In this document: in pieces, positions 1 through 64,000 of the stretch
How positions within the stretch are numbered: the first letter of the stretch is position 1
Layout: every line of letters begins with the position of its first letter
Assembly (NCBI GenBank): GCA_002269645.1
Contig: NIVC01002018.1
Coordinates: 62,001 to 126,000 of the forward strand
Direction of reading: 5' to 3'
Origin: Macrostomum lignano
Lineage: Eukaryota
DNA length: 64,000 nucleotides
Made by a program: the position numbers and the translations under genes
Notes under the pieces: generated by a model
What the model was told of the DNA's origin: nothing
The model's database searches: none
Seen by the model: the letters and a program-made list of their open reading frames with translations, nothing else

Positions 1-470
1 AAGCCTGCACTACATTTGAGCCTCAGAAGCTCCAGAATAGGTGTGTTTATAATTTATTAAGGCTTTAATCTGTTGAATCTACATATTAAAAGTGTTTATG
101 CCAAATTTGCAGCCTACTCAACTCTGTACAGATTATCTGCTTTATAAAGCATCCAAACTGCAGGATACAAGGCATGGTCTGCTACTTTATCGAGACTAGA
201 AGGCAGTGGTTGAAATAACTGAAACTTTATTCATTTTGAATACAATGCAACATTGCGTATTGCCGATACTTTCCACGTAGATATAGCGTAGAATTAGAAT
301 TATCATTCTAAGTCCAACCAGTCCAGATTTATGAGTATTTAAAGTTTAGTTGCAATGCAAACATGCAAGGACCACTGGACCATGCAGCAGTCCTTGGCCT
401 CACATTTGTCTCAGCCAGTTGGAGTCCACTGAACAAAGTAAGGGTAGCCCGATGCCATGGCCCTGCTCAC

Positions 471-3400
471 CTGGCGATGGCCGGGATGAACTCCTGGGTG
501 GTCAGCGGCCGATGCTGCAGCGCGGCCAGCCGCCTAGGTGTAAGAACCTCCTCGCAGCACAGCTTGATGTGCCCGATGGTGTTGCCGTCCGTGGCTTTTG
601 CCAGGGCGCTGATGTCCAGCAGCTGCCCGCCGGGGCCTCCGTGACGAGCCAGAGCTCTGCGCCAAACCACTGCGAAGGAATTTTAAAGATTGATAAAACG
701 AATAAATCAATTTGTGCCATCTTTAAGATTTTTAGACACATCAAATGTACGCAAGATACAAAATAATAGAATCATCTACTCGTATCTACATATAAAAATG
801 AAAACTGTGTGTGTGTGCGTGTACAAATTACTTCGCTATGGACTCCCAAACCGCTCAACCAAATTACACCAAATTTTGCACCCACCCTAAATTCACTACA
901 GAAAGTGTCATAGGCTACCTTAAAATTTCCTATACTCAAGTTTTCCTACCTAAAAGTGCAAAAAACTGCTCAAAATGCGCGATTTGTTTTCACTAAATCC
1001 TCCATAGCGCCGCTCCACTTTTATTAATTGTCTTCAAATTTGACACAATAAATTTTCAACTATTTTGACACAATCGTGTAAAATTTTGAGTCTTAAAGTT
1101 AATCCTGAACAGCGCTGTGCACTTTTAAATTTAGTCTGCTTTTTGTCAGCGTATCAACCACCCGACCCCTGCTTGATACGAGACTCGCCCTTGGTAAATA
1201 AGCTGCCCAGACTCGCTCCAATCTTAATTAAAGCCAGTTCCGTAGACTTCGGGTTTTTCCGCTCTCGGACCTCTTTCCAAAAATGTTCTAAAATCTAGAA
1301 TCCAATCGTAAAGCTTTTTCCGTAGACTAGGGGACTCTAGATCTTGTCGGCTGGGGTCTCCCTCAGAAGTTTCACACAGACAAGCCAACCGCAGATAGCC
1401 ATAGACAACAGAATTTACTTTGGTTTCAAGTGCAAGCAATTTGGGCCAAGACCGACCCAAATGTGCATAAATTTCCCTCCTTTGGAATTCGTTTACTCGT
1501 ACCGCATCAATTGCCATTTTTATAAACCCTCAAAGCGGATTGTAGAACCGCCGTTACAACATGGATAAATTGTCGGGCTTACAGCAGCTGCTTTGTCTTT
1601 ACAGAATTGAGAGTTTGAAAAGGAATGTCACAATTTGAGAACATGATAGATGCTCAGATACATACGAGTAGAGAAGTTTGTGGTTAGAATTTTTCTGCAT
1701 CCTGACTAAAGAAGGCAGGATCCGCGGTAGAGCATGACAGGTCCTATTATTATTTAGGATTTTCCGACAAGATTAACCAGCTAGCTATAAGATCAGCACT
1801 AACTCTAAATTAGAACAGAAAATTGCTACTTCTCCGGCTGTCATTTCGGAGAATCGATGACCGATCGCGGGTGCACACAATTCATCGCGTTTTTTACTCA
1901 CAATGTCTGGACGCGTAGTCCGGTCTGGGGATTAGCAGGATGCGCTGGTAGAGAGCGCAGAACGGCTTCTGTTCCGCCTCCCAGGGAGTTCGAGACGTCC
2001 CTATTAGAAGAATTCGATCTTCGGCCTTGATGTTTTTCATTGCCTTGGGCAGCTCCTTCTTCAGGCGCTTCGGGTCCGGCTGGCGGGTGAAAGTGTAAGG
2101 AATGTAATCAGTGAGGGAATGTAATCAGTGAGGGAATGTAATCAGTGAGGGAATGTAATGTGTAAGGTAATGTAATGTGTGAGGGAATGTAATCAGTGAG
2201 GAAATGTAATCGGTGAGGGAATGTAATCAGTTAGGGAATGTAATCAGTGAGGGAATGTAATCAGTGAGGGAAGGTAATGTGTGGGGGAATGCAATTAATG
2301 AGTGAATGTAATCAGTGAGGGTGTAATGTGTGAGGGAATGTAATGTGTGAGGGAATGTAATCAGTGAGGGAATGTAATGTGTGAGGGAATGTAATCAGTG
2401 AGGGTATGTAAAATCAGATAATGTAAATTGAACAGAATATAAACTGTAAGGAAAATACATAGCGGGGAATAATGAAGATTACTACTACATGAAACATCAG
2501 ATTTGCTGCCGATAAAAGAAGAGAAAAATGTTGCAGACAGCGTGGTTACCGCTTCAGAGAAGAGAGCCGACCCAGATCTTCTTTCCGAAGTTCGTCGGTA
2601 CTGCGGCGATAGGGAGGAGTTTCTTAGACATATCGCAGCAGGACAAATGCTTCATTGCTGGCCTGCCAGACACCGCAAGTTAAGCTAAATAAGAAGGCTG
2701 CTGCCATGACACTCACCGCTTCTCCCTTAGGTGCCTTCTTACGGAACATCATGTCGCAGTCTTCGATGAACAGCACACTCGGCTGAAGCGCCTTGCCGAC
2801 CTTCACGAGAAGTTTGGAGGGACCAATTTGTAGCGAGACTTTAGTCAAGTCTGTAGCGGCACAGGTGACTGAGAAGCATCATAATTGAGCAATTAGTAAT
2901 TTTGTGGGGAGGGTGGTTGTAGTCTAGTGGTTAGAGCGTCTGACTCACAACTGGGAGGCCGGGGGTTCGATTCCGATACTACTGGAGCAATTTGTGTCCT
3001 TGAGAAAGACACTTAACTCTGAATTTCTTCAGCTCACCCAGCTGTAAAATGGGTGCCAGCATTAGCTGGGGTGATTGAGGGTGCGTATGGCGACCCCCCA
3101 GTCCTTGGACTGAACAGCCGTACGCAGCCTTCAGATGCGCCGCGCAATAGCTGCGGCTGAGCTGTCGGTCGCACATCAGAACTGCCCAAGACATCTACTT
3201 TAGCTCCTATCCTTGGGCTCCTTGAGGTCTCTTGTCGGTTTTTCCCATTAATTTACCTCGAGCTCCGTTCGGAACATTTTGAAGCAAGTTACCAGTCTCC
3301 AATCAAAGACACCAGCCACAACCTGTACACCCTGTGGGAGCGTGTGTACGAGTGCGCGCCTGCGTGCAGTATTTGCGCGCTTGCATCTGCTCAGGAGTCA

Positions 3401-6400
3401 GCGGAATGAGCAGAATCGCCTCAGCACTGATTGCTTCAGAGTCGCACCGCAACCCACCTTGAACACCAGGTGCATGAGCCGCCTCAGGCCGTCCTTGCCC
3501 GGATACCGCCCGGCCAGATTCTCCGCCGAAAGGTCAATCAGGTTCGCTCCGGTCTCCGTGCACACCGCGTCAACCAGCATCCGCTTGCCGACACCGCCAG
3601 GTCCGGCCAGCAGCAGGCTCTTCACTAGCGGCGCGCTCCGGTGCACCACCTCGGAGCCGAGTGGCAGGCAGGCCAGTTCCGTGACGGTTCGACGAACGTC
3701 GGCCAGTGACGGCATCGGCTCAATGTTGGCCTGCTTAAGCGTGGTGCCCAGGTAGTTGTACTCGCCCTCGTAGTCGCTGATTAGTACTCGAGGCACCTGT
3801 CAGTTTTGTTTGTTGCAGAGGAAGTTGGTGCGACTCCAAACTTGTGACACTGACGCTTCATGTTCAAATTGACGATTTGACTTTTAAATTTTAGTGAATC
3901 ACTACTGTAATTGTTGAATTCCTTCTGACAGTTGTGAATCACTTCTGACATTTGTGAATCCCTTTTGACAGTTGTGAATAACTACTGAAATTTTTGAATC
4001 AGTTTTTGACATTTGTAACTCACTAATCTCAGACAGTTTGGTTTTAATCTAGTTATTTTATACTATAGTGGAGAAATTTCACTACACATTTGCATCATAC
4101 TACTTATTTTAGCATGTCAGTAGTTAAAAAAGCACAAAACTGCACCTTTTTAATAATTCCATTAGAAACGAGCTCCTCGTACAGCGACTCGATGGTTGCT
4201 TCCGGCGTCAGGTCCTTCTCTTTCTTGCCCTTGCGGCCCTTTTTGCCTGCAGATTTCTTGCCTGGGAATTTCGGCGATTTAAAGGGTGTTACAGCGTGTG
4301 TTACAGCGCGTGTTGCAGCGTGTGTTACAGCGTGTGATACAGCGTGTGTTACAGCGTGTGTTGCAGCGTGTGTTACAGCGTGTGTTACAGCGTGTGTTAC
4401 AGCGTGTGTTACAGCGTGTGTTACAGCGTGTGTTACAGCGTGTGTTACAGCGTGTGTTACAGCGTGTGTTACAGCGTGTGTTACAGCGTGTGTTACAGCG
4501 TGTGTTACAGCGTGTGTTACAGCGTGTGTTGCAGCGTGTGTTACAGCGTGTGTTACAGCGTGTGTTGCAGCGTGTGTTACAGCGTGTGTTACAGCGTGTG
4601 TTACAGCGTATGTTACAGCGTGTGTTACAGCGTGTGTTACAGCGTGTGTTACAGCGTGTGTTACCGCGTGTGTTACAGCGTGTGTTACAGCGTGTGTTAC
4701 AGCGTGTGTTACAGCGCGTGTTGCAGCGTGTGTTACAGCGTGTGTTACAGCGTGTGTTACAGCGCGTGTTGCAGCGTGTGTTACAGCGTGTGTTACAGCG
4801 TGTGTTACAGCGGCCCTAATTTCACCATAACTCGAAATCTGACACCTCAGCTGGATGTCGAACTCACCCTTCTTAGTCTTCTTCTTTTTCTTCCCCGACT
4901 TTTTGATCTTCTTTCTCACTTTCTCTTTGTCGATGGCCATTTTTAGTCCGCGCAGCTCCTGCCGCATCAGCTCGTCGACCTGGACTCGAACCTCGCGCTC
5001 AACTTCGATGCGCTTCTCCTCCTTGATTAGCTCGGGGTCGAAGCGCTGCTGGAAGTTGTCCGTCTCGTCTCGGTGTCTCCAGATTCCTGAGAAGTCGAAG
5101 TTGTTTTTGAGCTTTCTCGCCCCTAACTACTCGCTCACAATGGAGCTTAAAGTAGAGGCTGAGCACAGCATCCTCATAGATGCAGCATAGTTAAAGCACT
5201 GTTGCTGCAGACACGACAGAGCCAAGGACTACTCCAGTAGAAGGATTGGAAGCCTCACTTCTTGAAAATTTTTAGGAGGCTGGGTTTTTTTCGAAGAAAA
5301 TACACTACGGAGATAGGAGGTTTTCATTCATTTCAGCACAAATATTGTTATTGCTTTCGAAAGCTCTATGAATATCAATAGAGCAATAAGAAAGGCACAA
5401 CATATCAAAATATGAACACTGGATCTGCCTCCTATCAAAAGCAATAACAGTTTTTGTGCTGAAAAAATGCAAAGCTCCTATCTCCGTAGCGTATATACGA
5501 GTATTTCGGTAAAACCTGCCTCCAAGTATTTCTACTTGAGTAGTCCTTGGACAGAGCGTGGCATACACTTTCAATGCACTTTTAGTTTAAGTATTTGACC
5601 ACATTAGTTAGCTGCTGAGCGCTCACGTTCGTACTCCTGAGAAGCCTTGCCAATGTCCGCGGTGAACTTTGACTCTTTAAGCTTCAATCCTTCGTCGCCA
5701 TCCTGAAGTCAGGCAAAAGAAAGTTTTCCATTCGAAGAATTCTTTGACAGCGGCGTCAATTGACATACAATACTCATTTATATGGGAAGTTTATGGTTTA
5801 CAATCGGTCAAACAGTGCATTTAAAACCGGGCTGCACACCTGTCCCAAAGATACTAGAATAACTAGATGGGCCACTCAGCACATTTGCGTGTAAACTACT
5901 TTCAGTTCAGTAGTAAGTTAAACAGAAGCATTTTAATGTATTTTTAAAGCCAAGGCTCATTTATTGGCTCTTCCCCAAGCCTAAACCCTCCAACCGCGCC
6001 TTTCCACACTACCCACCGCCCCAGTGGCGCATCAAGTGACGTCATACGATGGAGATTTCAAGTGACGTCATGTAATGGCGATATATAGCGATACCATTCA
6101 TAGCAAGTGACGTCATTCCATAGCAATATGAAGTTACGTCATGCCATAGTGGTGTTAAGTGATTTCATGCGACAGCAGTAACTAACGACGTTATTTTTGG
6201 TAATATAGTGCTTAAAAGCAACTTAGCGAATAAAGTTAAGCAATAAAGTATTTAAGTGAGAGTTTTTTAAACAAAAACTTCACCGGTGTTAAGAGCAGTT
6301 AAAACAGATTCTCTCACGTCGTCTCCTTTGCCTCGCTTCCCGCCCTTGGCCGCTCCGCCGCTTTTCTTCGCGCCTTTGCCGCCGCCTTTCCTGGCGCCTT

Positions 6401-9400
6401 CGCGGCCTCCGCCACTGCCGACGGAAGCTTCGCCCAACCTGCTCTCTTTGTTGTCGTCCTGGATTTGTTAAAATGAAATATGAGCCGCGTGTTAATTAGG
6501 TCACTACAACTATTGATATTCGCAGTTCATTGACTGAGAACGACAAGATTCACAGCAAACTTTGGCTTTCACATTTAGTAGTCCTAAGTTGACTTGAAGC
6601 CACATTTTTATCCTCAATATCCCACGGGACTTATTTAAAACAAACCTTCTTGTTGATCTCATTTTCCAGGTCAGCCAGGGATTTCTGCTTGAACAGCTCG
6701 GCGCTTCCTTGCTCCCCTTCCGGGTAGTCGGGAAATTTCCCCGTAGCGTCTCGGCACTCGATGAACCACTGGCGAATCTGGGCCTGCATCGTCTCCTGCA
6801 TGTCGGGGCCCTCCGTCTCCATTAGCTGGTTGCGGATGCTGACCAGAGCCTGTTCGAATTCCTGCCGATGAGCCGCTTGAGTCGCTCGCCTCTCCTCCTG
6901 CGCCTTCGCGTGAGCAACTTGAGCTGCGGACTTCTGGCTGGTGAGGAACTGCGCTGGCGGAGTCTGAGGAGGGGCGGTGGCTGCTGCTCAAGTGGGTCTG
7001 CTACTAAAAGTCTCCTGGGAGTGATCGAACTGTGAAACATGATCAAGCTGAGACACTTCAGAGTTGATCAAACTCTTCTGAATTGATGAAACTGAGACAC
7101 TCTGATCAAACTCTTCTGAATTGATCAAACTGAGACACTCTGACCAAACTCTTCTGAATTGATCAAACTGAGACACTCTGACCAAACTCTTCTGAATTGA
7201 TCAAACTGAGACACTCTGACCAAACTCTTCTGAATTGATCAAACTGAGGCACTCTGATCAAACCTTTCTGAATTGATCAAACCGAGGCACTCTGATCAAA
7301 CTCTTCTGAATTGATCAGACTGAGACACTCTGACCAAACTCTTCTGAATTGATCAAACTGAGGCACTCTGATCAAACCTTTCTGAATTGATCAAACTGAG
7401 GCACTCTGATCAAACTCTACTGAATTGATCAGACTGAGGCACTCTGATCAAACCTTTCTGAATTGATCAAACTGAGGCACTCTGATCAAACTCTTCTGAA
7501 TTGATCAGACTGAGGCACTTCAGAGTTGATCAAACTCTTCTGAATTGATCAAACTGAGGTACTCTGATCAAACTCTTCTGAATTGATCAAACTGAGGCAC
7601 TCTGATCAAACTCTTCTGAATTGATCAGACTGAGGCACTTCAGAGTTGATCAAACTCTTCTGAATTGATCAAACTGAGGTACTCTGATCAAACTCTTCTG
7701 AATTGATCAAACTGAGGCACTCTGATCAAACTCTTCTGAATTGATCAGACTGAGGCACTTCAGAGTTGATCAAACTCTTCTGAATTGATCAAACTGAGGT
7801 ACTCTGATCAAACTCTTCTGAACTTATTTATAGCAAATCGTCAAATATAATTAAATAAATTATGGTGATCACTTGCCTAAAACAGGCACATTATTATCCA
7901 TCATAGAAATATGCTTCCGTGCAAATCAGTGATCAGTGATTTTTGCGGTAAGTATCAATTGTAAAGTAGAGAAAAAACTTCTGACTCAGTGAACGCATTG
8001 AGGCAGTTCAGCTCTCAATAAAAGCAATTGACTCAAAATAAAGTTACGCTCGAAACTACAGTGAACCGTGACAATTATTTTGAATTTGAAGTAAAAAGTG
8101 AAGCTTCATTTCCCGTTTTATTGATTTATTGTCGCATTAAAACAAGCAAATGTGCTCAGTAAAACAACAGCGAGAACTTTAAAATAGTATAAAAAGTATA
8201 GCTACCATGCCAACAAAGGTCATTTCTTCTTCGCATTCTCGTTGAGAAAATTTCCTGGTGCAGAAACCTTTCCAGTACTGCAGGAGCGGACAGATTGCAC
8301 AATTGACGATTGGTTGGAAGACGCAGAAGAATTTTTTGATAGAAAAAAGGTCAAATAAAAGTTCAATCTAAATTCTGGTAAATAAACGTTAGTAAGTTAG
8401 TGCCAAAAGGCCTTAAAATTGTTTGAACCGACTGCATGGCTTAAATGCTTTTGATTCGGCCGAAATTTAGGCCCAAAAATGCTCAGTTTCAGTCCAATCC
8501 GAATGCACCTTTTGAATTCGCACGGCCGCCTCGTGCTCAGAGATCTGCGGCGCCTCCCTGGCCGCTCGCATCCTGGACTTCAATTCTCTCTGCCGAATTT
8601 CTCGCATAAATTTGGCCCTCAACCGGCCTTGCCGGGCACGCTCGTGCACCCTGATGAGGCGTACAGCCTCTTCCACTGTCATTCCGGACTCTGAAGACAG
8701 CTTAGCGGGATCGCTCTGGCCGATTCTTTCTAGAACGCGGGCCATCAGCTCCTGGCGGGAGCGAAGCGTTTTTTCCTGCTCCAGGACGAAGTACTTTGGG
8801 ATCGGCATCTCTACGTCGTTCTGCGAGGTAGTTGTTTGGTAAATTGGAGCATTTATAAAGGAGTTAAGTTGAGGTGTGAAAGAGCTAGGCTTGTCGAGGG
8901 GAGTGAGAGACTGTACATTGGGGTTAGAGAGACTGCATATTGGGCTTTGAAAGAATGTACATTACGGTTAGAGGGACTGTACAATGGGGTTAGAGAGACT
9001 CTACATTAGGGCTAGAGAGTGTACATTGGGGATAGAGAGATTGTACATTGAGATGAGAGAGACTGAACATTGGGGTTAGAGAGACTGTACATTTGGGTTA
9101 GAGAGACTGTACATATAGGTTAGAAAGACTACATTGGGGTTAGAGAGACTGGACATTAGGGCTAGAAAGACTGTACATTGGGGTTAGAGAGACTGTACAT
9201 TGGGGTCAGAGAGACTGAACATTGTGGTGTGTGTGTGTGTGTTAGGGAGACTGTAGATTTGGAGTTAGGGAGACTGTAGATTAGGGGTTAGAGTGACTGT
9301 ACATTGAGATTAGAGAGACTGAACATTGGGGTTAGAGAGACTAAACATTGGAGTTAGAGAGACTGTATATTGGGGTTAGAGAGACTGAACAGTGGGGTTA

Positions 9401-10626
9401 GAGACACTGTACATTAGGGCTAGAAAGACTGTACATAGGGGTTAGAGAGACTGAACATTAGGGTTAGAAAGATTGTACATATGGGTTAGAGAGACTGTAC
9501 ATCGGGGTTAGAGAGACTGAACATTGGGGTTCGAGAGACTGTACATTGAGATTAGAGAGACTGAACATTGGGGTCAGAGAGACTGAACATTGGGGTCAGA
9601 GAGACTGTACATTGGGGTTAAATAGACTGTACATTGGGGTTAGAGAGGGGGCTAGGTCAAAGTGGAAAGTTTCTGCAGATTTTTTTCAAGGCCAATTAGT
9701 GAACACACAAATCTTACTGGTGTGAGCTTCAAATCCGATAGAATGTCGTCAAAAAAGTGGTACTCCAAGCATTCGAGGTCCACCATTTCCTGTTTGAGCT
9801 CCAGAAGCCGACCAAGGACTCCATCCAGAACATTTCTCAGAACGATTCGCTTTTGCGGATGGACAATCTGGTCGTAGCACGTCTCCAGCTTGCGCAAGAT
9901 CTGAATGTACTTTATGTACATGGATGCTATCAGCTGAAAGAAGGCTACCTTGTCCTGAAAGTTATGTTGAATTGCATTAAATTTATCTGGATCGTATGAA
10001 AATTTGACAGTTGTTTTACTGTAATTAAGAGTTAACCTTTTCTGGCTTCTGATTTGTTGATGGCTTCTCACTCTCGAGAAGATCCACCAGCCCATTCTGG
10101 GCTTCCTGCCATTCTCTGTTGTAGGTTCTGTAACAGTGTGAGTAGAAAATTTTAAATCAGTATCTTTAAAAATGCAATTTAATGTGGTAAAAAATAACTG
10201 GCTTAAACAATAAATCAAAACACAAAAATCTTTACATGTTTGCAACAGAATAATAATTTATTATCATGCTCAGACAATTAAGAAATGACAACACTTTACT
10301 AAATTAAACTTATTTAAATACCAGGAAAATATGTGGTAGTTGGTAAATACTTGACTGATATAAATTAAATGCATATTTTATAAGTGCAATAAATAACTTG
10401 AGAAATCAAAATTTACTACTGTAAAAAATATTAATTCAAGAAAATTATTGATATACTTATCCAAGAAAATACTGATTTTCTAATCAAATAGGCTAGAAGT
10501 AAATATTTCCCCCAGCCCAGCGCATATATTTTGAATAATTGTAAACCACAATTAAAATAAAAGAATTCAGAGATGTATAGTTTAAAGCTATATGCCATTA
10601 AACAGCAAAACTTACATGTGAGACAT
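471..10626 (-). CDS. IQCA1: IQ and AAA domain-containing protein 1 (dynein regulatory complex subunit 11); 14 exons visible, 3' end lies beyond the left edge
   Basis: Manually spliced with GT-AG at every junction and consistent phases. Exons: 10616-10626 (ATGTCTCACAT), 10037-10127, 9718-9954, 8509-8820, 8206-8277, 6646-6963, 6318-6458, 5627-5702, 4868-5086, 4146-4246, 3458-3796, 2717-2800, 1902-2079, 471-669. Protein has [10 protein letters not shown], an IQ-like [31 protein letters not shown], Walker A GPGGVGK, and PRPDYASR, as recalled for IQCA1/DRC11. Confidence 0.93.
785..1340 (+). mobile_element. Possible non-autonomous Helitron-like element 5' part in the last visible IQCA1 intron
   Basis: A|TCTACATATAAAAATGAAAACTGTGTGTG at 785 resembles the 5' ends of the Helitron family at 18008/28913/46235, followed by a similar 'gctcaaccaaatt...caaattttgcac' segment. 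No clear hairpin-CTAG 3' end was found, so the right boundary is a guess. Confidence 0.35.
2101..2405. repeat. 17-bp minisatellite (GAGGGAATGTAATCAGT)n, intronic
   Basis: Direct tandem repeat read from the sequence. Confidence 0.9.
2906..3180 (+). mobile_element. tRNA-derived SINE, copy 1
   Basis: A box TAGTCTAGTGG and B box GGTTCGATTCC, then GTGTCCTTGAGAAAGACACTTAAC...CACCCAGCTGTAAAATGGGT resembling conserved SINE core domains. A second diverged copy is inverted at 14693-14962. Confidence 0.8.
3290..3445 (+). repeat. Unclassified ~170-bp dispersed repeat, copy 1
   Basis: Core CTGTACACCCTGTG..GCGTGTG...GCGCGCTTG.ATCTG..GGAGTCAGCGGAATG.GCA recurs in reverse orientation at about 52455-52650, 54900-55060 and 55790-55970. 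Confidence 0.6.
4285..4811. repeat. 12-bp minisatellite (GCGTGTGTTACA)n, intronic
   Basis: About 43 near-perfect units inside intron 4247-4867. Confidence 0.95.
7055..7822. repeat. 38-bp minisatellite with TGATCA palindromes, intronic
   Basis: Unit AAACTCTTCTGAATTGATCAAACTGAGACACTCTGATC, with occasional longer variants containing CTTCAGAGTTGATC. Confidence 0.9.
8905..9646. repeat. 22-bp minisatellite (GGGGTTAGAGAGACTGTACATT)n, intronic
   Basis: Degenerate tandem repeat filling most of intron 8821-9717. Confidence 0.9.
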
Positions 10627-12547
10627 GCGGATGGAAAAAAATATTCTGTACGCTTCGTCGTCGTCAATTCAAAACAAGTAATAGATAAATGGGAAATCAA
10701 ATCCAATTTAACGATTAGTTTATCGCGGACACGACAACTGGTAAACTATACAAGTATCCTATTTTGAAAATTCACATGCATTGCTATTTATTTACCTAGA
10801 TACGTTTAGTAAAGTTGACAGTGTAATTTTTTACCAACTAGAAATAAAAAAACATATTTTAATAATGCTAAAATTATTTTTTTTTCAAAATTCTCGTTGT
10901 AAATATACATCAAGAAAAAGTTTTTGTTTTATTGCATACATAAAAGTATATTCATGCGCAATTGGTAACCATAGGCGAATGACGAAGACAGAACTTGGAG
11001 GACAGCGAGCACAAAGCAACGAGCAGGGGAGCAACCCCTGGCTTGTACGACGAATTATTTTTTTGAAATTAGGTAGTTAGACACGAGAACCAGAAAGTAC
11101 GAGAATGCATCATTTAAAAAATTGAGCTGGTGTGCGACACTGCAAACAGACAAAGCAGAAGTTGGAGGGGGGTTAAAATAGCTAGCAGGCTTGGCCGTCT
11201 CATTTTCTCAGAAAATTTACATGTAACACAGTTGTACTTGTGTACAGCTTTTAGCTGCATACAGTTGTATATATATAATGTACATGTACATGTAAACTAT
11301 ATGTACGTAGACCTAAATTCTGTAAAGCTTTCTCTCCATGGTCTCACTACTTTTTCAAGCGCTTCTATGGATTGTTGTACGTGAGGTACATACGGCTGCT
11401 CCGTTTTAATAAAACACTCAATTGCAATAAAAAACAGTTGAAATGTCTATGCAATGTGCATTTCAAGGACCACTGCATTTTATACGTAGTGTGTGTACAT
11501 GTAATGTTGGGAAATTTAATTCGTGACTATGGAATTTAATAATTAAAACAAAGGAATAGATTTGCATGTTATATACATGTAACTGTGCCGCATTAACGCC
11601 ATCGTGCATACTGTACAATTTTGCTGAAGCTCGCAAATTAAAAAAATGTAAAATAGCTAAAAGATTTAGCAGATTTTTATTTTTCACATCAAGCGCACCT
11701 TCTGCAAAAATCGTTAATAGCAAATACAAAAGCTATAATTTTCTGTCATTCTCACACTTGAACAAAAGTAACTAATATAGTACGTGCTGACTGTCAGCCA
11801 GTTGAGATTGGCAAGAGCAGCCCCTGGTCAGTTAGAACGAGTTTCCTTCTCAGCGCAGCATCGCCTTCAAGAGCCTCAAATAAGTGTTCGTGAGCACCTT
11901 TTATAGGCAAACATCGCTTGAGACTCTTGTCTGTATAGATAAAATTTCATTCTCTTCTGTGCAGAAGATTTCCAAATGGACTCGGGAGCAGAGACGGAGC
12001 GAGCGAATGTCTACTACGAAGCAATTAACCAGAGGTGCATTCCACTAGCCATTATCTATCTTCTGTTGGAGCAGAAGATATATGCTTGCTTGAGCTCTCC
12101 TGCCCCCCACCCTGCCACTCACTTTAGCCAGAGTTTTGTCTCGCCCAAGAGCGTTCTTCCAACGTCTCTTGACTACATGTAGTTTGCACGCAAGAATCGT
12201 CTACACAACTGTACGCACGAGACAAGATCGTGCTACAGCCACACAAGCGAGCACTCAGTTATAGTGTAGGAGTTTTATACCGCATTTGGTAATCTCCAGA
12301 CCTGGCAATCTGGTCCTGCAAACAATGCACATTCGATTCGCCACCGTACATTTGCGAGTGCATTCGTACAATAAAACGAAAAACAAAAGGCGACGCGAAT
12401 TGGCAGGCGACGGTAACGCATCATAAAAAAATGTCCACCTTCCTGAGCAAAGCAAATAAGTTTCTCTAAACAGCTCTGCTTGCTTCTGGTGCAAAGTAGA
12501 GGAGGATCTTCCAAACACGATTGAACTACGGTCATTGGTAGCTACTA

Positions 12548-14384
12548 ATGGCGACTGGGGCTAATCGTCCTACCGGACAGGTGAAAGCCCAGCTATCGCC
12601 CAGCGACAGCGCATTCAGCAGCATTGAAAGCCTAGCTGAGATGGCCATCTGCCCGGTGCACTGCGGTCGGCTAAGCTGTCCGAAGCTACTGCCCTGCGGC
12701 CACGTGTTCTGCCTGTCCTGCCTGGACAAGTGGTCGCAGAGGCAGAGTGCCGGTCACACGATCGAGTGTCCGATGTGCCGTCGGACAGTGGCCCGACCGC
12801 AGGCCGGCGCTGCAGGCCTGCCGACCGCCCGCGCTCATCAGGCCATCCTGGACTACCTGGTGAGCCACGCCGCGCGGCACCAGCAGTCGCTGTCGCGCAA
12901 GCCTCAAGCGACGCAGACGCAGCAGAGCATGAATAAGCGAAAGCGAAGTCTGGAGATGCGGCAGGACTTGATGACGCAGCTCAGTGAGGACTTTCTACGC
13001 TTATCAGAAGAGGCTGGACCAGAAAGCGCGCCGGCATTTGATGTCGCTGAGCTAGCCAACGTCCGAGACAACATTAACCGGCTACTTCGCCGGCTGGAAG
13101 AGACTCACAGTGGTGAAACTGTTGTTACTGAGGAAATTGAAAGCGACATTGACAGTGAGAGCGCCGATGAAGAGAACGAAGACGAGGAAGAGGACGCCGC
13201 AGGGGCGCCAACAGCCGAAACAGCAGCAGCAGCGGACACTTTTTCGGCCACTCAGCGAGAGATGCACCGGCTAAGCCGATACCGAATGCGCGAGATGTCC
13301 TTGGCAAATCCCGCCGAGCTGGCAGCCGAAGGATTCGCCTGTGCAGGTCAAATTCGTCAGGAGCCCAACGGTCGAGGTCGTCGAGCGGCTCCGGTGGTTG
13401 TCCTGCTCACAGAGGCGTCGCGACAGTTGCTTGTAGCTCCTCGGCCAGACAGCCGAGGTCGGATAAGGCCGCTTCCATTGAACATCGATTGGCAAATGAG
13501 GGACTCAACGGCCTGGAATCCGAGACAGATGCGATTAGTCAGCATGCAGGTGACCAGAGGTGCAATTTACCTTTCTGGCTGGAGTTGCTGCAGGTGAGAA
13601 TGCTGAAAACAATACGGAGTCTCTCTGAAATAGCTTTGGCGCTCGAGCCGAGTCAAACAAAATGGCGCATCCCAAAATGCCCCTTCAATGTAAAATTCTG
13701 ACATTGCCCCTGTGGGATTAACTTCTTACACATCCTCTTTTTCTCAGGTCTTTTCTGGCTATCGTCAATCCTGAGACAGGCGACGTTCTGTGCTGTTACG
13801 CCCGCGACGAGCCAACCGAAACGGCCGCCGCGGAAAGCTTCGGCGGCTTTCACGTTGAGCCGGCGGAGGCCGGAGGCGGCGTTGTGGCGGCTCAGCCCGG
13901 CAAACGGCGCGTGGAATTTTTTGGCGACGACCTGCAACCCACCGGGCACTGGCTGGTGTTCGCCCGGCTCAAGCCGCGCTTCGTGGCCTGGGCCAGACAG
14001 GCAGGCACCCTGTGGGTGTCCTGCCCAGACGAGTGCTTTGTCTTGGCGGTCAACGACAGAACCGGCGTGTTCAGGAAGCTGTCCACGGGAGACATCTTTC
14101 AGTCACCACCGAGTCAACTCGTCGCCGCCGCGGCTTCGAACGGCGAGTGTCGCGTTGTCTTGACTGACTCTGAGCAGGGCCGGCTGTTCTGGATACGCAA
14201 GCGTCGCAAGTACATCTTCCTGCAGAGGCTGCAGCTGTCCAGAGACCTGCCGACGATCACTGGCTTGTCCGCTGCTGAAGACGGCCAGCTGCTGGTCACC
14301 GCCCGGGATCGAGTGTTCTGCATGAAGCCGAGCAGATCCGCCACCGCCTCGCGGCAGATGAGTCTTCGATGCGAGCTGCTCTGA
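12548..14384 (+). CDS. RING-finger (C3HC4-like) protein with coiled/acidic linker and a possible degenerate beta-propeller C-terminus; 2 exons, about 560 aa
   Basis: RING CPVHC...LPCGHVFCLSCL...ECPMCR. Exon 1 12548-13593 (AG|GTGAGA) and exon 2 13748-14384 (TTCTCAG|G) join in frame, ending at TGA. Confidence 0.8.
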
Positions 14385-14692
14385 TGAACATCCCTACTGT
14401 ACATTAGCATGAGGCAGCACGCTGATCCATGAGCATGTATATTGAGATCAGGGCACTCAATTCCATGTACATAAACAAGACGCATCCGACTAGGCGGACT
14501 TCACTGCAATTCGTGTAAAACATTCACCTTTAGGGTAACAGATATTCAAGCGCATCTATGAGATGCAAAGTATACTCGTGATTCGTGAACAGGTATTTTT
14601 GCATTTGCAGCATTCACAGCGTAAATTTTGTTTAAAAAACTTTTCTCTCAAAGATAATAATATTAGTTGATTACCCCTGTCTTAATAGCCAC

Positions 14693-14962
14693 ATGTACAA
14701 CCGACAGCTCAGCCGCAGCTATTGCGTGGCGCATCTGAAGGCTGCGTACGGCTGTTCAGTTCAAGGACTGGGGGGTCGCCACACACAGCCTTAATTACCC
14801 CAGCTAATGCTGGCACCCATTTGACAGCTGGGTGAACTGAAGCAATGCAGAGTTAAGTGTCTTGCTCAATGATACAAATTATTCCGAGTGGGTCGAAAAT
14901 CAACCCCCCCCCAACTTTTAGTTGTGAGTCCGACGCTCTAACCAATAGGCTGAAACCCCCTC
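14693..14962 (-). mobile_element. tRNA-derived SINE, copy 2
   Basis: Reverse complement aligns along its length with 2906-3180. Confidence 0.8.
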
Positions 14963-15037
14963 TTTCGACAGACAGTTGTACTAGAAGTTAGAAAGTCAAG
15001 AAAGTCAGGGCCTTAAAAAAATTAATGAATGATTGTA

Positions 15038-15278
15038 CAGGGTGTCCCATAAGTGACTTTACAACTTGTTTCGTGAATAACTTTGTGATTAATGCTTGGA
15101 TCCCCACCAGATTTTAGCATACTTTTATTTAGCATACTGGTGGGGTGGGGAACATGCTTTTGGTATCAAAAAATCCCTTTTCTATATATTTTCTTATGCT
15201 AAAATCTGGTGGGGATCCAAGCATTAATCACAAAGTTATTCACGAAACAAGTTGTGGAGTTACTTATGGGACACCCTG
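15038..15278. mobile_element. Tc1/mariner-type MITE
   Basis: About 84-bp TIRs starting CAGGGTGTCCCATAAG with few mismatches, flanked by TA at 15036-15037 and 15279-15280. Confidence 0.9.
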
Positions 15279-15951
15279 TACATATAGTGATATAGTGATG
15301 CAAAATGCCTTAATACGTCTGTACCTGCTCACAAAATACGATATTGGCAAAGCTGCAATGCATGTAAAAGCTGATGTGTGAAGTGTCTTATTGCGTATCT
15401 TCCCCTCAAGCCCGCACTGAACACGTAAAGTAGTAGGATTGTGCATATTGTGTCGAATCCATGCGAATGCGTGCACCCACGTGTGCACGCGACGTGGGAA
15501 CTATGGAAGCTATTCGAACAGTTGAGGATGGATCATAATTTAGCCGTGCGAGAATGGCTATAGAATCTGACCCAGAACGAGGGTAACAGGGGGATTGTGT
15601 ATGGAGCTTAGTCAAAAAAATTAGCTGGCACATGGATACGCTTGAACTTCGAGCACGTTTCAGAAAAGCGTTCAATCAAGCATGCGAAACTAAACTATAA
15701 ATTCACTGATGTTTCTTATACACAAGCGCAAAAATTGTGTTTTCATAGCCAGCAATGTCGAAAAAAAAATTGAGAATCATGCAGTTGAAAGCACTCGGAC
15801 TGAAGACCCAGACAAAACGTATCCTTTATGCTACAATTAAGGCTAGAAAAATCTAACATGTTACAGACATCGACTAAAAATCTTAGTAGACCTTGGTGAC
15901 AAACAATAGTCCCACATTTCGCAGCAATCTAAATATACTTCTAATCTTCTA

Positions 15952-18007
15952 TCTAAATATACTAAATCTCTAAGGTTTGTATGCTTGAATGTCCATAACG
16001 CTCTAGAGACTGCAATTCTTCACCGATTTTGATCGCGTTTTCCCCAAAAGATTCAAAATTGTCTGTAAAGAAGACGGTTAAAATTTCTTTAATCTGCTCA
16101 AATGCTAAAGGGATTAAATATTCGAAAAACTGTTTTAAATGGCCTTTTTCAATGCAAATTTTATCAGCCAGAAACTTCACTGCCAATTTTAATTGATTGC
16201 GCCAGAGCCAACTGATAAGAAAACTCACTCCGCTCCACTTAAAGGGGGGCAATAAAAAAATTATTCTGGCTGCTGGCAGCCAGCTCTAATTAGCTAGTCT
16301 AAATATACTAAATCTCTAAGGTTTGTATGCTTGTCCATAACGCTCTAGAGATCGCAATTCTTCACCGATTTTGATCGTGTTTTCGCCAAAAGATTCAAAA
16401 TTGTCTTGAATGAAGACAGTTAAAATTTCTTGTATCTGCTTCAATGCTAAAGGGATTAAATATTCGAAAAACTGTTTTAAATGGCCTTTTTCAATGCAAA
16501 TTTTATCAGCGAGAAACTTCACTGCCAATTTTAATTGATTGCGCCAGAGCCAACTGATAAGAAAACTCACTCCGCTCCACTTAAAGGGGGGCAATAAAAA
16601 AATTATTCTGGCTGCTGGCAGCCAGCTCTAATTAGCTAGTCTAAATATACTAAATCTCTAAGGTTTGTATGCTTGTCCATAACGCTCTAGAGATCGCAAT
16701 TCTTCACCGATTTTCATCGCGTTTTCGCCAAAAGATTTCTAATCAGCCTGGGATTGTATGGTTAAAATTTCTTGTATCTGCTTCAATGCTAAAGGGATTA
16801 AATATTCGAAAAACTGTTTTAAATGGCCTTTTTCAATGCAAATTTTATCAGCGAGAAACTTCACTGCCAATTTTAATTGATTGCGCCAGAGCCAACTGAT
16901 AAGAAAACTCACTCCGCTCCACTTAAAGGGGGGCAATAAAAAAATTATTCTGGCTGCTGGCAGCCAGCTCTAATTAGCTAGTCTAAATATACTAAATCTC
17001 TAAGGTTTGTATGCTTGTCCATAACGCTCTAGAGACTGCAATTCTTCACCGATTTTGATCGCGTTTTCCCCAAAAGATTCAAAATTGTCTGTAAAGAAGA
17101 CGGTTAAAATTTCTTTAATCTGCTCAAATGCTAAAGGGATTAAATATTCGAAAAACTGTTTTAAATGGCCTTTTTCAATGCAAATTTTATCAGCCAGAAA
17201 CTTCACTGCCAATTTTAATTGATTGCGCCAGAGCCAACTGATAAGAAAACTCACTCCGCTCCACTTAAAGGGGGGCAATAAAAAAATTATTCTGGCTGCT
17301 GGCAGCCAGCTCTAATTAGCTAGTCTAAATATACTAAATCTCTAAGGTTTGTATGCTTGTCCATAACGCTCTAGAGATCGCAATTCTTCACCGATTTTCA
17401 TCGCGTTTTCGCCAAAAGATTTCTAATCAGCCTGGGATTGTATGGTTAAAATTTCTTGTATCTGCTTCAATGCTAAAGGGATTAAATATTCGAAAAACTG
17501 TTTTAAATGGCCTTTTTCAATGCAAATTTTATCAGCGAGAAACTTCACTGCCAATTTTAATTGATTGCGCCAGAGCCAACTGATAAGAAAACTCACTCCG
17601 CTCCACTTAAAGGGGGGCAATAAAAAAATTATTCTGGCTGCTGGCAGCCAGCTCTAATTAGCTAGTCTAAATATACTAAATCTCTAAGGTTTGTATGCTT
17701 GTCCATAACGCTCTAGAGATCGCAATTCTTCACCGATTTTGATCGTGTTTTCGCCAAAAGATTCAAAATTGTCTTGAAAGAAGACAGTTAAAATTTCTTG
17801 TATCTGCTTCAATGCTAAAGGGATTAAATATTCGAAAAACTGTTTTAAATGGCCTTTTTCAATGCAAATTTTATCAGCGAGAAACTTCACAGCTAATTTT
17901 AATTGATTTCGCCAGAGCCAACTGATAAGAAAACTCACTGGGCCCCACTTAAAGGGGGGGCAATAAAAAATTATTCTGGCTGCTGGCAGCCAGCTCTAAT
18001 TAGCTAG
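15952..18007 (+). mobile_element. Six head-to-tail ~342-bp non-autonomous mini-Helitrons
   Basis: Units start TCTAAATATACTAA at 15952, 16298, 16640, 16982, 17324, 17666. Each ends with hairpin CTGGCTGC-TG-GCAGCCAG, 10 nt, then CTAG. The first unit is preceded by A. Confidence 0.85.
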
Positions 18008-18644
18008 TCCTATATACTAAAAATGTGATGTCTATATATATATATATATATATGTGATAGATTAGAGAAAAAATGGCTGGACCGATTTTGTTCGAACTTG
18101 CACTGTTCGATCAGAAATTTTCCCGTGACGGTACATGCATTGTGGCTAAGAAATTGCTCGATGCTAAAGGCATTAAATATTCGAAAAACATGCTTTTTTG
18201 CAAAGGTCAAGCAAACTTTTTGACTTGAAATGCATTGTAAGAATGCTAGAGAAAAAACTGACTGGTTGAATTCTGACTCTGAAATAGATTGCATCATAAC
18301 TGAATTGTAACTCCGACTTGAATTGAAAATGCAGTGTGGAAGCGTAGCACCAGACTTGATTTAAATTGCGTAACCATATTGTTAACTGATACTGACTGAC
18401 TGAGAAACTGATTATGTCATAACTGCTTCGTGTGATTTACTCTATGCTTTGATTTAAAAGTGTTGAGTTATATAAGTGCAAAAGTTGATGTTATCAAAAC
18501 GATGAGAGCTAGCCTAAAGGTGAACAAACTGAACTGCTAAATGCAGTGACGATGGTTTGAATTTTCGATGGTTTGAATTTGAGTATAATTTTTTTAATTA
18601 AAGCTTTTCAACGTCAGGAAAACTAAAAGACTTTTTAAAAAGAA

Positions 18645-19530
18645 GCGTCATATAAAAATCGTAGAAGCGTCATGTAAACAATCATAAAAGCGTCATGTAA
18701 AAAATCGTAGAAGCGTCATGTAAAAAATCTTAGAAGCGTCATGTAAACAATCATAGAAGCGTCATGTAAACAATCATAGAAGCGTCATGTAAAAAATCGT
18801 AGAAGCGTCATGTAAAAAATCATAGAAGCGTCATGTAAACAATCATAGAAGCGTCATGTAAACAATCATAGAAGCGTCATGTAAACAATCATAGAAGCGT
18901 CATGTAAACAATCATAGAAGCGTCATGTAAAAAATCATAGAAGCGTCATGTAAACAATCATAGAAGCGTCATGTAAAAAATTGTAGAGGCGTCATGTAAA
19001 CAATCATAGAAGCGTCATGTAAACAATCATAGAAGCGTCATGTAAACAATCATAGAAGTGTCATGTAATAAATCATAGAAGCGTCATGTAAAAAATCATA
19101 GAAGCGTCATGTAAACAATCATAGAAGCGTCATGTAAACAATCATAGAAGCGTCATGTAAACAATCATAGAAGCGTCATGTAAACAATCATAGAAGCGTC
19201 ATGTAAAAAATCATAGAAGCGTCATGTAAACAATCATAGAAGTGTCATGTAAAAAATCGTAGAGGCGTCATGTAAACAATCATAGAAGCGTCATGTAAAC
19301 AATCATAGAAGCGTCATGCAAACAATCATAGAAGCGTCATGTAAAAAATCATAGAAGCATCATGTAAAAAATCATAGAAGCGTCATGTAAACAATCATAG
19401 AAGCGTCATGTAAACAATCATAGAAGCGTCATGTAAACAATCATAGAAGCGTCATGTAAACAATCATAGAAACGTCATATAAAAATCATAGAAGCGTCAT
19501 GTAAAAATCATAGAAGCGTCAAGAAAAAAT
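18645..19530. repeat. 23-bp satellite (AGAAGCGTCATGTAAACAATCAT)n inside B1
   Basis: Direct tandem repeat; same unit as 46845-48975. Confidence 0.95.
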
Positions 19531-20445
19531 CATAGAAGCCTCATTTAAAAACTAATGAAAGTGTCATTTAAAAAATTAAGAAGCGTCACGGTAGAATAAA
19601 AGAAACGTCATGTCAGACATGAAGGGTTCATGTAAAAATTAAATGCAACTATAATGCTGTGCTGGGGAGAAAAACTGAGACGTCAAGGCTCTCAGAGAAT
19701 AACTGAGATTACGGGGGGGGGAGTTTCTGAGATGTCAAAGCAAAAGTCAGAAGCTACTTCAAAGTTCATGTACTTTACTCCATTTTTTTATTGCATTCTT
19801 TGTTGGCTCGTCACGGGGGGGCGCTGATAGAAGAAAAGTCATGTAAAAAATAAAAGTAGCACTATGTATACATAAAAGAAAAGTCATGTCGAAGTTAAAA
19901 GATTCATTTGGGAATTGCTACGATGTCAAAGCTTGGTGGAAATCGTTATAGTGCTGTGATTCTTAAAGAAAGAATCACTAAAATGTTAAGGCTTAGGGGA
20001 GAAGAATTGCTGAGATTTCAAGGCTTTAGGTTGGGTTAAAGTTAGGTTTAGGTCAGGTGTGGGTTGAGGGTTATATTTTATTGGGTTTCAAGGTTAACAG
20101 GGGATTTTTTAGATTTCAAGGTTTATGGGGGCCATTGCTGACATGTCAAGGCTTACGGGGGGAATAGCTAAGATGTCAAGGCTCACGGGGGTATAAATGA
20201 GATTTCAAGGCTAAAGTCAGAAGCTACATGTAGTTTATTGAAAACTTTTTATTACATTATTTGATGCCTCCTCAGGGGAGGGATCGCTGATAAAAAAGCG
20301 TAATGTAAAAAATAAAAGAAGCTTCATGTCGAAGTTAAGAGATTCATTTGGGAATCCCTACGATGTCGAGGCTTGCAAGGAATCGCTATAATGCTGTAGT
20401 AGTGCTATAATGACTCTTAGGGAGAATTACTGAAATTTCAATGCT

Positions 20446-20507
20446 TTAGGGTTAGGTTAGGGTTAGGGTTAGGGTTAGGGTTAGGGTTAGGCTAGGGTTA
20501 GGGTTAG
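20446..20507 (+). repeat. Interstitial (TTAGGG)n tract inside B1
   Basis: About 10 units, some imperfect. Confidence 0.9.
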
Positions 20508-20728
20508 AAGGTTGACAGATATTTTTAGATTTCCAAGGCTTATTGGGGGCATTGCTGAGATGTCAAGGGGGGAAGTTGATATGTTAAAGCTTGTGGGGGG
20601 GATAACTGACATGTCAAGGCTTACAAGGTTTGACAGGAGATTTTTTAAGATTTCAAGGATACATGTAGCTTATTAAAAAAACGTGTATTGCATTTCTTTG
20701 GCTCCCCAACGGGGGGCGTAGATTGCTA

Positions 20729-21112
20729 TCTAATATATCTAAAGTAGCAACCCCCCCTCCACCGGCCCTGTCTGTCTGTGGGTATGTAACAGGTTATCTC
20801 CCAAAAGGCTCAACCGATTTTCTCCGTTTCTTCGCCAAAAGATGTCAAATGTGCCCGGGACGGTACATGTAATTTTATTAAGCTCTAGCTCAATGCTAAG
20901 GGGATTAAATATTCGAAAAACTGTTTTAAATGGCCTTTTTAGTGTATTTTTTTATCAGCCTGCGCGCAGCGAGAAACTTCACAGCCAATTTTAATGATTG
21001 CGCCAGAGCCAACTGATAAGAAAATTCACTTTGCCCCACTGCCCAGATAATTACTCTATTTAACTTGCGTAACCAATTAAGGGGGGGGGGTATAATAAAA
21101 ATTCTGGATGCT
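20729..21112 (+). mobile_element. Truncated Helitron-family element C, related to the 342-bp units
   Basis: Starts TCTAATATATCTAAAG and shares AAGGGATTAAATATTCGAAAAAC...GCCAGAGCCAACTGATAAGAAAA with the mini-units. Breaks off at ATTCTGGATGCT, the first arm of the hairpin. Confidence 0.65.
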
Positions 21113-24100
21113 TCCAATATACTAAAAATCAAAACTTCTCCAATATACTAAAAATCAAAACTATGTACCTATAGGAACCTTCGCTTAACTTCACTCTACA
21201 TGGTCGGAATTTCGTGGGGTTTTCTGCATTCGATGCGTATTGATGGTGCGCTGGTACACAAAATTTTGCTAAGAAATTGCTTTATTTTTTCGGGCTTAAA
21301 TATTCGAAAAACTCGATTTTTACCCCGTTTTTTAAAGTTCAAACAGTTCTTTCCGATTGAGAAGCAGTCTGACTGCCGATGGAATTGTATTGCATCATAA
21401 CTCAGTGCCAACTATAGCATTGGTTCTCTACACTCGCGTGGAGAGCTACAAGCGTTGAAAGGTTGCGCAACACATTTTAGATACTGAAATTGAGGGGCGG
21501 GTGTCGCTATTCAATTAGTCCTGGGCATTGGCTTGGTTGTTAATTTTAATGGATCAACTTGCAGGCCTCTCACTGTAACTGGCGCTGAATGTACACCTTT
21601 ATGAATTTGAATGCTTTAAAGCAGGAATGTTCAATTGTTATTTTTGCTTCGAGTTTTTCACTTTCAGAAGAGAGCCTTGTATTGCTGGAAAGAGCTAGAA
21701 ACGCTGAGTTCGGGAATATAATTTGTTTGCTGAGATTCGAAAAATGAAAAGCACAGCATTAAAAAGAAGATTTCTATGCATTTTACTATATATACTCATT
21801 GTACACTCTCCCATAACGCAAACCCCTACTTTATCGCAACTCCACAATTCAAACCAGCGCCATTGGATTTCAATTTAGATTGCGTAACCATATTGTTGAC
21901 TTTAATTGTTGACTTTAATAATTGAAACTGATATTGACTGCCTGAGAAATTGATTATGTCATAACTTGCTTCGAGCGATTTCTACTCTATGCTTGGAGTT
22001 TTCAGTGTTGAAATATATAAGTGCTAAAATTCATAGTGCTAAATTCAGAGAGCTAGCCTAGAAGTGAACAGACTGAACTGCTAATGCAGCGACGTGGGTT
22101 CGAATTTTTAGAGTGTAAAAGTTTTTTCTTAAAAATTTTAATTTCAAGACAGTTGAAGGAAACTTTAAAAAACGTCAAATAAATCAGATAAAAGAGAAGA
22201 AGCTACGAGCGTTCATGTAGTGTATTCGAAAATTCTTATTAAACTTTAACTTTTGAAAAGGATTATTGCACTAGATAAGAAATTAATTATTGTACGAGTA
22301 CTAGCTGAGGAAATTTTCTTACTATCTTGCTTGGGGTACTTTATATCAGGGGATGCTTGCTATCGGAAGGACGCTTGCTCTTAGGGATGCTTGCTCAGGG
22401 GAGATTGCTGAGATGCCAAGACTTACTGGGGAATTATTCAAATATGCAGGCTTACTGGGGGAATTACTGAGATGTCAAAGGCTTAAAACGGACTTGCTGA
22501 GATGCCAAGGCTTAAGAGGAAATTGCTGAGATTTCAAGGCGTGGGGGAATCTCTGAGATGTCAAGGCTTTGGACGCCTTGATAGCTAAGATTTCAAGACT
22601 TACCGGGGGAATAACTGAGATATAAAGGCTTACGCAGGGAATTACTGAGATGTGAAGGCTTGGGGAGGTATCGCTGAGATAGCAAGGCTTTGGATGGGGA
22701 GAAATTGCTAAGATGTCAAAACTTACTGGAGGAATCACCGAGATATAAAGGCTTACTTGGAGGACTGCTGAGATGTCAAGGCTTGGGGAAAATTTATGAG
22801 ACGTCAAGTCTTGGGGGGTTCCTGAAATTTCAAGTCTTGAGAGCGAATTGCTGAGATAACAAAGCTTAAGAGAGAATTACTGAGGTGTCAAGCTTGGGGG
22901 AAATTGTTGAGATGTCAATTCTTGGGGGGGGATTCTATGGATTGGAGATTCTTTCCACAAGGGCTGCTTCTAATGGATATCTTTAGATAGGTGATTCATT
23001 GGGAAATTCCTTCGATGGGGGATTCTTTCGATGGAGGGTTCTTTGAATGGGGGGTTCTTTAGATGAATGATTCATTCGATAAAGGGATCCTTTTGGATAT
23101 GGCATTGTTTGGACGGGGATTCTTTAGATGAGTCTTCGGATAGGGGTTTCTATAAATGGGAGGTTTTTTGGATGGGGTATTCTTTGCATGTGAGATTCTT
23201 TGTATCGTGGATTCTTTGGATGGGAGATTCAGTTGGGTTAAATTTTATTGTGTAAGAAAACTGTGGTTGGAGTTTGGACGAAAAGCCCAAACGGGGGTTG
23301 GAATTGGCTAGCTGAGGAAATTGTTTCACTAATCTTGCTGGGGGTACTTTCTATCAAGGGATGATTGCTATCAGAAGGACGTTTTCTTTTGGGGGATGCT
23401 TGCTCGGAATAAAATTCTAAGATGTCAAGATTTACAGGGGAATTATTGAGATACATGTATAAAATCTTACCTTAAGAGAGACTTGCTGAGATGCCAAGGC
23501 TTGTGAGGGGAATTGCTGAGATTTCAAGTCTTAGGGGTAAACTGCTGAGATGTCAAGTCTAAGGGGTAAACTGCTGAGATGTCAAGTCTAAGGGGTAAAC
23601 TGCTGAGATGTCAAGTCTAAGGGGTAAACTGCTGAGATGTCAAGTCTTAGGGGTAAACTGCTGAGATGTCAAGTCTTAGGGGTAAACTGCTGAGATGTCA
23701 AGTCTTAGGGGTAAACTGCTGAGATGTCAAGTCTAAGGGGTAAACTGCTGAGATGTCAAGTCTAAGGGGTAAACTGCTGAGATGTCAAGTCTAAGGGGTA
23801 AACTGCTGAGATGTCAAGTCTAAGGGGTAAACTGCTGAGATGTCAAGTCTTAGGGGTAAACTGCTGAGATGTCAAGTCTTAGGGGTAAACTGCTGAGATG
23901 TCAAGTCTTAGGGGTAAACTGCTGAGATGTCAAGTCTTAGGGGTAAATTGCTGAGATGTCTAATCTTGTCGCCGTCGGGGAATTGCTGAGATGCCAAGGC
24001 TTAAGAGGGACTTGCTCAGATGTCAAAGCTTGTGGGGAATCAAGGCTCAGAGGGAGTTCCTGAGATGTCAAGTCTTGGGAAGGAGAATTACTCAGATGTC

Positions 24101-25521
24101 AAGGCTTGGGGAATTTCTGAGATGTCAAGGCTTGGGGGATTGCTGAGATGTGAAGGCTTAAGAAGGAATTGCTGAGGTGTCAAGACTTTGGGAGGGAAAT
24201 CGCTGAGATGCCAATGCTTTGGACGGGGAGAAATTGCTAAGATGTCAAGACTTACTGGAGGAATTACTGAGATATGAAGGCTTACTGGGGGAATTACTGA
24301 TATGTCAAGGCTTGGGGAGGGGAATTACTGAGAAGTCAAGGCTTTGGACGGGGAGAAATTGGTAAGATGTCAAGGCTTGCGCCGGAATTGCTGAGATGTC
24401 AATGCTTGGGGGAAATTTCTGAGGTGTCGAGGCTTGGGGGAACGGCTGAGATGTTAAGCCTTGGGGAAATTCTATGGATTGATGATTCTTTGGATGAGGG
24501 ATGCTTTTAATGTATATCTTTGATTCATTGAGGAATTCCTTCGATGGGGCATTGTTTCGATGGAGGATTTTTTGAATCGGGGGATTCTTTAGATAAAGGA
24601 TTCTTTTGATGGGGGATATTTGGACGGGGGTTTTTTAGATGAGGGGATTCTTTGGCCAAGAATTCTATTGATAGGGGAATTATTTGGATGGGAGATTCTT
24701 TGGATTCTTTGTATGGGGATTATTTGGACGGGGTTCTTTAGATGAGGAAATTCTTTGGCCAAGAATTCTATTGATAGGAGGATTATTTGGATGGGAGATT
24801 CTTTGGATTCTTTGGATGGGGATTTTGTGGATGGGGATTATGATATGAATTATTTGGGTGGATTCTTTGGATATGGATGGATGGAGGATTCTTTGGATGG
24901 GAATTCTGTGGATGAGGATTTATTGAGTAGGGGATTCATTGGATGGGGAATTCTTCAGATGGGAGGATTCCTTGAAAGGGGAATTCTTCGGATCGGTGAT
25001 TCAATCGATGGGGGTTCTTTGGATAAAGGATTCTTTGCATGTGAGATTTTTTGCATCGGAGATTTTGTGGATAGGGAAAACTGTGATTGGAGTTTGGACG
25101 GAAAGCCCCAACGGACTTATTTCTGTAATAAGGGATTCATTGGACGGGGAATTCTTCAGATGGGAGGATTCATTCTTCGGATCGGGGATTCTATCAATGG
25201 GATGGGATGGGATGGGACGGGAAGGATTGGTATTCTTTGCATGTCAGATTCTATGGATGGGCGACTCATTAAATAGGGAATTCTACAGATAGAGGATTCC
25301 TTGAATGGGGAATTCTTCGGATCGGGGATTCTGTCGATGGGGGGTTCTTTGTATGGGATTCTTTGGATGAGGGTTTTTTGCATGTGAGATTATTTGCATC
25401 AGGGACTTTATGGATTAGAGATTCTTTGGATGGGGGGTTGAGTTGGGTGAATTTCTTTTGCGTGGGAAAACTTTGGTAGGAGTTCTGACGGAAAGCCCCA
25501 ACGGGGGTTGGAATTGGCTAG
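21113..25521 (+). mobile_element. Non-autonomous Helitron D with two 3' termini
   Basis: Duplicated 5' end TCCAATATACTAAAAATCAAAAC. Hairpin AAGCCC(C/A)-AAC-GGGGGTT + GGAATTGG + CTAG ends at 23311 and again at 25521. Contains a 29-bp array at 23525-23960 and degenerate GGATTCTTTGGATGGG arrays. Confidence 0.7.
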
Positions 25522-28500
25522 TATATACTAAAAATGAAATGTCTGTAACTATCTAGCTATGCGATAGATTTCAGAAAAAGTGGCTCAACCGATTTTCTTC
25601 AAACTTGCACCATTTGATCAGAAATTTTCCTGGGACGGTACATGCATCTTGGCTAAGAAATTGCTCAATTTTAAAGGGATTAAATATTCGAAAAACATGC
25701 TTTTTTGCAAAGGTCAAGCAGCTCTTTCGACCTGAAATGAATTGTAAAAATGCGAAAGAAAAAACTGACTGACTGAATTTCAATTGTGATAAAGATTGCA
25801 TCACAACAAGATGAAAACAGTGTCGAAAAAATGCACACAAGACTTGATTGTAATTGCGTAACCATATTGCTAACTTGAATTGAGACTGATACTGGCTGAC
25901 TGAGAAATTGATTATGTCATAACTTTTTACTCTAACTGACTTGCTATAAGAATTGAATTATAAGGGCCACAATACATGTTCTCCAATTGAAAAGAGATAG
26001 CCAAGATGGGAACAGACTGGACTGCTAATGTAGCGACCTGGGTTCGAATCTTAGTAGTGCAAAAACATTTTTTTATTAAAACACTTTAAAACACAAAATG
26101 CTAAACATAAAAGAAGCGCAATGTCAAATATAAAAGAGCCACCATGCCAAACAAAAAAAAAGTGCCACCATGTAGAACACAGAAGAGACACCATGTCAAA
26201 CATAAAAGAGCCACCATTTCAAACATAAAAGAGCCACCATGTGAAACATATACGTGACTCAATGTCAAACATTAAAGAGCCACCATGTCAAACATTAAAG
26301 AGCCACCATGTCGAACATAACAGAGACAACATTTCAAACATAAAAGAGCCATCATGTCAAACATAAAAGAGCCACCATGTCGAACATTAAAGAGCCACTA
26401 TGTCAAACATAACAGAGACAACATTTCAAACATAAAAGAGCCATCATGTCAAACATTAAAGAGCCACCATGTCGAACATTAAAGAGCCACCATGTTGAAC
26501 ATTGAAGAGCCACCATGTCAAACATTAAAGAGCCACCAAGTAAAATATAAAAGAGCTACCATGTCAAACATAAAAGAGCCACCATGTCGAACATAACAGA
26601 GACAACATTTCAAACATTTAAGAGCCACCATGTCAAACATAAAAGAGCCACCATGTCGAGCATAAAAGAGCCACCATGTCAAACATAAAAGAGCCACCAT
26701 GTCAAACATTAAAGAGCCACCATGTCAAACATTCAAGAGAAACCATGTCGAACATAACAGAGACAACATTTCAAACATTTAAGAGCCACCATGTCAAACA
26801 TAAAAGAGCCACCATGTCGAGCATAAAATAGCCACCATGTTGAACATTAAAGAGCCACCATGTCAAACATTAAAGAGCCACCATGTCGAGCATAAAAGAG
26901 CCACCATGTCGAACATAAAAGAGCCACCATGTCAAACATTAAAGAGCCACCATGTCAAACATTCAAGAGACACCATGTCGAACATAACAGAGACAACATT
27001 TCAAACATTTAAGAGCCACCATGTCAAACGTAAAAGATCTACCATGTCAAACATAAAAGAGCCATCATGTCAAACATAAAAGAGCCACCATGTCGAACAT
27101 TAAAGAGCCACCATGTTCAACATTAAGGAGCCACCATGTCAAACATAAAAGAGCCACCATGTCAAACATTAAAGAGCCACCATGTCAAACATTAAAGAGC
27201 CACCATGTCAAACATTCAAGATCAGCCATGTCGAACATAAAAGAGCCACCATGTAAAATATAAAAGAGCTACCATGTCAAACATAAAAGAGCCATCATGT
27301 CAAACATAAAAGAGCCATCATGTGAAACATATACGTGACTCAATGTCAAACATTAAAGAGCCACCATGTCAAACATATACGTGACTCCATGTCAAACATT
27401 AAAGAGCCACCATGTCAAACATATATGACTCCATGTCAAACATATATGACTCCATGTCAAACATATATGACTCCATGTCAAACATTAAAAATAAAAAAGA
27501 CACCATGTCACACATAAGGGAGCCACCATATCAAACATAAAAGAGCTACCATGTCAAAACATTATTGAGCCATTATGCCCAATATAAAAAGACACAATTT
27601 CAAATGTAAAAGGGCCGCCATGTCAAACATAGAAGAGCCACCATGTCAAACATAGAAGAGCCACCATGTCAAACAACTAAGCCACCATGTCAAACATAAC
27701 AGAGACACCATTTCAAACGTAAAAGGGCCGCCATGGCAAACATAGAAGAGCCACCATGTCAAACATTAAAGAGCTACCATGTCAAACACAAAAGGGCCAC
27801 CACGTCCAACATTAAAGAGCTATCATGTCAAACACAAAAGAGCTACCATGTCAAACATTAAAAAGCCACTTTTTTAAACAAAAAAGAGACACCATTTCAA
27901 ACATAAAAGAAGTGTCATGCCAAACAAAATGAAACCATTATAAAGCTAAGGAAATTGTTGCACTAGCTACTTGTTCTCTGGTGGATGCTTGCTATTTAAG
28001 GATGGATACTTGCTATCAGGGGATGCTTGCTCTTGGGGGTGGAGAGTACTTGCTATCTGAGAGGGGGTTGCTAGATATCTATAAGGTATCTTTGTATCCA
28101 GGTTATGCTTGCTATCAGGGGTTGCTTGCTGTCTGGGGGATGCTTGCTATCTGGGGGGGGGATGCTTGCTATCTAGGGGATGCTTGCTATCTGCGGGATG
28201 CTTGCTATCTGGGGGATGCTTGCTATCTGCGGGATGCTTGCTATCTGGGGGACGCTTGCTATCTGGGGTCTGGGGAATGCTTGCTATCTGGGGATGCTTG
28301 CGATCTGGGGGATGCTTGCTATCTGAGGAATGCTTGCTATCTGGGGGATGCTTGCTATCTGCGGGATGCTTGCTATCTGGGGGATGCTTGCTATCTGGGG
28401 TCTGGGGGAATGCTTGCTATCGGGGGGATGCTTGCAGTCTGGGGGATGCTTGCTATCTGGGGATGCTTGCCATCTGGGGGACGCTTGCTATCTGGGGTCT

Positions 28501-28912
28501 GGGGGAATGCTTGCTATCTGGGGATGCTTGCGATCTGGGGGATGCTTGCTATCTGAGGAATGCTTGCTATCTGGGGGATGCTTGCTATCTGCGGGATGCT
28601 TGCTATCTGGGGATGCTTGCTATCTGGGGTCTGGGGGAATGCTTGCTATCGGGGGGATGCTTGCAGTCTGGGGGATGCTTGCTATCTGGGGATGCTTGCT
28701 ATCTGGGGGATGCTTGCAGTCTGGGGGATGCTTGCTATTTGGGGATCAATGCTTGAATGTTGTCTGAGGATGCTTGCTGTCTTGGGATGTTTTGTTTTTA
28801 AGAGGGAATGTCTGTTGTTTTTTCTGAAGGCTTTATTTCGCTGTCTATTTGTTATTTGTAAAAAACAAGGATTCTATCCAGATGTCCCCCATCGGGGGGC
28901 AAAGATTGCTAG
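25522..28912 (+). mobile_element. Non-autonomous Helitron E
   Basis: Starts TATATACTAAAAATG (TC not present) directly after D's CTAG and has the family 5' region. Contains a 23-bp array (AAAGAGCCACCATGTCAAACATA, ~26100-27920) and an ~18-bp array (GGGGGATGCTTGCTATCT, ~28000-28780). Ends GTCCCCC-ATC-GGGGGGC + AAAGATTG + CTAG. Confidence 0.75.
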
Positions 28913-29584
28913 TCTAATATACTAAAAATGAAATGCTTGGTTGCTTGCTTGTAATTGATTTTCTCCCGAACGGCTCAACCGATTTTCTTCAAACTTGCAC
29001 CATTCGATCAGAAATTTTCCCGGGACGGTACATGCATATTGGCTAAGAAATTGCTCAATGTTAAAGGGATTAAATATTCGAAAAACATGATTTTTTGCAA
29101 AGGTCAAGCAGCTCTTTCGACCTGAAATGCATTGTAAGAATGCTAGAGAAAAAACTGACTGACTGAATTCCGATTGTGATAAAGATTGCATCACAACAAG
29201 TTGAAAACAGTGCCGAACAAATGCACACAAAACTTGAATGAAATTGCGTAACCATATTGCCAACTTAAATTGAGACTGATTCTGGCTGACTGAGAAATTG
29301 ATTATGTCATAATTTTTTACTCCAATTGACTTGCTGTAAGAATTGAATTATAAGGGCCACAATTCATGTTCTCCAATTGAAAAGAGATAGCCAAGAAAGA
29401 TGCGAACAGACTGGACTGCTACTGTAGATGATGGAATAGCCGATGTGTAGGCACTAGGAATTGGTTATAGGCTCGGCTAGGGTTCGATTCTGCACTGCGT
29501 CAAATTTCAGCCAGTAGTGATTGAAGATTATTTAAATTTATTTTTTTCATTCACTTCGTAAATAAAATATTATCTGACTTTGAA

Positions 29585-30125
29585 TCATTGCAAAAATAGA
29601 GCTTGAATCAGACTAAACCAGAGTTTAAATCATGGCTAAACCAGAGTCTGAATCATGGCTAAACCAGAGTTTAAATCATGGCTAAACCAGAGTCTGAATC
29701 ATGGCTAAAACCAGTGTTTGAATCATGGCTAAACCAGAGTCTGAATCATGGCTAAACCAGAGTCTGAATCATGGCTAAACCAGAGTTTAAATCATGGCTA
29801 AACCAGAGTCTGAATCATGGCTAAAACCAGTGTTTGAATCATGGCTAAACCAGAGTCTGAATCATGGCTAAACCAGAGTCTGAATCATGGCTAAAACCAG
29901 TGTTTGAATCATGGCTAAACCATTGTTTGAATCATGGCTAAACCAGAGTTTAAGTCATGGCTAAACCATCGTTTGAATCATGACTAAACCAGAGTTTGAA
30001 TCATGGCTAAACCAAAGTTTGAATCATGGCAAAACCAGAGTTTGAATCATGGCTAAACGAGAGTCTGACTCATGGCTAAACCAGAGTTTGAATCATGGCT
30101 AAACCAGAGTTTGAATCATTGCAAA
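29585..30125. repeat. 22-23-bp satellite (TGAATCATGGCTAAACCAGAGT)n inside F
   Basis: Direct tandem repeat upstream of the RepHel gene. Confidence 0.9.
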
Positions 30126-30602
30126 ACCAGTTTTGTTAAAAGTGATACTGATTATCACTGATATTGATGATATCACTGATATCAGTGATACTGGTAACTC
30201 TGATAAGAATTTCACTATGTCAAAAGTACATAGCTGTATCAACCCCACTGGCGAGACAGTCATAAATAGATTACATTCACAGTTTTTTTCACTGGCTGGC
30301 GCAGACCAGTGTACATTGTGAGCCCTCTGCCCCGGAATTTGGACACACGGGCCTGGAGAGCCCACACCCCAAATCATAGGTTTTTTAGATTTAGACCCCT
30401 TTCTTCTTTATCGATTTTTCAGTTTCTACCCTGCGTCTTAAGATAAGCTCCAATTCAGCCCACTGGATGATAAATAGCCTGTAATAGTTTGGCTCAAGGG
30501 CACCTTATCTGATTCTTCAGACATCCAAATTCACAAACTTTCATCTTTCAAACCATATCATTCTTTCTGAACTAATTTCATTTCACTTCTCATTTCTCAA
30601 TC

Positions 30603-33600
30603 ATGGTTCGACGCGGCGCCAGCAGTTTAAAGAAGAGCCGCGATGCCAAGCGACGGCGACAGGCAGAATCCGAGGCAGAGCGGGATGCCCGACTGGAAGA
30701 ACAGCGGCAGCGGGATGCTCAGCGCAGACATGCTGAGACTGAGGCAGAGCGGGATGCCCGACTGGAAGAACAGCGGCAGCGGAATGCTCAGCGCAGAGAT
30801 GCTGAGACTGAGGCAGAGTGGGCTGCCCGACTGGAAGAACAGCGGCAGCGGGACGCTCAGCGCAGAGAGGCTGAGACTGAGGCAGAGTGGGCTGCCCGAC
30901 TGGAAGCCGATCGGATTCGTTGCCGTGGAGCTGTGGTTTCTAGGTGAGTTGTATAGTAACTTTTTATAACAAGTCTTTATTTTTGTTTTTTTCTGAATTG
31001 CCTTGAAGGGGATAATTTGTAGTATCTATTTTATTCTGTATAAATTAAGCGGATAACGATTTTTGAGGAATGAATTGTCTTAAAAAGCCAATTAAGGCTG
31101 CTGTGCTTACGTTCACCCATTGCCCCTTAGGTCGGACACCCAGCAGCAAGGTACAGAAACTATAGTACCCTTTGAGCAGTTGCAGGTAATCCCCATTGTT
31201 GGTGATGGCAATTGCTTTTTTTATGCTGTGTGTGATCAGCTGCGTGGAACCCCGCTGGAAACTGACGCAGCCTCCCTGCGGCAGGACTTGTCTTGCCGTG
31301 TTGCAGAACTCATGCCACAGCTGATTGCAGATGGCCTCATTGCACCTGAGAGTGCTGATGAGATCGTGAATTCCTCTTTTCAAGCAGGAATTTATGTTTC
31401 AGATGAAGTTGCCTCTTTGTTGAGCCGCTGCTTTGATGTGGATCTGGTCATTTACCAGGCCAATGGTAGTGTGATGCAATATTTCAGGGCTAATTTGCGC
31501 CCTCCTAATGCCATTGTGCGTGTGCTTTTGCGCCATGAACATTACGAGTCACTGAGACTTCGAGAGCTTTTGCAAGCCTTTACAGATGCTGAGTTCCCAA
31601 GCCTGGCAGCAAGCAGAACTCCTGCCAAGAGGGCCAAAAAGGCCAAGGGCCCCAGCGCGATGCCGGCGGAACATGAGACTGCGGGCCGCGCTGAAGACGG
31701 ACCCGCTACTGCAAGGTAAACTGACACACAATGAACAGTTACATTTACATTTAACAGTTACTAAGAGATACATTCCATTTTTATTATCAGGCCTGAGACG
31801 ATGGCGAGGCCAGAAGCTCCAGCCCATGACTGCGGGCCAATGGACTGGGCATGCAACCATTGCGGTGCCAAGCTGTTCCGCATGGAGACAGGCAATTTCT
31901 GCTGTGCTGGCGGCAAGGTGAAGCTGCCCACCCGGACTGTGCCACAGCTGCTGGCTGACCTGTACATGGGCCGGCATGGCATGAGCTCAGAGTTCCTGAC
32001 CAACATCCGGAGCTACAACTCTGTGCTGCACCTGACCTCGCTGAGTGCCAAGCCGCGGTTGGTGCCAGGCTGGAATCCCAGCTACATCATCAGCGGTCAG
32101 CTGCACCACACTGCTATGCCGCTGTTTGCTGAAGCGTCTGCTGTTCCTCGCGGCTGGCAGGTGTACTTCACTGACCGCGAACTCGAAAGCCAGCAGAGTC
32201 TGAGCGATAGGGTGAAGCCAGAGCTACATGAGCTGCTACAGACGTTGCTTCACGAGTGCAACCTTTACGTTCGGAGCCTGAAGGCTGCAGCACAGCGGAT
32301 CATGGAGGATCCGGAGCTTGTGGATGCGCGAATCGTGATTCACCCGGACCGAAGACCTTCTGGGGAACACATTCGGTGAGCTAACAATAACTGAAAAGGG
32401 ATTCGAACACATTTTAAAACCTGTCTTTTAAAGCTTTGTGCCTGTGTACACAGGAATGTTTACCGTTGTAAAGAGTTTGTTAAAAGCATTTGTTACTACC
32501 GTTCAAAATCAGGCGCTACAATTTGCCCACGGCAAACGAGGTCGGCATCCTCATTGTTAAGGACACTGAGGACACTGAGGCCCCTGAAGACGGTGATGAG
32601 CCAGCAACTAGCCGAGATGTTGTCATTCAACTGCGGGGTGGCGGCTACAAGAGGATTAGCAAAACGCACCGATCGTATGATGCACTGGAGTACGTGTTGC
32701 TGTTCCCCCATGGCGAGGACGGCTGGCACCCGGAGCTGCGCATGAGCAATGGCCGCAAGCTGACGCCGATGAAGTACTATGCCAGCGAAATCATGGTGCG
32801 AGCGGGCCATAGCAGCCTGCTGCACCACGGACGGCGGCTGTTCCAGCAGTACCTGGTGGACATGTGCGCCAAGATTGAGTCAGAGAGGCTGCTCTATCTG
32901 CGGACCCATCAGAGCGATCTGCGCAGTGAGACGTACAGCGGTCTGCGAGACGCTCTATTCGCTGCTGATGGCAGGTCGACCGACACAAATCCGACTGATA
33001 TTGGCAAGCCTGCGCACGTGTTCCTGTCCTCCAGCTTCGTTGGCGGGCCAAGGTACCTGATGGAGAGGCTGCAAGACGCCATGACCTATGTACAAAAGTT
33101 TGGCAAGCCGGACCTGTTTGTCACGGCGACGTGCAACCCTAAGTGGCCGGAAATCAGTGCACAGCTGCTGCCTGGACAGCGACCTGAGGACCGGCCGGAT
33201 ATTGTCACGCGTGTTTTCGAGCTGAAGAAGAAGGCTCTGCTTGCCGAGCTGAGGAAGCGCTTTGGAAAGGAGGCCGCGCATGTTTGCTCTCTGGAATATC
33301 AGAAGCGCGGTAAGTTAGCAAATTGCGCTTTCAATTTTCATTCTGTAATTGCATTCCAGGTTTAGCAATCCATATTTTTATGCAAGGGGTCATTGCAAAC
33401 CGGAATTAAGCTCTGGTTTAGCCATGATTCAAACTCCAGTTTCTCCATGATTCAAACTCCGCTTTCTCTACGATGCAAACGCTGGTTTAGAATTTTAATT
33501 AATTTACATGACTAAATTGTGATCACTCATACGTCGCTTTGAATCACTTGTTTATGTCTTCCACAGGTCTCCCCCATGTGCACTTTCTGCTCTGGCTGGT

Positions 33601-36600
33601 CAGTGGACAGAGAGTGACTCCGGACCGCTACGACAAAATCGTGTCCGCTGAGATCCCGGACCCACAGCAGCAGCCGAGGCTGCACGAGCTGGTGAAGACT
33701 CACATGATCCATGGCCCCTGCGGCGTGGTAAATCCAGCCTGCCCGTGCATGGTGGACGGCCAGTGCAGCAAGGGCTTCCCGAAGGAGTTCCAGCAGGCGA
33801 CCCTAACCAGCGATACTGGCTACCCATTGTATCGCAGGCTGTCCCCTGAGATGGGCGGATTTACGGTGGACAAACTATTCAAAGGCCGCAGCATTCGCAT
33901 GGACAACAGGTGAGTGAGGAGGTGTTGGTGTTTTTTCAGACTTGATTGAAAGGTTGATTCTTTAATACGAAAGCAAAGTACTTAGTTTAGCCTTGTGTTT
34001 AGTTTATTTATATTGCTAAATTGTTTATTTACTGTAAGTTTAATTTACCATTGCTAGAATACATAAATCATTAATTAGCAATTCTTTTCCTGGCACAAAT
34101 ACAGGTCGGTTGTACCATACAACCCGGGCCTGCTGCTCCTTTTCGAATGCCACATGAACTTTGAAGTTTGTGCCACCGTCAAGTCGGTCAAGTACGTGAT
34201 CAAGTACTTGCTAAAAGGCGGCGACATGGCGTCGTTCAAGTTCGAGGCAAACAAGAAGCCGAGCGGGCCAGGAGAGCAGGCTGCGGATGGCGAACGACAG
34301 GAAGGTTCAGCTAGCAAGGCTCCGACTCAAGCCAAGAAGGAGGGGCGAAATGAGATCAAGGAGTATCTGCTGGCGCGCTACATAGGCCCAATGGAAGCCG
34401 TGAATACCATCTTGGGCTTTGAAGTAAGTCATAGATGTTTGCAAGGCAGTGCTAGGAGCAAAGAATGGGAAAATAATGATATGGTTTTTAAACTAAAACA
34501 CAACAGGTGCACAACAGATTTCCGGCTGTGATCCGATTGTGCGTGCACAAGTCTAACGAGCAGCTCGTGTATTTCAACGAGCAAAATGCGAGCACAAAGG
34601 CCAGGGCGCCCAGAGATTCGACGCTGACGGCTTTCTTCAAGCTGTGCCGCACTGATGAATTCGCTAGAGGCCTGGTGTACACCGAGGTGCCGTCCTACTT
34701 CGTGTGGCACCACAGCGAGAGGGAGTGGCGCCGCGCCAAGAAGGGTTCGAGAGTTGAGGGCCACCCTGGTGTTGTGCACAACACGAACATTGCCCGAATG
34801 TACACGGTGAGTCCGAGAGCAGGGGATCTGTTTTATATGCGAATGCTCCTCCTGCAGGTTAGAGGGCCAACCAGCTTCGAGGCGCTGCACACTGTGGACG
34901 GAGTGCTGTGTCCCAGCGCCAAGGCTGCTTGCACGGCCCTGGGTCTGCTGCAACGAGACGACCACTGGCGGCGCTGCCTAGCCGAGGCAGTCCAGTCGCG
35001 AATGCCGAGAGCTCTCAGGCACCTGCTGGCTGTCATTCTGATTTGGGGCAACCCTGAGGATGGCAGCGATCTGTGGTGCACATTCGCCGAGGATCTGTGC
35101 GAGGACCTGCGGTTTCACCACCGAGATCTGAGCGCTGAGGAAATCACCGACCTGGCGCTGCGCGAGCTGCAGAGCATGCTGACCTCCATGGGCGGTCACA
35201 GCCTGCCCGAATACGGCTTGCCTGCGGCCTCCGTGCCGCCTCAAGTCGGACCGATGCAGTTCGACCCGGTTGAACAGGCCGAGATCCGGGAAGCGAGACT
35301 GTCAATGCTGACGGAGGAGCAGATTGCGGTGTACGAGTCGGTGACTGCGGATCTTGTGGCCGGCTCGGGCGGTTTGCACTTCCTGGACGCGCCCGCTGGC
35401 ACTGGCAAGACCTTCCTGCTGGAGGTTTTGCTGGCCTTTGTGCGCAGCCGCGGTGAACTCGCCCTGGCAGTTGCGGCGTCTGGAATCGCAGCGACTCTGC
35501 TGCCAGGCGGACAGACTGCGCATTCCACGTAAGTTTTTTAGATTAGGGGAATGCTTCTGAATTTTAGAGTCGCGTTTCTAATCGATTCTACCTATGACAA
35601 CTTCACTCTAGGTTCAAGATCCCAGTCCGGCTGCTCCGATCCAACAAGGATGTCTGCGCTGTTGGCGCGCAGTCCAAGCAAGCGGAAGTGTTTCGTAGAG
35701 TTCGGCTGATTGTCTGGGACGAGATCTCCATGACCAATCGAAAGGATCTGGAATCCGTGGACAGGTGTCTGCGAGACGTTCGGAAGCAGGACAAGCCATT
35801 TGGAGGAGTCACTCTGGTGTGTTCCGGTGACTTCCGCCAGCTCCTGCCTGTCGTAGTGAATGGAACCCGCGCCAACAGCGTCATGGCGTGTGTCTGCAGA
35901 TCTTCGCTGTGGAAACTTTTCAAGCGACATCGCTTGACGAGAAACATTCGTCTGCTGTGCAGCTCCGAGCCAGCGATGTACCAGAAGTTCACGGAGCTAC
36001 TCATGCAGGTGAGAATGGGGTGTAAAAATCATTTTTTCTCGCGAATCATTGCGAATATTATGTTTCATGTTTTTATTGCTTTTCTTTTCACAGATCGGAA
36101 CCGGGACAATCGAGCAGGATGCTGAGGAGAAGGTGTCCCTTCCCGCTGAGATGGTGATTTCTGCAGAGGCTCCGCTGAATGACCTGATCAAGTTCGTGTA
36201 CCCGTCGTTTGAAGAATCAGCGGAGCGGGACGACTATTTTGCAAGTCGAGCGATACTGGCGCCGTACAACGACTCTGTTGATGCCATCAACGAGACGTGT
36301 CTGGGCATTTTCCCGGGTTGCCTGCGAGAGTATCGCTCTGTAGACAGCCTGGCTGATGAGGAGGCCGCTACGCATTTCCCGACGGAGTTGCTAAACCAGC
36401 TGGATGCCCCGAATTTTCCAACTTATCTGCTCAGGATCAAGGTGGGCATGCCGCTGGTGCTTCTTCGGAATATCAACCCGCCGCGGCTGTGCAACGGTAC
36501 ACGGCTCATCGTTCTCACGATGGGCGATAATGTGCTGCGCTGCAAGATTGCCGCCGGTCAGTTCACTGGAGACGAGATCCTGCTGCCGCGAATTCCGCTG

Positions 36601-36858
36601 ATTCCAAACAATGCGGATCTACCAGTGAGTTTCAAGCGGCTGCAGTTTCCGGTGAAGCCGAGCTTCTGCCTTACAATACACAAAGCACAAGGACAATCCC
36701 TGGAGACCGTTGGAGTTGACCTGGCTGTCGGTTGCTTCACTCATGGTCAGCTGTACACGGCGCTGTCACGGGCGAAGAACGCCGCGAATGTTCGCGTCCG
36801 GATCTGTGGCACCAAGACCAGAAACGTGGTGTATCCAGAAGTGCTCACTGGAGATTAG
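30603..36858 (+). CDS. Helitron RepHel protein with N-terminal STPR-like 23-aa repeats and an OTU cysteine protease; 9 exons, 1717 aa, apparently intact
   Basis: Exons 30603-30943, 31131-31715, 31791-32375, 32513-33309, 33567-33909, 34105-34423, 34507-35528, 35612-36008, 36094-36858; all GT-AG, phases consistent, total 5154 nt. OTU: GDGNCFF...HYESL. Zn motif: CNHC...CCAGGKVKLP. Rep: LFVTATCNP, EYQKRGLPHVH, YVIKYLLK. PIF1 helicase: DAPAGTGKT, IVWDE, GDFRQLLPV, TIHKAQGQSL, HGQLYTALSR. Confidence 0.93.
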
Positions 36859-37119
36859 GCGATTTCCAGGCGTCATTGAAGTGAGTATTACTTGTGTCAT
36901 TTTGTCTGTGAGTGTCGCATTGGTATCTGTGTTTAATAGTGATCACAAGTAGTTTATCCTGATATGTAAATGGCCCGCTGAGACATATCAGGCAAATCCT
37001 GCTTTATTCACCTAATAAATTCAAATTAGATGGGATCATAATGGAATTGAGATCAGGGATTACCTAGGCAAAATGATTAGCTAAATTGGGTTCATTGCAT
37101 AACAGAACTGAGCATAACA

Positions 37120-38350
37120 GATCCCAATCCTAAATTCATAGAATCTCTTAGATCCCAATGCTAAATTCATAGAATCTCTTAGATCCCAATCCTAAATTCA
37201 CAGAATCTCTTAGATCCCAATGCTAAATTCACAGAATCTCTTAGATTCCAATCCTAAATTCATAGAATCTCTTGAATCCCAATCCTAAATTCACAGAATC
37301 TCTTAGATCCCAATCCTAAATTCATAGAATCTCTTATATCCCAATCCTAAATTCACAGAATCTCTTAGATCCCAATCCTAAATTCACAGAATCTCTTAGA
37401 TCCCAATCCTAAATTCATACAATCTCTTAGATCCCAATCCTAAATTCACAGAATCTCTTAGATCCCAATCCTAAGTTCATAGAATCTCTTATATCCCAAT
37501 CCTAAATTCATAGAATCTCTTAGATCCCAATCCTAATCTCATAGAATCTCTTAGATCCCAATCCTAATCTCATAGAATCTCTTAGATCCCAATCCTAAAT
37601 TCATTGAATCTCTTAGATCCCAATCCTAAATTCACAGAATCTCTTAGATCCCAATCCTAAATTCACAGAATCTCTTAGATCCCAATCCTAAATTCACAGA
37701 ATCTCTTATATCCCAATCCTAAATTCATTGAATCTCTTAGATCCCAATCCTAATCTCATTGAATCTCTTAGATCCCAATCCTAAATTCATAGAATCTCTT
37801 AGATCCCAATCCTAAATTCACAGAGTCTCTTAGATCCCAATCCTAAATTCATGGGATCTCTTAGATCCCAATCCTAAATTCATAGAATCTCTTAGATCCC
37901 AATCCTAAATTCATGGGATCTCTTAGATCACAATCCTAAATTCACAGAATCTCTTAGATCCCAATCCTAAATTCATAGAATCTCTTAGATCCCAATGCTA
38001 AATTCTTAGAATCTCTTAGATCCCAATCCTAAATTCACAGAATCTCTTAGATCCCAATGCTAAATTCAGAGAATCTCTTAGATCCCAATCCTAAATTCAT
38101 AGAATCTCTTATATCCCAATCCTAAATTCATAGAATCTCTTAGATCCCAATCCTAAATTCATAGAATCTCTTAGATCCCAATCCTAAATTCACAGAATCT
38201 CTTAGATCCCAATCCTAAATTCACAGAATCTATTAGATTCCAATCCTAAATTCATAGAATCTCTTAAATCCCAATCCTAAATTCATAGAATCTCTTAGAT
38301 CCCAATCCTAAATTCATAGAATCTCTTAGATCCCAATCCTAAATTCACAG
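37120..38350. repeat. 31-bp satellite (GATCCCAATCCTAAATTCATAGAATCTCTTA)n downstream of RepHel
   Basis: About 39 near-identical units. Confidence 0.95.
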
Positions 38351-39281
38351 AATCTTATATATCAATTCTAGATCATTGCTTAGCCTAATTGGGTTCATTG
38401 CATAACAGAACTAAGATCATTGCTTAGCGTAATTGGGATCATTTGGCATAACTAAGTTGGGATCCTTGCATACTAAATTGGGATCAAGGCAAACCAGAAT
38501 AGGATCGGATACAATCGGATCCCAATTTAGTTGTGCCATGAAAGTTAATAAGTAATAGTGAAATTAATGTAGGTAAATATTAGGTGAATATATAGCAGGT
38601 TGGCTGCATATCAATGGGCCTTGAGATTGTGGTTGAAATAACGTGTTCGCTGCTTTTTCACGATTCAGAGGTTCTTCCACTCTAAAACTGAGGGTATGCA
38701 GCCATGAGAGAGAGGTTTGAAGCAGCTTCAGCAAACCTAGAGACTTGTGATAGCTAAGCTTTTTGTGTGACGTTGAGTGTGTGAACTTAACTTGCCCCAG
38801 TGAATGCCTCTCACCAGCAGTGCAGAGTAAAGCAAGCCAACAAGCAGTAGGATTGACACCATTATTCTTGCAGTCAAATGCAATGAACTGTGCAATGATA
38901 CTGTCTTGTTGGCGGAGCCTTCTGCAAGTGCATCATGTTTACTGTTTGTGGGTAATATTTTTAGGTGCAATGCAATTTTTTCTTTTTTCATTGAACTGAA
39001 TCCCATTACTGTCCCATTACTGTCGTTTTCTGACATTACTCAGTAGTCACAACTTGTTTCTGTCCATACATGCGCAACAGTCGGCCGAGTCGGCCGATCC
39101 GACCGACCGATTTGGCGGCCAACCAAGTAAGTCGCAAAATTGATTAACCGCCAAAAAAAACGAAAAAACAAAAGACGAAAAAGGGGAAAGGAAAAGGAAA
39201 AAACGAGAAAAAGGGAGCAAAGAGAAAGAGAAAAACACAAAAAGAGTTGTAAGTGCTGTAAGTTGCAGCACTGAAGACAAG

Positions 39282-39772
39282 GTAAGTCGCACCGAGGGCG
39301 AGCTAAGTCGCACCGAGGGCAAGCTAAGTCGCAGCAGGACCGAGCTAAGTCGCATCGAGGGCGAACTAAGTCGCACCGAGCGAGAGCTAAGTCGCACTAA
39401 GGGCGAGCTAAGTCGCACCGAGGGCAAAATAAGTCGCACCGAGCGAGAGCTAAGTCGCACTAAGTCGCAGCAGGACCGAGCTAAGTCGCACCGAGGGCGA
39501 GCTAAGTCGCAGCAGGACCGAGCTAAGTCGCACCGAGGGCGAGCTAAGTCGCAGCAGGACCGAGCTAAGTCGCACCGAGGGCGAACTAAGTCGCACCGAG
39601 CGAGAGCTAAGTCGCACTAAGTCGCAGCAGGACCAAGCTAAGTCGCACCGAGGGCGAGCTAAGTCGCACCGAGCGAGAGCTAAGTCGCACCGAGGGCGAG
39701 CTAAGTCGCAGCAGGACCGAGTAAGTCGCAGCAGGGCCGAGGTAAGTCGCAGCAGGACTGAGTTAAGTCGCA
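39282..39772. repeat. Subterminal ~21-bp array built on TAAGTCGCA in the hAT
   Basis: Over 20 copies of TAAGTCGCA, plus single copies at about 39128, 44872 and 44918. Confidence 0.85.
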
Positions 39773-40122
39773 GAGCATCTTTAGGATTATTAGGTTAGGA
39801 TTAGTTTAGGATGAATTTAATGTATCACTTACTAGGGTGTAGGCTACGTGTGCATTAACGCATCAATTTGAAAAATTAAGAATTACGAAGCCAGAAATGG
39901 CTAAGGAATAGAAATAGGGATAGAATAACTTATAAGCAGTAATTTTTCAGCCCTATTACAATTGCAAATCATACTTTTAATAATATTTAATTAGCAAATT
40001 AAAACTGCAAGATTCTAACGGTCTTATATATGAACTTAGAAGAACTGTAGTCTTAATGATTATGCATGTACCATTGTAATAATTGATTAAAATTGTAGCA
40101 GATTAAAACTGATAAAAAACTT

Positions 40123-43100
40123 TTAAAATAGTCCACTTAGCAAATCAGAATCAGAATCTTTATTTTCCTCGTCTACGTTGGATTCTTTTTGCCGTTGACC
40201 TCCAGGAGCATCAGAACGCCAGTGTTTTTTCAGCCAATCATTGACATAAATATCCGGCTTAAATTTCATCAGCGGAGGCCCATTTATTCGAATCCGTAGT
40301 AGATGCTCCAATGTTTTTGGTGCCAAGCGTGTTCTCCTGTCATAGGCAATGTGCTTATAGATAGAAAACCCTCTTTTAGCCTCAGCTGATGATATTGGCA
40401 AAGTTAACACAACCATAATTAGATTCTTTATTCTGGGCAGCCATTCAACAGTTCTTGTCTCTAGAAAGTGACTCCAAAATTTCACCGGACCTTTGCCTTT
40501 GTAGGCACAGAAGTCAACACTATGCGAAGTGATCAAACTTTTTAGGAGTAGACCGAACTGACCAGAGATTGTCCTTTCTGTAGCGCGTTCTGAAGCATCT
40601 GCATCTCTAGAGTCTGAATCAGAAAGATGGTCCTCTGTTTCAGATTCAGAGCTGTCATCTTCCATTCCAAACCGTCTAGCAAGAGGTATGATTCTCGAAC
40701 TGTATGTAAAGACAGTATGTAATGTTTCAGCATTAGGCAATAACACTGGGTTGAGCACATTAAATATTGAGTAGTCATCCTCAGGAAAATAATTACGCAG
40801 CTGATCAATTATGCTATCAATGATTCGACTGCGAATCTCATCCAGTGCTGGATAAGCTCCCATGTCAACAACACTGCCACGTCCACTAGCATCAAATAAT
40901 CTATTTCTTAGAGATCTGTCTGCAGCAGAACCTGGTTGCTTCAACTCAAACCTCTCTGTTGGATCGCTGCTTCCAGGGCCGGAAGGACAAGCAAAGTTAG
41001 AATAAGATAGGTCTCTTGTGTGACATCCTGAATGGTATTCCAGCTGCGGATATCCATCTGCAGTTCCCAAAACTCGACGACACTTGCAGGAAGCCAAAAA
41101 GTCCACAATGCGAGGACCATTGTTCGTTTTTAAGGTTTCTAGTGAATGGATAAGGTTAGTGTGGCGTTCTTGCAAGCCAATAAATGTACCCTTGGCTCTT
41201 TGAAACTGCAAGGACTCAAATTCCAGTAATTTTAGAATGTCCATGAGAAATAGATGTAATGAATAATACCGGACATTTTGCAATGTTTTCAATAATCCAG
41301 AGGCAGTTGCTTTACTTTCGTCATCAAAGCCTGAGGAAGGTGATTTGATATTTTCTAAATTTGTCAGAAGCAAGTAGTATGACTTTCGAATCACATCAAG
41401 AGCAGACACTTCCGATGCAACCCACCTGATACGATATATTCTTTTTAATTCATAGAAAACCAAGTTGAGTGCTTCCGAAGTTTGTGCCAAAGATGCCTTA
41501 CGTTTAACAGCGTGGCTCATATAAAATTTGTGTAGAGAATTTATATTCTTATCGAGATGTTGCATAAATGGGAAGATTTCAAAGGCATGATAGATTGAAA
41601 GTTCTAACTTATGCGCTGCACAATGGTGCTGAAAAAATTGTTTGCTAGCCCAAGGCCTCAGTTGACTTATTAATCCCACTCGACTTCCTGTCATTACGGA
41701 TGCACCATCAGTTGTCACCCCCCATAGCCTTCGTTTGATTTCATCTTCTAGCTTGTCATCCGAAAATAAACGGATGAGAAGTTCATAAATGCTTCGTCCA
41801 GTCTCTACTTCAGTCAGACGTTTAAACCGATAAAAAAACATCAAAGGTTGGCTGTTTTCAAGAACTCTGAAGTATATCATGACGTAGCTGTTTGAATGAA
41901 TATCAGACGTTGTATCTAGTACAATAGAAATCGGAAGGTTGTCAGCACTTTTAATGTAATTCACAAATGTCCGATGCATTGTATTACTGATTGATTCCAC
42001 CATTGCTGCGGCACTTTTGCGATGCTTATGATGGCTCCCCATATCCAACCCATTTTTTACTTGTAAATCAATCATATTTGGATGAGCACTGAATGGAATA
42101 TTAGATTTGACTTCGGCGAAAAAACTGTTGTCAAAACTCGGGCTGTTATTTCATCTCGTTTAGTTTTAGCTAGTCTAGCGGCCTCATTCATCTGTTTGAG
42201 TTGCTTTGCAAGAACTGAAGTATGTTTTTCCTTCATCCACTTTATGGCGTCACTGTGAAGTGTATTTGATGAATGTTCCTGTAGTTTTCTTCGTACGCTA
42301 TCTTTTGCATGACCTTTGGGAATGTAGCCTTGTTCTGTTGCAAAAGTTAACTTACGTTGGCTCTCTAGATTTGTCTCCTTTTTCTTATGTGCATTCAAAA
42401 ATTTTCTGCAGATCCGACATTGTATTCCAGATCTTGATAGATCTTCGGTGTTTTGAACATATTGAAACCATGTCTTCATTTCTTGTGACACAAATTTTCT
42501 TGAAAATGATCTGCAATGGTCAAATTAGAGAATATTTTGGGATTTGGACTATTTGTGAGTATCTAAAAGCAATATGCTAATAAGTGCAATACACAATACA
42601 CTATACATTAATTTACAGTTCGTCAGTTTCCATTTACTTACTGTGACTGGTGCATCTCCAAAGAATGTAACCACTCCTCTCGAAAACCAGATGTATCCTC
42701 CCAGTCCTTTTTAGGGAAAACTTCAATATTTTCGCCCATCATAGAGGAAGACGAGGGCTTTGATGCTGAAGTGGCTAGACATGCGTCTGCAGATGTGCTT
42801 ATGCATGGTATTTTTCTTTGCGATGGCCCTGCTTCTGCAGTATTTACTTGTACTATTTCAACATCACCTGAACCCCTTGAGTCGCTCGAATCTAAATCAA
42901 CAATAGGACTTTGGCAAAGTGATCGTTTCGTTGATTGTCTTTGAATATTTACTTGCCTAATAATTTCCACTTGTAGTTTGCTTGTTTGCTGGTCATTCTC
43001 CAACAACTCTCTTCTTTCCTGTACATTTGCAGCAGAGCAAAAATTAGAAGTTTCTGCAGCAGCAGTTTGAACAGCATGATCTCGATTAGCTGCTATTTGC

Positions 43101-44229
43101 TCTGAAAATTCATAGGACCTGGCCAATTCACTACGGTGTGAGCTTTCAGAACATGGAGCTGGAGCAGGAGCTAGTCGCATTTCGATTCTTTCTGTTGCTG
43201 ATGAAGCAGATGCTAATGCTGAGTCTGCCAATGTACATGCTTCTCTTGAAGGTGTATTTATGATGGCTTCAATATTGTCCTCTAAAATCCAATGAGCACC
43301 TGAGCAGTCATTTTATCTACCTGGAGTCAACTGTCCAAGTTTCCACCTTGTAAAAAGCAAAGGCTTTCGTAACTCACTGCTGGATTCAGGGCACCGGTTT
43401 ATTGAATAGTCCTCATGACCAAGTTCATCCCATTCTCTTGCTGGCTTTAAGATGTAGTTGGGCTTGTCTTTTAGCCTACGATAAATGGACTCAAAAATGT
43501 GCACCTGTTATTGTTCCTAATAATTTCAGCTAATGAGTTATCAATGATAATTTTATCTTCATAAACAGGTCTTCTTTGTGTTGCATGCATTTTAGCTAGT
43601 CGCAGTTTTCCAATGCTACTGGCAGTTGTGGAACTTGAACTGTCCGATTCTGATCTAGAAAAGTCTCGTTGATACAAGAGAATAATGGCCATAGCACTTT
43701 TACCATTCCCATTCTTTAATGCATTTGGTTCTGTTGGAATTGTCTTACTAGCAGACTTGAAAAAATCAATGATGGATGACTGCGATGATCTACTAGGAGC
43801 GGAACTTGGCAGCCCATGTCTAGTTTTTCCCTGATACCCAATAGATGTATCGGTAAAAAACATATCTGCTGCTTCCTGCTTCCCTTTTGATGCAATAACA
43901 AAGAAACTGCTGTCCGTTTTGAAGCCCGAGGACCGATAGAAGTCAGCAGAAAATGAAACCACAGGTCGTCTAAAATCGCCGCTATATTCTTGAACTCCAA
44001 TCAGAAGAAAATCATGGAGTCTCACTGGCACTGATCCTAATAGCATTGCAGTTGTAGAACAAACTTTCTTTAGCTCAATGAACTCTGAAAATTCTTGAGA
44101 TCCAATATTAGGCTCATCAGTATTTAACTCATTTATAACAATTGAGCACTCACTCTCAGCTAGAATACCATTGATAGCTAGGATGCCACTTAGAATCAGT
44201 AGGCAAAGACAACTAAGGCTGTACATCAT
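40123..44229 (-). pseudogene. Disrupted hAT transposase gene (ZNF862/KIAA1586-like) with an N-terminal signal-peptide/lamin-tail-like module
   Basis: Core motifs IVLDTTSD, TTDGASVM, CAAHKLEL, RWVA, and dimerization region FWSHF...SSAEAKRGFS. Intron 42511-42641 (GTAAGT...TTGCAG) joins the upstream ORFs in phase. Lesions: frameshift near 43504, TAA at 43313-43315, frameshift in a T-run near 42120, and K at the usual catalytic E (40375-40377). Confidence 0.8.
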
Positions 44230-46234
44230 TCTGTGAAAGATTAAGTCGAGTATATGATTTTGGTGATAAAATAAAATTGATTTATGAGTATTACTATATA
44301 AATAAAACATTTAAAAGCCCTTACCTTTACCAATTCATGTACAGAAAGTAAGTGTAAATACAACCAATTGCCTTGGTAGTTTAGTTATATGCTCGTATCA
44401 GATGCAGGCAGACAGCATAGGCTGCCAAGGTGCTATAAGTTAAGGTTAACTTTCACTATTTGGCTTTACAGACTGCTTTTATCGCTGCATGCATTGACTT
44501 AGCCTTAGCTTGTGCCATCATACTCATACAGCTATATATACATATGTATCTCTGCCACTCCCCACTTTTGCAACCTTACACTGTACAATCATGCCTAAAA
44601 CACTCCGTGTCAAGTGTACTGTTCTAGTGCCACATGGGGTACAAATACGATAAGGAATGACAAGAGTCAAAACCATACATGCACAATAGTTGGCCGATAT
44701 GGACGACTGATTTGGCGGCCAACCAAGGTAAGTTGCAAAAATGCCCACCCAAATAAATACCAAAGTAGTATTAAGTAGCTGACGAAGCATTTTGCCTTAA
44801 TAAAGACAGTCATAGTTACTCCTGCCGTTTCGCCAAAGTTGCGTTAATTTTGCTTTCAGGTTTTTTCATGTAAGTCGCATTTTTGGCCGAAAACTACGTC
44901 GCATTTTTGTTAAAACTAAGTCGCACGGCCGACCAAATTTTGGAGGTTGCGCATGTATGTTTCTGTCGAAAAAATAATTTAACAAACGAAAGAGGAAAAT
45001 CGCTGAATTCTCTACATTTGGAGTTTGTTTTCTTATAATGTCATAATGATATGTATTTGTATAATAATAATTTTGCCAGATGCTCACTCAATTGTTGTTG
45101 TTTTGTTGTTTTCAATGTGTTTTGCAATTGAAGAAATACAAAAAATGTTTCAGTGGACAAAGACCAGTCCCATGATTCATGAATCTGCACACCTGGTACC
45201 TGCCTTATTCTATTTTAAAAGATAAATTGTCAGGCATGCATTTATAATGAAGAATGATACAAAATGGATTACTAAGAAAAGAGGTCAGATGAGAAATAGG
45301 ATCTGATCAGAACTGGAATCATTAAGAAAAAGAAAGGAGATTAGAAATTGATCCATTGATATTTAATTAGCCATTGATATGGATGAGGGTGAGCTAACCA
45401 TTTTGAACTATCAAAATGGATCTAATTTGAAATAGACTTTTATGTCATATAGGATTTGATTCAAAATAAGATTTGACAATGTGAATGAGGCATATAAGAA
45501 AAGAGAAGTCTGCTGAGGAGTGTGACTAGAAAAGAAAGGGGGAATTTAGCATGATAATATATATCATATATCATGCCTATATATAGCCAATGTTAGCTTT
45601 ATTAAAAGTGTCAAACCAAAGGTCGAAGGATGTAGCTCCAGTTGCTTTTGCAAAGTCCATTCACAATGAGATAGCTGCATTGAACTGACTCTTTAAGTCA
45701 TTTATTATAATAAGAGGGGCCTCATTCAAGGGCAATAGTTGCAATGCTGAGCTACTTATTGTTCGGAACATTGCAGTCGCAGTTAGTACGATGAGCAGGG
45801 CTAAGAAATTCACTTACAAATGAAGAAAGTAAAAAATTTTTCGGGATGTGTATAAAACTGTAGTACACATGAGCAATACAAGCAACAAGAAAATCGGAAT
45901 AAAGCAAGTCATTTCTCGGAAAGTCGCAATTTCTTGGAATATTATTTAATTTATTTTCAGTAACAACTAAAAAAGTGATCTCAACAGTTTTATAAACTAA
46001 ATAAATAAAATAATTTTTATCAAACACGTTGACATATACAGGGCTCTAAACTAAAAAACTGTAAAAAGTTGATAGTTTTGTTTTACCTAAAATGCATTAT
46101 TAACGATCTCCAAAAATTCCTATTTTAAGCTTAAGCTTAAGAAAGACACTTAAAGTACTCCTGCTAAAAGGTATATTATATTAGACGAATATTAATTATT
46201 TCTGCTCCCCGAAGGGGGGCAAAACTTTAGCTAG

Positions 46235-49200
46235 TCCTATATACTAAAAATGAAAATCTTGTTTGTGCGCAATCGATTTTAGCAAAAATGGCTCATCCGA
46301 TTTTGTTCAAACTTGCACCATTCGATCAGAAATTTTTCCGTGACTGTACATGTATCTTGGCTAAGAAATTGCTAAATGCTAAAGGCATTAAATATTCGAA
46401 AAACATGCTTTTTTGCAAAGGTCAAGCAAACTTTTTGACTTGAAATGCATTGTAAGAATGCTAGAGAAAAAACTGACTGGTTGATTCTGACTCTGAAATA
46501 GATTGCATCATAACTGAATTGTAACTCCGACTTGAATTGAAAATGCAGAGTGGAAGCGTAGCACCAGACTTGATTTAAATTGCGTAACCATATTGTTAAC
46601 TGATACTGACTGACTGAGAAACTGATTATGTCATAACTGCTTCGTGTGATTTACTCTATGCTTGGATTTTAAAGTGTTGAATTATATAAGTGCAAAATTT
46701 GATGTTATCAAAACGATGAGAGCTAGCCTAGAGGTGAACAAACTGAACTGCCAAATGCAGCGACGATGGTTCGAATTTTCATAGAGTATAATTTTTTTAA
46801 TTAAAGCTTTTCATCGTCAGGAAAACTAAAAGACTTTTTAAAAAGAAGCGTCATGTAAAAATCATAGAAGCTTCATTTAAAAAATCATAGAAGCGTCATG
46901 TAAACAATCATAGAAGCGTCATGTAAACAATCATGGAAGCGTCATGTAAAAAATCATCGAAGCGTCATATAAAAATCATAGATGCGTCATTTAAAAAATC
47001 ATAAAAGCGTCATATAAAAATAATAAAGGGGCATATAAAATATCATAGAAGCGTCATGTAAACAATCATAGAAGCGTCATATAAAAATCATAGAAGCGTC
47101 ATGTAAAAATCATAGAAGCGTCATGTAAACAATCATAGAAGCGTTTTTTTAAAAAATCATAGAAGCGTCATGTAAACAATCATAGAAGCGTCATGTAAAA
47201 AATCATAGAAGCCTCATGTAAAAAATCGTACAAGCGTCATTTAAAAATCATAGAAGCGTCATGTAAACAATCATAGAAGCGTCATGTAAACAATCATAGA
47301 AGCGTCATGTAAACAATCATAGAAGCGTCATGTAAAATATCATAGAAGCGTCATTGAAAAAATCATAGAAGCGTCAAGTAAAAAATCATAGAAGCGTCAT
47401 GTAAAAAATCGTAGAAGCGTCATGAAAAAAATCGTAGAAGCGTCATGTCAAAATCATAGAAGCGTCATGTAAACAATCATAGAAGCGTCATGTAAACAAT
47501 CATAGAAGCGTTTTTTTTAAAATCATAGAAGCGCCATGTAAACAATCATAGAAGCGTCATGTAAAAAATCATAGAAGCCTCATGTAAAAAATCATAGAAG
47601 CGTCATGTAAACAATCATAGAAGCGTCATGTAAAAAATCATAGAAGCCTCATGTAAAAAATCATAGAAGCGTCATGTAAACAATCATAGAAGCGTCATGT
47701 AAACAATCATAGAAGCGTCATGTAAACAATCAAAGAAGCGTCATGTAAACAATCATAAAAGCGTCATGTAAAAATCATAGAAGCGTAATTTAAAAAATCA
47801 TAGAAGCGTCATGTAAAAAATCATAGAAGCGTCATGTAAAAAATCGTAGAAGCGTCATGTAAAAAATCGTAGAAGCGTCATGTAAGAATCATAGAAGCGT
47901 CATGTAATGAATCATAGAAGCGTCATGTAAACAATCATAGAAGCGTCATGTAAAAAATCATAGAAGCCTCATGTAAAAAATCGTACAAGCGTCATTTAAA
48001 AATCATAGAAGCGTCCTGTAAAGAATCATAGAAGCGTCATGTAAACAATCATAGAAGCGTCATGTAAACAATCATAGAAGCGTCATGTAAACAATCATAG
48101 AAGCGTCATGTAAACAATCATGGAAGCGTCATGTAAAAAATCATAGAAGCCTCATGTAAAAAATCATAGAAGCGTCATGTAAACAATCATAGAAGCGTCA
48201 TGTAAACAATCATAGAAGCGTCATGTAAACAATCAAAGAAGCGTCATGTAAACAATCATAAAAGCGTCATGTAAAAATCATAGAAGCGTAATTTAAAAAA
48301 TCATAGAAGCGTCATGTAAAAAATCGTAGAAGCGTCATGTAAAAATCATAGAAGCGTCATGTAAACAATCATAGAAGCGTCATGTAAACAATCATAGAAG
48401 CGTCATGTAAAAAATCATAGAAGCCTCATGTAAAAAATCGTACAAGCGTCATTTAAAAATCATAGAAGCGTCATGTAAACAATCATAGAAGCGTCATGTA
48501 AACAATCATAGAAGCGTCATGTAAAAATCATAGAAGCGTCATGTAAACAATCATAGAAGCGTCATGTAAACAATCATAGAAGCGTCATGTAAAAAATCAT
48601 AGAAGCGTCATTTGAAAATCATAGAAGCGTTATTTAAAAAATCATAGAAGCGTTATTTAAAAAAATCATAGAAGCGTCATGTAAACAATCATACAAACGT
48701 CATGTAAACAATCATAGAAGCGTCATGTAAAAAATCATGGAAGCGTCATGTAAAAAATCATAGAAGCGTCATATAAAAAGCATAGAAGCGTCATGTAAAC
48801 AATCATAGAAGCGTCATGTAAAAAATCATGGAAGCGTCATGTAAAAAATCATAAAAGCGTCATGTAAAAATCATAGAAGCGTCATATAAAAAGCATAGAA
48901 GCGTCATGTAAACAATCATAGAAGCGTCATGTAAAAAAATCATAGGAGCGTCATGAAAAAATCATAGAAGCCTCATTTAAAAACTAATGAAAGTGTCATT
49001 TAAAAAATTAAGAAGCATCATGGTAGAATAAAAGAAGCGTCATGTCAGACATGAAGGGTGTCATGTAAAAATTAAATGCAGCTATAATGCTGTGCTGGGG
49101 AGAAAAACTGAGACGTAAAGGCTCTCAGAGAATAACTGATCAGAGAATAACTGAGATTACGGAGGGGGGGGGGTTTCTGAGATGTCAAAGCAAAAGTCAG

Positions 49201-50034
49201 AAGCTACTTCAAAGTTCATGTACTTTACTCAATTTTTTATTGCATTCTTTGTTGGCTCGCCACGGGGGGCGCTGATAGAAGAAGAGTCATGTAAAAAATA
49301 AAAGTAGCACTATGTATACATAAAAGAAAAGTCATGTCGAAGTTAAAAGATTCATTTGGGAATTGCTACGATGTCAAAGCTTGGTGGAAATCGTTATAGT
49401 GCTGTGATTCTTAAAGAAGGAATCACTAAAATTTCAAGGCTTAGGGGAGAAGAATTGCTGAGATTTCAAGGCTTTAGGTTGGGTTAAAGTTAGGTTTAGG
49501 TCAGGTTTGGGTTGAGGGTTATATTTTATCGGGTTTCAAGGTTAACAGGGGATTTTTTAGATTTCAAGGTTAATGGGTGCCATCGCTGACATGTCAAGGC
49601 TTACAAGAAGCTTCATGTCGAAGTTAAGAGATTCATTTGGGAATCCCTACGATGTCGAGGCTTGCAGGGAATCGCTATAATGCTGTAGTAGTGCTATAAT
49701 GACTCTTAGAGAGAATTACTGAAATTTCAATGCTTTAGGGTTAGGGTTAGGGTTAGGGTTAGGGTTAGGGTTAGGGTTAGGGTTAGGGTTAGGCTAGGGT
49801 TAGGGTTAGAAGGTTGACAGATATTTTTAGATTTCCAAGGCTTATTGGGGGCATTGCTGAGATGTCAAGGGGGGAAGTTGATATGTTAAAGCTTGTGGGG
49901 GGGGGAATTACTGACATGTCAAGGCTTACAAGGTTTGACAGGAGATTTTTTAAGATTTCAAGGATACATGTAGCTTATTAAAAAAACGTGTATTGCATTT
50001 CTTTGGCTCCCCAACGGGGGGCGTAGATTGCTAG
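46235..50034 (+). mobile_element. Non-autonomous Helitron G (sister of B1)
   Basis: 5' TCCTATATACTAAAAATG after F's CTAG; 3' GCTCCCC-AAC-GGGGGGC + GTAGATTG + CTAG. Contains a 23-bp array at 46845-48975 and a TTAGGG tract at 49735-49809. Confidence 0.88.
49735..49809 (+). repeat. Interstitial (TTAGGG)n tract inside G
   Basis: Nine perfect units at 49735-49788, then imperfect units. Confidence 0.95.
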
Positions 50035-50102
50035 TCTATACTAAAAACGATAAAGGCAGAGCCATAAATACAAGCTCCTAGAACAAAAAAGGTCATGGCC
50101 TA

Positions 50103-51197
50103 TTACAGCGTCCTTTTCACGATGTGCACATAGTCCCACCTGACCCAGATTGTGTCCCAGTCTCTGATGTCTTCCGGATTGAGTCGCTTTAACGTAATCG
50201 GCGACATCAGTACAAAGAACCTGCTAGTAAAAAAGTTCACCAGGCGCCCATAGTTTGGCGACATGGCCGCGCTGTCGTAGAAGTAGGAGCGCCGCCACTC
50301 CATCAGTACGACAACAACCTGTCGCTCGTCGATCAGCTTTGCGCTGCTTTCGAAGAAGTCGCGCTCTCTGGTCTCGAAGTGAATTTTCATCACAACGAAC
50401 CGAGTCCTCAGGTGCGGAATGAGGTCATCTCCGAGTCCGGTAGCTACCGGAACCGTGTCGCGAACGACTGCAGACTTCGGGCTGCCTGAGCCGTCTCGGG
50501 CTCCAACGAGCTTGCAGGACTCGGCGTCGTACTGCAGGTACCGGATGCTGACCCGGGTGTGAAAGAAGGCCCAGAAAAGCCGCAGCAGACCCGGCCGAGC
50601 CCGCAGTTTCCTGGCTGACAGCCGCAGTCGGACCAGGTTTCGAATGTTCCAGTCCACCGCGACTGTCGCGATTCCGGCGTCCACCGCTTGCAGGCTGTAC
50701 ACGCCGATGTCGCTGCCGACGTCAAGGAAGGTGACCTCGGACTTGGACAGAGCCCGCATGATGTCGATGAGCCGCGACACCAGCTGGAGCTCCCAGGACT
50801 GCGACCGGAAACTCGTCCGAGAAACAAGGCCGCGACCTCGGTACTTGAAGATGGTTATGTTCCGGTCAGCGACTCTGCTCGTCAGGTGGTCCACAGCGGC
50901 CGCTCGTCTCACTTCGTGCTCGATGCTGAGCGGCAGTCTGTCAGGCAGCTGACACAGCGGGAACTTGCCGCCAATGATGGTGAAGGCCGTGATGTTCTGG
51001 CACAGTCGTCTTCTCATGCCGTCATGGAGAAAGTTGACGCTGCTGAGCTCGGAGAAGCCGGCACAGCGGGTTGCAGAAAGCGTGTCCGCTCGCAGGTGCA
51101 AAATAAGCCAGCAAAGCACTGAGGCCGTACAGACTGCCCCAAGCAAGAATACGGGCCGCTTCCTAACACTGCAACACCTCACCCTTTTTCGATGCAT
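50103..51197 (-). CDS. FkbM-like class I SAM methyltransferase, type II membrane protein, copy 1 (about 364 aa)
   Basis: TFLDVGSDIGVYSL (SAM-binding motif I-like), VVMKIHFE, VLMEW; hydrophobic anchor VFLLGAVCTASVLCWLIL. The ORF track starts at 51332, but TTTGTGTCTTCAG|CAATG puts a splice acceptor just before the ATG at 51197, matching copy 2 in length. Confidence 0.75.
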   Translation of the reverse strand: MHRKRVRCCSVRKRPVFLLGAVCTASVLCWLILHLRADTLSATRCAGFSELSSVNFLHDGMRRRLCQNITAFTIIGGKFPLCQLPDRLPLSIEHEVRRAAAVDHLTSRVADRNITIFKYRGRGLVSRTSFRSQSWELQLVSRLIDIMRALSKSEVTFLDVGSDIGVYSLQAVDAGIATVAVDWNIRNLVRLRLSARKLRARPGLLRLFWAFFHTRVSIRYLQYDAESCKLVGARDGSGSPKSAVVRDTVPVATGLGDDLIPHLRTRFVVMKIHFETRERDFFESSAKLIDERQVVVVLMEWRRSYFYDSAAMSPNYGRLVNFFTSRFFVLMSPITLKRLNPEDIRDWDTIWVRWDYVHIVKRTL

Positions 51198-51789
51198 TGC
51201 TGAAGACACAAATGATTTCGGCTGAATGCCCGCAGGCCGAAATCTGTTTGCGACCCTTGTAGTCGACTTTTCTGTCAGATGCCTCACGTGTTTTATCAAA
51301 GCGAATTTAGCTTTCCATTGGACTGAATCCATACACCAGAGCAGACCCTTTTCGCAAGCTGCTCCGCAATTGCTTCCAGTCTTAATGCTTCGTATTTTTG
51401 TGCGCCTGTCAGGGGCGAGGCTGCTCAGCCTGAGAACGCGCTGTGCATTGCCGCCAACCCCGCGCTTAAACCGTCAGCCACCCGACGAAAATCTTATTCT
51501 TTAGCTAGTACGAAAGAAAGACAGAAATAAAGTGAGCCAAGCGAGCTTTGTGACATTAGAATAATAGAATCTGCCCCTTGCACGGTCACGGCTGGACAAC
51601 TGGGCAAGACGTTCAAATAAATGTACAGCAAACATACTCTTCCATGCACAGCTAGAGTTAATGCGCAGATCGTGCCTATATCAAAACATCGGGTGGCATT
51701 TCGTTGTCTTGACACCTTACTGTAATTCTTTGTAGTTCAATGTAGTTCAAAATGTAGTTCTATACATATCTAGCCTGAGACACGGGAGG

Positions 51790-52450
51790 CTGAAAATTTC
51801 TGAGATGCCAAGCCTCTCGGGGAATTATTGCTGAGATTCCAACCCTCACGGGGAATTATTGCTGAGATGCCAAGCCTCTCGGGGAATTATTGCTGAGGTG
51901 CCATGCCTCTCGGGGGAATTATTGCTGAGGTGCCATGCCTCTCGGGGAATTATTGCTGAGATGCCAAGCCTCTCGGGGAATTATTGCTGAGGTGCTAAGC
52001 CTCTCGGGGGAATTATTGCTGAGGTGCCAAGCCTCTCGGGGAATTATTGCTGAGATGCTAAGCCTCTCGGGGAATTATTGCTGAGGTGCCAAGCCTCTCG
52101 GGGAATTATTGCTGAGGTGCCAAGCCTCTCGGGGAATTATTGCTGAGGTGCCAAGCCTCTCGGGGAATCATTGCTGAGATGCCATGCCTCTCGGGGGATT
52201 ATTGCTGAGGTGCTAAGCCTCTCGGGGGAATTATTGCTGAGGTGCCAAGCCTCTCGGGGAATTATTGCTGAGGTGCCAAGCCTCTCAGGGAATTATTGCT
52301 GAGGTGCCAAGCCTCTCGAGGGAATTATTGCTGAGATTCAAAGCCTCTCAGGGAATTATTGCTGAGGTGCCATGCCTCTCAGGGAATTATTGCTGAGATG
52401 CCAAGCCTCACGGGGAATTATTGCTGAGATTCCAACCCTCACGGGGGAAT
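51790..52450. repeat. 31-bp minisatellite (GGGGAATTATTGCTGAGGTGCCAAGCCTCTC)n
   Basis: About 20 units. Core TTGCTGAG.TG.CAAG.CT is shared with arrays inside Helitrons B1, D and G. Confidence 0.9.
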
Positions 52451-53254
52451 TACTTCGGCGACATTGTCCCACAACCAGTGCTGAGGCAATTCTGCCAATC
52501 CCGCAGACTTTTGAGCACATACAATCGCGCCCAGACTGTACGCAGGTACACACTCATGGCACACGCGCTCACACAGGGTGCACAGTGACACGAACTTTCT
52601 AACCATCAGGCGTGTAAACTCAGACATATGCCCGGGGGTTGGCTCCATTGGGTGTGAAAATTTCGAAGCAGAGGTCGCATTGAGTGAGTCATTCCTATAC
52701 TAGCAGCAAACGCTGGTGTGCAAAGGAAGGGACTAAAAGAGTTCGTACTGGCTTCATTTGATGGCTCTTTGAATAAGCTTAAAAAGTTTTATTGAGATAT
52801 TAAGTAGTGAATCCTTTAAGGATCAGAATCATATTGTTTACTTTGACTCTAACTTAATAGTATAGATATTCATTTCAGTAGCGCTGGATAGGGTATATAG
52901 TAGTACGACGCGTACACTCAAGAAAAATATCGAATTGAGGCAAAGTTTAATCTTATATATACGAGTGGTTTTGCATTACACGACAATATAGAGGTGGTAG
53001 AGAAAGTTACACATGCGATGTTGCATGCATAAGGTAACACTCAACAAAGATAATTTATAGCATAAAGGTCAAGACGAAAACTAACCATAGCTACTATAAG
53101 TTTACTGGTATTAGATATCCACATGCAGACTGCTAGGAGCTATAGTGTGTCAATCAACTCAAAAATAAGTTGAAAAAGGTTCTCAATTGTCACAGTGCAT
53201 CGTCCAAGTTGTATCATGTCGAATTTGTAACATTGCATGAATAACACCAGAGTA

Positions 53255-53652
53255 AATATCACTTTGCGAGAGAGGAAATGTCACTTCACGATAGAGGAAA
53301 TGTCACTTCACGAGAGAGGAAATATCACTTCACGAGAGAGGAAATGTCACTTCACGAGAGAGGAAATGTCACTTCACGAGAGAGGAAATGTCACTTCACG
53401 AGAGAGGAAATGTCACTTCACGAGAGAGGAAATGTCACTTCACGAGAGAGGAAATGTCACTTCACGAGAGAGGAAATGTCACTTCACGAGAGAGGAAATG
53501 TCACTTCACGAGAGAGGAAATGTCACTTCACGAGAGAGGAAATGTCACTTCACGAGAGAGGAAATGTCACTTCACGAGAGAGGAGAGGAAATGTCACTTC
53601 ACGAGAGAGGAAATGTCACTTCGCGAGAGAGCAAATGTCACTTCACGAGAGA
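53255..53652. repeat. 22-bp minisatellite (GAAATGTCACTTCACGAGAGAG)n
   Basis: About 17 near-perfect units. Confidence 0.95.
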
Positions 53653-53799
53653 GTGACCGCGTTAACTTGGGTTTATTTTTGTGTCATCCTGTGACATGGC
53701 TGAATCAGATTTTTCGATAATAACAAGTAAATTGTACCTGCGACTGTGTAACGTCCTTCTAATTTAGCTGTCCATGGAACGCCTGCAACGGGCAGCTAT

Positions 53800-55780
53800 C
53801 TAGCCGCAGTCAACAGAGAAAACGCGGACCTCCCCGTTAATTCCAGAATTTCCTCCCGATGCGGCGCTGCAGGCCGTGCCGTTGCAGGCAGAGCCACCGC
53901 CTCCTCCGGCGCATTCCGAGATGGCGCCGGCGCCGCCGCCGCTGTAGCCGCCGCCGCCGCCGCTGCCGCCGAAATAGCCGCTAGGACCATAATTGGTCAT
54001 TGTGCCCCTGGCGCCGCCGCCGCCTCCGCCGAAGCCGCCGTCTCCGGTAGTGATCGTGTCGCCGCGGACGCCGCCCAGCCAGCCGCCGACGCGGCTGAAG
54101 CCCCCGGTGCCGTCGGTGGAGTAGACGGCGGTGTTGGTGACCGCGTTGCCGTTCCAGCCGGCTCCAGGGCCGCCTGGGCTGTGCCGGTTGTCCGGGTTGC
54201 CATGGAAACGCGACGAGCCCACCCTGCCCGGCTCACCTCCGGCGCCTCCGAGACCCGTGTATTCGGATGATATGTAATATGAAGAGGCCAGTCCGTTGCC
54301 AAGCGAGTTGCCGTTCCTACCTGAAAGTTTTTTGCTCGCTTATTATCACGAATAAAAGACGAGCTCCGATGCTGCCTCAAATGGATGAGTAGGTACCTTA
54401 GCGGTTGGCAATTCTGGGCGTGAGTCGCGATACACCATGCGAATAAGAACAAACCTCAAATTAAACCGAGCTCGCACTGCATGAACTACCCGAAAACTCA
54501 TCGCAAAAGAACAGCTCCATTAGCTGCAGTTCTTACCATCCGCATAGTAGGATGCTCCGCCGCCTCCGCCAGCTGCGATGAGCAGCTGGTTGTTGCTGCT
54601 CATGTACACGAAGCTGCCGCCGCCGCCGCCTGAGCCGGCAAACCTCAAATTGGAGTCTTGGCCCGCCTGGCCAACAACAATGGCCAGATCGGTTCCGGCA
54701 GTTAGGCTGAAGGTACCAGCGACGGAAGCGCCTCTGCCGGGCTGCTTGGCCTTGATGTAGTCGTAGCCGCCTCTGGCTCCAAGGACTTCGATGCGGTAGC
54801 AGACGGTTGCCGTAATGCGCAGGGCTTGAACGGAGCCGTCCTTTCCCGAGCCTGTGGCTGCATTTACAATTTTACACGACTATTTTGAACGAGGCTTGCA
54901 TCGTCCGACAACCAACCTTTGCCCATTCCGCTGACTCCAGACCAGATACAAGCGCGCACTCGTACACACGCTCACACAGGGTGTTCAGCGGCCCTGACTC
55001 TCTAATCAATAGACATGTACACTCTCTTTGTGCCTGGGGGGTTTGGCTCAAAATTGTTGTGCAAGAGTCAGAGACGCATTTACCATTTAAGGCTAAATGA
55101 CAGAAGTACGGCTCAGTGGTAGCGCGTCTGACTCATGCCAGTTGTGCCTAAGTTTGATACGCTCGTAGAATACGTGGCCAAATTAATTTGGGGCTCGTGT
55201 GCAAAAATTCCTCAATTACGACATTCTTAAGTTCTTATTGAATTTCTTCAATGGACGTGCGATGGACGCTAATGAGGGCCGATCTCCCATGGCGCAGAGT
55301 GTGCACACTGTAAGTACGCGAATGCCTTGAGTAAACAGCCTAGTAGGTTGACAAATTTTGCATCTTACCGCCAAAGGTGATTCTCATCCTTCTCTCTTGC
55401 AGCAGCCTGGCAAAGTCAACCAAAGTCCAGATTATGACTCCATTGCCGCTCTGAAGCTCCCTGCGCTGGTGCCTCTCGGTTGGCTGCAGTTGACCATTCG
55501 ATTCATCATCAACGAAGACAAAATCGCAGGTGAAGTGACAGTCACTTTTTCTCTTAGCAACCACGGCATCGCATTTTTTCTCCTGGCATTTTGTAGCGCA
55601 GTGAATGTCACTGTCTGCATCGGGGTCAAAGAGCAGCCGTGTGCTGTGAGCTTCCGTGATGTGGAGGGAGCTCGCAAACTCGTACTTACTCTGGCAGTAG
55701 ATTGGGATTGCAATAGCTGCAATGAACAGTTTTAGGGTAATGGTTGAAGTTATGGAAACGAAAAAATCAACAACAAGCAT
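53800..55780 (-). CDS. Putative secreted protein with a Cys-rich PAN/Apple-like segment and an ALK/LTK-type glycine-rich domain; 3 exons, about 417 aa, start codon uncertain
   Basis: Exons 55369-55780, 54537-54857, 53800-54320 are GT-AG and in phase. Motifs: YRIEVLGARGG, GASVAGTFSL...LAIVVGQAG, GGGGGSFVY...LLIAAGGGGG, GGFGGGGG, GGGGGYSGG, GGGGS. No TM or kinase domain before the TAG stop. Confidence 0.8.
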
Positions 55781-56317
55781 GTTTCACTTTAAGCGACATT
55801 GTCGCACAACCGGCGAGAGGCATTGCTGCCCATTCCGCCGACTCCCCTGAGCAGGCATACAAGCGCGCGGATACGTACGCAGGCACACAATCACACAGGA
55901 GTGTACAGTGGCCCTTACTTTATTTATCGTTAGGCATGTACACTTCACTGTGTCTTGAGGGTTGGCACTCAAGGCCGTTAATTGCACGATTAGACACGAG
56001 CGAAAAACGATAATAAGAACCATATGGAAAAAATCAAGTCAATGACGGATTAACTTACCAATAATTGAGAACAGCAGAGTTACTGTTCTCTTGATCGAGA
56101 GAGCCATTTAGAAATATTGTGTTGAGTATCTCTGTCTTTTTCTAGTGCAGTTCTATGTGGAATAGATTAAAATCATCAATTTTATTAGGGATTTTTTCGA
56201 CGTGCAACCACCTCTTAAACTATAGCGACCAACCACCAAGCAGCATTTTCTTGGGTAGGTAGAGTGTTCCCAGGCCATTGTCATTTAGGCGGCAGTGATT
56301 GCGTTATGCTCAGCTAT

Positions 56318-56690
56318 GATTTATCTATGGTTTGTCTATGGTTTGTATATGGGTTTGTCTATGGGTTTGTATATGGGTTGTCTATGGGCATGTCTATGGT
56401 TTGTCTATGGGTTTGCCTATGGGTTGTCTATGGGTTTTCTATGGTTTGCCTATGATTTATCTATGGTTTGTCCATGGTTTGTCCATGGGTTTATCTGTGG
56501 TTTGTCTATGGTTTGTCTATGGGTTTGTCTATGGGTTTGTCTATGGGTTTGTCTATGGGTTAGTATATGGGTTGTCTATGGGCATGTCTATGGTTTGGCT
56601 ATGGGTTTGTCTATGGGTTGTCTATGGGTTTGTCTATGGGTTTTCTTTGGTTAATCTATGGGTTGTCTATGGTTTTTTATGGTTTATCTC
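56318..56690. repeat. 11-12-bp minisatellite (CTATGG(G)TTTGT)n, block 1
   Basis: Degenerate tandem repeat. Confidence 0.9.
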
Positions 56691-57680
56691 TAGTTCGTCT
56701 ATATTTTTTTATGTTTTTCTCTATATAAAATTTCTACTATGTTGCCTCGTCAGACATCTGACAGTCGCGCATCAATTTTAACGAAAAATCTATTTTTCGA
56801 AGCTATACGAGTCACTTCGCGTCACAACAAATGCTTTCTATGATTTTCTCTCGTCCTACTCTCTCGTCTAAAGCCCCAAAAAGCCCCAGTTAATAAAATT
56901 CAAATCAGCATTGTATGCACGAAGCTTCGCATTGAGTTGGGACCACCACTCGATTTGAGGCAATAAAGCTCTTCTCTCATCCACTGAGACTCATGGTTGC
57001 TAAGCAACACCAGATAAACAGAATCTCAGCTGCACGGTGTTTTAAGGCACCCAAGCGTAATATTAGAAACTACCGTGACAGCAGCACGCGGGGTAGGAAC
57101 TGCCTAGTCTAAAGCAGTAAATTATGCTATAAAATTTTAGCAAATTTCAACTGTAAAATCACAATATGGCTTGGGGATTTTTTCGACGTGCAACCACCTC
57201 TTAAACTATAGCGACCAACCAAGCAGCATTTTCGTGGGTAGGTAGAGTGTTCGCAGGCCATTGTCATTTAGGCGGCAGTGATTGCGTTATGCTCAGCCAG
57301 TTATTTGTGTTGCTAAGCTACAGGCGTACGCGCATATCAATGCAGTTGGATGCATACGTGTATAGCCCATATGTCCCGTTTGACTCTCATTGGCACTTTC
57401 GCTGTTAATTAATAGACCTCCCCATCAGCACATTCTGCCTTCATTTGGAAAAAGGGGATTTAATTGTTAATAATAATTATTATTGATATTGATATTGATA
57501 ATTATTAATAATATAGCAAGCTCACTAATAATAAGCCTTACAAATATCAAACTCCGAAACACCAGTCACTGCCCTCTATCCTGTTGACCAGACTGATTTT
57601 AGCGCATGGCTCTCTCTGTGCCATTCTCTACTTTAGCCATACCTTCAAACTGCTCCCAGTTGAATCCGAATTGATTTCTT

Positions 57681-58070
57681 TTGTCTATGGTTTGTCTATG
57701 GGTTGTCTATGGGTTGTCTATGGGTTGTCTATGGGTTTTTCTATGCTTTGCCTATGATTTATCTATGGTTTGTCTATGGGTTTATCTATGGGTTGTCTAT
57801 GGGTTGTCTTTGGGTTTGTCTATGGGTTGTCTATGGGTTGTCTTTGGGTTTGTCTATGGGTTGTCTTTGGGTTTGTCTATGGTTTGTCTATGGTTTGTCT
57901 ATGGTTTGTCTATGGTTTGTCTATGGTTTGTCTATGGGTTGTCTATGGGTTGTCTATGGTTTGTCTATGGTTTGTCTATGGGTTGTCTATGGTTTGTCTA
58001 TGGTTTGTCTATGGCTTGTCTGTGGTTTATCTACGGTCTGTCCATGGGTTGTGTATGGTTTATCTATGGT
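57681..58070. repeat. 11-12-bp minisatellite (CTATGG(G)TTTGT)n, block 2
   Basis: Same unit as block 1. Confidence 0.9.
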
Positions 58071-58074
58071 TTTA

Positions 58075-58820
58075 ACAATTTTTGGACATAGTGAAGTTTA
58101 TTTAGTCTTTGGCCAGCTCAGTCCTAGAAAATTGAGTTTGATTTAGTCAGAACTCGGGGTTTACCATAGACTATTAGTAAAGAAATAAAATCGATTTAGT
58201 CAAGTTCCTCTAAATCCGTCTTTCGTAACTTTTATTAAGTCAAAGTGAATTTTATTTAGTCGTTTTAGCTTTGAGAAGATACGAGTACACTGTAGTTAAA
58301 TGAACACAGACACAACAAATTGCCAATCTGGGAACAACACAATCAAGCGTTGCTGCATGTCATTGAGCGTCGCGGTGGGCGTTTCACCAATAAATTCAAC
58401 AAGCCTGTCGAGCATAGCTTCAGTTAAAGCTTTTGGCTTATTTCCTTCCTCGTCTCGAGGCCTGAACGCGTCCACTTTGCTCGTATTTAACGATAAAATT
58501 TCTGGCAGACTGACGTGGGATGTTTAGCTGTCTCGCTAGTTGCTGCCAATCGGCATTGCCAATAAAGGCGTTGGTGAGTCTTCGCCGGTCCTGCTCAGAG
58601 ATAGTGACTCTGCGAATGCCTGCAGCTGCTGCCATGATGACGAAACAAAATTCAATTTGACTAAAATCGAGTCATGGAAGGGTTTAAATACGTGGCACTT
58701 GACTAAATCGATTTCATTTTTTTACTAACAGTCTATGGTAAACCCCGAGTGCTGACTAAATCAAACTCACCTTTCTAGGACTGAGCTGGCCAAAGACTTC
58801 ACTTATGCCCAAAAAATTGT
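58075..58820 (-). mobile_element. Non-autonomous Tc1/IS630-like element retaining the N-terminal HTH coding fragment
   Basis: About 130-bp imperfect TIRs (ACAATTTTT...TTTGGCCAGCTCAGTCCTAGAAA...GGGGTTTACCATAGAC), flanked by TA within TTAA on both sides. Minus ORF ISEQDRRRLTNAF...DWQQLARQLNIPRQSARNFIVKYEQSGR. Confidence 0.8.
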
Positions 58821-58833
58821 TAAAAGATATATA

Positions 58834-59321
58834 CCTTTTTGCGATCTAGTTTGCCAAAGCTGCAATCACTTTTGCCAAAACTGCGACCTAGTTTGCCCAT
58901 AGCAAGCCAAGAAGAATTTTTATTGAGAATCAATTCGGAAATGTGACGAAATAAACTGTAACAGTGAACAATAAACAGCGAGTTTATAATGGTAGACGTA
59001 GGCACAAATGCTCTCAATCATAGCATTGTTAAGGGACCTCCGCTTGGCACCTCCGCGAGGCAGAGGCTCTATACGACCGGTTGCGTTGAATTGTCCAACT
59101 ATGTAAGTCACGGTTTTTCGTGAGATGCCCGACAGCCTACCGAAATCTTGCCAGTCCTCTCCATCCTGATATGCTTGAATCAATCGCTGCCGGTCCTTCG
59201 CTGAAATCCTGTTATAAGGTCCACGCTGGGCCATTCTTTGATCTTGCTATGTATGTCTGTGGTGTTTTCTTTGCTATGGGCGAACTAGGTCGCAGTTTTG
59301 GCAAACTAGATCGCAAAAAGG
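58834..59321 (-). mobile_element. Second non-autonomous Tc1/IS630-like element with HTH fragment
   Basis: TIRs CCTTTTTGCGATCTAGTTTGCCAAA...CCCATAGCAAG flanked by TA. Minus ORF ISAKDRQRLIQAY...DWQDFGRLSGISRKTVTYIVGQFNATGRIEPLPRGG. Confidence 0.8.
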
Positions 59322-59654
59322 TATATTATCAATTTTTTTCAGCCATGTTGATAGCTAAGCCAACCAAGTTGAGAATTCCCATATGGCAGCAGTAGATTCG
59401 GTCTTGACCATAGACGTAGGCAAGGATGGAATGGGCAAGTGAGTTGATAATTCTGATATTTTACTGCATAGAAATCATGTTTAAACATGATTTCTATGAG
59501 CTCAAAGATTCACAGTTTTAAAAACTGAGAGAGAGAGAGAGAGAGAGAGATATTTTAAGAGAGAGGCTGCTGCTGACATGCTTCTTGGTGCTGATGTCTA
59601 TGGTCGAGTCATCAAATGTATCTACTTGTTTGACTTTCTATCAGCCAGCACCAG

Positions 59655-60195
59655 CGGGCTTTAGCACCAGGGGCTTTAGCACCAGGGGCTTTAGCACCAG
59701 GGACTTTAGCACCAGGGGCTTTAGCACCAGGGGCTTTAGCACCAGGGACTTTAGCACCAGGGGCTTTAGCACCAGGGGCTTTAGCACCAGGGGCTTTAGC
59801 ACCAGGGACTTTAGCACCAGGGGCTTTAGCACCAAGGGGCTTTAGCACCAGGGACTTTAGCACCAGGGGCTTTAGCACCAGGGGCTTTAGCACCAAGGGG
59901 CTTTAGCACCAGGGGCTTTAGCACCAGGGACTTTAGCACCAGGGGCTTTAGCACCAGGGACTTTAGCACCAGGGGCTTTAGCACCAGGGGCTTTAGCACC
60001 AAGGGGCTTTAGCACCAGGGGCTTTAGCACCAGGGGCTTTAGCACCAGGGACTTTAGCACCAGGGGCTTTAGCACCAGGGGCTTTAGCACCAGGGGCTTT
60101 AGCACCAGGGACTTTAGCACCAAGGGGCTTTAGCACCAGGGGCTTTAGCACCAGGGACTTTAGCACCAAGGGGCTTTAGCACCAAGGGGCTTTAG
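59655..60195. repeat. 15-bp minisatellite (GGGGCTTTAGCACCA)n
   Basis: About 35 units. Confidence 0.95.
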
Positions 60196-60418
60196 CCACT
60201 GCCACAGAACTGCAATCGACCATAGGGGCTTAGACAATGGAACCAATTAAGTGGATAGTTGCATTAATTACTTGGTTTGAAATTCCCGACTTGATTGTCA
60301 TTTAATCAGAGAAACAGCCTTAAACCCTTCAGGAACCTCTGCCCTTGGCTCCTATCCCTGCGGCCACCATCAATCGTAGCATTGATGCCTGGGCCTCCAC
60401 CCTGCACGGGACAGATGG

Positions 60419-60979
60419 ATGAACCTCACCACCTGCCGCCAATCGCGCGCGGCGGTCCCTCGTCCATCCCGAAAGCTCCGAACTGTCCTCCTGAACCAAA
60501 GCAGGAAGGACATCCGGGCTCTTGCTATGACCCTCACGGGGCATGGCTGCTTCGCTAGGCACTGCTTTCTCCGGGGCGACATCCGGAATGAACTGTGCCC
60601 TTTTTGCGAATACGACAACGAAGATGTTCAGCATTTCGTTTGTCAATGCCCGTTCTTCACCAGGGAGCGGCTTAACCACCTTAACCATCTATCGATGACG
60701 TTTGTAGACCTGAGAACATCTCACGGCTCGTCCGGTTTCTTCGGGCAACTAGACGAGCCTCTTTCTTCCCAAACTAAGAGAACGCTGCAGGACGTACTGG
60801 CGGACCGCCCTGACTGGCCCCGCACCATTGCCGAAGCGGGTCACAAGGGTTTGGCGGAATGGGCGACTCTCGCCTCCCCGCTGCGTCTTCGGACTGCCCT
60901 GCAGCAAGTTAAGTTAAGCAGCCTTAAACAACTGGCTTTTATTGCAGTCAGTGCACGCTCAAAACTTGCCAATTATTAG
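60419..60979 (+). mobile_element. 3' fragment of a non-LTR retrotransposon ORF2
   Basis: LTGHGCF..H...LCPFC...EDVQHFVCQCP is the C-terminal CCHC motif of LINE RT proteins. No RT core is visible upstream. Confidence 0.75.
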
Positions 60980-61447
60980 TTCGACGAAGTCAAGACGAAC
61001 GAATTTTTGTGAATCACTAGATTAGCCTCTGTTTCTCAGTCACTTTTGACATCACTTGTGGCTGCTGTATTGCTCGCTCTTTGTCCTAGCAGTCTTTGGT
61101 GGCTTCATTTTGACTCGCTGTTTCCCTGAGGGCTGTGGTTAGGGTTAGGGATTAGGGTTTACGCGCAGGCAGTTGTCGTGCAGGCAGTGGCATGGAACAC
61201 TCTATCATGTATAATCTGTGATGCACTGAAAAAGCATCTCTTAATCGACTCATAGACAGAAAAGTAAATAAAAAGTTCTTTGGTTATTTGTTGCATGCAA
61301 GGCTTCTGATAGGCATTTGAAAATATTAGAAACAATTAAGGAGGCGTGACTTGAAGAAACTATGAATTCTAATAACAGGTACAAAATGCAGCCTTGATTA
61401 AAACTCTATTACCTTGTAAGACGTACATGTCCAAATAATAGATAAAA

Positions 61448-62548
61448 TCATTGATTTAATATTCTCCTAATCGTATTTACATAGTCCCACCTGACCCAGA
61501 TTGTGTCCCAGTCTCTGAAGTCTTCCGGATTGAGTCGCTTTAACGTGATCGGCGACATCAGTACAAAGAACCTGCTAGTAAAAAAGCTCACCAGGCGCCC
61601 ATAGTTTGGCGACATGGCCGCGCTGTCGTAGAAGTAGGAGCGCCGCCACTCCATCAGTACGACAACAACCTGTCGCTCGTCGATCAGCTTTGCGCTGCTT
61701 TCGAAGAAGTCGCGCTCTCTGGTCTCTAAGTGAATTTTCATCACAACGAACCGAGTCCTCAGGTGCGGAATGAGGTCGTCTCCGAGTCCGGTAGCCACTG
61801 GAACCGTGTCGCGAACGACTGCAGACTTCGGGCTGCCTGAGCCGTCTCGGGCTCCAACGAGCTTGCAGGACTCGGCGTCGTACTGCAGGTACCGGATGCC
61901 GACCCGGGTGTGGAAGAAGGCCCAGAAAAGCCGCAGCAGACCCGACCGAGCCCGCAGCTTCCTGGCTGACAGCCGCAGTCGGACCAGGTTTCGAATGTTC
62001 CAGTCCACCGCGACTGTCGCGATTCCGGCGTCCACCGCTTGCAGGCTGTACACGCCGATGTCGCTGCCGACGTCAAGGAAGGTGACCTCGGACTTGGACA
62101 GAGCCCGCATGATGTCGATGAGCCGCGACACCAGCTGGAGCTCCCAGGACTGCGACCGGAAACTCGTCCGAGAAACGAGGCCGCGACCTCGGTACTTGAA
62201 GATGGTTATGTTCCGGTCAGCGACTCTGCTCGTCAGGTGGTCCACAGCGGCCGCTCGTCTCACTTCGTGCTCGATGCTGAGCGGCAGTCTGTCAGGCAGC
62301 TGACACAGCGGGAACTTGCCGCCAATGATGGTGAAGGCCGTGATGTTCTGGCACAGTCGTCTTCTCATGCCGTCATGGAGAAAGTTGACGCTGCTGAGCT
62401 CGGAGAAGCCGGCACAGCGGGTTGCAGAAAGCGTGTCCGCTCGCAGGTGCAAAATAGCACAGTACAGCAGCAAGGCTAGAGACGCTGCTCCGATAAAGTT
62501 CAGAGTCTTTTTCTGATAACTGAGTCCGCATGTTCTACTGAGATTCAT
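61448..62548 (-). CDS. FkbM-like class I SAM methyltransferase, type II membrane protein, copy 2 (366 aa)
   Basis: Same core as copy 1; anchor FIGAASLALLLYCAIL; acceptor-like TTTTCTATTCTGTCAG 5 nt before the ATG. Confidence 0.8.
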   Translation of the reverse strand: MNLSRTCGLSYQKKTLNFIGAASLALLLYCAILHLRADTLSATRCAGFSELSSVNFLHDGMRRRLCQNITAFTIIGGKFPLCQLPDRLPLSIEHEVRRAAAVDHLTSRVADRNITIFKYRGRGLVSRTSFRSQSWELQLVSRLIDIMRALSKSEVTFLDVGSDIGVYSLQAVDAGIATVAVDWNIRNLVRLRLSARKLRARSGLLRLFWAFFHTRVGIRYLQYDAESCKLVGARDGSGSPKSAVVRDTVPVATGLGDDLIPHLRTRFVVMKIHLETRERDFFESSAKLIDERQVVVVLMEWRRSYFYDSAAMSPNYGRLVSFFTSRFFVLMSPITLKRLNPEDFRDWDTIWVRWDYVNTIRRILNQ

Positions 62549-63589
62549 TGTTTCTGACAGAATAGAAAACGATCAATCGCCCGGCAGCTCTCGTTACAAG
62601 CCTCCGAGACTACAGTGGAAAGAGATTATGCTAAATCCATGGTCTGAAACGCACGCACAGCCAAGTCAGTACCTCTCCTCGGGCTGCCATAAGCTTTCTA
62701 TATACCTCTGATTTATCATTGTGTGCTTTGCAGTCCGGCGGTCCCCTCAGTGTGAGCCGCTGTGCTCTGCCCCTCGTCCCAATTTCTCTTGCTTCTCTTG
62801 TTCCTCTGAGCCGGTCAGCTCGCCAGAGTGCAGCACCCCTCCCCTCTGGGTCTGCTTTAGCCAATACACACTGGCCTTGCTGATAATCGACCTTAAAATG
62901 GAATTGTTGACTTAGGAGGTATTGCTAAGCATTAATAATACGCCTTGAATTTGCTGTAGTGTACATACGTATTGAGCTACGAGTGTAGCCCGTACAGAAG
63001 TACGACCTAGCTATAGGTCTCGATAATTGCAGAGCTTGCCCTTTTTGAGCTTAATGAATTTGAAGGATGCAGGACATTTTCTTAGAATGCTCATCAAAAG
63101 AACGCATAGCGCTCTATGGGGTCCGGCCATAGACGAATTCGAGTTTACTGAGATAGCAAGATTTGGCATAGTATTCAATAGTGGGAAGACTTACTAAGCA
63201 TTTCAAGGCTAAGTTTGGTGCGGGAAAATGCACTTCGGGGAAAAAACTCGGGGTGTAGATTGGCCTGTACTCTCGCGCTTCCACTCGCCTTAAATTGCAA
63301 GTTCTGTGCCATTAATTACATGTATTCAAAGGGTCTCCGGTCAGACAATGAGAAATGATTGACATCAATCTCGTGCGTGTGGGTGTGAAGTGAATGGCTT
63401 TTGTAGTGCTCAGGGTGTAGTATACAGCTGTTTATTATATTAGTTGCTATTAAGAAATTGAGCAAATGCTATGTGGTTCTGTCAAAATTTTAGCCTGATA
63501 AGGTGGTGTTTGTTCCCTAGCTAGGGGGCCTTGGGCTTCAATCCGAAGGCTTCTACTCCAGATATTTTTGTCTAGAACTCCGTGGCTTG

Positions 63590-64000
63590 AGGTTTGATCA
63601 GGAATTCTTCTTTTTCTAGACCTTTTCCTAGAGCTCCGTGGCCTCTAATTCAGATAGTTTCCATTGCGGGATTTTTTCTAGAGCTCCATGGCGTGTGATT
63701 CAAAAGTTTACACTCCAGGCACTATATCTAGAACTCTGTGGCTTGTGATTCTAAAAAATGTCCACTCCAGACACTATATCTAGAACTCCGTGGCTTGTGA
63801 TTCTAGAAAGTTTCCACTCCAGACACTATATCTATAACTCCGTGGCTTGTGATTCTAGAAAGTTTCCACTCCAGACACTATATCTAGAACTCCGTGGCTT
63901 GTGATTCTAGAAAGTTTCCACTCCAGACACTATATTTAGATCTCCGTGGCTTGTGATTCTAGAAAGTTTCCACTCCAGGCACTATATCTAGAACTCCGTG
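63590..64000. repeat. 52-bp satellite running off the right edge
   Basis: Unit CTAGAACTCCGTGGCTTGTGATTCTAGAAAGTTTCCACTCCAGACACTATAT at 63728, 63780, 63832 and onward, with more diverged units to the left. Confidence 0.9.

Follow-up and report, generated by a model that had tools for sequence, protein, structure and literature searches.

Organisation of the Helitron chain

We analysed a window of 64,000 nucleotides from the Macrostomum lignano genome (contig NIVC01002018.1, positions 62,001–126,000), in which approximately 34 kb of chromosome is occupied by a chain of about 14 Helitrons belonging to 5–6 families, all in one orientation and joined end to end. A profile HMM scan recovered 13 5′ ends together with 12 3′ ends. 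Each is on the plus strand (13 of 13 units) and falls within 15952–50034, and no comparable Helitron ends were found on either strand in the rest of the window. The profiles detected no fossil junctions inside elements, with no Helitron interrupting the interior of another, and a general scan for a hairpin followed by CTRR|T found no other Helitron families in the flanks. The features of the locus, in window coordinates, are as follows.

15928..15951, plus strand: stub A, an orphan 24-nt degenerate copy of the A-type 5′ end, with A1 directly after it
15952..18007, plus strand: A1–A6, six head-to-tail A-type non-autonomous Helitrons of 342–346 bp each, starting at 15952 (A1), 16298 (A2), 16640 (A3), 16982 (A4), 17324 (A5) and 17666 (A6)
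18008..20728, plus strand: B1, a non-autonomous Helitron assigned with G to one family (93–95% identity outside the satellite)
20729..21112, plus strand: C, a diverged relative of the A type with its own 5′ end, TCTAATATATC
21113..21138, plus strand: stub D, which repeats exactly the 24 nt that open the D 5′ end, adds TC and runs straight into D1
21139..23311, plus strand: D1, a complete D-type non-autonomous Helitron with its own GCTAG end
23312..25521, plus strand: D2, a 5′-truncated D-type copy with an intact 3′ end, abutting the CTAG of D1
25522..28912, plus strand: E, a non-autonomous Helitron beginning TATATAC
28913..46234, plus strand: F, a putatively autonomous Helitron, 17,322 bp long, or 11,419 bp once the nested hAT is subtracted
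30603..36858, plus strand: RepHel gene model in F, 9 exons encoding 1717 aa, with predicted splicing
39065..44959, minus strand: hAT transposon that lies inside F, in its non-coding 3′ part, with terminal inverted repeats and a target duplication
46235..50034, plus strand: G, the B family's second copy, whose 3′ end is a canonical GCTAG
50035..50055, plus strand: right-hand stub, TCTATACTAAAAACGATAAAGG, resembling a Helitron 5′ end and nearest to that of E

The end profiles and junctions bear out the structural reading of the initial annotation: canonical Helitrons of several families lie in one orientation, terminus to terminus, together with one coding-competent RepHel element. The interval given there, 15952–50034, stands as the core of the chain, but the true span is slightly longer, as orphan 5′-end copies at 15928–15951 and ~50035–50055 extend it to ~15928–50055. 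The presence of multiple element types likewise holds, with the count, previously put at six or more, being 5–6 when families are compared by pairwise identity and D is treated as a separate type. B1 and G are ~93–95% identical outside the satellite and form one family, the A units are 80–83% identical to C, and B1, E, F and G have ~300–500 nt of 5′ sequence in common at 83–93% identity. Internal minisatellite blocks, at least one per element, lie between the conserved ends of B1, D, E, F and G.

The surrounding window is rich in minisatellites and other transposon debris, and the chain occupies 3′ intergenic space flanked by a pair of convergent genes, one of RING-finger and one of FkbM-methyltransferase type. 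Rfam and tRNA scans found nothing, and we found no literature on Helitron families of M. lignano.

Non-autonomous units

Each A unit extends from TCTAAATATAC to an 8-bp hairpin and then CTCTAATTAGCTAG. Three subtypes are interleaved across the array in the order a b c a c b′, with A1 identical to A4 and A3 identical to A5 (0 mismatches), and 13–27 mismatches between different subtypes. Adjoining units are therefore never alike and the identical pairs are never adjacent, which is evidence against a simple rolling-circle concatemer; the identity within the A1/A4 and A3/A5 pairs could alternatively stem from unequal exchange or gene conversion. Spurious open reading frames in the A unit gave no database match.

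B1 contains a 23-bp satellite, a (TTAGGG)n block and a CCCC/GGGG hairpin, and stops at CTA at its 3′ end, lacking the last G. Because B1 and G belong to the same family and occupy different positions in the chain with different neighbours on both sides, they represent separate arrivals rather than a segmental duplication. E carries 23-bp and 18-bp satellites, and the first ~500 nt of its 5′ end are 93% identical to F.

For two of the intermediate units, the initial annotation has to be revised. The boundary at 21112/3 had been read as an interrupted element, but C stops in the loop of its 3′ hairpin and the ~23 nt that it lacks are found nowhere in the window, so that C is 3′-truncated, not interrupted. 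Similarly, what had been taken for a single D element resolves into the complete D1, in which the 3′ hairpin is weakened and degenerate (CCC...GGG), followed by the 5′-truncated D2, which is 72–79% similar to D1 and starts at the equivalent of D1 position ~22305.

Element F encodes a putative RepHel transposase

Element F extends from TCTAATATAC to CCCCGAAGGGGGG-N12-GCTAG. Its RepHel had been described as intact, and an open frame of 1717 aa with the key motifs is indeed present, though only once eight GT-AG introns are removed. The nine exons of the model are 30603–30943, 31131–31715, 31791–32375, 32513–33309, 33567–33909, 34105–34423, 34507–35528, 35612–36008 and 36094–36858, and the exon blocks are conserved in related contigs. 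The predicted protein displays an OTU-like DGNCFF motif (139), the HUH motif as HVH (773), YVIKY (914), and the Walker A (GTGKT, 1288) and Walker B (VWDEISM, 1365) motifs of the helicase, with Pfam matches to Helitron_like_N (6e-51), PIF1 (6.5e-64), Pif1_2B and UvrD_C_2. Its nearest relatives are helicase entries from M. lignano.

Two sources of related RepHel sequence, a second M. lignano contig (NIVC01000059.1, whose helicase is 53% identical) and Logan contigs (RepHel 82% identical), do not contain the ends of the chain's families. An RPA-like gene is absent from F, unlike in the related contigs. The nested hAT is bounded by perfect terminal inverted repeats of 14 nt and by a target duplication of 8 bp, TTTCTGTC, and is no part of the Helitron system.

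TC(Y)(W)ATATACTAAA is common to every 5′ end in the chain, and a hairpin with GCTAG to every 3′ end, such that one enzyme could plausibly serve all units. F is plausibly the source of the RepHel transposase for the whole chain, the activity and splicing of that transposase being predicted.

Junctions between units and class assignment

Nine junctions listed in the initial annotation as hairpin-CTAG|TC (16297/8, 16639/40, 16981/2, 17323/4, 17665/6, 18007/8, 28912/3, 46234/5 and 50034/5) are all present at those coordinates, and read as a short hairpin, 11–14 nt, and then GCTAG|TC(Y)(W)ATATACTAAA. The two described as small variants were also confirmed: 20728/9 is CTA|TC, without the final G, and 25521/2 is CTAG|TATATAC, arising either from a 3-nt loss (TCC) or from a C>A change in a TCTATAC-type end. 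With the D1|D2 junction at 23311/2, which had been missed, 10 of 13 junctions are exact and without spacer, and three are imprecise. The pattern CTAGTCYWATATAC occurs three times, against 0.05 expected from shuffles. Seven of the junctions are heterologous, joining different families. The 3′ hairpins of A, B1, D2, E, F and G fold with stems of 5–8 bp located 11–14 nt from the end, with modest folding z-scores (−1.6 to −1.8), as expected for stems so short, and most 3′ ends in the chain retain an intact hairpin and GCTAG.

Canonical Helitrons have 5′-TC and 3′-CTRR ends, no terminal inverted repeats and a short hairpin ~10–15 nt before the 3′ end, and they insert between host A and T without a target-site duplication. 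Helentrons and Helitron2 elements have short asymmetric terminal inverted repeats and T/T insertion, with Helentrons adding an AP-endonuclease after the helicase. On the predicted splicing model, the RepHel of F combines an HUH motif and two catalytic tyrosines with a fused Pif1-like SF1B helicase, as in canonical Helitrons. Full 5′ ends start with TC in 12 of 13 cases (TA in E) and 3′ ends finish with CTAG in 11 of 12 (CTA in B1), and the stem of the 3′ hairpin is weakened in D1. The 5′ and 3′ ends of the elements are unrelated to each other, with no terminal inverted repeats. A Helentron or Helitron2 assignment was rejected, given that there are no inverted termini and no endonuclease domain in the RepHel model, which ends soon after the C-terminal domain of the helicase. 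At the outer flanks, the left insertion boundary is host A|TC, and the right is CTAG|T, where the T belongs to the 5′-end-like stub; the inner junctions have G|T in place of the canonical A|T target. Classification as a single-family rolling-circle concatemer array was rejected too, on the seven junctions between different families, the unlike A neighbours and the separation of identical units.

Orphan 5′ ends and the flanking DNA

Stubs of 21–26 nt, each corresponding to a Helitron 5′ end, are found at three boundaries. The first 12 nt of stub A match the A 5′ end and the remainder aligns with two indels; host A precedes it (GCAGCAA|TC). Stub D gives a period of 26 with a 100% match. The right-hand stub scores weakly against the 5′-end profile, and its significance lies in the 11-mer TATACTAAAAA placed exactly at the junction; to the right of it the DNA is unique. 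These flank-side stubs make the chain longer than first described, and also mean that the empty site proposed for it (...CTTCTA|TCTATACTAAAAACG...) is wrong, since both of its sides are Helitron-derived.

The stop codon of a methyltransferase-like gene lies 68 nt beyond the chain end. This open reading frame (50103–51332) is a full-length gene of FkbM type with a tandem paralogue, and is thus most simply host DNA. A complete element ‘H’ with a captured gene, continuing the chain rightward, was considered and is unsupported, the termini being absent outside the chain. A D-like satellite at 51786–52463 is the sole hint of Helitron-derived sequence farther right. Exact look-ups of both flank open reading frames gave no match, nor did an indexed search with the 409-aa flank frame. 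DNA pattern scans with the 5′-end motif across metagenome and prokaryote collections returned chance matches only, with no further similarity, and protein-based routes found no further copies of the ends of the chain's families.

Proposed formation of the chain

Judged from the sequence, the most likely history of the chain, at about even odds, is growth by serial integration directed at termini, with the RepHel using resident 5′-end boundaries as targets and the locus regrowing its own target. The RepHel must cut the top strand just 5′ of the TC of the 5′ end (LTS), both to start transposition and to open the circular intermediate, and the base before the cut would be either host A or the G of CTAG. 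A resident chromosomal 5′-end boundary would present the same substrate, and could thus provide the target nick to which an incoming element is ligated, so that the newcomer would have an intact boundary upstream and would form a fresh CTAG|TC junction downstream. As each insertion would renew and multiply the target, the array would grow in one direction without spacer. Less precise events close to a resident 5′ end would give rise to the 5′-end stubs of 21–26 nt, and read-through of a weak 3′ hairpin would fuse neighbours such as D1 and D2.

Published work offers precedents for parts of this scheme. Helraiser circles have a precise CTAG|TC junction, at which the plus strand is cut exactly, and they are able to transpose (PMC4778049, PMC5876387); the LTS is essential, and the hairpin is a termination signal whose loss gives read-through. 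In maize, Helitrons insert preferentially close to or within other Helitrons (PMC3288121), and the abutting bat Helitrons and duplicated Fusarium 5′ ends described below are further precedents. Targeting of termini fits this Helraiser biochemistry by analogy and, at the sequence level, fits the exact junctions, the host A|TC at the leftmost boundary, the placement of B1 and G, the interleaved A subtypes and the boundary stubs. Counting against it are the G|T inner junctions, the three imprecise junctions, the 23 nt lost from C and the weak profile score of the right-hand stub.

An unlikely alternative is that read-through at 3′ ends fused neighbouring elements, and that the locus received multi-element blocks, or the full chain, in the form of one or a few large composite Helitrons. 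For Helraiser, read-through has been established by experiment, D1 has a degenerate 3′ hairpin and is adjoined without spacer by D2, which finishes in a good 3′ end, and the pairs of stub A with A1 and stub D with D1 resemble the ‘two 5′ termini’ composites of Fusarium. Read-through accounts for joint travel, however, not for the initial exact adjacency, and the intact hairpins and GCTAG at most 3′ ends of the chain speak against it. No multi-element block is repeated within the window, and the neighbours of B1 and G differ. As to the co-mobilised heterologous concatemers suggested in the initial annotation, which are possible, only D1 with D2 and the stub–element pairs have the appearance of having moved together.

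Integration of rolling-circle multimers, with later unequal crossing-over expanding and shuffling the units, is the proposed explanation for plant Helitron arrays and would suit an A array of one family, head to tail, with exact unit length, in which the A1/A4 and A3/A5 identities are as expected from recent duplication. We nevertheless consider it improbable here: concatemers would place identical units side by side, yet neighbours in the A array always differ (13–27 mismatches), and the order a b c a c b′ is impossible from one tandem duplication. Replication of a single circle cannot yield the seven heterologous junctions, and homologous exchange within the shared 5′ regions would generate chimeric elements, not exact end-to-end joints.

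Mis-joining of repeat-rich long reads at the common terminal sequences is very improbable. The termini are short shared repeats and the identical A pairs leave copy number and order prone to mis-assembly, but the heterologous junctions share only ~5 nt (GCTAG) plus ~15 nt, far below what confuses a long-read assembler, and an artefact of consensus ends would not create the three imprecise junctions, the stubs and the truncated C, which are idiosyncratic. Passive accumulation in a tolerated, gene-poor dump, with adjacency a coincidence, might be suggested by the debris-laden window and the position between convergent genes, but is effectively refuted by the junction geometry, as random insertion into 34 kb would strike interiors in both orientations, whereas 13 of 13 units lie on a single strand, 10 joints run exactly from terminus to terminus, and no Helitron has hit another's interior.

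Returning to integration directed at termini, we tentatively put forward a broader form, which is possible but which we would not yet favour, where RepHels prefer any compatible resident Helitron 5′ boundary (A|TC or CTAG|TC) and a seed element, or a stub of ~24 nt, nucleates a self-renewing array of several families that grows in one direction (‘homing plus relay launching’). In the relay, the cut at the CTAG of one element would join the enzyme to the next 5′ end, and termination could launch the next element. If true, this would give non-autonomous Helitrons a route to cluster beside an autonomous driver, and Helitron-borne satellites could build long arrays.

Comparison with known Helitrons and significance

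Helitron target choice is usually given as an AT dinucleotide in AT-rich DNA, and the origin of Helitron arrays in centromeres, subtelomeres and on Y chromosomes is debated between concatemers and recombination. The M. lignano chain takes to an extreme a known tendency of Helitrons to land at one another's ends. Earlier publications already describe pairs of abutting Helitrons, homologous arrays and duplicated 5′ ends, and the idea of terminus targeting is less new than the initial annotation implied. In Myotis bats, one Helitron's 5′ end adjoins the 3′ end of a second, which the authors see as giving rise to composite elements and to new 3′ ends (Grabundzija et al. 2016, PMC4778049). The bat termini are of the same TC/CTAG type with a subterminal hairpin, but are individual pairs among 395 surveyed copies, whereas in M. 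lignano ~14 units of 5–6 families form one unbroken chain around a coding-competent element.

Tandem single-family arrays in plant centromeres, bat, Drosophila and Hydractinia subtelomeres (cited in PMC5876387, PMC5148889 and PMC11934779) are, as far as these citing accounts describe them, head-to-tail with precise RTS|LTS junctions like those of the A array. The same accounts present such arrays as homogeneous and ascribe them to rolling-circle concatemers, whereas the chain is heterologous and even its A array alternates subtypes. The junction of the Helraiser circle (PMC4778049, PMC5876387) is chemically the same CTAG|TC as the chromosomal junctions here, but is episomal, derived from a single element and observed in human cells; the M. 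lignano junctions are chromosomal, and their role as integration target is a proposal.

In Fusarium oxysporum, the first 31–85 nt of the Helitron 5′ end are duplicated, which was put down to self-insertion close to this end (Chellapan et al. 2016, PMC5148889); the same study reports insertion at or near a different Helitron's 5′ end, and three tandem copies in Metarhizium. Both Fusarium and M. lignano thus have short duplicated 5′ ends directly upstream of a full element, but the FoHelis have non-canonical termini and pieces of 31–85 nt, with no multi-family chain described, compared with stubs of 21–26 nt in M. lignano. Non-autonomous elements with internal tandem repeats, namely rice Mothra (PMC4683698) and oyster Helentron-N (PMC7492417), carry minisatellites between conserved ends, as do B1, D, E, F and G; these reports concern dispersed copies, and the elements of oyster, as Helentrons, differ in their ends and possess an endonuclease.

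For M. lignano, a model for regeneration, the chain yields a first curated account of its Helitron families. As a long heterologous chain with exact junctions is not a concatemer, it would isolate a different process, end-directed integration, which is directly testable in the existing Helraiser cell and in-vitro systems. If general, end-directed integration would explain Helitron nesting, the origin of composites and new ends, and the occurrence of non-autonomous families near their source of transposase.

Architecture of the chain

The Helitron chain extends from about 15928 to 50055 and comprises 5–6 families, its extent being defined by copies of Helitron 5′ ends at both outer boundaries. 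Its units are lettered by type, and we refer to short orphan copies of 5′ ends as stubs.

Features of the chain, from left to right
Immediately left of the chain: host DNA, ...GCAGCAA
15928–15951, +: A-type stub, 24 nt, degenerate relative to the A-type 5′ end
15952–18007, +: A array, six units of 342–346 bp
18008–20728, +: B1
20729–21112, +: C, an 80–83% relative of A, ending within the loop of its own 3′ hairpin
21113–21138, +: D-type stub, 24 nt matching the D 5′ end exactly, followed by TC
21139–23311, +: D1, terminating in its own GCTAG
23312–25521, +: D2, a 5′-truncated D copy, 72–79% similar to D1 and adjoining its CTAG
25522–28912, +: E
28913–46234, +: F
39065–44959, −: hAT transposon nested in F, complete-looking, 5,895 bp, with perfect 14-nt inverted ends CATACATGCGCAAC
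46235–50034, +: G, of the B1 family (93–95% identity)
50035–50055, +: right-hand stub TCTATACTAAAAACGATAAAGG, resembling a Helitron 5′ end, nearest to that of E

Unique DNA lies to the right of the TCTATACTAAAAACGATAAAGG stub. B1, E, F and G have 300–500 nt of 5′ sequence in common, at 83–93% identity, and every unit other than A and C contains internal minisatellites, which are abundant across the entire window. The initial annotation had overlooked the D1/D2 junction at the CTAG of D1, and had read 21112/3 as an interruption of C; C is instead 3′-truncated, since its final 23 nt have no match anywhere in the window. The empty site proposed there (...CTTCTA|TCTATACTAAAAACG...) was also mistaken, with Helitron-derived sequence on either side. 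The three stubs (15928–15951, 21113–21138 and 50035–50055) are alike in length, at 21–26 nt, which suggests that a defined process, either abortive or near-end insertion, produced them.

Telomere-type TTAGGG blocks of 10–12 repeats reside in B1 (20446–20507) and G (49735–49809), 221 and 225 nt upstream of the respective 3′ ends, so the family transports telomeric repeats to interstitial sites across the genome.

Junctions and termini

We inspected all of the claimed junctions. The nine described as hairpin-CTAG|TC are exactly that, each with a short hairpin, then 11–14 nt, GCTAG and immediately TC(Y)(W)ATATACTAAA. The two called variants are also confirmed as such: 20728/9 reads CTA|TC, having lost the final G, and 25521/2 reads CTAG|TATATAC in place of the TC start. 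Across the window, TATACTAAA has 13 exact matches on the + strand, each at a predicted 5′ end, and none on the − strand, while the junction pattern CTAGTCYWATATAC was observed three times (0.05 expected). Profile HMMs built from the chain ends detected 5′ ends at 13 positions and 3′ ends at 12, every one of them on the + strand within 15952–50034; the same profiles found no comparable Helitron ends elsewhere in the window. Folding predicted hairpins of 5–8 bp at the 3′ ends, except for a weakened hairpin at 23311. Misassembly of the chain is unlikely, given that the imperfect junctions are idiosyncratic. Chance or passive pile-up cannot explain 13 units in the same orientation with 10 exact end-to-end joints.

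The putatively autonomous element F

ORF analysis found no single ORF covering RepHel, the HUH nuclease and Pif1-like helicase of F. Its stop-free blocks match blocks conserved at 75–87% in contigs of a related element, with one frame-preserving GT-AG intron of good consensus in each gap, and the predicted spliced product is a 1717-aa protein without a stop. The earlier description of RepHel as intact thus holds for the gene model, with its predicted splicing, and not for a single reading frame. The model matches Helitron_like_N, PIF1, Pif1_2B and UvrD_C_2 in Pfam and has the complete set of motifs (HVH, YVIKY, Walker A, Walker B and the later helicase motifs). The N-terminal region is weakly similar to OTU proteases (PDB matches at 1e-3; Pfam OTU sub-threshold), and the Pfam search found no endonuclease domain. 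One helicase exon is 100% identical to a Macrostomum lignano UniRef entry over 65% of the query, and the next-best matches are also from M. lignano, which identifies the window as nuclear DNA of this flatworm. The termini, the hairpin, the lack of inverted repeats, the presence of RepHel and a host A just left of the chain identify the chain elements as canonical Helitrons and not Helentrons.

Logan contigs L002–L008 (SRR316283xx–SRR316284xx) encode a related RepHel with the same exon blocks and 82% amino acid identity in the helicase exon, but lack a counterpart of intron 7 of F; downstream of the helicase they have an ORF for an RPA-like OB fold, which is absent from F. Intron 4 (33422–33480) holds 2.6 copies of a 23-bp repeat that, by eye, is the reverse complement of the 23-bp satellite (29579–30130) between the F 5′ end and the RepHel start.

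The hAT transposon lies downstream of RepHel, affecting neither that gene nor the F termini. It is flanked by an 8-bp target duplication (TTTCTGTC), has subterminal TAAGTCGCA repeats, and contains transposase ORFs (40123–44310) with a hAT dimerisation domain.

Sequence surrounding the chain

Two single-exon − strand ORFs, 50103–51332 (409 aa) and 61448–62548 (366 aa), share 98.4% identity over 992 nt; both are distant relatives of FkbM-family methyltransferases with N-terminal hydrophobic segments. The stop codon of the first is 68 nt past the chain end, the chain lying downstream of the ORF. A 31-bp minisatellite outside the chain (51786–52463) is ∼68% related, in the same orientation, to the D2 satellite (23478–24051); D1, B1 and G contain shorter blocks that are also related to it. 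The array could have been seeded independently or be what is left of another Helitron. A 270-bp inverted repeat (2909–3176 and 14693–14962, 86% identity) brackets ∼11.5 kb that includes a RING-finger ORF (12548–13597) and several minisatellites, and may be an inverted duplication or the terminal repeats of a further large transposon.

Origin of the chain

Seven junctions join different families, and replication of one circle therefore cannot account for them. B1 and G, though of one family, differ in their neighbours on both sides and so arrived separately. The subtypes within the A array run a, b, c, a, c, b′, where the first and fourth units are equal (plus 4 bp), as are the third and fifth, with 13–27 mismatches between subtypes. 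Like units are never adjacent and no single tandem duplication yields this order, so a simple concatemer does not describe the array, whose present form may owe something to unequal exchange or conversion.

For Helraiser, a reconstructed bat element, the 5′ end is indispensable, and the 3′ hairpin signals termination, read-through resulting from its loss. Transposition yields circles in which CTAG is joined precisely to TC, and the transposase cuts exactly at this joint and in the plus strand alone (PMC4778049, PMC5876387). On a chromosome, a boundary of the form host-A|TC or CTAG|TC would present a substrate equal to the circle joint. Resident boundaries could also be nicked by RepHel as targets, with the incoming element ligated there; each event would keep one boundary and add another, making the site self-renewing and the array grow in one orientation. 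We infer that such use of resident boundaries is the most economical explanation, a proposal we hold with even confidence. Composite units probably also arose where weak hairpins were read through, as from D1 into D2, and where an element was mobilised from an outer 5′ stub, a model put forward in Fusarium to explain duplicated 5′ ends (PMC5148889).

Tandem arrays of a single Helitron family in plants, bats, flies and cnidarians are cited in passages of PMC5876387, PMC5148889 and PMC11934779, whereas here seven joins are between different families. Pairs in which one Helitron's 3′ end directly meets the 5′ end of the next are explicitly reported in bats (PMC4778049), maize Helitrons insert preferentially near or inside other Helitrons (PMC3288121), and fungi have Helitrons with duplicated 5′ ends and tandem triplets (PMC5148889). 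Our literature search turned up neither a long multi-family Helitron chain with exact junctions nor any account of Helitrons in Macrostomum. The chain is an unusually clean natural example, and makes end-directed integration testable.
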